Below, one piece after another: positions 1 to 64,000 of a stretch of DNA of 64,000 bases. Every line of letters begins with the position of its first letter. The stretch's first letter is position 1. The notes under the pieces are model-generated. The model did not search any database. It was not told the origin of the DNA and worked only from the letters and a program-made list of their open reading frames with translations. Source of the DNA: Yuukianura sp. NJ FZ-2021. Its lineage: Eukaryota. The translations under genes and the position numbers were made by a program. Location of the stretch: the NCBI GenBank assembly GCA_046563655.1, contig CM102283.1, forward strand, positions 7,006,001 through 7,070,000, in the 5' to 3' direction.

Positions 1-1477
1 CTCCATTTCATCTTCAGAAGAGCCCTTAAGGTGAGCTGACAGTGGAATGAGCCCTTTGTATACTGATGAAGGGTCTCTTTTGGTTCGGTAAATGGTTACA
101 AAAGTGACTGTGAATAGGGTAATTGTGAGACTGTAGGTCTTCCAGAATACTTGGAAAGATTCAAATCCCTTAGTATTTCTTTGATTCTGTTTCAGAAACA
201 AATTGAAAAACGATGAAGTCCTTAAGTCCTTTGAGCTCCCAGGGGAGGGACAAGGGCGCCAAATAATAAAAATAATGCACTTGAAAAATATACTTCTTGA
301 CTTTCCCTTGTCAACTTATTATTATTATTTCTAAGGGCCCGGGACAGACGGTGAGAAAAACACCCGGCAAAGGGCCCCTTTAAGCCTATTTTAAGGGTCA
401 TCCACTCAAGCAATTGACGTTGTTGACCTTTGGTGTGCTCCGTAGGATTCAACAGCCTCAAAGAAAACTAAAATGGCTTCGGCATAACTTAATCCCGGGA
501 AATTCAAAACATTTTGCAGTTTGTTTTTGAAATTTCCTGCTTTTTATTTGGATTCATCCTTTATTTTCTACATTTAGAAGAAAAAAAGTTGAGAAAGGAA
601 GAGTGCAATAAAACGTGTAAAAATGGAAGTTAGTTTTTCGTAGTTTTGAATGACCTGAGAACTCCCGCCGAACCGGAAGCTCCCATAAACTTGCATTTAT
701 TGACTTCAATTTTCAGTTGAACTCACACGAAGAAGAAAACATAATTTCCGGTTCTGCTCAGACTGAATCTCTTACAAAACAAATCCGAATCTCAATTCAA
801 AATGTTGACCTTTGACCTTCTATTGGACTGTTTCAAGGTATAGTTCTAAAATGGGCTATGGGTTTAACACACTCTGTTCTAGTTTTAGGATTTGGCGGGA
901 GAAAGTACTTAAGGGCTGGAACGAGTTGAGATTGGAGGGGCAGAGACACAACTCAAGTTAATACGATGAAATTATGGGCAAAAGACCTCCCTTTTATGGT
1001 GGTGGCGTAACTTGTGGGGAGTAACTACACAAAGTCCCCAGTGACTTACACTTCATCGTCCTAACCTCAAACACTGCTTTGGAAAAATCAAGAACAAATT
1101 ACGTTGTCTTCTCCCCCGGTGAAAGTCATTCCAACTGAAATTACATAACTTTTTCCTACCCTCCACTTCATATTTCTCCAGAGAAATAAAACTTCATCAT
1201 CATCATCCCCTCCTACTAATAAAGTTTACCAAATTCTATACAAGCTCAAGTTTCTAGAAAAAAAAAGCTCCAAGCGGTCAAACTGCAACTTCATTTTAAC
1301 CAATTTTTATTTCAGTTGTTCAAAAATCTTAAACCTACTAAAGTTTTAGGTATTTTGTAATTCATAATCTTTGTAAGTTTTTTTTCCTACGAGACAATTT
1401 ACACTTCAGTGACTTGATTGCTGTTTGTGATGATTCGATTGACCTTCAATTCAACACCAAATGTGACCTTGACATTG

Positions 1478-1735
1478 TCAGAATCCGAGCAAGTACGAGA
1501 TGCCCATGACTCCTACGAGCACCTTTAGTGGTAGAGCAGTAAATGAGAAGATGGTCGCACCTGTGACACGATTAAAGACGAAATGGAATGAACTCCAGCC
1601 AAAGTAAATGTGGCTGCCTAGCGTAGGCCGCACACGGGGGTTGCCAAAATGGATGCGGTAACCGAATAACATCAAGCAGAACATGTAGGCCAGCAGGCAA
1701 CAGAAAACAACAGCGCAGAAATAAAACACGATCAT
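1478..1735 (-). CDS. Small hydrophobic protein (85 aa, probably two TM segments), unknown function
   Basis: ORF MIVFYFCAVVFCCLLAYMFCLMLFGY...LPLKVLVGVMGISYLLGF. The ATG directly follows an acceptor (tgtgtaacag|ATG), and a donor (gcc|gtgagt) lies near 2022. No recognised family. Confidence 0.4.
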   Translation of the reverse strand: MIVFYFCAVVFCCLLAYMFCLMLFGYRIHFGNPRVRPTLGSHIYFGWSSFHFVFNRVTGATIFSFTALPLKVLVGVMGISYLLGF

Positions 1736-4585
1736 CTGTTACACAAATTTTGAAAAGTTAATTTAAAATTTTAAAAAAAATGGGATCTACGAACTTCAAA
1801 CTTACTTTTTCTTCAAAAAAGTTCAAGAAATTGAACATACAAGAGAAACAGCACGCAGATGTCGGAACGAGCAGCACAAAATATCGAAATGTAAAAGCAA
1901 AGACAACAATGAAACAAGACAAGACAACAAGAAATGAGATCGAAAAATGATTTGATTTTGTTTTCAATTTGTTGAAATTGAAACAGACGCGGTGAAAGTT
2001 ATACAAACAAAAGTAGACTCACGGCAACAGAAACTGACGTGAAAGTCAAAATAAAAATTTTAATTGAAATTTTCAAAATTTCAAAAAAAAAGTGTGCTGT
2101 TGATGCGAGAGAACTTTCCGTATACGTTGGTTCTGGTATCCAATGTTTCAGAGGAAGAGGCAATTGATGATGACAGTGAATTTCCCAAAAAGGCCATTTC
2201 GTTCTGGATGAGATTTTTTTTTCGCTTTTTTTGGTGAAAGGGGAGAAAGTGCCGAGGCAGGATTTTGGAGCGGGAAACTTTCTGTGGCGATTGTGAATTT
2301 CCGCTTTTATCCCTCTCTCTGCCTCCGTCCGTCGTAATTTGTAATATTCTCAGAAGGATTGGAGAGAAAGTTCTAGGAAAAGGCAATTTGTAGTCTGTTC
2401 CAACTTTCTCTTTTGTGGTAGTAAAAAGTAGGTTTTAGTAGGAAAGTGATGAGGTCTTCCAGGACTTGGGCTCTGGTCCAAATTGGAGTCTTTTATAGTT
2501 AAACGATACAATAAAAGGACAGAGTTGACTAAAAACTTCCCCATTAAAGGGCTAGAGGACTTACTTTCTCCAGGAACTGAGCCTCATTCACCAAAATAAA
2601 CTTTAATTCCCTACTTTCTTTTACAACTTTCTTCGCTTCACAAGTTGAATGGCCCAGGAAACGGGTTCTAATAACGTATTTCAACAAAGACTAAAATCTG
2701 AGGAAAAGTTGCGGTTTTTGCTTCTGCTGGAAAAAAAAAACGGGAAAAAAATGTTCAGCAAACTTTCGTTTTTGACAAAAGTTGTTCCAATTTTACCTTA
2801 TCAGCTTTCTCTAATGTTAGTCTGAAAGTTCTTCAACTGTGATTGTGGAGCATTATCAAAACGGAAATTCAAAATTATGTGTTTCTTTTTGTGATTTTTG
2901 GAACTTTTTGGATCTTCAACTATGAAATTTTGAGTTTAGCAGAAAATCTTGTGTTGTACGCGGTAAATTTTTGAAACGAAGGTATTTTGAAAAAAGCTAT
3001 TTGTAGTTCCATTGTTCACAAAATGGAGGTAACGGATACTTGACATTTTCGAAAAACTTTCACTGCCTCCCATGCGGTTCCTTGTGTCGGCAAAAGTTAA
3101 GTCCCCAGTGTGTCCCCTTGGAAAGTCGAAGTCCTTTTACAACTTAATCCAATAAATGGATGTTGGATGTTACTTTAAGCCTCCGATCCAATTTCGGCGT
3201 GTCAATTATCATTAGGCCCCTGACATGGAGACCCTTAAGACTTTTGGGGTACTTGGCTGACCTCCCCTGTCCACCTCCTCAGTCATCAACATCATAATCG
3301 TTCCTGGTTGTCTTCAATTGAAATGAGGACTTAAGCAGACCGCCCAGCGTTTCATCACTACCACAAATGGAAACTGAAACTACAAGTGACAAGATAAACA
3401 TGACATCGGCACGCACACACACGGACACGCCTCGCTGAATTTATGGGAAATTTTTGAAAAATTTTCAATTTTGAAATTCCAAAATATTTCTAAGCACGAC
3501 TTTGACTATACATTTTTGTCGTTTCAGGGAAACTTGACCTCTTTTGAGGCATTAAAAATTCAGTTTCGCAAAAAATAGACTTTTTTTCACAATTTGTCAT
3601 ATTTGCAAGTAAAATTTTCAATTAATGGCGACGCTTTCAGTCAACAGGAAAGTCATAATTTAAACAGCATTTCACAACACCGTTTAAATTTTTTGCAGTG
3701 AAATTTCCAATGTAAACAGATTGCCTTCAGTTTGTTACTGTCTATTTTGACTCATTCATAACTAACAACACGAAAATGAATAAATTTTACATTAAAAGTT
3801 ACGTTCAAATTAAATCCTGGTGAAGCATAATTTGACAGCTGCTTTCCTAAGATTTTATTTTATATGATTTTAGAAATTTTTCGGTTGCAAAATTTCAGGC
3901 CAAATTTTTGTCAGTCAATTGTCGCATACCCCAAATGTTTACACTGAAATTCCGATTTAACAAAACTGTCTTTAGATAGCGCTGAAATTTGAAAGCCCAG
4001 TGTCGTTGTTAAGTAATAAACACCGAGGAAAAGATAGCCTCTTAAACTGTTGTTAATTTCAGGCCTAATTTTTGTTAGTCGATTTACGTATTTGCCAAAT
4101 TCTTGCACTGAAATCTACAACGTAAGCAGACTGCATTTTGTTGCTGGTGAAGTTCAATAGTCCTATGTGACTCTTAATTAACAAATGATTTTATACGAAT
4201 TTACAATAAAATAACGTTAAAATTAGGTTTTTGTTCAAATGAAATTGAAATTCTATTGTTCAAAGATTTTTTGTTAGTGTTCCGAAAATTTTGATCTAAG
4301 TATCTCACGTGTCTCACTTGAGCGCGCCCCAGTTGAAAACAAACTAAAACGGCGCGAAACCTTTCAGAAATTTGAAATGAAAGTGAGCGAGAGAAAAAGG
4401 AAAAAGTGAGAGTGCACAAAACGTAACGAAGGAAGGCAGGAAAAGTATTATTTTGTCAATTCATTCTCAATTTTCGATTCTTTTTTCCTTTTTTCGAACA
4501 ATCGAAAAGTGGTTAGAAGGTTTATTAGGTCAACCTACTTAAAGTTTAGTTTAATTGTTCCTCCTTCCGCCTTTTCGTTAGGGGG

Positions 4586-5681
4586 ATGCAGAGACAGGGA
4601 GGAGGGGAGCCGAATTCTGCTGACGAGGACTGGGATACTGTCACACCAACAGCTGATCCACAAAGGCCAACTCAATTACCACTGTACCAATTCCAGTCTT
4701 TTCAGTTGAACTCACCACAGCCAGCACCAACGATGTCATTTCAATTCAATGAAACCATGCAAGTGAGCCATCCGTCTGACTCTACTGACTGTGATATAGA
4801 TCCTGATTCACTAATTCAACAGTTCAATTGTCTTGGTACAACGGACAAAGATGTAAGCACTGACAACCGCTAAGACATAAAGAAAAGTAGATACCCTTGC
4901 TAATTCTGGTTTGATTTGTATAGGTTCTGGTGTCACAACTACAAAAGTTCATTGGTCCAAACCTAAACAAAGACGCTGCTCAATTTTTTCTGGATATGAA
5001 CGATTGGTAAGCCAAAAGTTACTGTAAATGTTTACTGTTGCTACTGCTAAGGCAGAAATAATAAAACTATATGTTTTGTCCAGGAATTTACAACGAGCTA
5101 TCGGATCTTACTTTGACTTGTCCGATGACCAAGCACTCTATGGTGACAATGGTGGAGTTGGTCTAAGAAATTATTCAATGTCACTGGTGCAGGGGTCAAA
5201 TGTTAATGTTAATGTTACACCCAATTTCAAATTCGCTGTGGGCTGGAAGGTATTGAACGACGGAGCTCAAGCTTGGCCACCAGGCACACATTTCAAACTT
5301 ATCAACAACCTAAATTTCCCAGCATCTGCTGAAAAGGTCTTCCTTGTCTCTCAGTCTGGAATCGCTGTAAGTCCGATTTCAGTAAACTACGATATCCATA
5401 ACACTGTCTTGCTTTTTATTGCATTGCTTTTTATACTTTGTATTTAGGCTGGTACAATTACTGATGTAGTTTTGGATTTGACCTCACCTCCAAGTCCAGG
5501 AACCTACTCCGCCTCTTACCAACTAACTACACCAGAGGGCAACTCTATTGGTAACGTAATTAACTTACTAATTAATGTCATTCACGATGAAACGATGGAC
5601 CTGAGTCAACAGTTTCAAAACCTTCGCTGGAACGGTGGCAATGAAGGAGAAACGTCTACGCCAAACGTTGAAATGAGTTAG
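4586..5681 (+). CDS. ILRUN: ILRUN/C6orf106 homolog (UBA-like + NBR1-type FW domain)
   Basis: Exons 4586-4852, 4924-5006, 5084-5366 and 5448-5681 join in frame through GT-AG introns. Product contains DIDPDSLIQQFNCLGTTDKDVLVSQLQK...FFLDMNDWNLQRAIGSYFD, then WKVLNDGAQAWPPG and SPPSPGTYSASYQL, typical of this family. Confidence 0.9.
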
Positions 5682-6931
5682 TGAATTAGAAGTCCTCCTA
5701 ACTACAAAATTTAAAAAAGTAGCGTTAGCTAAAAACCGTGGAATGATGTAAGATTTTCTCAAAATATCCTTCAACTAACAGAAATAAGAAAGAAGAAGCC
5801 ACGCGATCATTAGAAAGTAAAATTTGCGCATAAGTTTTGTGATGATTTAAATGGGTATGAAATTAGTACCACGATTTTATGATCATTCTAAATTGTTTAT
5901 TAATTTATAAAGTACTAATACTTAAGAAGGAAAAAATGTTCGTATTAACAAAAAATGCATTTTCTTGATGAGAAGATTGAGAATGATAGTGCAGGTATAC
6001 TTGAATGGTAAAAAAAATTGACAAAAGCGCATTGCTTGCTGAAATGAAAAGAAAACTAATAAAATTCAGTATGGAATTTGCGATATCCATCACATTTGAC
6101 GTCAACCTTCTAAACCATATTTTTTTTCTCTTTCAGTTTCTGAGATTCGAACGGATCGTTTTTCCCGGAATTTTTTTTTTCGCAACGGAAACGTTTTCGA
6201 AAATTTGCCAAAACTTTTTCTCCGCCACAATTTACTGAAAAGTGAACAAAGTTTGTTACATTTTTTTTGTAACAAATTTTGAGCCGAGTTTAGTAAATTG
6301 GTTTGTTTTGTTATTTGGCTTGTGGCAGGAGACAAATAAGTGATCTCTGGGGACCATTTCCGGTTTCCGACTCTCATTGGTAGGGTTGGACTCTTGACTA
6401 TTAGGGAGATTGGATTATCACATATCCACGCTCCCTTTTTCCGTCCACTTCCCAATAAAAGTTTCCAACCATAGTAAAAGTATTGGTTAGGTTGTTTCCA
6501 GTAAAGTTTTTGTCACAAGATGAAAATTTTCTGAACAACTTGACTCCTTTGGGCGTCCCAAAGCCAAAAACATAAAAATGATTTTTGTCACAATAAATTA
6601 GACTGGCGTATCGAGTTGTTAGTTTGTTGGTGTTAAATGATTCGAAACGCTGCTCCTAGTTTCTTGGGCTTCAATGACTTTTAGTTGAGCACAAACCGTT
6701 GTTCCATTGTTACAAAGTGGAATAAAGGAAGCTCTCGGGGTCCTTTTTTGAGTCGTTGACTACTAGAGCCCTCTAGTCAAATACCGTAAAGTTCCAAATT
6801 AGACCCCGTCTCCCTATTACTTTCCTTCAGGACTGGAAAAATAGTCCCCGCATCTAAGAAATATAAATAAATATATAAAAAATAAATATATAATAAATAT
6901 ATGCGCCACAAATAGTGCCCCGGGTAGCATG

Positions 6932-7110
6932 AGGTTTAACGATCGTCATTGTAGCCGTACAGTGTAGCCACTTTGCGTCTACAACGGGTGGCTGCATCAT
7001 GCGGCTGCTTATGTTGCCACACGTGATATGGTGAGAGCGGGTACTAATGTTGCCATCAAAGGTGACCGGAATGGCTACTCCGTTCGGGCACAATGACGAT
7101 GGTTAATCCT
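6932..7110. repeat. Imperfect inverted repeat (fold-back)
   Basis: 6932-6970 matches the reverse complement of 7072-7110 at 32/39 positions. Weaker pairing continues inward to about 6997/7047. Confidence 0.8.
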
Positions 7111-8071
7111 TACTGTGATCTGTGCGCCAGTGCGCCGTATGCCGACGAAAGAATTTTGGCACTTCGGGGTTATTATTTGGAGATCTACGGTACTTTTATG
7201 ATGTTGTTCACCCATTCGGCCCTTAGGAGTCCTTCATCAAAGCCTTTTTCATGTCTTTTGATACACTCTCAGACCAACTTCATCATTCACAAAATGAGAA
7301 TGGACCATTTCCGAACTATTATTATTCAATTCACTTGAAAAAGGGAGCTCAGGACAGTATATACTGGCAACTTTTTGGCTCTTCTTTGTTCCATTATGGG
7401 CTGTTTCAAAAATCTTCACTCACTTTTTTCTCTCTTTCAGCGTTCCAGCCAGTTAGACACAATTGTTTTGAAAAGGACTCGGAGCACAGCTAGATACTTT
7501 CTGTGTCGCCTTTTTCCTTACCGTCACCTAAATGGACTTGGGAACCTTGTTGATGACTGAATTTAACACAATTGAGTCCCTTGGCTGACGCTGACAATGA
7601 CAATAATGGTTTTGGAGTCACGTGACTTCATGTTAACTTAATAGAACATGGATCCAACCTTGTCACTAATCGTTGTTCTATGAAGTCCTCAACTTTTCAT
7701 AATAGAGTGCGTTCCAGCTGGACCGACCGTGCGACAACGGTTTGGCCTTTTCAATCATTGTTAGACCATTGTTGGACATAAGATGTATCGGTTTCGGAGG
7801 GGACACGGTGTTCAGTGGACCTAATCAACCGTTTCATTAAGAATGAACTTGCGACATCAGTTTATTAACTTCAAAAGAGCAACAATGGTAGTTCCAAGTG
7901 ACCTGGGACACGGGCAACTTCCATTGTTAACGCAACAATGTGCTACAGCTTTTATTATTGGAACAGATTTTTAAGGTGAATTGACATATTTTCCTATTTT
8001 TGAACAAATTTTATACCAAGCCTTTTCAGTTTTTTTTTTCTTCAGATTTTTGGTTAGTGAAGTCTGAAATT

Positions 8072-8400
8072 TTAGTTCTTTTCTGGTCGATTGATTTCGT
8101 CCCATCCGAAACGTTTTCGTCGAACTTCTGCTGATGCTGGAAAATAAGCGATTTCTTCACATTCGATTACACCTGAAGCGACGTTGCAAACGCATTTCCT
8201 CCCGTTTTTTATAAACCGTACTCCGGAAGGACAAACTGAAACAGCATGTTTTTTTAAAAACGTTTTTTTTTTAAAAAAAAAAATTAGGGTGGGTACTTAC
8301 GGTCTCCGTTTTCATCTTCACGTTCCTCCAGAATTTCAGAATTGACAACTACGCTCAAAATTGCTACCGTGAAGAACAAGATTGCGAAAATTTTTGCCAT
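8072..8400 (-). CDS. Small secreted 4-Cys peptide precursor (87 aa)
   Basis: Exons 8400-8301 and 8235-8072 with a phase-1 gtaagt...tttcag intron give MAKIFAILFFTVAILSVVVNSEILEEREDENGDLCPSGVRFIKNGRKCVCNVASGVIECEEIAYFPASAEVRRKRFGWDEINRPEKN. Signal-peptide-like N-terminus. Not in the ORF track. Confidence 0.75.
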
Positions 8401-9439
8401 TTTTGTGTTGAAAGTTTTTGAAATCAAGCTTCTTGCTCTGTGAATGCTGACAGTGGTGATTCTGATACTCGGCGATTCAGAAAAAGAGGATTCTTGGAAT
8501 TGAACGAAATTACTGAAAATTGCTGAAAGTGTGACGAGGTTACGAAACTTAATTGAAACCTAATTAATGCAACCCCAGTTTTAAGTGTGCTATTAATACC
8601 TAAGTTACAAACTCCACCAAAAACATACTAGGAAGCATTTGGCTAATTCTGTAGAAACCAATTCCTGATTACATGAACATGGAAAAAAATTTAATGTTTA
8701 ACTTTTGCCGTTTTACCTTGGCGTTTGCCGTTCTTTTTGGAAAGATTGTTCACGCTGACTGATGCTGGAGGCTTTATGAGAAAGTTTTGAAAATTGAAAT
8801 GAATTAAAGAAAAAAAAATATAGATGCATCCAGAACCGAAAGGGAACTAATCATTCCAAGTTTCCGCTCTGGTGAAAGAAACATGCATGCTAAGTTTTCT
8901 AATAATGCTTTCTTCGTAAGACAAACTGCTTAGAAAATTTTAAAAACGACTGTTCTGAAGGTTTTCTAAAAAAAAATCGAGGAACATGAACCGGAGAGAA
9001 ACGGAATCTTCTTATTGTCTTCACTTTTTAGATCCTGAGGCGATCCGAGGCGAGATTTTAGCGTCTCAATTTTGAATCAAAGGCGCCAAACGAAGGTGAA
9101 GTTCAAAACGACGAAATTTTGACGACCTGACCTGACGAGGAGGTACCTTATTTTTTTCTCCAATTTTTTAGTGCTGACTTTATGTTTTCATTCATCGTTA
9201 AGCTTAGTTTTAAAGAAATCGTTGTTTTGGTGAACTAATTGATTGACAGAAGACGTCATTGGCATCTTTGAGATTCGGTATCATTTCATTTTCATTCTTG
9301 ACCTTGTCGCGCTGTCGCAGGTGAGTGTCAAAAAGTAAGCACTTTTTACTGGGTAAACACTGTTTAACCAGATTTCGGATGATGTAAATTTGATTCTCAT
9401 TGGTGTTTTGGTTAGTAAGTGACTCGTTAGAAAATCAAA

Positions 9440-10389
9440 ATGGAGCCGAACCGGGTCAGCAGGACCTTCAACACTTACCCTGGAAGCGCAATTAAGCTCA
9501 ATTTCTGTGACTCGTACTTTGGTGACAAGGAGCGTGTGACTCTCATTCCCGGGGAAGTAAGTCGCCCTGCACCCATTTTAATAGTTAATCGTGTTGCTTA
9601 GGTATTACTAAAGGCTATTTTCTATCTAGGATCAGTTGATTGATGTGAGCTGGGGACAACACTCTAAGGTTTCAGATATTTTTAGCTATATACTTCATAC
9701 AGTGATATTGGTAACGCAGTTTGGTATGTTACGAAAGACTTTGATTGAATTCCAGCCCATTTGGTATTACGTTGCTGCAGAAAACCGCAAGGATGAACCC
9801 AACCAGCAGTGGACCAAGGTCGACAAGCTGAACAAAGCAAATGAATTCTTCGCTTCAATTGACGAGATGGACTCACGTCCCATACCTATCCCGATTCCTA
9901 CCCGTCGCACTGTCCCGGTTACTTATACGAGGGATCAGTTGGTGAAAATTGGAATAGATCAAATACATAAGCAAATTGATGAGTTCAAGAAACTTAAGAA
10001 GTTGGCCTGCAACGGTGAAGTTCCTATTGCTTGTAAGTAAGACAAAACAAGAAATTGAATTCAACTTTCCAAAGATATTGTTCTTATGTCACAGTAAACT
10101 CAGCTAATTTGTGGCGTTCCGCCGCTTGGTATAGTGTTACACTGATGCGTAAGTTGTTTGATTTTGAAAACTGGGAAACGAAATATGTCTTTATTAATTC
10201 AAAATTGTTCCGGGTTGTTCCGACTGTACCAGGTTGTTTGACTTCAATTAGAAATTTAATATTCTTGTGTGTTTTAATTCAGGAAGGAAAAGCAATTACA
10301 GGAGCCTAATTCAGAAAGGTGTTAGTGGACTGCTGATTCTGCGTTCAGCAGGGGTGACGACGAGTGACTGCTCGGAGGGTTTTGGTTAG
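9440..10389 (+). CDS. Uncharacterised protein (~209 aa) with a YxxxxL-phi motif
   Basis: Exons 9440-9556, 9630-9668, 9720-10032, 10095-10148 and 10283-10389 join in frame at GT-AG boundaries. Start context caaaATGG; upstream non-coding donor at about 9320. The 51-nt intron 9669-9719 is in frame and stop-free, so it could be retained. Confidence 0.7.
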
Positions 10390-11520
10390 TTTTAAGTGCT
10401 ACATTGTTCTGAACTTTTGAAAATTTAGTTTTTGGATAGTAGATCCCTTATAGTAACGGTTGCTTTCTTTTTTACTCTGGGTACTTTGGCCTTCCTTGAT
10501 CTTCCAAATGGAAACTGAGGATGTTAGAACTTTAATTGAAAAATAATATTTGGAGAAGCCGGAGACCAAAGTTTAGGCGGATCTCGTCTAACTTCCGCCT
10601 TATTTGGCTCTGCGATGGATCCTATTGTGTCCTCTAATGCCCACTTCCTGGTTCTACCAAAGGGCTAAACGCTCTTTCCTTTCCCCCTTTCCCATTTACT
10701 AGATTATAAAGTCATCAAAAACTTAATAGTTTCATCTTGTCTGCCTGTCCGTCACTTCCTCAGCTCCTTACCCACTACCATACCACCGTGGTTTTGAAAA
10801 TTTTAAACTCATGACCTTGTTCAATCACCTAAGCTTATTGAGTCGAAGTTCGAAATTTCATATTTTTCGTTTTTGTTCCAGAATCTGTAACTCCCGCTCC
10901 TGCCTTACACCGGTTTTTTCATCACCATTTTGAAACAAGGGCCACAGAGAAAGTGACTCTTAAAGCAAAATTATACCCTCGGATAGAGTCAACTTTACGA
11001 GAGAAGTATCATCTTGGACTACTTGGTTCCATTAACGCTTCCATATTGAGAGGATGAACGTTTATTTAAAAATTGCCGCTTCCACTTACCATTTCCATTG
11101 GATCGGAGATACTGTGGAGTATAAAAGGGGTAATTTCATCCCAGTTTAACTCAACAATGGTCGATCCAATATTATTTTAACGACATTCGCCATTTATGGG
11201 ACACAGAGTAGGGGATTAGGATTAACCCGTAGGGTTGTCAAAAACTAACATCAACATCTCTGTCACCCTCCATCCAAAAACTGCAACAAAACTTGCTTTT
11301 CGGATAGGGTTAGCTTTGCTTGTTTGAAGTATTTAGTTTTCCTTTTCAACACCTACCAATAGAAAAACTTGTTTTCATAAGTTTTGGACAGGATTTTTGG
11401 ATGTTTTTGAATTGAAATGTTTGTTTGCTGGCTTGTTTTCTGAAGTTTAAAAACATTTTCGGATTGGTTTTTAATCCTTGGATAATTTTTTGAAAAGGAA
11501 GTTTAGAATTTCGTGATTTG

Positions 11521-13230
<1,710 letters not shown>

Positions 13231-14983
13231 CTTTCCCAATTGCGCAAGCGCTCTCTGTCCAATTCGATTTGTCACATTTTTACCCTCATTTTAACTCAAA
13301 TGTCTAAAAACTATACTCAAAATTGGCACTCTGAGCGTAGAAATCAAAAGTATTTTCGGTCCAAAGCACTTTTGGTATCTGAGCAAGATTTGTTGATTTG
13401 TGAGCGATTACTCCTAAGGTTGAGTGACAGTACAGAACGTGCGTAAAGATTGAAAGTTTGTTAGGAATAAATCTTTTTCCCAAAATACTTCTCCACCCAT
13501 GCAATGAAAACTGCAACAATGCAATTACACTTAAGCCCAATTCACACTTCATTCCTACGTTCCGCTTGTCTCAAAATTTAGAAGACGGCGTGAGAATGAC
13601 ATTTGAAAGGAAGTGGTCTTTGGCTAATCGCGATTTTCACGCCATCTCTTGTGTGATGCGGCTTTCGCACGCTGCTGAAAGCTGTTTTTCAAAAGTAAAA
13701 CAAAAGCTTCATTCTAAAAAAAAAAGTTCTATTTTTATTAGAAAATGACGTTTCGTGAGAATTTTGTGTTTGAAATTGTAAAGAATTTCGATTTTTGCAC
13801 TGAAAGTTTCAAAAGTGGCTTCATTCCTTATTCCATTTCTTCATTTCATTCTTTGATACAAATGAAATAAAAAGTAGGAAGTAAAAGCTTTTATTTGAAA
13901 TGGCGCCTCTTTTTCGCGGACAATTGCGCGAAATTTTTTGACGACTCATGTAGCTCAGGCTTAAGTGAGATTATGGTGGGTGTAAAACGCATTGATGCAA
14001 TGACAAACGTTTTGTTGGTAGTACTGGGTGTAGAAGGGTGGTTCGCGTATCAATCGAAATAAGTGTTTTAACTTTTGAAATTTTATAAATGGAGGTAGAG
14101 ACGCACTGAATCGAAACAAAAAGTCATCGTCTTCTACTCTTTCAACTTTAAAAACGTAAAAGCCACAAACCAAACTAAAATCAAGTTGTTATTTATTTGG
14201 CAAGTTTTGCAATTGGCATCAACGTAAAGACAGATTGCGAAGATATGAAAACTAGTTCAAGTTGACAAGCTCCGCCATAAAAATATGATGGCTGACTATA
14301 AAATAAAAATTGCAAAAACAAAGATATGTACGAAATCCAAAAAAAAGTAGCCCTGTATTTCAATTGTCAAATGATTGCAACCAGTCCCATTTTATACTGC
14401 CTATTGTCGCAAAACCTCAAAAGTTGGTCGAAAATGGAAAGTTTTCCAATTTCATTTGGAATTGACAATGCTCAGGACTAACAAATGGAAATTAAACGGT
14501 TGTTAAGTTTAATTTCAATAGTTAATTCTAGTTGATCATGTTAGGGTATGACGGGATTAACATTGGATTATTTTTTACTGCTGGGTGTGTTATGTTACGT
14601 CGTCTGCAACTGGGATCTGACGTTTATTGACAGTTCTGGAAGGTGGTGACAAGTGCTGTCAATTTTCCCTCAGTTCTGGAAACTGAATCTACAGAACTTT
14701 AAAGTAATACTAAAATTGGCACTGATTATAGCACTAAGTCTAAACCTATACTTTCACATAAGACCGTAAAAATTCATACCTGCACGAACGACTAAATTTT
14801 TTTTTCATATTTCACAGTATGAAATTTGAATTGATACAACTACGGAATTCGTGAGGACAAAGTATAGTTTAGGCTAGGTTGAAATTGCACTTATCCAGGA
14901 CATGTGAATCAATTATTCAAAACAAACAAACTTAGCGTGGTCACGAACGCTGCAAAACAAACGGAAAGTGGAACAAAAGTGTC

Positions 14984-17763
14984 ATGACTGCTCCAGACCT
15001 CATACTTTCACAACCGCTCAAGAATGAGCCCAGCAACGTCGACAGGAACTGGAACACAGTACGCATAGAGCAGGTACGCCAACGAAATCTGTAAACTACG
15101 ACAAAAACTTTGAAATTTTCAAAAAGTTTTCCCAAATTCAAAATTTCAGGACCTAGAACTCAAAACGCTGCCGTCACCAACAGATAGATGTGGATTCGCC
15201 GTCTTCAAACCGTCATGGCTCCAAGGTTACGGTACCAAGAAAATATTTCTGGTGGCGTTTATGCTTTTAAGCGTCGTCCAGGGCATGGTCTGGTCATACT
15301 TTACCGCTACACTGTCAACTGTCCAGAAGCGATTCAAAATCAGTTCGGAAACGACAGGTCAATTTTCAAGAAAATGAAAAATTCAGACTTTCTTTTTCAA
15401 AATTTCAAAATTTTTGGTTTTCGTTTTCACAGGGATTGTAATGACTGGAAGTGAAGTGAGTCAAATGATGTTTTCCATCGTAGTTTCATACTATGGCGCC
15501 AGAGCACACAGAACTCGGTGGATGGCGTTTGGCGTTCTACTGAACGCCATTTCCTGTTTTGCAATTGCCGCTGGTCACTTCCTGTACGGTTCTGGCAGGG
15601 AGGCGCTCTACCTCACTGAAGAATACTCTTTACTTGACCCTAACTTGAACAAAGTGAGTCCAGGTCAAGGTCACTCGACTTCAAATCCGCTTGTACCAGG
15701 TTCTGAAACGTCATTGGCCGACAGAAAGTTGCTGAGCAAAGTCGCCCTGTGTCAGAAAACGCTGGAGGATGGTAGAGGGAATCACGGCGAGGAAGAAATG
15801 TCATTGGCTCCGATGATTCTTCTATTCATGGCGCTGTTTCTGCATGGAATCGGTGGACTATTTCTGTGGACACTAGGTAAGACCATCTAAAGCAATCTAA
15901 AACTTAATTAATCAGTAGTTCATCAATTGATTAATCAACAGGAGGACCTTACCTAGATGACAATTCAAAACGGAAAAGTTTACCGCTGCTGTTCGGAACT
16001 ACGTCGAGCTTGAGACTGATTGGTCCAACGTTTGGGTTTTTACTGGCGTCATTTTCTTTAAAAATGTACGTCAATCCCATGCTGACTCCAACAATTTCTC
16101 AGGAAGATCCGAGATACATCGGAGCTTGGTGGTTTGGTAAACATATAACAAAGTTTTTAAACAATATAAATATAAAACATTTTAAATATTTAAACTAATT
16201 ATTTAATTCAGGTTGGACAGTAATCGGTTCCCTGCTGCTCGTTTTTTCGTTCATAATTGCCCTGTTTCCAAGAAAATTAAGACGAGGAAGCGTTTCTGGT
16301 CATGCAGCGGATTGCGAGCCAAAGCAGAAGCATTTGCCAGCACTTTCAGGTGAGATTATTAATTTATAATAATATAATAATATATGTTATAATTAATATT
16401 AATAATAATATCTTATTTCTTGTGTTAGAACTTCCACATGCCCTTAGGCTGCTAATGAAAAATAGAGTATTCATTTCAAACAATCTGGCCGGAATTTTCT
16501 TCGTGTTCTCCGCCATGTCCTACTGGACCTACATGCCCAAGTACATGGAAACAATATTTTTCCAGACAGCAGCAGACGCCTCCATCATCTCAGGTACTGC
16601 GCAGATTGGAAAAGATGTTTGCGCATGATTATGTTCCCGCCATTTTTGAATTCCTGCAATTTGAATTCCAGGTATCATGAGCATAGTGTCTCAAGCCAGT
16701 GGTCTGATGGCCTCTGGATACTTGATATCCAAGTTCCAGTTTAGCGCAAGGCAATTGGCTGGCTGGAACACAATGACTGGATTTATTCATGGGTTGATCA
16801 TTTTGTACTTTGTTACACTGGGATGTGATGGAGGCAACTTTTCATTTGGATCTCAAAAGTCAGACGGAACCTTTGACCCCACGAGTACTTGCAACACAAA
16901 CTGTAACTGTGAAATTAGTAAGATACTGCCAGTATGCCACGCTGACACCAAAACAGTTTTCTACTCGGCGTGTCATGCTGGATGTGAATCGTATGACGCT
17001 GAAACGAAATCTATGTCTAACTGCGCATGTCTGCAGAATCCCAATGCCACAGTGACTATAGGAAACTGTGCCGAAGGATGCTCAAGTATATTTCTGACGT
17101 TTTTGATTGTGAATGCTCTGATTAAGTTTTTTGATTCTACTGGACGCATTGGGCATATGTTGATTAGCTATCGGTAAGTATTGCTAAATGATAAATATGG
17201 ATTAAAATTAATTAAAATATAAATTAATATTTAATTGGGTTTCGTTTAAGGTGTGTTCGACTGGAGGAACGTGAGCTTTCAATTGGACTTCACATAGCCC
17301 TGCTCAGTGCCTTTGCGTTCATTCCAGCTCCAATCGTTTTTGGAAGAATTATAGGTACAATTTCACACTTTGTTGAAATTTTGATTTGTATTTTTTCAAA
17401 TTTTGAACTTTTTCAAAACTTTTTTTTAGATAGCGTCTGTCTAGTCTGGGGCACAGGAAGTGGTGCTCATGGACGCGGAAACTGTATGTTGTACGACGGG
17501 AAAGACCTCCGATACTTGTTTAATGTCGTAGCTGCATGTAACTATTTAACAAATTTTATGAAATCTAGAATCAAAATTCCTAGATTCGACATCGGCTTGC
17601 TTTTTTAAGGTTTTTTTTTTTGGTTGATTTAGCACTGATCTTCATTTGCGTCTTTTTTGACTGGTGCGTTTGGTATTACGTGAAAGGACTAGATCTGTAC
17701 AAAGAACCTCATGACGACAAAGATCAATACGAAAAAGAAGAGCTTCTACCTAAAGTTGAATAG
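14984..17763 (+). CDS. Organic anion transporting polypeptide (OATP/SLCO family)
   Basis: About 10 exons. Motifs CGFAVFKPSWLQ, VSYYGARAHRTRW, YLDDNSKRK, DPRYIGAWWFGW, Kazal-like CNTNCNC...PVCHAD...SACHAGC, FIPAPIVFGRIID, CLVWG...GNCMLYD. Stop TAG at 17761-17763. Confidence 0.93.
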
Positions 17764-18376
17764 GAACCATCCAGCATCCGTATAAAAACTAACAAAACTG
17801 TGACTTAGGTTTAAAATCCACATAATCCTTACTAGCAAATCCGCCTTTCAGAAAATATTTATTTTAATTTTAGAATTTGTTTTATTTCTAATTTTAAGTT
17901 AAGATAGCTTTGGAATAGAAAAATGCTGCGCTGCAAAGTTGTAAAGCGTGAAATAGCGAAAAAAAAATCGTGTACTGCTGTTTAGATTATATTTAAGTAA
18001 ACTCCATTTTGAAAAAAATTTGGACAGCGTCTTTGTTCATCAAAACCATGAAAAATGAAATTATTGAACTCTTCAAAATGCACGAGAAATTGCGAATTTG
18101 TGTAATCCCATATTTCGGTGTCATCATAACCAGAAAGTGCTAGATGCTGGAAGATGCTTGCGGACAAGAGTAAAAACTTTTGCTGATGCTGCCCTGGCTT
18201 TCTAGCTAGGAGTAATTAAATGCACTGGCTGGAAGTGCCTATCTTTAATCCATTCTAAACTTTCAGCCGCAAAATATTATAATCCTGTAAAAGAAGTAAA
18301 GAATTCAGTTAATTATCTAAAATTCAAAGAAGCATTTTTTAGCAAGGTGGGGCATCAGCATCAGTGGGTGGGGCAT

Positions 18377-21321
18377 TCATAACTTCTCCTGTTCATCATT
18401 AAAAACTTTGGCAAGTTTTCTCCGTTTAAATCGCAGTGCTTCCTTTTCCAATCCTTGGATAAACTTTCGTTTAGTTTCAATTGGTCCAGCAATATCCGAT
18501 AATCGTGAAATCATAAAGTCCATTCCTACAAAAACAAATTAACAAAAAGAACCAAAAGTTATTAGGGTAACAATTTATGCAAGTTAGTCAAAAAGTTAGT
18601 CAACTTGCATTATAATTGCTATTTGACGAGCATTCAACACAACTTACGGACGATCGGTCGACGAATTTCTTTGTGCAGATCTGCTCGGACTTGTATATTT
18701 TGTTTCCAAATTTTTTCTTCTTCTTCTAAACGTCTTTGTAGAGTCAACTCGACTTCGAAACTTTCCGGCGACTTCCTCACATCTTCCGGTTCTTCCTCAT
18801 CATCTTCAACTTCTTCTTCGTTCTGATTGGACGACACTCCATTTGGAACCCTTGGAGGTACAGGGTCGTCTTCCGCCATGTATAATGATGAATCGTCTAG
18901 ATTATTCGTTTCAGGTAAATGCATAACCAACGGTGTGTCGATGCTAGTCGTAGGTACTGCTGAAATTGGCGTGACAGGATTCGGAACAAGATGGAACACT
19001 GTAGTAATTTCATCCGGATCGGAGTCATATGTAGGGCTGCTACCTGGACTGGATGCTGGTGACGGCACTGGACTGTCATCGTATAGTTCATCTGGAGCAT
19101 ACGGTAGTCGGTTTTTGTTTGGAATGAAATGATATCCCTTGGGAAGTGGACCGGGTTTCCGCTTGTGTTTTCTTGTTGGTGTGGCTGATCCATCTTCAAT
19201 TGCTCCCACAATTGGATCCAAATCGGCTTCATCAATCTTGTCAATGACAATTCGTTTGTCAATCTTAAATGGATTTCCAAACATATGCTGCCGAACAGGA
19301 GTAGACTCGATTTCACGTAGTGGTGTTGGCATTCTCTTGAGATACTCTTGGTAATTTCCCATTTGAGCTACTGGTTGATTATGCAGGGACTCCGTAGCTT
19401 GTAAATAAGTGGAGGGACGGAAAAAGTGGCTCCTCAACTTGCATAGATGATCCAGTAGTTGGTCACGAGGAACGTCAAATGGATTTTTGAACAAATTGAT
19501 TCTCTTGACTGACGAAGCTACGTTGAGGACCTCTTTAGCCTGAACTCTCGTTCCAACTTCGGCACAAGTTCGTTCATATTCAATCTTGGCTTGAGACTTT
19601 AATTTCTTGAGGTAATTGAGAACAGAGTAGGAAAGATAAGTCTCCTCGGCAATTGTTGGAGCAATGTTGTTGGCTCCTATGCGACTAAGGGCTCGTTTGA
19701 GTGGTCCAATATAGTATGGTGGGACTGTTGACATGTAAAGACCGAATTGTGAACGCCATTCGTTATTTGGTGGTTTGAGTCTATAGATTTGGATAAGATC
19801 CTGAAGCAATGGCAGTAGCATGGGATAATTGTAGGGCATTACAAATAAATTTACGCAGGTCAAGTTAGTAGAGGCTTTCAAATAACCGAAAGCATGACCT
19901 AGGGAACCTCCATTCCGGGAACTACTGGGCAGGAAGACCTAGGGAACAAATTGTGAAAAAATATGAACGTTTAAGGTCAAGAATAATTAGTGACAGTATT
20001 TTCTACACAATCAAACCTGCCAGCAAGTGTTGGGCTGCTTCCGTGCTAAAATGTACTGAGTCAGTGGATTTGGTTCTAGCTCGTATTTGTCAAATGGAAA
20101 GTTTTCTATTGCAAGTGGTTCGATGGACTGACACAGAAACTTGACGTTGGGATGAGCACTGCGTGGTGGCAAAGAGGGAAGATTGACATCTGGCCAAAAG
20201 GCTTCTGGAATTGGCCAAAATCCGCCAGCAAATCCTGTCTTCTGAGCCGATCTCGGTACGAAAATCATACGTCTCGTAGAATGCCACCTCGTTCCTTCTT
20301 CGTCTTCTTTACCTGCAATTAGCAGGCTTTGTGTTAGTAATTAATGTCAACTATGTTAAGGTATATGTCAAGCTACCCTCCATTCCCGGAGCTGGAGCAG
20401 GATCTGGGCCACATTTTTCGAAATGCAAGACAACCCCTGCTTGAACTTTTTGAGCAATTGATTCTATACATTGATGAAGCATTCTATGGGTGGTGATGGC
20501 ATAAGATCGTCCACCAGTGGCATCACACATGAGTTCAATTGGAGAATCATCTGGAGGAACAAGTCCGGTTTCCCTGTCAGAGTTTGATGGCTGTCCACTC
20601 ATTTTCAGTACAAGTCCAAATAAACGCTGATCCCACCTAAATGGTTCTCGTGTTAACTCGGCTCCGGGACTCGATCCATGTAATTTTAGCTGTGCGAATT
20701 TGTAAAGATTTTTTGTTACATTACCAACGATTTGTCTAACTGATTGCTACGTTACCTCATCTGACACGCCGGCATTAGAACTAAGTCTACCTCCATCAGT
20801 TATTACAACAATTATGGAAGGCTCCAAATAGAAAGGGGAACGCCCTTGGCCATACGTATCAATTCCATGCTGCATTCGATTTACATTTAGAACGTCAAAT
20901 GTATGCCGCAGGGCTTGTCCCAATGTAGTTAGCCCAGTAGCTTGCAAATTTTTGAGTTCTGTAGTAAACGTTTGCAGGTTTTCCTTCCATCCTGCCTGTA
21001 AATAAACATTAGCCATTGCAGTTACTGAATCTAAACCAACAACTAAAAGTCAAACTTTACTCTGATGTTGTTCGGTGGTTCCTCAAATGTCAGCAGCATA
21101 TAACGATCTCCTCTACTTTCAACCGACCTCTGGCGAACCTAAAAAACAAGAGTTTGTATTAGCCAATCAATGTTATGAAAACAAACCTGGATAAATTAAT
21201 TTACTTTGACAAAATATTCCACTGCACTTTTGGCCACATCCAGAAGACTTGGACGACCTCCCAGGAAAATCCTCTGATTCATTGACGCCGAAGTGTCAAT
21301 CAAAAACACAATGATCGTCAT
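18377..21321 (-). CDS. INTS6: Integrator complex subunit 6 (vWA domain, C-terminal INTS6 domain)
   Basis: Starts MTIIVFLIDTSASMNQR. Contains AGWKEN...YGQGRSPFYLEPSIIVVITDGG, ELTREPFRWDQRLF, WPIPEAFWPD, PFDKYELEP, MGNYQEYLK, HMFGNPFK. Last exon ...EALRFKRRKL...EKL with stop at 18377-18379. Confidence 0.95.
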
Positions 21322-21921
21322 GATTGGTTGACAATCACGAATGCTTTTCTGTCAATATTATTTGAAGATCCCCACTCCCAGTGTGAATCCAAGTCGTCTC
21401 GTTAATAGCGGCCCAGATTCTGCAACCTGACAAAGTTAAAATTCAAGATTACTCGCGGTGTACAGTGCATCGATCAATGTCAAATATGAATAAACTCTGA
21501 GTAGACAGTAGAGTACTGGCATTGCATGTTTGCAAATTGCAATTATTCACCCCAAGGTTCCACCGTTCTTACCAGCGTTCTACCAATCTGAAATGCCCGA
21601 AAACCCAATTCAAATTATTGCTGCTAGATAGCTCAAGTTCAGCTTAACAATACCGTTTTTAGATTAATTGTTATAAGTAATCGATTAAATCAGAATTTCA
21701 AATCCATTCGATCCCGATTTCTGCATTCGAAATTCGAATGAGAACTTACAGGAAAAGAGCAACACTTTTTATACTTTTTCATTTTCGAGAAACTCAACAT
21801 AACAAAAAAAAGAAATAAATTCAAATTTCGCGGGTTTTCAAACTTCTCTGATTCAAGTGAACTGTTATGAGACAAAAGTGAAAGTCAAAGTGAAAGTAAT
21901 TCTACAAAAGTACAACTTTGG

Positions 21922-21983
21922 ACACAAGTTTGGAACATGTTTGAGGCATGTTTCACACATGTATGACATGTTTAACACATGGA
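21922..21983. promoter_or_regulatory. Array of p53-family-like half-sites upstream of INTS6
   Basis: GAACATGTTT (21933-21942), one-base spacer, AGGCATGTTT (21944-21953) both match RRRCWWGYYY, flanked by degenerate copies. Sequence match only. Confidence 0.35.
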
Positions 21984-22937
21984 ATGTATTCCATTCAATT
22001 CAATACCAAACACAATACACAAAATTATGTACAAAAAATACATATTACAGTAAAAATACCCAAATAATCGAACACGTTTTAAGTTTTTTTTTCAGAAAAT
22101 AACAATAAATAAGAAATCATTACATCGACGAAACACTTTTTGCTAGGTCATACTAAAGTTAAGTCATTTGTGGATACTTGTGTAATGGGTTTTCCTAATT
22201 TCCTGGAGCCATTACAGTAATAGCTTCCCAGTCAGCATGGAATAGCCTAGAGAAAATACCATTCAACAAATAAATAGGTTTTTCATGCCATAACAGTTGG
22301 AGACACAGAGAAAAGCTTTTTCTGATGACTTATCCTTCTGTCTCCTCCCTAACATAACATAGCTTCCAGAAAAAGCAAGTTAGAACTACCTTACTACTGT
22401 AGTAACAAGCTCGCTTTCATTTTATTTTGATAGGATAATGTAATATCCGAATTGAAGTCATTGAGACTTTGTGTCTAGATGCAGAATCCGAGTAGTAGCA
22501 TGTGATACTCGTTCTCTGGAAAGCGGAGTCTGGAAAACCGGGAGTCTGTGATCCCTTAGTCCTTTGCCTCAATAGAAGCCTTAGACACGCGTCTTTTATA
22601 GAAATTGAAAACGAGGGAAAGTTTCAGTAGTTGGTTGAGGCCGGGCCAAAGCGCAGCATCACTCCACTAACCATACGGGAGCAAAACGGAGAAATGTGAT
22701 TCTGGAAAGCCACTTGGAACTGAAATTCTGGAACACCAAAAACAGCGTGCTTTCTTCATGTTCTCTGCAAAGGAAACAGTTTCTCTAATTCCGCTTCAAA
22801 ATTCACTGAGAGATCAAAAGGATTAAGCCTTTTCGTTTGAAATACGAAACCAGAGTGAAAGTTATTGAGTTTTTGGCAAAAGTCAGGATTTTTATCACGT
22901 GACATAGTGATTTCAGTGGTGACAAGGTGACAGGATC

Positions 22938-25900
22938 ATGTCCACTGTGACATCGCCAGTAAGTGATGATGGCAGTCGAGATCCGTTGCAGTATAGTCTT
23001 CATCAACCCGCTAATCCACAGCGGATGAAACTGCAGCACAGACACTCTGAAAGCATCATCAGCGTCAGGTCACTTCAGACAGACTTGGAGGCGGGACTGG
23101 GCAATAATGCTCGAATGTAAGCTTCGTGTTTTTTTCTCATTTTCGAGAAACAGATTAAAACTAACAAAAAAAAGTGTTAAAAAAGTCATTTCTTGTTTAA
23201 TTACAAAAAAAAACCTTGTACATTCCGTTCTTCTGACGTTTGTTTTTTTCTTTGGAAAGTTGGGAGAATGCAGATTCAAATGTCTAACCGAAATAAAGAT
23301 CTCACAAGAAATAAAACTTTCACCCATAAAATAATTTGAGAACATCCTAAAAATTTGGGAAAAAAGAGAAGATTTTATTATCTTTTACAACTTGCGGATT
23401 TTTTATGCTTTGGTTTGCCAAAGACTAAAATTTACTTCAAAAACTAGCCTAATCATCAAGAATTAAAATAGTTTTTTTTCACACAAAGTAAGCTGAAAAT
23501 TCATTTCAGCATTTTTTTTGCATAGTTCATCGGCTTTCACCATAGATCTAAAAACTCCATTTAATTTCCTTATATAAACTTATAAACTACTCAGACTAGG
23601 AATTTTTGAATTTGTTTATTTTTTTAGGGAAAAAGCTATCTTATGATGTACCGATTAAAAACAGAGCAGCAGTTTTGCTGTTAATAAATTTCGTTTCCAG
23701 AGTTCACTTTAGCAGAAAATGATCAATTTGTTTTTATGCTTTTCTTACAAAGTGAACAGACGTTTAGCACAAAGAAAAATACTTTGTGTCATCTGACTGC
23801 TGATTCTTCCGTTTTCTTTTCTGGAAAGGAGCCAGCAGTTCCCTTCCATTACGCTTCTTCCAAGATCCTAACTCCCCACTTTCTCTTTTTCAAAAAAGTT
23901 GAATACGAGGCCTTAATGATTTGGGAGTGCTGGTTAAGTATTGTTTAAGCTTGACACTCCCGGATCATTAGGCTGGAGTTTAGTTGAGCAATGATCTGTA
24001 AAACCTAGCGTTAAGATATACAAAACCTATCTTAAACTAAAACTTTTGTGCTGATTTCCTTTCATTTGGGAATTTAGAATTATTATGGCCAAAGTTTAGC
24101 TAAGGATTAAGACTTGAGAAATGGAGATGCTTTTGAAGTTTAAGGTTAGGCTTTAGGTTGGGGATGAGCATTAAGATAGGGAAGAGAGCTTAATGGTTCC
24201 TTTCCAAAAGTCAAGTTGGATTTGGAACAGAGTTTACCACGTACAGGAGCTTCTTCTGGAAGCTCAAGGAAAATGTCAATTGAAAATGGAGAAAGAGCGG
24301 CAAAGTTTCAATATATCGGTGGGCAATTTGTCTTCCGTCATAACGACAATGGACCAAAACTTTTTCTGGATTTTGTCTAATGGGCATCCAGAAAGGGGAG
24401 AGAAAGCCTATGGGAAACCAAGCAGTAAATAGTTATGAGCAGTAAGACGCTGGAACTGAAGTTGGATCAAGGTTAGGTAGAACTCTTGACTGACGTTAGG
24501 TAAGGTTTAGGTTGATCCGTGGACTCAAATCCTCGACAAAGCTAAGGTTCAAGTTTACTTTTTTGTGTTTTTGTTGAAAATGACAGAGTGAAAGTGGAGT
24601 CGGTAACTTTATGTTTGGAAAAGGTTATGTCTAGACTCAGATGTATGGTGACTTTCACCGATAGTAGAAAACTAATCCGTTGATTTTATCCAACCCACTG
24701 CACTTCTGTTGGGTTAACGTTAGGCTAGGTTCTGTTAGCCTTCTGTTTCTGGGCACTAGAGCCTTCAAGAGGAAACGGAAGAGTCAGGAAGTGAAAGTTG
24801 CTAAAGAGCCAGGCAGGAGCGGGAAGATCAACTTTCTCTGTCGCTCTTCAAAACCCCACTTCTCTTTCAATACAATTTGTTCCGAGACCTATCCTAATGT
24901 AATCTAACCTTAACATAACAGACATAACTACTTTCACTTGGTGTACTGGTGTACTTTCTATTCATTTTCACTTTCTCACTTTAGGGTTAGATTAACCTAA
25001 TGAAATTCAGTAAAATTCGATCATCCACTATCGCCCGTGTGATCCTTGACGACAACTTTCTCTCTTTCCTGGAAGTCGTTAGCAGTCCAATGTAACGGTC
25101 GATTAAAATTCCATTTTCATGTTATCACCAGAAACACTAAATTCAAAGACAAAATAGAAGTTGCAAAACGATTTTTAAAAAAACGAAATTTTGTTGGTTA
25201 CTCATTCCCTAATGCTTTCTCCAAATAAAACGTTCTTGTGTTGTCAAAAACATTTTTGGGGATTTTGGTTTTTTTGGTGATTGTTTCCTTTTTCTTGGAA
25301 ATTGGCTTTCAGAACCAGAATCAAATTTATTTGAAAAAACATTTCTCCAGAAAGGAATTTTTGTTGTATTGTTTTTTTCTTCGAATTTTTGAAAAATAAG
25401 TAGAGAACAAATCGATGTGAAGTATAGTTTCTAGGATCATGACTTTTTTAAAGAAAAAAAGCAGGATAAAGAAAAGTTTGAAAAGTTTTGAAAGAAAAGT
25501 TGAAGAACTGTGACACTACTTTTCCCTTTTGCTTGATCAAAAGAGAAAGTTAGTTTTTTTCTTACTAAAAGATGAAGAAGAGTGTCGTTATCTCGAAAGT
25601 TACTTTAAGTGCTATTGAAATGAAAATGGGCATGAAAACATGAAAAATTAGCACCGATTATGGTAATCTGAAGCCCATCTTGTAAATTTTCTCTAGCCTC
25701 TAGCCTTTTTTCATGTCAACAACTTGCGACGAGAGATGAAAACAAAAGATAATAAATTTTGAATCAATTTTTTTTTTTAAACGCTAAACTCTCCCCATTG
25801 TAAACAGGTTTTTTGGAAATTTGGCTGTTATTTGAACCTTGCGGTTTTTCGGACTTTCACCTGTGGGACTCTCTTTAATGTGTACAGGGGCTCATCTTGC

Positions 25901-27004
25901 AGCAGAAAAAGAGGTTATAGTTGGAGAGACAGTGACAAATGGAGGATCCCACGTCCCACACATTATCCCACTTTCACTTGCCTCAAAGTTAGGCTTTGTC
26001 TCCAGCATTAGAAGTGGTCTATAAGCTCAAACAGGGACGCGGGAAGACTCAATTTCCAAATTAAATTGTTCCACAAGCACAGAGTTATCCTTCACTTTAC
26101 ATCCATTATCCCTTCCTAGGACCTTTCACTACAATGTTTTCACTTACAACGTCCCTGCTCCTTTCAAGTCTATTCTCTCTTAGGTTTTCGTTCCAGAGCG
26201 TTGATTTAGTTAGGACTAAAAGCTAGGAGCTCCACCAGTCCGTGCCAATTTGGATTCAAGCCTAAAAGTTTTCCTAGAGTTAGAAAAAAAGGCGGGAAAG
26301 TGAAAAACTGGGCGCGGAAGAAAGCTCTTGTGAGCCAGTTCTGAAGCTGTCAGCGACCATTGACTGCTTTGACAGCGGCGGGATTTTGGCAGAATTCTGA
26401 CAAACATGTCAAAACTTTCGGCAAAAAAAATTTTATGGGGAAAGTAATCGAGGTGTAACTAAATGTCTGACTTACAGAAAACGCCGTAAAAACAAAACTG
26501 GAGTTTGAAAGATGTCAAGATATGACTAAAAGTCTGACTTGACAAACAGTCAGGGAAAACTAATAGTAGACAGAACTTGGAAAGCTGTCGAGGTGCGACT
26601 AAAAGTCTGACTAGTCTGACCAAACACTTTCCGTTTTTAGACAACTGAAACATGTCTCAGCTTTCACTTTTACCACACAAAACTTCCGGTTTTTGTCTAC
26701 ATTTTTATCTCTTTTGTATAACTTTCATATTAAAATTTGTATAAAAAATGAGAAACTGCTCTTGAGTCCTCTTGAATGTATTTTTCAATTCTTTTTTGAT
26801 TTTTTTGAAACAGAAGAGGAAGCCGCGGGAGGGGATCCGACATTCCGCCCACTGCAACGTGGAGTATTGCAGAGACTGTAGACGTTGGTCCAGGGAATGA
26901 GCGTGTAGCTTTTATAGTCGGCACGGCTACTGCACTCATCTTCCTAAGTGCTTTCATCCTCATCGCCGTCACGCTCAAACTTACGCCCCAAATTGACGAA
27001 AAGT
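22938..27004 (+). CDS. Variable unit A of single-pass membrane protein locus (exons 22938-23116, 26814-27004)
   Basis: AT|gtaagc joins cag|A in phase 2, giving ...NNARIRGSRGRG...ERVAFIVGTATALIFLSAFILIAVTLKLTPQIDEK, ending in phase-1 donor T|gtaagt. Confidence 0.75.
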
Positions 27005-30000
27005 GTAAGTTTCTTAAATATAAAACTTTCTTTTTTGTTTGAAAACTTTCCCGCCAACGCTTTTCTTTTTCAAACTGCTTTTGGCAACCCATAGCTCTCC
27101 AGCAATTGTTGTTTGAATTTATTGCTTTCTCTGCTCTTGAAGTTTTTCTTTAAAAAAGTTTTCTCTTCCTGGAGAAAATTCAGGAAAATCAAATTGCCAA
27201 ATTCAGACGTTTTCTGCTAAAAACGTGACAGTTGTAAAATGGAGTGAATGAAGCTTGATTTGGAATTGCGGAATCCCAAGAATGTTCAAAAGCTTCCCGC
27301 TGTTGTTCGAACGAACCCTAAGTAGTTAACGCATGGTTGGCTAAACACGGCGCACCGCGGCCACAGCGGTGTTTGTCTGATTTACAGCTTCCAGGACCAT
27401 CTCCCTTGTCACTTTCTCCCATCTCATAACAAAGGAACGGTACAAAGTAGCTCTCCTGTGCATTGATTTTTGAATTCAAAAGAAAAGAGCCCGCCAATCC
27501 TCGAATTCCAGGTTCGTGTTACGTGGTTTCGCGGGAGAAATAAGTTTTTAGTGAATTCTACCTTCTTGCTCTGCCTTTCTTGATGAGACAAGGAGAAAGT
27601 CTGACTGTAAAAGTTATTAAAGTTCTAAACGCAGGTAGACGAAGTGGAAATGAAAAGCGTGTGTAACTAAGCAAAGGAAAGGCGGGAAAAGATTTTCAAA
27701 AATGAATAGAGAAAGTGAAGCAGTTTCCTTTTAGTTTGAAACAGGAAGCATGCAACAGAGGAATTGAGAAACAAAAGGGATGGCGTGATTAAGTGAAAAG
27801 TAAAGGGGCGTGAAAGGCGGGAGAAAGTTTGGGAAACTTGAATTTTTGAAATTAGCATATTTTGAACGTAACATAAATCACGAAACAAATGTTATGCTTG
27901 GTCATGTAGTCATAGAGCAGACAAAGGTCAAAGGTCATTAGGATATGATTCTGACCGACTCAAACTAAACCGATGTAAACGTTAAACAATTTTAAAACTA
28001 GAGAAGAAAACTCATTTCAATATTAGTTTTTTTTTTTGTGCCTGTTCTGGGAAAGACGAATGACAATTGTCGAATTGAAACGTTTGAAGATGCTCCCCGT
28101 GATCTTTTGCGGGAAAATTTGAAAATTGTAAGCGTTTCCCCTCTTTTCTACTTTCTTTTCTTCATCATTTATTCAGATCACGACCGAAGAGGAAGATTGT
28201 GTAGGGGGAAGTGAAAGTCTCATCACTTTCTTCTTCCACAAACTTTGATAGAAGCAGAACAAGGAGGCAAGATGGAGCAGAATTTTAATTCCCGCCGCTC
28301 AAAATTTCAAATTTGGAACTTTCTCCATGCCCACCCCATCCGTGCTCCCTTTATACAAAACGTCTAAATTAAAACATCTGAGGGAACAGTTGTTGGAGGG
28401 AACCAAGTGGCTGCAGAAAGTGCTAATTTCTAAAAACGAGCTCTATTTTATGCCACTGCGGGAAAATTAAAAACAAAAAACTTTTTGAAACCGACACACA
28501 CAGCTTAGTTTCATAAAAACTTTGTACTGAGAAACATGTTAACGATTTTACTGTTTTGAGAAGGTAAGATAGAAAATGCAGAGAAAGTGGTTAAGGCTTT
28601 GAGTAAAAGTGGGTAGGCGGAAAAAACGCAGCGAGCATGCATCAAAACGAAAGTTTTTTGTTTGAAATTCCTTGCACACGTTCAATACTGCTACAATACA
28701 ATCTGTTGAGGTTTGAATTTTTGCGCGCTCCAATGGCCTGGAGATCTATTACATAGAAAGGAATCAAAAGTTTGAATCGAGTTATTGCCTCGAGGCGAAT
28801 CACTGCGTAAAATCCTTTTTCGATATTTTGAGTAGATTCCACCCATTTATTTCCCACAGTTTTATATCCACTTTCTACACTTTTTATGTAACATAAAAAA
28901 TTAATCTCCAAGTGCAAATTCCATTTTTGCTCCAGAATTTAACATTTTCAATAAAATTTGCTGCAAGTGAGTAAATTTATCCTCAACAAAGAAGTCATAA
29001 TCTAACAAAATTCAACCTAGATTAGATTCAGGGTGTTCAGTAAGAATCAAAATGAATGCTACTAACAAATGTTAGTTTTAAACGTACAAACAATCTACGA
29101 GTATTTACACGCTGTGTAAAATGTCGAAAAATTTAAGCATGAGAGGTAGTTTTTTTTTTGGTATTTTGGAAATCTAGAACGACAAAAGTTCTGAAAAGTT
29201 ATTTCCGCCTGGATCCTCCTTCTGCTGGTAGTTTGTGGAAGGATTGGAGTGAAAACGCGGGAGAAAGTAGAAAGGAGAGACACGAGATGTCTCATTCATC
29301 TCTGCAGTGACTTTCTCCACTTTCTCTTGCCAATTCTGCTCTACGCTTACTGCCAGGAATCCAGAAATCTTCCTGGAAGATCTTTTTGGAAAATTTTCAA
29401 ACCTAACCACTACTGCCACTGCCAAAGTCCTAACTCTAGTATGTCTTGATTGAATTAAATGGCCACCAACCTCGCCAACATCTTCATCCTACTCCTCCAA
29501 AGGCCAAATCCCTCAATTGAATCATCGTCAAATCATCCCCCACTTCCCACAACCATCACATCTGCTCAACCTACATACAACTGTGCCATCAATTTTACAT
29601 TTGGTATCAAAAAATAAGAAAAATGCGTCACTTTAACAAAAAAAAAAAGAGCAAAGAAAAAGAAAAAATTGCAAAAAGAAAAATCGTTGAACAAAAAAAG
29701 TTTTCAAAAATAGTTTGTGCGTAGCCAAAAAAAAATTCATCAAAGATTTAAAAAAAAGAGAGATTTTGGAAACAATTTTTATTGTATTTTCGCGTAGTCT
29801 TTCTTCTTAACTACTAAAGTCTAATATTTCAATTCACTTTTTCCCCCAACTTTCGAATTCCTAATTTAGACAATCCAAATTTTGATCATATATCACAGTA
29901 TTACTTCATTCTAGTATCAATACCAGTTTCTAATCATCTTCAGAATCGGGGCTACTACTATAAACTATAATTATTCTACAAAATCGTGACCAACTCTAGA

Positions 30001-30226
30001 AAATCTAAGAACTACTCTGCTTAATCAGCAATAAATTAAGCTTCAAACAGGTTTCTGGAACTCAGGTTCCAGGTTATGGGCGTAGCGTTTGAAATGGCGT
30101 CGTAGAAAACCATCTCATACGGGTAGTTGCGATGAAGTTTTAGCGAGATCCCAACACCTATTTGCACACCCAGCAGCTAAGTTTTTGTTAACGTTTTAAG
30201 TTTATGCGGATTCCACACAGCTTTGC

Positions 30227-31358
30227 TCATCCATTGAAATTAAACTTGATCTCCGCTCGACAATTTCCTTTGATGTCTTGACGTGAACCCGGTTTACACT
30301 TCAGTTTAGGAATGTCAAAGTTACTCTGCTCGGAAACTGATGGTTCAGCACAGCTTGGCTCAAGGGAGTCAGCAGTGAAAATCACTTTTTCATACGTTTT
30401 GCCACACAATGAACTGTACTCGTCCCAGAATACGCACTGATTCTTAAACAAAACTATCGTTCGGTCATTCTGAACCGGGCAATCGCGTTTTTGGCACTTG
30501 GGATGCTCCTTGTCGTCAAAAACTAGCCATTCGTCTTCCTTACAGTATGCCTAAAGGCAAAATTCAAAAATTAGTACAGTGTAGTTTAGAAATTTAGAAC
30601 AACTTTTTAAGTCAAGTTAATAGCTTTTTGCTGGAGAGTTATTAGGAGAGTTGCGCTCTTTCGGTGGAGTTTTTTTGGGAGTTGGTGAAAGGCGTAGGAG
30701 TTTAATTTAGTTTAGGCATATTCTAGGTTAGACTAAGATAATTAAAAACGTAGTGTAACGTGCCTGATCGTAGATTGGGTAACAGGATCCAGTGGATTCA
30801 TGGAAGACGAGTGGTATTTCTGCATTGTAATCACAGTCACATTCTCCATAGACTTTATTACCCTCTTGGGCGTAGAACAACATGTTGTCACCGCAGGGTC
30901 CTCCTCTCGTACCCGGAGTGTAGCATTTCCCACTTGGAACATGAAACCGATCCTTTGGGTTGACGCATTTAGGCGACGCAGGACTGTAACGCAAAATGAG
31001 AACAATGGATTTTTTGAAAATGTTGTTTAGAAAAAGTATTTTAGAAGAGTTTAGTTTTTGAAAATGTAAAATAGGAATCTCACCCTGCGCGGAACTGGAG
31101 AGGCTGCTCTTGTTCCTCGAAAATTATTCTTCCAGTATCGACACTTCCTAAACGGAATCCGAATTCTGGTGTTTTAGTGGATTCCGTCGCTTGACCTTTG
31201 ACCTTGAGCATTTGTTTGACCTCGGCTAAAGTGTCAGGGTCAAGCGTGAACTTGGGTTTTCCAGTTGGTCTGGGCTTGGCGCGAACTTCTGGAAGTGGAT
31301 TTAGTACGCCTAAAATGAATAACACTACTACAGCTCTTAGAAAAGCTGAGTTGAACAT
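30227..31358 (-). CDS. Secreted cysteine-rich protein, DUF4789-like; nested antisense in an intron
   Basis: Exons 31358-31084, 30983-30764 and 30550-30227. Signal peptide, then CYTPGTRGGPC...GECDC...GSCYPIYDQAYCKEDEWLV...CKPGSRQDIKGNCR, the Cys pattern I associate with arthropod DUF4789 proteins. Confidence 0.8.
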
Positions 31359-34022
31359 GGCGAATTTTTAAAAATTTTGAATATTGAATTTGAACAAATT
31401 GGGAGGTGTTGCTCTAAGCTAACTTTTGTGTGAAATGGTTAAGGAAATGTGAGGTTGTGAAAGTTGGTAAAACGAGTCTGGTCAGATGAAGAGCACAGAC
31501 GTTTTGTTTTATGTGACTGTGACCTTAACAAGTCCGAGAAATAAATTACTTGACTTGATCGAGAAGCGACGAGATTCAATTGAATCGCAATTCCCAGAAC
31601 TGAATTTTGGCAAAATTTCCAAAGTGGATTAAGTGAGCATTTTTGTTGTTGAGGTTAAGAATCCGGTTTGACAAGTTTTGAAGATTCTTGGAAATTGGCC
31701 CAAAAAACGTGCTTAACTTTTTACGCTTCAAAACCTTACAAATTGTATTTCTGTTTTTTTCATATTTGCGATTTATGTGAACAAATTTGTGCTCTCTTGG
31801 AAAATTTTAACAAGTTACTTCATCAACTTTAATAAACTTTTTTTTGTGCATAGAGTTATTGAAAACTTCGTCAACAAGTTTACGACAACTTTTTAGTTTG
31901 ATAATTTTTCTGCTTTATTTTTTTTTCAACTAACTTCATTTTCAATTGTGTTTTGTATAATTCTTTCTTAGAAAATTTAGTCAGCAAGTAAAACTGCGTT
32001 AGACGCGTCAAGAAAATATTTCTTCGTAATTTGTCAAAAATGTTTTTCAAAACTTTTAGGGCAAACAAACGAAAGTTGAAATATGAACAAAGTTTGTCCA
32101 CAATTTTGTTGGTTAAAATTCTTTAAAAAAAAATTAAAATGTTTAGGAAAGATGCGAGGAAAACTTTTCAAAAACTGTGAAGTTTTTGTAGAAAATGAAA
32201 ACTCGTAATTAATAATTTCAAGAAAAACGCAAACAACTCGTTGTTTGGCAGGGTTAGAGGTCTTTGGGGGAAGGTTTCGGGGGAAAAGCAGACGTCTTAA
32301 AATTTCCTTGTTCAAATGAAGAACTTGAACAAAAGGGCGCACACGTTCCCGCAACTTTCTCGGCTTCTCGAGAACAAAACTTTTATTTTGCTTCCTAACA
32401 AATTAGCCAAGCGTATTTTCTCATAAAAACGAAACAAAACTTTTTGTTTGCGTTTTAACAAGGAACTTCGAAAGGGAAGGAACAAAGTACGGGCCAAAAG
32501 CAACCTAACAAAAGAAAGCAAAGAAAAAACGAAAATACGACAAGGTGAACCCGGAAAATTTCAAAGTCGGACAAAACCAACGCAACAAAGGGGCAGTGAA
32601 AAAATGGCTGTTGCGTGTTTTAAAACAATTTTGAGAAGCTAGAAAAGTGGGAAATTGCGTACAACGTTTTGAACAGTTTTCTAAAATTGAAAATTTGAAA
32701 ACTTTGTCTGAAATTTGGCTAGTTTTTAATCAATTTGTTTGGTCCCTGCCTTTTTTCATATTTCTGATGTCAATTCCAGAAGGTTTGACAGTGACATGTT
32801 TGGAGCAAAAACAGTAATGAAGAAAATTTCAAACTTTGGCGCTATTTTCAAATGAGAACTTATGCTAAACGTGGTTACTAAATTCCAAACATGACGCAAA
32901 AGGTTAACTTATTTATGACAAAAGTTTAAGAAAAGTTTGAAGGAGAAAATAACTTTTCACTTTTCAAAAGCTGGCCACACTTTTCTGTTTTCCAAATTCA
33001 AAATTAACTCCAAACCACTTTAAGTAAAAGTTGCCTAATGAACTTAAATATTTTAAATTTTCCTCCGAACTAAATTTTTTGTACCCACCGCTACAATTAC
33101 AATGTACATCTTATAAAAATTGCCGTTCCGTGGCAATTGTCGTGGAATATGGACAAGTCCTAAAAACAAATGGCAGAGTGACATGAGTCTAGAACTGCCG
33201 GGGTTTTGTAAAAGAAATAAAAAAGCGGGAACAATCAAATGTCTCCATTTCAAACTTTGCCGCGTTGTGTAAGTTCAGAAAAAAGTAGGATGTTGTAAGA
33301 TTTTCTTTTTATTCTTATGATGTCCCTGGAGACTAATAGATCAGGATGAAGAAGAGCCAGACAATGGGCGCAGTGGTGCTTCTGTCGCAACAACAAAAAA
33401 GTTTCTGCGCAGAAGTAAAGAAACAAAATAAGCGTAATTACCTAAATGTATAGTTGGGAATAAACTACAATTTAAACAACCTACGCACGCCTACAGATGG
33501 AAAACTTCCAAAATCATTCTAATGGACTCTAACCATCAAAATTTCATTTTTCTTCTCACTTTTTCAAAATGTTTGCCTTTTTATAAAAGTATTTTTCACT
33601 GCGGGGGCGTGTTGTTTTGCAAAACCCGAAAAAATGGAACAAACTTTCTCTTTTTTATGTTTCAAAATTCCACTTTACTCAAATCATTTTTCCCGCTTTT
33701 TTTTAAAAAAAAGTAACAGCGGGGACTACACTGTTACACTCTGCACATCAAATCCAACCACCCACATAATCCTCTCTTGGCCTAGTCCATTTTCTCCAAC
33801 TTTTTCGAATTTTTTTTTTTGCATTTTTTTTTTGCAATTGAGTTCCAGACGAGTGTCGGGAGCAGCAGTACTTTTAGTGTAACAGTCTATGAATTCAAAT
33901 GGGGCGCCATTTGTTACAGTCATTTTCAATTATGGAAAACCTAGCCTTGTATAGTTCGGCTTCAATTTCACTCTCAATTCAATTTGGTCATGGATGGGAT
34001 GTAAGAGGATTAAATTGGTGGC

Positions 34023-34078
34023 GGGAGTAACTATTTTAGGTGGAGGGAGTAACTATTTTAGGCGAAGGGAGTAACTAT
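34023..34078 (+). repeat. Three tandem copies (~22-23 nt) containing GGGAGTAACTA
   Basis: gggagtaactattttaggtgga gggagtaactattttaggcgaa gggagtaactat. The same core occurs singly near 1017 and 37865. Confidence 0.8.
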
Positions 34079-34659
34079 GTGTATACAAAGTGATTGTAAT
34101 TCTGATACTCCCGTTACCGCTTTTTCTAATGGGACTCCCATAACTCAGGATCTTAATTATTAATTTTAGTTCTCACGGATTCTGTTTTCACCTGGAGACG
34201 TTACTAACGTATCGTAGTGGAATTAAAGAGACACAAAGGGAATTAGGGCTTGAGGTTCTTTCTCAGTTTTAGTTTGTATGGACACGGAGTACCGACCGCT
34301 GGTAAGCTCAAGAGCTCACGGCCTTGGGAGAAAGTTCGGTGTTCGGAGAATTCCGGTACTTTTGGTGAGACGACTCGGAAGAATATCGACCCCACTGCGA
34401 GTTGTGTACTCTGAAAACCAAAGAGATCTTCCAGCCTTCGCTGGAAAAAAAACCGGACTGGAGTGTGCTTCGTTCCAGCCGCGACGACGACGACTCCGTA
34501 GCGCCTGTAACATTCTGCGCCTCAAGTTATTTCAAACCAAAAGACTTTCTCTCCCACGCCAGATCTTCCAGGAATCTGGAAGGCCCACTTTCACTTTCAC
34601 TTTCAGTCTTACCGTAGACATTGCATGGACTTCAGCTCCAGGAAAAGCCCACGCGGACA

Positions 34660-37600
34660 ATGGAGGTAACCGAACAGACGCTGGAGACTCCAGAACCAGA
34701 CCAAGGTCAAAGGTCACCCCCGCCTCCACCAATCCCAAAACACCAAACAGTGGAACAAGATCCAGAGGTCATTGACCTCAGTAACTTGGTCAGTGCAGTC
34801 AGTCCATGTCCAACGTACAAGGACATGGCCACTTGGACAGTGGAAGACGACATGCCCAGTCCCATGGACTCTTCAACCCCTCTGGACAGTCCAGATCTTA
34901 GCCAATTGCGAAGGTTCAAGCAGTACGCAGTCGATTCCAGTCAAGTCGTCATGCCCCTGCCGCCTCATCCCTATTTGAATTCCCCGACAGAACTAACTCA
35001 TCCGAATTCCGTCGATCCGAATTCGGTTCTTCCGCCTTCCAGCAGTTCCACTTGCTTCACAGTCTCTTCTCAGCTACAGTCAAGAGAAGCACGACTCTAC
35101 GAAAATGTTCCACCACTCCCCTCAAAAACTGGAATTGAGTCACTGGGACTCATTTTTCATCCACCAATTACGTCTTCCCATCCCTCACCACATGGTAGCC
35201 ATTGTCATGGTCATCCACCAGAGCGCGAAATTTCAAACAGTGAGTTTCTAAGTGTCTCAGATTTTCTAAACGGAGGAGGCGGAGGTGGAGCGGGATTCGG
35301 CGGACCGCCGTCGAGGTCATCCTGGGTCGATTCTGGACGGGAAAGTTTAAGTTTTGATGGTGAGTCGGGCAATACGCCAAATAATTCCAATTCAAATAAT
35401 TCCAATTCGTCAAGAAATGTTAACATTGTTGGAAGTGGAAGTGGCGGACCATTTTTCTTTCAACATTCTTCGTCACATGACTTTTCTCCGTCACATCATA
35501 CACCATATCCATCAAAGTTGAGGTCAAACGGTGACGGACGGAAGAGTCGTCGTGACAGACTCGTCAGACAGAAACATGCAATTGATGAAAATTTTAGTTC
35601 TTACGGATTTCAGCCATTGACGACCGGATCAGGGCCGTCTCCGACTGGTACTGCCGGAGGCGGAGTCAACAGTATGTGTTCATATCTTGCAGTGCCGTCT
35701 CCACGGAGAACTGTTTTGTCTTCTGGAATCGCTTCCAGTGTTGTCGCTGTCGCGGCATCTCCCATAAGTCTCCATAGACATCCAAATAGTCAGCAGTTAC
35801 TTTTACAAGAAAATAAGAAAACGAGAGGACTTATTCCAGGGTCAGAGAGCCCTTACTCTTTTGGTTGTGCTACGGAGGAACGTGCGGGGTCAAAAGGTCA
35901 CCATCATTTTGGCCATACTGACTCACATTTACATGTTGGTGGATCGTTTAATGAACATGGACGGATTCATAGGATGGCTAGGAGCCCTTCAAGGGGCCAC
36001 ACAAGCAGCAGTGCAACGAGTGGCTCCAAGTACAAAGTTCAACATAGCAGTGGCTGTGCTAGGTACAAACCGGACAACACTTTTGACTACGGAGAACTTC
36101 CGAGTCATCAAATGTTTCCGAAGAGACATCTTCTTCCGACTCGCCAATTTTCTCAACCCTATGGTGCCAATATCATCAACACGCAGGCCCCACTTCATCA
36201 GCCCAACAATCATCGTTCCTTTCCAGCTAATCTCCTAAGGTAAGCCGAAATTTTCAAATTTTCAAAAAAAAATCGCAAAAAAAGTCAAGCTAACGTAATT
36301 TAAGACCGTCAAAAGTTAAAAATTCAAAAGTCGCTTGCAGATATCTTCGATCAATCAAATCGTTCAGGCTTAATTTAATATTTTAGAGGCCACGCTTGCT
36401 CAAAAGCTCGTGACGAGTACAGCGCGTGCCGTTTTTTTTTCATACGTTTTGGAATGTGACGCTAAAAATGGAATTTCTGGACGCTTAATTTGACACGAAA
36501 AAGAATGGTGGCGGGAAAGAATAAATTGAAGTTGATCCAGTTCGATTGAATGGAGGAGGTGCTTACAGAATAGTCATTTTTCTCACTTTGGGATCCTAGC
36601 AGATGGTGGCTCGACTTGAAGTTGATGGTGGCTCAAATATAGGTTTGACGGTGGTGGCTCTATATAGTTGATGGTTGATGGAAGTGTCACGGAGACCGCT
36701 TAACGTGGTGTCCAGTCTCTATTCCCATGTCATTCACCACACCAAGGCCAAACAAGATTGAAAATGGATTTTTGGGTTCGTCAGAAGAATTCGGAGGGAA
36801 ACTGGAAATAAATGAATTGGATTCCAGCTTCTGCCCACCATTTTCACCCTACTTTATTGGATTCCAGGAAAAAATTGAATACAGAAAATGACGAGAAAGT
36901 GCGTACGACTCACTGAACTCCGTTCTCGAACTTCATTTTCAAATTTAGTCACACGCTATTTCCAAAAATCCGCTGCGTACATGTGTCACATCCGTCCAAC
37001 TCTATTTCATACAAAGACGATGCTGTAGTTCCGCTTTTTTACATTTTGAAATCTCAATTTGCCCTCAAATAAGCGAAACGTGTTGAGCAGTGAACGTTTT
37101 GTACAGTGCGGTCTAAAAGTCAAGTTAAAAAAAAGAATCTCAAAAAACTTAAACTTATACACAGGCAAACGTAACAAAAACAAGTTCGTCGTTTTCTCGT
37201 TTTGAAACGCCAGTTAAAAAAATTATGTACTACAAAATTAAGTCTCTTTACTAGCGGCGAAGTTCTCGGAGACAATTGTCCTTCAATTTGCAAATTCTGA
37301 AACTTGTAAACAATTTTTTGAAATTGGCGCGTGAAATTTGGAAATCGGAACCACAAAATAACTCACTTACGTGACCTGTTCTGTGGAAAACACATTCTTT
37401 TTTTTTTGAAAGTGTTAATTTCCATTTGACAAAGACGTGCACTGTGCATGTGACTTGTACTGAAGATGTGAAAACAAGATTTAGAGATAGCGGAAAAGAA
37501 GTTCTCTTATTGGTGGAAATGAGTCATTTTGAAGTTGGCTCCAATCCATTACTTTCTTTTTCCCCGCCAACCGCTATGTTCAAATTGTTGTGTCCAATGG

Positions 37601-40600
37601 ATCTCCTGTTGTGCTCTGAGGAAACAGAACTTGTCGATTTTGGGACATCCCCTGCGTGATTAATGTGCCAAGTACGTAGCTTTCGTCCAAAATACTTTTC
37701 TTCATCCTGATTCCGTATTCTACAGGTTTCTTTAAAAGAAAGTTTCTTTTGACACACCGTGTACATCTACCTTCCAGAAATACAAAATACATGTATCCCA
37801 TGTTACACCAGGATAACCTTCCATCCACACCTTTTTTGAAGCGTAGGCCAAAAGTCTCAGTGGAGGGAGTAACTACTGCCTTCAAAATCGGAACAAGAAA
37901 TATGGACGCTAAGATTTATTGCCAAGCGATCCAGGGAATCCTTTCATGCTTCCTACGAACGTAGTTCAGAAATTTTGTGAAAAAGTGAAAACATACAAAG
38001 TACTACTAGAAGGTCGAAGGGCGTTGGCTCGGTGGTTCGTTGAAGGAAAATATTTGTAGCTTCCCTAGGTTCGCCTCCCACGTTCCTCCTAAACTTTTTT
38101 TGACAAAGTAAAAAATTGATTTATAAAGTCAGAAAATCAATTTTCAATTTTGGAGAAAACATGAGTGGGGCTAAACGCTTTTACTTTCACTTTTGTTTTT
38201 AGGACATTTGATTGATTTTGGGAGAAAGTTTGAAAATTTTATGCGCTCTTTTCAAAATGTCATGTTCGATGTGCGTCTCGTTTTATGTCAAAATGACAAG
38301 AATTGAGTTTAGGAACAAAGTACTTTTTTATTAGTGGAGTTTTATGCGGAACTTTTACTTTTTGAATGTTTCCGAATTTTTTCTTTTTGCTGAATGTTTC
38401 CGCAATTTCCTCGGTCGTTTGCAAACAAAAAGATCTTTTATGCGTATTTTATGACAGTTTGATTCCTTGTTACTAGGATTGTTTGAACTCATCTTTTAGG
38501 CAAAGATCGAAAATGTACAGCATGTACCAACATGACAAACGTGTTTTTTTCTGAAAAAGGGTTTCGAGCTTTTGTTTTGTAGGCTTAGAAACTCTTCGGA
38601 TATAAAAAATCAAAAACCAAAAAAGATTTTGTCAAAGTTCTTAAAAGTTTTGATGTTTTGATGCGAAAAGGAATTTTATGAATATTGGAATTCTTTTCCT
38701 CCACACAAAGCTGGGAAAATTCGGGAGATTTTTTTTCAAGAACCTTATTTTCAAAATGGATTTCAAAATCACTGCGTATTCACGCTCCCTTTTTCCTGAC
38801 GTCAACCAAAAACACATTTTTCACTCTACTTACTTAGGTTAGGTTCATCTTTATGTTATGTTCTTGTGGCTTGAAATCAATAAGTCTCGGATCTTCCTTC
38901 CGTCATTTTGCGTACTACGTAGAACACACATCTAAAAACATGAATATTCAAAGTTCCATTTTCTCTTCCCTAATAGTCAAATCAATTTTCCATTCTACAG
39001 AAAGGATTGGATTTGGGTGGAAGGAGACAAAAAAACGCAGATTCGATATGCTGCTGATGGCGTCATCCATTGTTATTTTCCAGGAAGTTCCATTAGGACC
39101 CTCACTAAGGGGTCCAAAGGGCCCTCCTTACAGAATGTACTGGATGCTGGATCTTCTAGAAGTCCCGGGTAGTTTGAGGCTAACGACCCGAGGAGCCACT
39201 TCACCGCAGAGTTTGGGAATTGAGGTTTTGAGGAACTTCGGGAATGAAATTTGTGACTCTCCGTCTGTCCCGTAAGCTTGTTTGTATTCAAAGGCATTTC
39301 GGATGTCGGCATTCGCACTTGGATTCCGGATGCTCGGAAAGCGTCTTTCTTGTTCCTTAATTTCATGGTTTCATTTGCTTCGTCATTCAAAAGCACAATT
39401 CGAACCATTTCCTGCCTCGAACGCACCAAAAGTTCAAACGAAATGCGGGAAATGCTAATTGAATTGAGGAAGAACGTTTTCTCGTGGCTTTTCATCATGT
39501 CAATTCTATAAAAAATTATGCGTCTATTGTATGGATTAAGGCAACCGAGAAAACGAAAAACTCAAGATTGAAATGCTGGTCAAAACGTAGCTTCTCACAA
39601 AAAAAATTTTTTTTGGAAAACAATTTTTCAAAGTTAACAAACTTTTTATATTGTTACGTTTTTTCTTATTTGTGGAGTTTGGAAAATTCTTTGGAAATTT
39701 TTTGTCATGTTTATGTTTTCTTTCAAGAATTTTTTTTTTAAATGAGTTGAGTTCAACTTTTTTTTTTAAATTGGAGAAAGCTGATTGCGCTTATTTCAGT
39801 TCGAAATCAAATTGGATTTGTTAAGAAGTTTGATCAGTTTGGAAATGATCGTCTTTCAGTGAAAGTATAAAAGGAAAAACTGAAATTTCCAATTTCAGTT
39901 TTCCTCTGAAAAAAGATGAGTTAGTAGACTTTTGTCATAATGATGCTATGTCCATCCAGGTCGTTTTCCAAAATGATCGAAGGAATTGATCTTGTCTCTG
40001 CTGGCCAGAAAGGAACGCTGGACAGAGAAAGTCCATTACAGAAAGCGAACAGAGGTTGGTTCTGGAAGGGTCCAGCAGTGTTATGGAGAAAGTAGAGCAG
40101 TCTGATCTGATTCCCAGTACTTTGTGTCATCTGACAGAATCACTCAGAAGGGGATTTCATCTTATTCCAACTTCAACTTTTAGGATGGTTCCTCTGGCTA
40201 CCATCAATTCCCACTAGCACTTCCGCCATGTTACGTCCATCGACAGAAGTGGTTACATTGTAACTTGAGGTCAAGGGGACACACTTTCCAAAAAAAAAGT
40301 TGTTTTCGGAATTCGACTTTTTAAAAACAAAAGTCAAAATTGAAAAACCGGAACTCGAAAAAGAAAGATCATTTGGCAAAAATGATTCAAATGCAAACGG
40401 CAAAAAATTGAAAGAAAAGAGTGAAAGTTCGAAGAATGAAAATTGGCGAATTTTTTTTTTGCAGGCGCATACTTGACGGCACAAAAATTACTGAAGAAAT
40501 TTTGAAGGCGGGAAAAATAATTTTTGAATTTTTGTTACGTTTTACAGTGGTGTTGCTCCACGTTCATGTTCCATGGGTGACCTGACGTCAGCAACTGGTG

Positions 40601-41062
40601 CTTCTCCGGGTAGTCTCAACAATGGAAAGTCCGCTCAAGGTGGATGCAGCGCCGTCGCAGAATTTCCACATCACGTCACCATTCCAACCACTAATGCACC
40701 TTCAACGCAATCTTCCGCGTTAGCTTCCAACGGTTCTCACATGGTCGCAAGTCTCCCGCTTCCTCCAGCCACTTCCGTCACCTACGAGTTCAACCTAGCT
40801 CCAGTCTCCGGTACTCTCGCTCCAGGCTGGCACCTCACCGCTGTTCAACGCGGTCTGGCCACTGCCGTTCCATTGGCTGCAGCCGTTGCACGCCGCCGCC
40901 TTCCACGACCACGCCCCATTCGACCACGGTTTGGCTTTACGGACAAAAATGAAGCTCGAAGGGCCAAGTGCACGATAGCCGTGACAGCTCTAGGTCTCCT
41001 AGCAATGAGCATGCTACTAGTTGGAATCACGCTTAGGCTGGCTCCACTTATCGATGACTTGG
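34660..41062 (+). CDS. Variable unit B of single-pass membrane protein locus (exons 34660-36239, 40548-41062)
   Basis: Long Ser/Pro/Gly/His-rich ORF ends AG|gtaagc (phase 2) and joins tttacag|T in frame with the 40573 ORF. It ends RRAKCTIAVTALGLLAMSMLLVGITLRLAPLIDDL with phase-1 donor G|gtaagg. Start taken as the first in-frame ATG. Confidence 0.8.
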
Positions 41063-44000
41063 GTAAGGACAAGCGACGTGTCTCTTCTGGGACGACGCAC
41101 GACTATGTTAGGTTTAACCTAACAAACAGAAATGTTGCTGCGCCTGCGAGCTTTTGTTGTCTTTTTTGAAAAAATAGGCCCTTTTTCAAATGAGCCCGCT
41201 TTACTATATGCCCAGGTCCTTTCAGAAGACAGAGAAAGTGACAATTCCCATTAACCGAAATTGTTCTCAATCCTTTCCCGGGTCTTTTGAAAAAGCACAA
41301 AGTGGCAATTTAGGAGAGACTGAACACTCATCCTTCTTCCTCTTTTAGAACAGGCGCCATTTTGAATTTGAATTTCCCGGGGTTTTTAAAAGGGACACAA
41401 AAGTTTTGACCTTGGTACTAAAATTGAAGCTCTTTTTTGGTGCTTGTGATTTTGAACACCAAAACATGTGTTTTGTTTCATGTCGGCAAAGATCCAACAG
41501 TTTTTTGAAGTCTTAGGAGGTCACGGTGACCTTTGACCTCGAAATAGTTTTGAATTTTGGCGCCTTGTTAAGAAAGTGTGCCAAGAAGACAGATGATTCT
41601 CATCTGTTTCTGTTGGTCTGTCACTTCCGTTCTAAAAAAGAAGTGCTAGATTTAGAAATCAGTTAGCAGATAGATCCGCGCTTTTGGAGCGGAGCTTCTA
41701 ACGAGCCAGAATAGTATTTTGATGAGCGCGAGAAGTCAAATCTAAATCACTCTAATTCTTTCAGCTTAGGCTTTTACAAGTGACTAATTCATTTCAAATT
41801 GACGGCGCGGATTTAGCGTTTTCGCGTTGTATAAAATTTGAATTGAATTTAAATCCGTCTCCTGCTTCTCTCTGTCCTCAAACTGACATTGGTGAAGGGA
41901 AAGCATGGAAATGCAATTAATCGGAAACTTTTCATTCGTTTTTCGAAAAGCGGGAACCACGAGTTGGCTTTTCTTGCTCCAGTCACACTTTTTAGTAAAG
42001 TCCTTAGCACTAGGAATGTTGTAGAACTGAACAAATTTGTTTCCGACTCCCGGAAGATTTATGAGTCTAATTTATTCAAGAAGGCGCGTCGGCAACTGAC
42101 AGCAGACCGTTTTCTTTCTCCCGGTTTCCGAAATTTGCCAAAATTTTTGCAACTTTTGAAACAAAAGAGCGGAAAACACAAAAGGAGCCAGAAGTGGAAC
42201 CGGAACGGAAGTTTTCATTAAGGAAACGGGCTGCTACTTGTATACACCGCGTGTCACACTCTGTGTCCACAAAAACACATTTTTTTTTGGTCCTGGAGAA
42301 CTTAAGGGAGTCAATTAGCCAACGGTGACAAGCGTAGAACTTTTCCAACTTTAGTTTTTGTTTTTGTAAAAAAAACTCGTTTTTAGAACAAAAACTTACT
42401 TTTTTAGAACAAAATTTTGTTTTAGAACAAAAAGCAAAGGAGGCGTGCTAACATAAAGCAGTGTCACAGGTAGTTCTTTCTGTCTGACTATTTTTAATTC
42501 CAACAAAAATTGACAAGGACGATGAAAAACTTTCTACTAGAGTTTTTTTTTGCTAGAGTTTTAAAAAAAAATTTGATTTTTTAAAAACTTTTTTAATTTC
42601 GACTATAGACAAAGTGACAAAGAGTAAAACCAAAGTATGGCTTTTGAGAACGGAAATTAAAAGTTTGTCAAAGTTGAAAATTTGATTGCAATTCTGTAAC
42701 ATTTGTGGAAATGGGCAGCACGGTTCTTTTTAAACATAAATTATTTATTAAAAAATTCAATTTGATTTAAACGTTAATCAAATTTCAAGTTTCACCACAA
42801 ATGGTGAAACTTTTTATGAAAAATGAACAAAACGTGACCTTTGCCCGCAAAAGTTATTTCTAGCGAAGAGGTAGAACTGACTCATAAAATTTGTATAAGT
42901 TCAAGTTTTCTTTCGTGTTATACAAAAAGTTTACAACTTTTTAAGCATTTCTTTCACGGATTCCCCGAGAAAACTTTTTTTAAACTTACTTTTCTCCGAA
43001 AAGGTGAGAAAGTTTATATTTTTGTGTAACATTTTACATCATATTTATTTAATCTTTGAACAAGTTCCTACTCCTAAAAAGCCTAACTTTTTCTGCAAAA
43101 ACTTTTCCACTTGTGTCTCAACTTGGCTTCTCATTTTAACTTGAACCGCCGTAGCCTAGTAGCGTCAGCGATTCCATCAGCGTCCATTCCTCTTTCCCAC
43201 TTGACTTCAATGGTCAAAGTTCATCTTGTCCAAAGGGACTTTTTGTAAAACATTCAAACACTCCCGCCGTCGCAACATTTTCAAAGTTCCCGCCAGTATT
43301 CCTTTGCCCCGCCCCTGTTCCAGCAAAGTCCTTGTCTTTTCAAACATCGTCCATAAAACTTGTTTATTTGGATCCTCTGAGAAGCCATTTGAGCAGGAAA
43401 TGCCAAACTTTGAAAATTTAAATCTTAGCGCCGTCTTTTCTCAGGAAAACATTTTCTTCCTTTTTGGCACGGTTTAAATGGATATGCACTGTGTTTGGCT
43501 ATAACTTCTGACATTGACACAGTGTTGATGACGCAAGTGAGAATTTTTTTTAAAACCATCACGTGACTTCTACAAAGGTGGCTAAATTTACTTCTGCAGC
43601 AAACCATGCTAATAAGCACGACACATTTTTTTAGACATGTCTAAGAACGACACTAGAATTTCTTCTAGTCTCTTCACAGCGTCCTAATTGGATGAATCAA
43701 TTTTGAAGATCTTGTTTAAACTTTTTGGAAAATCGATTTCCGTTTCTTCTTGCTCTAAAAACATTTTAGTTCAAAATACGAAAAAGTTCTGTTATATTAT
43801 TCTGGTGCTTCGTTTTCGAAAACTCTGAAGTAGCACTTTTTGTTCAGGAAACAAAAGTGAAAGTAAAGTTTTCATGGAAAGTTCTTAACTTTCTCAGTGT
43901 TTCAAAAAAAACATTCAGGAGAATCTGGAAAGAGGACAAACGTGAATGAGGACGTGCTAAAAGTATTGAGCTCAGGCGATCGAAATCTCGAGGTGTTTTA

Positions 44001-44430
44001 GAATCCATAAAAGCGGGAGTTTTTGAAAAGTGTGCGACTTTTCAAAAAAAAAAGTGGGAGAGGAAGACTTTAGGACTTAAAGATGGTTATAGAAAGTGAC
44101 GTAGTTGTACGTGGGTGAGTGATAGAAGACAGAAGGTCCCACCGCAGCCCCACCGCTCCCACCTATCTCCAAGGGTGGAAATAGTAGTTACCGTGAAGGT
44201 ATTAAAGTTTAAGCGTCATCAGGCCACGCTCCGACTTAAGTTTTTTAGCCGGGTATCTTCAAAAAATCTACGTGAGAAGACAGGAAGTGAAGATTTTGGG
44301 AGAAAAACTAACAAAAGAAGCCCCAAAGTCAACAGAAAGTGAAGATCGTAAAGTTCCTTATACTGTAACATACAATTTCAAAAGTTCCCTCGCTCTCTCC
44401 ACATACTCGCTGGTGCCCATCAGCATCAAA

Positions 44431-44907
44431 ATGCATACTAGCTCATCACTTGTTCTGGAACAGAGTCCACCTACTACTATAGTCAATGGTTGTGGAGCTG
44501 CTGCAGAACGGCCCAAATTATTCAGTACTTTCGGAGAACAGCTTCGTCGAGAGTCCATTTTCAAACGGTTGCGCTTTCGCACAACCAATTCACCCCAAAC
44601 ACCTCCATTATCCCAACTGCTCTTTAGGAATCTCCACAGTTCCAAATGGACTAAACGTTTTCAAAATTTTGAAATTTTGAAAGCCCCACAGGAGAATTTT
44701 TGGATAAAATCGGTAGTGGTTGAGTGTAAACCGATTTGGAGTCAGTTGAACTACCCGTCTGATCTGCACTGGGCTTTCCGAATGTTTGTTTTGGCAGTGG
44801 CGACTGGGTGTGCAATTTTTGCAACTTTGCAAAATTTTCTGGGACTTCCAGTCACAGTTTGGACGTATCCAAACCACTTTATTGTGGAGGTGGAAACATT
44901 TTTGTAA
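44431..44907 (+). CDS. Putative single-exon, single-pass membrane protein (~158 aa), nested
   Basis: ATG at 44431 (caaaATG) within a 211-codon open frame. Basic, Ser-rich N-terminus (RRES) and hydrophobic WAFRMFVLAVATGCAIFATLQNFLGLPVTVW near the C-terminus. No splice or homology support. Confidence 0.5.
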   Translation: MHTSSSLVLEQSPPTTIVNGCGAAAERPKLFSTFGEQLRRESIFKRLRFRTTNSPQTPPLSQLLFRNLHSSKWTKRFQNFEILKAPQENFWIKSVVVECKPIWSQLNYPSDLHWAFRMFVLAVATGCAIFATLQNFLGLPVTVWTYPNHFIVEVETFL

Positions 44908-47663
44908 AAAACGTGAAATTTCAACAAAATCAATTCAAAAAGTTTCAAAAAGTCAAACTTTTTTTATACAAGTTTTTGTTTTAGAATTAGACAAAATTGG
45001 AGTAAGCCATTGGCTTGATGATTTTTTTTGTTTTGGAAAAAAGTGAAAGTGTGAAACAGAGAGAATTGTACAGGAGTTGTGATTTTTCTTTTTCTTTTTT
45101 TAAAATTTGAAAAGTTCAGAGTTGAACGTGTCGTTGTTTTGTTGCCGCTACTTTTAAAAAAATAATCAAACCACTTCTGTAGCTTTCGTGCCGATTCCTT
45201 TTTTGTTACGGTGAAGATTAACCTCTGGAGTTGTGAATCTCATCTTTATTTGGTCTAAACTTTAAGATTGAAACGGGAGTTTTTTAGTGTCTGGGGAAGA
45301 CTTTTTCCAAAATGGAATGGGAAAAGCTATACAAAGCATTCAGAACAATGGAAAAACACACACAGAGTTCTTCTGGAAGATTTTTCGTCCGAGGAACCAT
45401 ACAGTACTACTATACGCCAGAGTGAAAATCAATACAAGAAAACCATCTTCCATTTTCTTATTTTGCTTTCTAAAACTTCTCCAGCCTCTTTAGACGCTCC
45501 ACTGAGTCCCATGACTTTGTTTCTTTCACATTTTTCAAACAGTTTTCAAAAAAGACGTCGAAACTCTTCCGTGTTTTGACATCCGGAGTCTACCAAAATC
45601 CTTTCTTTGTAGTTGGTGGTGCTGGTACTACATTTTGGAAGGAAATTTATAAGCCAAAAACAGTGTTTTGAACAAAGCCAAAACACTTTAGAATTTATTC
45701 CTTTTGTTTGATATTAAGAAACTTCTGAAGTAAGTTGTTGACACATGGACGTAGAGAGAGAAGAAGAAAGTGCGGGATTTACAACCGGTGGGAAGCGGAT
45801 TGGAAGTGAATTATTTGAACATTGGATGTAATTGTTCAGAACAGGAAAAGTTGGAAGGGGATTTAGAACAAAACTGGAGAAAGCGAGTTTAAACACAAAG
45901 GTACGAACGGAAAGTTTTCATGTCAATTTCAGCTTATTTAAAAAAGTAGTTTCCGAAAGAGGAATTCGTAAATCTTCAGTTCTCATTGGAGAGAGAAATG
46001 CAATCTTATATAAAACTCTGTTTCTATTTTCACCAAAACAAAAATTGAAAAATTCGAAGCACTGTTCAATTTTTTTCTGAATAACAAAGTGCAATCCAAA
46101 AATTAGGCTTTTGTAAAAAGCTAAAGTGAAAGTGCGGAAATTGTCAAATTTTGACGAAATCCAAAATTAGTTTTTAGGTTCGGTGCGTGTCTTTCAATTT
46201 TATTTTGGCGAAAGTGCATAATTGGCACGAAATTTTTTAGCTGATGAAACACCGAAATCAATTTCGAGGATAAAAAATATGAAAAGATACAGAAATGAAG
46301 CCTCTATCCAATTTTTTTTTGAAAAGATGCAGTTTTGACGCAGCAGTGTCGTCAGCACGAGCGATAAGTGAAAGTATCAAGTTTCATTTTCCACTTTCTC
46401 TTTTGAGGTACTCACAAAAGACGAAAATATAATTTTTTTTTCGTCTCGCAGAATCCTTTGATCTTTCGTTTCCTTTTGTACAAATCGTAACTCGGGAAAA
46501 GGAAAGTATGAAAAAAAGAAGAATAAAAGAAAATTCAGTTCGGTTTTCATTTGCACACAAAATTTAATGTAAAAGGAGAGGGATAAGGAAGTAATCTTAA
46601 AGAAGACGTCGACGCACGACATTTTCTTGTTCACAAGAGAAAGTCGCGTGCACGCACAATGCAAAATGCATTGTTTGCTTTGCTCTAATGCTTACTTACG
46701 AGGATCGATTGGGACAAACTTTTCTCCCGCCATAGTTGTTCCGGTGATGGAATCTTATCTAAACTGCACGTAGAATGTACTAGCACTAGTGTGTCATGGA
46801 CTTTACTTAAATTGAAATCATGATGACAAGAGAATCTAGTAGGATTACAAGAAAGGGATTTTTTGTGAAAAAGTTGCTTAAGAAAACACTTTGTCACTGA
46901 AAATTGTTTCAAGCACACTTCCACGAAATCAATTTGTGGATGAAATCAAAGTGGAGACGGAAGACAGACAGCGAAGAAGTTCTAAATTATTTTAGTGGTT
47001 GAATTATTTAGAATTTTCAGTTACCTTTTAGGTTTTTCTATGTAGAACTCATAGAGTTCGAAACTTTTTTTTTGTTCTTTTTGAAAAAAAGTTTACAAAA
47101 TGGAAAATTTCATTTAGCTTTTCTCTATCACATTCGAAACAAAAACTTTTGCAATTTTGAATCCGTTTTATGTTAAGAGATCAAAGAGAGCAAGAGAAAC
47201 GAAATGTAGAACATGCCCTAGAGCTTTTCAAAGAAAAAGTTATTGACAATTTTGTATTTTCCTGGTAAAGTTGGTTTAGTAGCAGAGAATTTTTGTGTTT
47301 TTAGACAAAATGGCAACGCTAATGCACATTTTTCAGTCAGGAATACAAAATTTTGGACCGTCTCGTAAAAACACAAAATTTCCTTGTCAAAATACTTAAG
47401 TTTTTGTTAAATTTTTTCCTCACTCAAAAGAATCCTAAATAATTTTACTAACAGAATTCTGTTCCTAAGGTTTCGAGTCGGAATTGTGTCACTCATGTTT
47501 AACAAAAAAAAAACATTATACACTCAATTTCAATTTTTTTTTTTGAAAACTTTTGAAACTTTTTTCGCTGTTTGAAAGTCACCACACGAAACGAGTCGTC
47601 CAGTCGTTGTTTCATTATCGTCAGAACAGTATCGTTCTCAACTTCGTTTCTTTCCTGTGCACA

Positions 47664-48165
47664 AGTAAGTTCTCAAAAATGAAACAATGAAATTTGAAAA
47701 TCAAAATTTTGAAAAATCGTAGTTCTGAATTTGATTTGGGTTCTATGCAGTGTCGACGGAACAAGTAGGCAAAGCCGAGAGCGGGAATGTCAAGGCAGGG
47801 GACCCGCTGAAGCCCGGCGGTGTTGCCATTATTGCTCATCCAGACAAAGAGGCGAATCGTGAACGCAAATTGTCACTCATCTCCAATGAACCACTTCTTC
47901 CACAACCAGAAGCCGAGAAGGCTTTTGTCTTTGACCACCCTCTGGTCAAATATAATTAAATATTATTACAATAAAATATGTTATTGTATTATTATATTTT
48001 TTTATGAATTAGGTCATGACGGACTTCTTCCACACCATCGCAGCACTCGGAATTGGCGGCTTGATCTTTCTTGTGATCATCCTGATTTGGGTGTTTGTTG
48101 GTGACCCCAAGTGGCGCTCCAAGGACAAATTGTGGGGAGCTGAGCACTACCAACCAAAAGACTGA
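47664..48165 (+). CDS. Small single-pass membrane protein (115 aa), nested; start codon split by an intron
   Basis: A|gtaagt (47664) plus gcag|TG (47751) forms ATG. Exons 47751-47944 and 48013-48165 give MSTEQVGKAESG...RKLSLISNEPLL...TIAALGIGGLIFLVIILIWVFVGDPKWRSKDKLWGAEHYQPKD. Confidence 0.75.
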
Positions 48166-49446
48166 ATCTAGTCGCTACTCAACCAACTTACAACAAACTA
48201 CTCACTTTCCATTTCAAAAAACATAATTTGCTGACTCTTTCAAAATTTCGAGTTAAGATTTTGACACTTTTGACCTCAATAACAGGCTCCAATATCATGC
48301 TTCTACGAAAAAAAACAAACATTTTCTTCAGTTTTATTCTAGTTATACAAGTACTACTAGTACTTATACTAGTACAAAAATTTTTCAATTTAAACTTTTT
48401 TGTCAAAATTCAAAAAACGTTTTTCTCCTTTTCAACTGCTTTGATTTTCACACCATTTTTTGCAAAATCTATATAATTTGTGACCCTCGCCTGATGGCAA
48501 TCTTGGCTCGCGACGGCACAAATTGTCTTTTTCACGTCGCTCATGCGCTGTTTTTTTTTGCATTTCTCTCTCCAGTGAGAACGGGGCTTTAAGTTAATGG
48601 TAATGATCATGACAATCCGCCTGACCCACTGCGCCCCTTATGTGTATCTCATTTCAAGTTAGTTTCAAATTCAGTCATGACCATATCATTAGAGATCGAA
48701 TCTCTCTATTATGAACTTAAGAACACTCAAGTGGAACGGCCCCACCATGGTGGGGCCACTCTGCCTCTGATCCTCATTGAATTTCATTTGTTCCATATCT
48801 ACACTTATAGACTCTTCAGAAGAAGGAGAAAGTAGAGCAGCACTCCTTCTGCAGCTTTTGTTCCACTTTCCCCTGGCAAAGGAGAAAGCCATATCCATTT
48901 TGTCTCAAAAAGTAAGTCTTTTAGCCCAAATCTCATGGGATTGGAGTTTCAAAAAAAGAAAAATCTGGAGCATAAAGTTAACAACGGTGGAGAGAGGGAC
49001 TTAATGAAACTAAGTTAGAAAAAAGTCTCTTTTTCAACAGTTTGAAGATTAAGTCTCTCAAATCTCCAACGTTTCTAATGTCAGAAATAATGAAGTCAAT
49101 AATGGAAAAATGAAAAATGAAACGGATTAGAAAACTTTTCCATTTTTCCTGCTTTTCTGAGTATAATAAGAGAAAAGTAGGAGATTATTTCGCTAGTCCT
49201 AAAAACTTAAATCCTTGAAGGTAAAAAAGAGAAAACGAAGGAAGAAATTTCTTTTTCTAGAATTTTGAAATTTCTGACTTCCTAATCAGCTCAATAATCA
49301 AATGAAGCTTTTTCGACTTTCTCTAACTTTCTTTTGTAGGAACTTAATTGAGTTTGAACTTTTTTTGGCAGTTAGGAGAAACTAAGTTTTTTTGGAACAG
49401 AAAATTCAAGAATTTGGAAATACTTGGAGTTTGAGCTTCTGTAAAA

Positions 49447-50860
49447 ATGGAGGAAAAATCAAAAGTGGATGATTATGATGGAGATGATGAAGAGGGCAAG
49501 ACGAGCAGTGATGCTGAAGAGGAAGTTGCAAGGGCTGGTGGGTTTGAAGAGAGCGCTGACGCTGAAACGAGCGCTGGAATTCAAAAAAGGACCAACTTTC
49601 AAACAGCAGTGGCTCTTCAAAATAGCGGAACTGCTGACATTGAGGTTGATGAGAAATCAAAGGAGGAGACTATTCGGAAGTTATTAGAAGAAACTTTGGT
49701 TGTTCCGCGGGAAAGTTCAAAAGGGGCAATTGACCACGTTTTGCCGAGAGAACATGAAGAGGCACTTGATAAAACCCATGTCAAAAAGAGTTTTGGCTTT
49801 GGAAGAGTCCTGGACAAAATGAGGTCAACGACCTCGGCAGCATCGGGGCCCTTCAATGGTCGAAAAAGTGACAAACCCAGAAAAATCGCTGTAAATTTTA
49901 GAAGAACTCAATCGTTCGAACCGGACATGGCCACCAAGCGATCCAGAGAAGTTGACCAAGCTGAAACTAAGGTCAATATGTTTAACCCAGATCAAGGTCA
50001 AACAAACGTCAATGCTCCTAGTCAAGGTCAAGAAAAGGTCAATGACCCTGGTCAAGGTCAAGACGAGGTCAAGCCACCGATGCACAACTTACCAAGTCTG
50101 AAAAGACCTCAATGTCATTCCAGAAGCCAATTCGTTAAATCCGATTCAGTCACCGATCCGCTCGGATCGGCAATTTCTCCGCTTGGCCGACAACGCAAAA
50201 TTTCTGCTTCGATGAGCAGACTTGCTGTAGGCGTAACTCACGCCGCATCATCACTTGATATCAGTCGTCGTGCCTCTACTGGCATGGGCCACCATCAGCT
50301 CCACCATGGTGGGGCTGGTGGCTCCGGTTCAACCGGATCTTTCAAAAATTTCCGTCTTCAACATTATGACTCTCCCAATTCATCACTGTCACCCAGCCCA
50401 TCACCTTTAGTAAAACAAGATCGCGCTGATCCTGCCACGTCAAAACGCTTGTACCTCCTCCAGCGTTCGGGAACAGTCGGAAATACGGCGGCGCAAGATG
50501 GAAGCAGACTCAATCCGCTTAGTGCCAATCGGTCAGCATCGGAGCGAAGTGGCACAGAGAGGCCGAAGCGCGGTCGCAGATGTGGGAGGCCGATGGTTCG
50601 AGACTCGTTTTATCGTGGGTGTCGCAGTAACTCCTTTGCATTTAGTATGGACGTGAAGAGTAGTGCGCCACTGAAAGATTTACCGCCAAGAGAACAACGG
50701 CATCGGAAAGTAGGTTATGCCATTATGATTTGCTCATCCCTTCTTCTCAGTTTGGCTGTTCTCTGCATTGTCATTTCGCTACACTTTTCACACGAGAGAC
50801 ACAAGGCCGCTGCAAATGGAAATTCAAATGTCACGACCTCGCCAACTGTAGAACCAGAAC
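49447..50860 (+). CDS. Variable unit C of single-pass membrane protein locus (unspliced ORF runs to 50928)
   Basis: 493-codon ORF, acidic then Ser/Arg-rich, with TM RHRKVGYAIMICSSLLLSLAVLCIVISLHFS. Phase-1 donor C|gtaaga at 50860/50861. The ORF is well supported; use of the donor is inferred. Confidence 0.75.
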
Positions 50861-53800
50861 GTAAGACCAAACTAACCTGGAAGAATTTCAAATTTTCGCG
50901 CCAAAACGTAACAACAATGGCTTCATAACAAACTAACTACTAAACATCTCATTTCATCAACAACGAAAAACTAACGTTAAACGTGAACGTTCATTTCATC
51001 AACAAAGGCTGAAAACGTTTTCAAAACGAAACCTGCCTCTCGACACAATAAAACTCAATGTTTGAACAAGTTGAATTTCCTAACTAAAATTTCGAAAAAA
51101 AAAACTGATTAAACATTCTTTTTTTGATGTTTCTGCCAAGGTTCATGTTATTATTTCTAATCTTACTGATGGTTTACTTGCTTGTGTTGTTTCAAATTTA
51201 CTATTTAACAATTCAAGCTAATCAAAATTGTGGAAATGTTGTTTTTGTGCTCTGCTGAACAAAACTAAAGTGGAAAAGTGAAAATTTCCTAATTTGTGTG
51301 TAAAAACTGAAACGAAATTGATTCTCCCGCTGAGAGTTTTAGTCTGTTTACGAAAATGAACAGTTTTCATGTCACGAATTACGACCAGCAGTGTGTGTAA
51401 AAGGCGTAGAATCCATTTTGTTTTCAAACGTCGTCTTCAGTCTTGAGCCTTGTTTTCACTGAGGTTGGTTTGCTAACCTAATATGAGCAAGGTAGAGAGA
51501 AAGTCATCCAGAAAATTAACTTTCTCGTAGGGAGAAACTGTGAAAAGTTGTGGAAAGCTCCGGAAATCGTTTCGTAACAAATGTTGTTATTACAACTCTT
51601 CCAGAATCAGCTCCAGTCCTATCCAGTTTGAACTCCCTTCCAGAAAGTACCTCTGTAGACATAGGTTTTGGTACTAAAACGTCTTGGTCTTAAGAGCCCA
51701 AAGTTCATTTTAATCCGAGCACCACTTTCAAAAACCTCTTCGCACCAAACTAAATTAGTTCGAACGATGAATTAACTCCAGAAACGCTCCAGTTTCTGCA
51801 GTTACTTTTCTACTACACTTTATCCAATTCCACTTTCCTGGAGAAAGTTTCCAAGAAAGTGTATCCTGGAAGGAAGTTCTGGATAGCCCAAAACCTGTCA
51901 AATTAAATTGAAACTAATCAAAACATTAAACTAAAGTTATACTTTATTTTGTGCAGCATTTTATACAATTAAGGTCGCAAAGTTACATAAGGCCACTTTT
52001 CTTCAGAGAAAGCGGAGGAAGAGGCTAAACTTTCCCCATATTTTGTAAAAAGCTTGGCGGGAAATTTTATTTTCCAAAAATTTTCTAGAACTTAGGAAAC
52101 AACAAATTTTATACTTTGAATTTAGTATAACGCGCTACAGTATGTTTGAAAAATGAGCTAAAATGGCGGGAATTGGACTAGACTGGAAGAAATTTTCAAA
52201 AAAGTTTAAGCTCGGATCATAGCTCCGCCCAATGTTTGCTTTTCGTTGAGCTTAGAACAAAAATGGTTCCTGAGCACGCCAGGACACGAACGAGAGAAAA
52301 TGGCGGGAGCTTTTAAATTACTCAACTCCAAATTTGGAACATAAAGTAATTGCATTGTCTCCAGGAGTAGAAAGGCAGGAGGTTATGTAATTGCTCTGGG
52401 GTTGAAGTAGCATTAAGCGTTTTTGGTAGAACTTGGAGCATACGACCAGAAAGTTAATGACTATTCGTGGGAGTGAAGATGTCTAATTGCGTTGTCACAC
52501 GTGGGGCTGCGGTTGAGTGGTTTTTGGATGGTGGCGGGTATTTTCGGATTATTACGAACCGAAAATGCTGAATAGGCTGGAAATCGGTTGTGGGCGGGAG
52601 AGGACAAAAGTCAATGACTCCATTTTCGGTCCTAACTTCGAGAACGGATCCATAGAACGTACATTTTGTGGAGCTCTTGTGTTAGGTTAAGTCTTTTTCT
52701 CCATTCATGTTCAAAAAACATTGTCCCTCCCAGAAGTTAATGAGTTTTCGCGCCTCTGAACGTACAATTACTTTCTGCTCTTATTTGATGACAATCAAAA
52801 CGATTTTCATTTGTAAACGGGCTGGAAATTGCTTAATTTCCTGCGCGTGAAAAACGTTTTCAGTTTCCAAAATTTTTGGTGCTTTTGCTTCGTAGGCTTT
52901 TGGCTGATTGCATCTCAGGCACGAAATTGGTTGCAATCGAAAAACTAAGTATTTTTTTTTCTGACACAACTTTTGAAATATCGTTGGGTTCCAAAAAATT
53001 TCCCGCAAATTTGAAATTGTTGCGGTGTGTGATGGGCTTAACCTAGTTAGGCGGTGTGGGAGGGGCTTTAGTGCCATAACTTAAAAGATTTAGTGCTTAT
53101 CACATTATGGTTAGATTGGGCAGCGGAAAGGCGGGAAGTGGGAAATGGTAGTCATGCTAAAGACAATTTGGTAATAAAGTTAGAATTGTACGGATTATTT
53201 CCAAGGCGGGAGAATGAGGAAGAAGACGCTAGATTTTGAAATAGCACTGGAGCCTTTTACCATTTGTACTAAAATCCTATAATCTAATATTATTTCTCAT
53301 TTCCTCAGGAAGAATAGAAAGCGCGTGAGGGAGAATTTAAGTTCAAAGACACGCGCTTATTTCTGCGAAAGACGCAGACATTCCTGCAGAAAAAAGAAAG
53401 AAATGCGTGAGATGCCTTCGTTTTAAGCAAAAGCGGTACTTCTGGAACTAAGAAAAACGAATCTAAAAACGTTCGTTTTTTCTTAGAATTTCTTTTTTCT
53501 ATTAAGATTTGGAATCGCAACGATAAATCGTTCTGATCTGAACGCATCTTACGCACACCTTTCGTTTGAATTATTCTGTTCACACTGCATCCGTTGAGAA
53601 GGGCAGGGGCGGATGCAGGAAATTGAACTCTTGACTCCATTCCATTTCAAATTTCCTTTTTGACGCGCCATAGTTCAAAATTCAAAATGGCTGAATTCAA
53701 ATCTGAAAACCAAAAGTTACCCTCAACTAGCAGCTCCTTCCTTTTTACTTTTAATACAGAGCGTTGCTTAAAACTGAAAACGGTTATGGTGTTCTGCTGG

Positions 53801-54763
53801 TTCCATGTCATTGTTTCAAATGAATTGCTTCTAACGGAAAAGTTTCTAAAATTTACTTCTAAAGAAACCTATCCCTTGACATTATTCGAAACAAGAAGCA
53901 ATTCTCCTTTAGAATAAGCAATTCAGTTTTTGAACCAACGGTGTGCTTCCGTTCTGCTCAACTTGCGTTGTGACAACACTGAAAAAAAATTGTTGACGTG
54001 GATTACCCTTACCTTCATTTTCGAAAAGTGAAAAAAAATGAAAAATTCCAAAAACATTAAAAGGGGCGGGGGGGTTCTCATCAAAATTATTTTGTTTTTG
54101 CGGAAAACGTTTGGAAATGGCTTAAAGATTCCGAATTCCGAATTGCGGGAAAAAAAATTCCGAAAAACTGGTAACAAAAAATAAGTTTTTTTGCGGATCC
54201 GAAAAATTTTGGGTCCGGATTGAAACTTCCAAAAATCGTTTTTGGCTTATTGTATGAAGTACATTTACACGCCCTGAAGCTAGAATTTATGTAGAGTACT
54301 CGGAAGTTGGAAATGTTTGAAACTTTGTTTTATGTCGCAGATAATGATCGTGGTGAAAGTCAATTTAGATCCCATAATTCCTAGTGCTTTCTCCTTACAA
54401 ACACGAAAAGGAGGAAATGAGAAAAGTAAAAGAAGGAAATTGGTGGAATGGGAGTAGTTTTTGTAATTTAATGTTAATTGTGTTCACGTTCTGTTCATAG
54501 TTAAGAGAAAGGTCAAAGGTCATTAATAAAATTAAAGTGGGGTTCATGTCCTCTCCAGACGCAAAGCTAATCAATCTCGGGCGACATTCCAAAGTTTTTG
54601 CACTTTTCCTTCTCCATGCTAGTCGTGTTTTGCTAACATAAGCTTTAACTTTCTAAGCATTTTAGCAGTTTTGTACAATTTGCAAACTTTTTGCAACATG
54701 TAAAATCCTAGTGAAAATGAATGGCTAAACTAATTGATTCTGATTTTAATTACTATTTTGCAG

Positions 54764-55191
54764 TACGGAAGGAAAATGAAGATCTTTTGCGCTCCATCGT
54801 TCAAACTCCATCGTCACTCAACGTCTCATTTCCAGCTCCAACGTCGTCCATCCCACTGTCAACGTCATTCCCGCCACCGCAGCCACCAGGTGGAGCTCCT
54901 GCGGCCCCACCAGAGTCACTTCGAGAATCCATTCAACCTAACAATATAATTAGCATTGGTAGTCTCCATGTCCAGAAGCATCGTGGTACAAGACAAACGA
55001 CTACAACGTCGGCCAAGAGCAGTTTAAAAAGTTCCGCTGAAGCTACGCAGCCCCGTTTTAGTCAAGAGGAGGTCAAAGGTCAAGCAATTCCGCAATTCAA
55101 ACCAAGTTCAAATTCAAAAACGGAGGATTCAAAAGAAGTGCTGGAAGACAGAGATGAAGTTATAGGACTTGAAGTTACGCGCTTCGGTTAA
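54764..55191 (+). CDS. Shared terminal (constant) exon: xRKENEDLLRSI + Ser/Thr/Pro-rich tail
   Basis: Strong acceptor tactattttgcag|TA (phase 1). Open to TAA at 55189-55191. The ORF-track portion upstream of 54764 is AT-rich and intron-like. Confidence 0.75.
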
Positions 55192-56367
55192 CCTTGAAAT
55201 GTTTTCGTCTGCCAGTGCCCAAGCCCATTTTTGTGAGATCAGGTCAAAGGTCGTATGGATTGGCCGTGTAATGTCAATCCATATACCTTAACCTTACACT
55301 TTGTCAGTCACTTTTAGGTGTTAACTTATATGAATTGAAAGGTGCTTTAATAATATTGAAGGTTAAGACAATCAAAACATAATTTGTAATAATAAACTTC
55401 ATTTTTTGGAGTTTTTGTACTTGAACAACCAATGTTAAAAGTTAAAGCTACATTCAGCGACATTTTGTGAACAAACCTTGGCAAAATCGTTGATTAATAA
55501 GTTACAGTTGAATTATTGTGATACTTAATATGTGCATGAATATAATAATCCAAATCTAGCAACTATACTATACAAAATATTACATTTAGAATGTATTAAT
55601 ATACATTGGAAGTTATCGTGTAATTCCTAATCCTAAAGAAGTTATAGGAAATACATTGACGTAGGATCTTTAGACGCCTTTCTTCCAAAATACGTGTAAA
55701 CATGGATTTCCAAACATGTGTTCCTTTTTTTCAAAATGGAGGGAGATATCTTCCAACATTTCCGTTTTAAAATGCGACAATCGTCTCGATTTCTGTTCCA
55801 AGATTAAATTGTCAACGTAGACAATTTTACTAGTCAAGTGTCGCTGGATCCTCGTAGAAAGTCCTCACGAGCTGTTGACAAATGAAAAGGAATTAATTGT
55901 TATTTATAAATTAAGATTGTTGTTGTACTAGAAGTAATGTTAACAGTTACTAGACGCATCATCGTTAGGAAAACAAAACACTTATTAATAAATTGAACTG
56001 AAGGAACAGCCTTGCGTTTTAAGACAGGAGTTGATGCAAAATTCTACTCAACATTGCTTAAAGAATTGATGTAACATGTAACAACAACACCGATTTTCCA
56101 TGGATCACTTTGTGCATTGACCCCTATGACCATTCTGCGAATACCATCCTGAAAATAAAACGGACAATCTTTCTGAAAATCTAAACCAGTAATAACAGAA
56201 CAAAAAACAGGAGTCTCCTCAAATGAATCTCCTTCCAAACAATACAAAAGTTAACAGCAAAAATACATTTTAATTAGAATATTAAAGAGTAGGGGCCTCA
56301 ACTAACAACATGTCAAGCGGAAGTGGAAACTGACGGTAGTAGTGAAGATGGAAATTAAAAAAGGACG

Positions 56368-57027
56368 TCACTCCAGATCAGCCACCAGTTCCTCAGCCAC
56401 TGTTTGTTTCCTCTGTTTGTTGGGGATTCTGGAACTGTAGTAGTCTGCTGGAGTTTCCACCACTCTGCCCACTTGAAAATACTTGGGGATGGACGTCATG
56501 TTGTTTCTCTTGTAGAATCGTTTAGTCTCCAAAACAGAACGAAGTCGAAGAGCCTCCATGTCGTTCTTCCGTTCGGTTGTCAGTTCTGGTGCTCCCATGT
56601 TGAACCACCCGGGACCATTCGTCTTCTCACGCTCCGCCTTCCGCTCCTTCTTCAGTTGTCGTCTACTCACTGTGGACACTTCCGACGGTTCAATGTACTT
56701 TCCACTCTGCAGCATACTCAGCTTAGAACCCGCCAACAACGCATCCACCTTCTTCTTTCTCTTCCAACAAAAACAAAACGTTTTTACATTTCAATAAAAA
56801 AAACATTTCGACATGACATGAACCATGGTGGAAAGAGTGCTAATGTTAGACTATGCTAACATGTGACTTACGTCTGCGCCAAGTGTGCTCAGTGGACTGG
56901 ACGAAGGTGGTCCAGTTATGCCTGAGGGGCCTTTGACCAAGGACCCCCTGTCCCTTTTCTTAGCGGAAATACGTGGCTCTGGATGTGACTCAGTTGCTTC
57001 TTCAAGTGGACTTGGTGGGACTGGCAT
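56368..57027 (-). CDS. FCF2: Fcf2 pre-rRNA processing domain protein (FCF2/DNTTIP2-like); both ends uncertain
   Basis: KTNGPGWFNMGAPELT...DMEALRLRSVLETKRFYK...PKYFQVGRVVETPADYYSSRIPNKQRKQTVAEELVAD is the Fcf2 signature. The upstream exon ends GAC|gtaagt near 56872 and joins 56760 in phase 0. Confidence 0.88.
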
Positions 57028-58690
57028 GATTTTGGTTTGTGTTCCTTTTTAAGATTATGTTTTACCTACTGAGATTCTTTGCTGACTTCCCCAGTAAAAA
57101 GTGATGTTTGTTTCAAAAGGACGTATTTCCTAAGGGCGATCTCCAATTCGAGTTCCATTGATTGTTAATTAAAAAATTAATTGGCGTGGCGTAAATCTGA
57201 ATTGGAATGCAAAACATATCTAAACAAATGACAAAACAAAACACAAAAAAAATGACAACAACAAGAGTTAATTTTTAAATTCAAAATTCATTTTCGCGCT
57301 TCGTGTCTCTGTTCTCCCCAACTTAATGCAGCACATGGGTTACTCTCGGGTGCGGCACAAGTTTGCCGCTCCCGAGATTTTTTAATTTACTTTTGTTATT
57401 TGCCGCACTCCGTTCCATTTATATCGTGACGCAGTTTTTTCCAATTATACAATGTAAATTGGAACAATTAGTTCTCATATCAATTAAAACATGTTAAAAA
57501 AACTGTAAAAACTGCATCTAATTACTTGTAAAGCCATAATTATCTATATCAATAGAATGTTATCCGCACCTTCTGTGGAGCGCAGACACCGCACCAAACT
57601 AAACCACTCCGCATTTGTAAATGACCGTTGTGGTGGAACGCAGTGTATCGACTATGGAATTTCCCCTGTTCTCCACCCTTTTCCCCTATGCGATATAAGC
57701 ACAACTGTGCAGAATTCCTCAGGAACAACGATTCTCCCCTCCCTCCTTTTCTCTTTAGTTACTCCACTTCTCTTCCTCCACTGACTCAGAACAGTCAACG
57801 ATTGTAAACCCAAGGAAAGTCTTGCAATAACTGTTTATTTATCTGATTCTACCTGTCAATTCTTAATTAAAACTCACCTGTACCATAAACACGCAACACT
57901 CCAGCTACAGACTTCAATTCAAACCAATAAACAAGGTAAGACTGGTTGCAAACCTCCAAAAGTATATCTCTTTTAGTTAAGTGTCTCAATTTAGGTTAAG
58001 TTTAGAAAACAGCCTTCCTTGAATTGTTGAGGTGACAAGAAGGTAACATTGTGGTGAAGTTAGGCAAGGTGAATCACGTTCACAGTTGGATTAATGAGTC
58101 AGTAAAGGTCGTTAATGAATTTGGCAAACACTTAATACAATACATTCTCTTTTTGAATAGAGTAGCATCAACGTCGAAGTTTATGAAGTACTGCTGTTGT
58201 TATTTACGGTGATGGATTGTTTTTTAATTGTGTGTGTTTGCTTTTTCATTAGGTGGTTAGCAGTTGCTCAAGTCCGGGACTGTCTGGAGTCGGAGTTAAC
58301 CGGAACAGGAAATAGTGGTCACCTTTGACTGCTGCTGTGCTGTGAAGTTTAATTTTCTCCAGTTGATTTGGGATTCGGATACAACCAAGGGCTAATCTTG
58401 CTCAACCTGCAACGATAGTCAAGCGAAAACATTCAAAGCGCAAATTTATTCCAGCGTATTTTGTGTAAATAACAGAACTGAAGTGATTCAATTGAACCTT
58501 TATCATCACTTGGTGACTAAGTTGAAGTTATCATCATCACTTTATACTGGACTTCTCGTGCTCAGCAGGGATTAACAGTTGCAATTATCTGCATTGACTA
58601 TTGACTTTCCTTCCTTTGGACAGTTTCCTAGTGATCAGTTTCTATTACATGGAGTCTGGAGTATAGATTTTCAAAAATACTACATTCATC

Positions 58691-58714
58691 ATGAGCTGGG
58701 GAATTGAACTTTGG
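58691..58714 (+). CDS. First coding exon (MSWGIELW) of an F-BAR protein, Cip4/FNBP1/TOCA-1 family; remainder not found in window
   Basis: ATG AGC TGG GGA ATT GAA CTT TGG|gtaaga matches the family N-terminus MSWGTELW followed by a donor. Upstream non-coding exon signals (aag|gtaaga ~57934, cattag| ~58252). Divergent from FCF2. Confidence 0.75.
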
Positions 58715-61700
58715 GTAAGACATCAACATTATTCTTTCAATTTCTCAGTATTTCATTTTGGTTAAGTGTTTTCATCCTAGCCTTGTTATTCCTTCTACTT
58801 TAAACCTAAGGATTTCTGAATACTGCGGGGAACCGACCTAGCTAAACTTAAGTTTGGTTGAGGCGTCGATCGAAGTCCCCTTTTCTTTACAGCCGCCGTT
58901 TCTATTTTTAAAAATCTTGGAAGTAGGTTTGATCATTCAAAGAAACCACTCGATGTTCCACTTTTTGGAAACGGATGCTTATATTTTAAATTTTTGTATG
59001 AACTGAAACTGAAAATACCTAAGGGCCTTCAAGTCCTGACCTTTGTCATGGCCATGTTAAGCCACATGGAAATGCAAGGACTTGGTTTTGGTTTTTGAAA
59101 CAACGCATTTCATTTATTCAGCAAAAAGGAACGGAAACTTTTGTTTCTTGTCTTTCCCAATAATTATTTACTACACTTTAAAATTAAAACCTCAACTTCC
59201 TTCTAATTTAGTGGATTTAAATAGAAACTGTCGCGAGGAAACTTTTTGGAGTGTGGACATCAGTATAATTAAATTTTAAGTTTTCCTCCTCAACTCAGTC
59301 AGTCGATCGATGGCGATGTCAATTGAGTGGAAAATGACGCATTTACTTAGTGGTATAGTTTTTCGCAAGTTTCCGGTTTCAAAACTGTCCACCTCCGCTG
59401 AGAGTTTCAATTAAAATTTTACAGGACGCCTTCGCAATTCCGAAAAACCCGGATTTTTTTTTACTTCATACGTCATACAATGTTGTCATTTTTAAATGTA
59501 AATATGCCATGTCTAAATTTAAATTTATATTGAAAACACTTCCTGCTTCAAGCAATGAAATGAATGACCGCTATGCAAAGATAAACCTACTTTTTAAGCT
59601 GCTTGGAAAACTGGAATATTGAAAGAGGAAGTTTATTGTTTAGTTTTTACTCTAACATTTGCAAGATGCGACTTCTGGTAGCGTCTTAAGCTTGTCCAAC
59701 TTTTAATTTCAACCTGGCACTCGTACTACCATTCAATTGTAATAAGTTATAAAATGGTTGTTAAAACTTATACTGTGTAGTTTTATAACAGTGTAATACA
59801 AAACTTGTAATACAAATTTATGTCAATACATGCGCATGACTTTCTCTGACTCTGGCTTCGAATCCATAATTAGGCAAAACCAATACGTTATCATTCGTAA
59901 CAACTTGGAGAGATGACGAATACAAATTAGAACACGTTTGACGCTAAATTTGGAACAACAAGAGGAAATTTGTACTTAAAAAGTAAATCGATACTGGACA
60001 TACTGGACTGATACTCTCGAGCGCAGCTTAACAGATTGTAATTTAAGCAATGATGCGGGATACGGATGACTTTTATTTGGGTGAAGGACATCACCACTTA
60101 TTGTTGACATTAGATTCAACTTTGATAGATGACAAATCAGGATATGGAGCACGAGGTCATAATCTAACATATCTAGAATACTTAACAAAACAGCAAAACT
60201 AAGATGATGTAAGGTTAAATTGCAAAAAAAGTGAGAACTAGTTTTTTGTGATTAATCTTTACGTGCGTTTGAAACTAAAACCTAAAGTATATTTTGCGTA
60301 ACGATGTACGTGTCCTGTCAGTTCTGGATAGTAGTTTTTTCAGTGTAAAAAATTATACAGTGTAGTTTCCTTCCCACCGTCCTTTCATTGTTGTTCGCAA
60401 AGTTGCGATTTCGAGTTGCGCCTGGTTCATATTTCGTAATGCCAAAAAATGCTTAACTGCAATTAACCAATTATCGTGGTGGTTCCTTGAGTGAGGCAAT
60501 GGGTTTGTGTTGTTATACAGTGTATGACCCGTTGTTGGTCAGTTAGTCTATCCGATGATTCTGGTTTTTGTCCTCTCCTCTCCTTGAATGAAGACGAGGA
60601 TCACTAAATTTCTGATTCTTGTAAATCGTGTTTTTCAAATTTTTTTTGAGTAATTATGTATTTTGGCAAGTAGAATTCCAATGGGATGTGATTCTAAACA
60701 AGCTGGGTTTCTTCATTCATTCAAAGATTTTTGATTTTGAGCTAAGAGGCGTTGAAAAACGGCTCGTTTCAGTCATTCTTAAATATTACCATTGTTTGCT
60801 TGTTTGTAATATTAATTTATGCCGAATGTGTGCGAATGCGTGTACGTGAATGTCCGCGTTTCTGTGGATTGGGCGACTCCCAATCACGACATTTGGACAG
60901 AACGTTTCTTGTGTCTTGTTCGATTTCATGTCTGCGAGGGATTTTGCAGTTTTGCCGTTGGTTGCAAACTTTCAAGACTGCCAGATTCAAAATGCATGCT
61001 AAAGATTTTTAGTTAAGAGGAGATGTGTGACATGTGGCAGGCAGGAAAAAGAAAAGATGATTTAGAAACTTGAAAATATGTTGATGTTGTACATGTAACT
61101 ACTATGTGTGTTAGTGTATGAGTAGAGATGTGAAGATGCGATATTGAAAGTTTAGATGAAAAGTTGCCTAACATTTTAATATGAATCTAATTGGGATTTG
61201 TACATCTTCTAGTTGTGTTGGGCTGAGGGATTATCTGGGTGTTGCAGACGTTAACGTTGGCCTTATTAAACTGAACTTTCCTTGGATGTAGCCTTGAGTT
61301 TTAGTTTTGCCAAACTGTTTTAAGTGGGTCTGAATGCCTTTTCTGCGCTTCTTCTTCTTTTTCCGTTGAATCATATGTAAAACTCTGTCGTTCAGTTTAG
61401 TTTTTGGCAGTGCCAAAATTTAAAATGAGGGAGATGTTTGTTGGAAACTTGGATTCTGGTAGAATAAAATTGGAAAGATGGCAGATGATTTTGGATTTTA
61501 TTTTTATGGTTGTTTTTCCCCGCGCGTAGGAAAAAGCTAAAATTATGCCGTAAAAATTTCTATTGACTAAGAATGACTAATCCTGAGTTGGAGCGGATAT
61601 TGCTTCCTACCTAAAAATCGGATTTTTGGCACAGAATTTTGAGGGATTTTTGGGCGTATCTTTGTGTTTGTAAGTGTTAAAATCGGAATTGGGGCTAAAT

Positions 61701-64000
61701 GGATGAGGTTTGTTTCCTGCCAAGTTTTGTTTACTGATGTCATGAATAGTTTGTGACTTTCGTAGTGAATAGTCTGTGACTTTCCTGATGAATGAGGAAT
61801 GGGGCTTTACTTTAGGTTTGTTAAAGGAGAAATGAGGAATTGGCAAAGTAAAAAGCTAAATGACATCAGAAGTTGACTTCCGTGTATACTTTAAATCTAA
61901 ATTCATGTCATTCAGTTTAGTGTGAGTGCCAAAATGAACAAGGAACGAGTCACAGTCAAAATCGACCGTCACTGAGGTAGATTTTTTTGATGATGGCGGT
62001 TGATTCATAATTGTTTGACTAAGGTGTTCACATAGTTTTGGGTTAAATGAGTAAATATGTTATGTACATAAACGAAAAAGCGTAGTCAAAGAAGTTTTTG
62101 TTGTATTTTTGAAATGTGAATTGAAAAGTCTATGGTTATTCTGTGCGTAGGTTGCGGAGGTTAGGCTAGGATGGAGATTTTTTTTGAGATCTTGGATTAA
62201 GATGGAGTAGGGATGAATGACTGAAATTGGAATTTGGATGCACTTCTTGATTTGGAAGTGGATGAGGAGTGAGGGCGTGACCCCTGTTGTTAGTGTTTGA
62301 CATGTTAGGGAGCTTGGAAGAACAAGAAGGTGGTTTCTATTGTTTGGTTGATTACTGAATACTGAATGCTGAACTCCTGCAAGTTTTATGATCTGGACAC
62401 TAAAAGTGTGTTTTGTGTCCCCTCTGGAATTTTTTGTTCGATCTTTGGTCCAGGGGAGATGAAGGGAGGAGAGAAAGTGGATGTATTGACAATGGGGAAA
62501 GGTACATGGAAGCACAAATTGTTGTTGGGCGAGGTTATGACTCATCCTGGTTTTGGAGAAAAAATATTGAAGTTCTAGGAATGATCAAGTTTCGTTTTTC
62601 TTTTCAAAAGAGGTTAAGAAGTGGTATTAAATGAAAAGATTAAAAGTAATTTGCACTTTGGACTTTGCGTTTTACGTGGGTTTAGTTTTGTGCGTTGAGG
62701 AATTTGGATGTTGCGGTAGCTGAATGCTGTGCTGAGAGTAGAAAAATTTGAGTAGGGGTCAGTTTTTGGGCAATTCGTCATTGAATTTTTATGAATTTTT
62801 GAGAGGATGAACCTTAAAAAGTAAAATCTGTAGGATGAATCTTCGTTTTGCAGAATGATGAATGACTGTACTTGGTGAGGGAGGGAGTTGAGGTCAGTGA
62901 CAACAAAAAGAAAGCGGCTTTTTAAATTTTGAATTTTAAATTGAAAAATACGCACTCACTAAATTTTAAATTGAAAAATCTGTCAGCTTGAGCTAGGTTT
63001 AGATTTAATGGCGTTGAGACACTGTGTCTCTTTGTTCCTTGATTGTGTTGAACGTTAAGCGAAGATGCTTGTTGTTTAGAAAAATTGCTGAGTCATCTTT
63101 GATGTTCTGATGGCGATGTCCGATGCTTGGACATTGAGCTGACTCCGTCTTTTAGCATTTTTGGCAAGGTTCGTCTCGTATCGCCTTGAAGTTTCACTTT
63201 ATCACTTTGGTCGGAACAAGTTAGGAATCTGCTGTAGGATAATATTTGCAGAGTCATCAATCCTTAGTCGGTTGGCTCCAAATTTGGATTTGGCAATTTG
63301 TTGCCAAGGGTGTGACGTACAGACGAAGATTTTTTTGTAAGAGTGAGCACGGAATATGTTCTTTGACGCCAATAAGCTTACAAGAGACGAAGTAATCTGT
63401 TGAAGATGTTTTAAGTTTTCTGGAAAAGCAAGTATTAGGCAGAAGAAGCTGGTTTTTAAGAAAAGTTGATCTTGATTCATAAACAATCCGGTGATGGATG
63501 ATACTTTTTGCCTTTTACGTAATGTGTATGTGTACCAACGTACTTGACGGTTTTCAGTTTGAAGTGTGGTGGTGATTGGGACATGGTAACTAATGTTCGT
63601 CTTCTGTTCAATGTCAAGGTCAAAGTGAAACCCTGCAGTTCCTCAGTTGCATGTTTTCAGATTTATTTTCACTGGCGAAAATATCTCAAGAGCTAAGCGC
63701 AGTGCGAACAAGCACATGTTTCAATGGTTGTTTTGTAAAGTGGAGTTTTTTGTTTGTTTCGAATGATTTCTTCCCCTTCGAATGATTTTTAGTTTATTTT
63801 AGTTGTTTCAAGGTAAACTTAATTTAAAGAGGCTAACCTTGGTTTTTAACTATGATCTGGTTATTTCTGGAAATGGTCCAGAGAAACATTATATTTGTCA
63901 TTTGTCTGTACGTCGTAATGATGAATTGACAAATTTTAGAAGTTTGAAGTCTATTATTAGTGACGCTTAGGCCGAGTGATTACTTTTGACAATTGATTGT

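Follow-up and report, generated by a model that had tools for sequence, protein, structure and literature searches.

Background

The vertebrate I-branching enzyme GCNT2 is a type II Golgi protein. The GCNT2 locus has tandem variable 5′ exons, each with its own promoter, that carry the N-terminal hydrophobic transmembrane (TM) segment and are separately spliced to common exons (PMC1885805). In DPP6 and DPP10, which are type II auxiliary subunits of Kv4, alternative first exons give rise to differing cytoplasmic N-termini (PMC3973911). Promoter-chosen variable 5′ cassettes followed by constant 3′ exons are also described (PMC1885805, PMC9258826) for the clustered protocadherins, UGT1 and the chelicerate sDscam genes.

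Here we describe a candidate locus of a comparable kind in a 64 kb window, the term used below for the whole stretch of DNA analyzed. We propose, with a probability of roughly 0.45, that three 5′ units, A, B and C, all share one terminal exon at 54764-55191. Under this proposal, the region would be one complex locus encoding single-pass membrane proteins of a lineage-restricted family that lacks annotation, and the three 5′ units would each begin at a separate start codon and probably be driven by separate promoters. Each unit would supply a long disordered cytoplasmic N-terminal region with phosphorylation-type motifs, followed by a helix and a phase-1 donor, and each would be spliced to the single terminal exon, which would add a short, Cys-free, Ser/Thr/Pro-rich exoplasmic tail in type II orientation. 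The cytoplasmic domain would thereby be exchanged together with the membrane anchor while the outer tail stays constant.

As in GCNT2, the variable 5′ part carries the TM segment and common exons would lie downstream, their sharing being a proposal here. The GCNT2 variable exons, however, are single first exons of high mutual similarity, in which most of the folded catalytic domain is encoded, whereas the units described here are dissimilar and disordered, and two of the three are split into two exons. Variable cytoplasmic N-termini on a common exoplasmic part recall DPP6 and DPP10, but those genes encode the TM segment in their common exons and have a large, folded ectodomain, whereas here each unit has its own TM segment and the common part would be a 142-residue low-complexity tail. 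The variable exons of the protocadherins, UGT1 and sDscam encode the ectodomain or the substrate-binding part; there are many of them, and they are true first exons that have no acceptor, in contrast to the present three units, in which the variable part would be cytoplasmic plus TM and internal acceptors are found. An earlier reading of this DNA from the sequence only (the sequence-only reading) had compared the locus to the clustered protocadherins and UGT1. Against this analogy, the TM exons of units A and B are internal: they start at acceptors, depend on a coding exon further upstream and are not 5′-terminal as the variable exons of the protocadherins, UGT1 and GCNT2 are, and unit C resembles A and B only weakly. 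The same reading called the arrangement the reverse of the protocadherins, a description that has to be tempered given the precedents of GCNT2 (PMC1885805) and DPP6/DPP10 (PMC3973911); variable 5′ units that carry a type II membrane anchor are already known from GCNT2.

Results

All three units lie on the plus strand, and a phase-1 GTAAG donor closes each of them just past its sole hydrophobic helix. Unit A (22938-23116 and 26814-27004) and unit B (34660-36239 and 40548-41062) consist of two coding exons each, and unit C (49447-50860) of one. The acceptor at 54764 is also in phase 1 and thus compatible with all three donors. Joining the exons to this acceptor by script gave open frames of 798, 2523 and 1842 nt for A, B and C (265, 840 and 613 codons), each beginning with M, ending with a stop and containing no internal stop. 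The sequence-only reading had reported that the donors at 27004, 41062 and 50860 all join 54764 in frame and had given the same protein lengths, and the scripted joins agree on both counts; each of the helices it quoted was also found in its unit. GTAAG occurs only 43 times on the plus strand of the window, and no GTRAG donor other than the phase-1 GTAAG is present in any unit from the helix to the next stop, which argues that the pattern of phase-1 donors did not arise by chance. Compatibility in phase 1 does not discriminate between a shared exon and tandem paralogous genes, because such genes would share the phase too.

In frame, the codon log-odds of the six exons lay between 0.12 and 0.22 per codon; values in both other frames were negative, and 133 control ORFs had a mean of −0.035 (sd 0.096). 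There is support for units A, B and C being genuinely coding, each with a start codon of its own. Searches of Pfam-A at E up to 1 returned no family for any of the five exon products (0 of 5), in line with the earlier statement that the family could not be assigned.

The first coding exon of unit B (34660-36239, plus strand, 526 codons and 2 nt, log-odds 0.172) encodes a disordered, Ser/Pro/Gly-rich region. Its ATG at 34660 is preceded by an in-frame stop 14 codons upstream, and it ends at a phase-2 donor (AG/gtaagc). The TM exon of this unit (40548-41062, plus strand, 515 nt, log-odds 0.217) extends from a phase-2 acceptor (ttttacag/T) to a phase-1 donor (G/gtaagg). Since unit B is open for 697 codons, it must finish in some functional exon. 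In unit A, the putative first coding exon (22938-23116, plus strand, 59 codons and 2 nt), with its ATG at 22938 and a phase-2 donor (AT/gtaagc), ranked highest of the four ATG-started phase-2 GTRAG exons within 21001-26813, and its log-odds were 0.18 in frame versus −0.19 and −0.51 out of frame; it is the least certain of the proposed parts. The unit A TM exon (26814-27004, plus strand, 191 nt, phase-2 acceptor acag/A, phase-1 donor T/gtaagt) scored 0.132 per codon in frame versus −0.33 and −0.12. A weak tblastn match to this exon at 59052-59198 was rejected, with a stop inside it.

Judged by their alignment, units A and B have paralogous TM exons: BLASTP aligned them at E = 2e-4 with 12 of 29 residues identical, the alignment stops one residue short of both exon ends with the exon ends in identical register, and both exons are entered in phase 2 and left in phase 1. 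Both lengths are 2 mod 3, so only one of the two can be used at a time, and a transcript that included both would run out of frame and reach a stop at codon 136. Homology, matching entry and exit phases and a frame that is broken by joint inclusion are the hallmarks of mutually exclusive exons, and all of them were found in this pair. Comparison of the N-terminal regions of the units within the window showed them to be unrelated to one another.

Unit C is a single coding exon (49447-50860, plus strand, 471 codons and 1 nt, phase-1 donor C/gtaaga) with its ATG at 49447 and an in-frame stop 4 codons upstream, and it encodes a disordered N-terminal region followed by a conserved juxtamembrane segment and TM helix. 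Two relatives were found, P0006 (41% identity, 83% coverage) and P0007 (51%, 45%), in which the N-terminal Met region, the phospho-type motifs, the juxtamembrane region and the TM segment of unit C are all kept; P0007 begins at the same Met as unit C. Beyond these two, no further homologue of unit C was recovered either with the single query or with a three-sequence profile. In the genomic contig of one of the two, L001, the exon ends in phase 1 (C/gtaacg), as in unit C; this 2247-bp contig stops 520 nt inside the intron and contains no constant-like exon. Alignment with L001 also outlined conserved blocks, including a short upstream ORF, at 49086-49365 on the plus strand, ahead of the unit C ATG. 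The blocks are presumably non-coding, as their frames relative to the ATG differ between the two species, and they are likely to be unit C's own 5′ UTR or promoter region. The unit may also have a leader exon upstream. The sequence-only reading had described the TM helices of the three units as related, which stands for the paralogous A and B, but C is only weakly like them, its profile reaching hhalign probabilities of no more than 2% with the two (0.8% with one of them and 2% with the other). In an Atlas feature search with residues 300-475 of unit C, all matches were clusters labeled 'hypothetical protein' and bearing no name (best 0.91), apart from a weak lead to SLC3A2_N (0.77).

The candidate shared, or constant, terminal exon (54764-55191, plus strand) begins at the acceptor attttgcag/TA and ends with the stop TAA at 55189-55191; an AATAAA poly(A) signal lies at 55391-55396 on the same strand, 200 nt past this stop. 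It contains 141 codons past the split codon, with 35% Ser/Thr/Pro, no Cys and one NVS sequon, which the sequence-only reading had placed in the constant exon and which was confirmed as residue 19. Its codon log-odds of 0.176 is exceeded by two of the 133 control ORFs, about 0.2 ORFs as long as this one are expected by chance in the window, and 54764 is the top-scoring phase-1 acceptor-plus-ORF between 27008 and 56000 outside the unit exons. No second copy was detected in the window by tblastn at E up to 10, and in a word search for this segment in longer proteins none of 665 candidates scored. A phmmer search of 1.84 billion representatives gave two matches (E 1e-4 to 3e-4), which were internally repeated, unrelated and discarded as spurious. 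With no real homologue, the use of this exon is without support from conservation, and the protein collections searched yielded no spliced homologue or orthologous transcript of the joins between the units and 54764. The join of unit C to 54764 is strongly predicted, and those of units A and B weakly.

Hydropathy was assessed by a simple count of 19-residue windows with a Kyte-Doolittle mean above 1.6, and charges were counted likewise. Each joined protein had one such window (best values 2.53 for A, 2.24 for B and 2.82 for C; the unit A TM exon had also been scored at 2.44), indicating that no signal-peptide-like segment is present in A, B or C. The net charge before and after the helix, the former taken over the 15 residues preceding it, was +3/−3 for B, +3/+1 for C and −2/−2 for A. 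The basic residues before the TM segment that had been reported earlier were thus seen in B and C but not in A, and type II topology fits B and C. Separate promoters, like the topology and the function of the units, are features that we infer.

Discussion

The shared-exon proposal has to accommodate the fact that A transcripts reaching 54764 must skip the B TM exon and possibly the C exon, and that junctions into the skipped exons, if used, would give a frameshift or a near-immediate stop. The introns of neighboring genes are apparently short, to judge by ORF spacing, so introns as long as 27.8 kb and 13.7 kb are probably unusual for this genome. A competing explanation, which we regard as somewhat unlikely, is a set of tandem paralogous genes in which only C, the nearest, uses 54764, and B, and perhaps A, end in diverged private exons. 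The donor phase would be passed on by gene duplication, conserved sequence specific to C lies upstream of it, the internal acceptors in B, and possibly in C, speak against long-range skipping, and fast evolution of the constant exon would render diverged private copies invisible to tblastn in the window. A rival terminal exon that fits both A and B lies at 47751-47959 on the plus strand, with a phase-1 acceptor, 69 open codons (log-odds 0.186), a TAA stop and AATAAA at 47970, 11 nt past the stop; B joined to it gives 767 codons and A 192, both open to the exon's own stop. The earlier statement that no convincing private terminal exon was found for A or B has to be qualified in view of this coding-like, in-phase exon. 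Nothing comparable otherwise follows A, the best candidate being 32 codons at 29870. The 47751 exon is itself questionable, as one of the 133 control ORFs reaches its score, which is about chance level, and its peptide does not resemble the constant exon. Also relevant is the GTAAGT donor found at 47665, 86 nt before 47751: by eye, the last A of the exon that would end there forms an ATG with the TG across the junction, and 47751-47959 may instead be exon 2 of a nested micro-gene.

Partial sharing, in which B and C use 54764 and A is either a decaying or unexpressed relic or donates its first exon to the B TM exon, is improbable. Unit A is short, its first exon was accepted only as the best of four candidates, its charge pattern sets no topology, it needs the 27.8 kb intron to run across a minus-strand DUF4789 gene, and its first exon joined to the B TM exon and the constant exon is open for 373 codons; yet the A TM exon is intact and coding-like (0.132), has a consensus GTAAGT donor and is similar to B up to the exon end. 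It is far less probable still that 54721-55191 is a stand-alone gene of 156 codons and the units end elsewhere. The stop-to-stop ORF does open exactly at an ATG, at 54721, directly past the upstream stop, but over the 14 codons leading up to 54764 the sequence is an AT-rich pyrimidine tract that closes with a consensus acceptor, and C needs a downstream phase-1 exon, of which no better one exists. One collinear transcript and protein from all units, which had been named beforehand as an outcome that would refute the sequence-only reading, has the lowest probability. The units are in order on one strand, but besides the frame conflict between the TM exons of units A and B, a join of B to the C exon runs into a stop at codon 701, no more than 3 codons from the junction, the ATGs of B and C are closely preceded by in-frame stops, and P0007 starts at C's Met. 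These observations rule out one collinear protein, and the only collinear product still possible is a non-coding read-through transcript.

Sharing of 54764-55191 by all three units, the reading that we prefer, can be carried further to an 'inverse protocadherin' of an arthropod lineage, in which three promoters would place different disordered cytoplasmic signaling domains and partly paralogous helices on a constant mucin-like tail, and in which the reading frame would enforce mutually exclusive use of the A and B TM exons over a distance of 13.5 kb that includes a nested gene. This fuller version is doubtful; if true, it would describe a transmembrane adaptor with a fixed outside and an inside that is switched through the choice of promoter. 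If the terminal exon is shared by all three units, the locus would represent an invertebrate case of promoter-selected exchange of the cytoplasmic domain and anchor on a constant outer tail, and would join the few variable/constant loci that have the anchor in the variable part, for which GCNT2 is the precedent. It would also define a protein family without annotation anywhere, and offer a way into an orphan family whose TM and juxtamembrane segment is strikingly conserved. Should these simply be tandem genes, they form an ordinary small gene family. The practical value at present is in either case a corrected gene model for an unannotated region. A keyword search of the literature gave no account of the family or of such an arthropod locus, which is not proof of absence.

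Intronic docking/selector complementarity was not found above controls. Duplex energies between the intron starts and the 1-2 kb before 54764 were −281 for A, −308 for B and −248 for C, compared to −270 ± 24 for controls (n = 60), which is a poor test, and exact complementarity extended over runs of at most 13, 14 and 13 for A, B and C, compared to 11-13 for controls (n = 35).

Other ORFs in the region were also considered. Those at 47753, 48016, 34278, 38838 and 39076 (minus strand) gave nothing meaningful against Pfam, and the only match among these five queries was of the 48016 ORF to DUF7657 at E 0.023, below the cut-off. The ORF at 44206-44907 (233 codons) was rejected as a private exon for B, being not protein-like in the Atlas (recognition 1787, best score 0.77) and having a codon log-odds of ~0. 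Position 44249, within this ORF, is a phase-1 acceptor.

Structure of the three units and their possible joins to the exon at 54764

The exon structure of three plus-strand coding units, A, B and C, each with its own ATG and one transmembrane (TM) helix, was read base by base from the sequence, and joins were made by a script returning counts only. Unit A comprises a first exon from the ATG at 22938 to 23116, ending in a phase-2 donor (AT|gtaagc), and a TM exon at 26814–27004 with acceptor acag|A and phase-1 donor T|gtaagt. Unit B has a first exon from the ATG at 34660 to 36239 (phase-2 donor AG|gtaagc) and a TM exon at 40548–41062 (acceptor ttttacag|T, phase-1 donor G|gtaagg), and the unit C exon runs from the ATG at 49447 to 50860, with phase-1 donor C|gtaaga. 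The constant exon, the candidate shared terminal exon, is preceded by attttgcag and extends on the plus strand from 54764, where its initial TA completes the split codon, to a TAA at 55189–55191. Joining A, B and C to 54764 gave 798, 2523 and 1842 nt (265, 840 and 613 codons), in each case with a Met start, no internal stops and exactly one strongly hydrophobic 19-residue window. Sequence reading and script agree, confirming the phase-1 donors and in-frame joins reported by the sequence-only reading; its interpretation as a whole, variable first exons spliced to one constant exon, is partly supported. Chance does not explain the donor pattern: the phase-1 GTAAG is the sole GTRAG from helix to next stop in each unit, and GTAAG occurs 43 times on the plus strand of the whole 64-kb window.

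Codon usage was scored with a log-odds table trained on 1,926 codons of neighbouring, mostly Pfam-matched ORFs (INTS6, OATP, astacin, Fcf2, DUF4789 and an NBR1-like domain). The six proposed exons scored 0.12–0.22 per codon in frame, with both other frames negative, compared to a mean of −0.035 (sd 0.096) for 133 control ORFs (70 codons or longer). The constant exon (0.176) was outscored by just 2 of these controls, and the null is conservative, since several of the highest-scoring ones are likely true exons belonging to nearby genes. For stop-free runs of 156 codons the chance expectation across the window is about 0.2, and an AATAAA lies 200 nt 3′ of the constant exon's stop.

In all three products a long low-complexity N-terminal region, with Ser, Thr, Pro and Gly making up 32–41%, precedes a single helix and a short tail, and no signal peptide was found in any joined product. 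Counted over 15 residues on each side of the helix, net charge (before/after) was +3/−3 in B, +3/+1 in C and −2/−2 in A. These values fit the type II topology proposed from basic residues before the helix in B and C, and decide nothing for A. Ser, Thr and Pro account for 35% of the constant exon, which lacks Cys and carries, as proposed, a single NVS sequon. No Pfam family matched any unit or the constant exon at E up to 1, and an Atlas feature search returned only unnamed arthropod and rotifer clusters.

Unit C and its relatives

A search of 5.8 billion proteins with unit C as query found two relatives, P0006 at 41% identity (83% query coverage) and P0007 at 51% (45% coverage). Conservation is strongest in the juxtamembrane segment and helix, and extends to the region around the N-terminal Met, to several basophilic Ser motifs and to a Ser-Pro run. 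In L001, the genomic contig behind P0006, the orthologous exon ends C|gtaacg, identical in phase and base to unit C, and similarity is gone 3′ of this end. P0007 has Arg at the exon-end position, which would be the expected product of unspliced C|GT read-through. The 360 nt 5′ of the unit C ATG hold non-coding blocks conserved in L001, pointing to a 5′ UTR or promoter of its own. These include a short upstream ORF about 350 nt before the ATG (49086–49106; L001 133–151), beginning MKSIM in both species, a possible translational control element. A conserved mini-intron (119 nt, 121 nt in L001) is also possible before unit C, with one conserved block falling inside it.

Possible use of the exon at 54764 by the three units

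The case that unit C would join 54764 is good, since its phase-1 donor is conserved and 54764 is the top-scoring phase-1 acceptor-plus-ORF in 27008–56000 outside the unit exons. That all three units share it we put at roughly 45%. The TM exons of A and B are paralogous (BLASTP E = 2e-4), with the alignment stopping one residue short of both exon ends, and have a common entry phase 2 and exit phase 1; unit B is open for 697 codons and must end somewhere. A search of the window for further copies of the constant exon found none. Tandem duplicated genes would equally share donor phase, however, and the constant exon changes so quickly that a diverged private copy would escape detection. An array of tandem genes in which only C uses 54764 is the next most probable reading. 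Contrary to the statement that A and B have no convincing private terminal exon, another in-phase exon occurs at 47751 (acceptor ttctatgcag|TG, 69 open codons, log-odds 0.186, a stop, AATAAA at 47970), to which unit B joins openly for 767 codons and unit A for 192. Against this use, a consensus GTAAGT donor lies 86 nt 5′ and the exon-final A plus TG forms ATG across the junction, so that it may instead be a nested 70-codon micro-gene; a single score of this size in 133 control ORFs is also close to chance expectation.

It also counts against sharing that both TM exons carry acceptors: A transcripts would have to skip that of B, and joining the two shifts the frame and brings a stop at codon 136. 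Sharing by all three implies introns of 27.8 and 13.7 kb, which would be exceptional for the Yuukianura genome, where introns of neighbouring genes appear short from ORF spacing; introns of 3.7–4.3 kb are required here whatever the model. Partial sharing, or an inactive A, is improbable, and what likelihood is left falls to a stand-alone ORF, a collinear transcript or others. A single collinear protein is ruled out by the frames (stops at codon 136 and, for B joined to the C exon at 49340, at codon 701, at most three codons past the junction), by in-frame stops lying 14 codons before the ATG of B and 4 before that of C, and by P0007 beginning at the same Met as unit C.

A word search of proteins found no constant-exon homologue, and the only two phmmer matches were repeat proteins, judged spurious. 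The protein collections contained no spliced homologue, and docking/selector pairing in the introns gave nothing above controls.

Comparison with known loci

Promoter-chosen 5′ units are joined to constant 3′ exons in the protocadherin, UGT1 and GCNT2 clusters (PMC1885805), with the same general design in chelicerate sDscam (PMC9258826). Variable units of the classical clusters are single first exons, whereas A and B are not. The arrangement had been described as the reverse of protocadherins; it has precedents in GCNT2, with an N-terminal transmembrane segment in each variable exon (PMC1885805), and in DPP6/DPP10, where a type II protein receives differing cytoplasmic N-termini from alternative first exons (PMC3973911). 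The general design is already known, and even true sharing would add a further case in an orphan family. Keyword searches found no description of this protein family, which is weak evidence of absence.

Nested and neighbouring features

The possible micro-gene at 47579–47959 (+) has a short exon ending CACAA|GTAAGT (47664), an 86-nt intron and, from the junction ATG, an ORF stopping at 47957–47959, with no Pfam match. At 48016–48165 (+), directly 3′ of an acceptor-like aattag, a 49-codon ORF encodes a small single-pass membrane peptide with basic residues after the helix; its start DNA resembles 47885–47910, and its sole Pfam match, DUF7657 (E 0.023), is below cut-off. A 233-codon stop-free ORF at 44206–44907 (+; roughly 1e-3 expected by chance) shows non-coding usage (0.008 per codon), a low Atlas recognition score, ORFs on the opposite strand and no Pfam match, and is perhaps a decayed mobile element. 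A GC-rich 173-codon ORF at 34254–34775 (+) overlaps the start of B's first exon in a different frame; its ATG at 34278, followed by CTG|gtaagc at about 34300, may represent a mini-exon ahead of B or part of its 5′ UTR. Within B's 4.3-kb intron, both strands of 38838–40139 carry moderately coding-like ORFs (72–162 codons, 0.09–0.15), which may reflect a repeat or a further nested gene; those at 38838–39272 (+) and 39076–39561 (−) had no Pfam match.

Neighbouring genes encode an NBR1-like Ig domain (5028–5447, +), astacin (about 11.5–13.3 kb, −), an OATP transporter (15.4–17.6 kb, +), INTS6 (18.6–21.0 kb, −) and Fcf2 (56368–56790, −). Between A and B, at 30227–31367 (−), lies a Cys-rich secreted-type gene matching DUF4789 at cut-off (E 6.5e-6), which would sit inside the 27.8-kb intron if the terminal exon is shared. 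DUF4789 is typical of arthropods, and this nested gene fits an arthropod-like genome.
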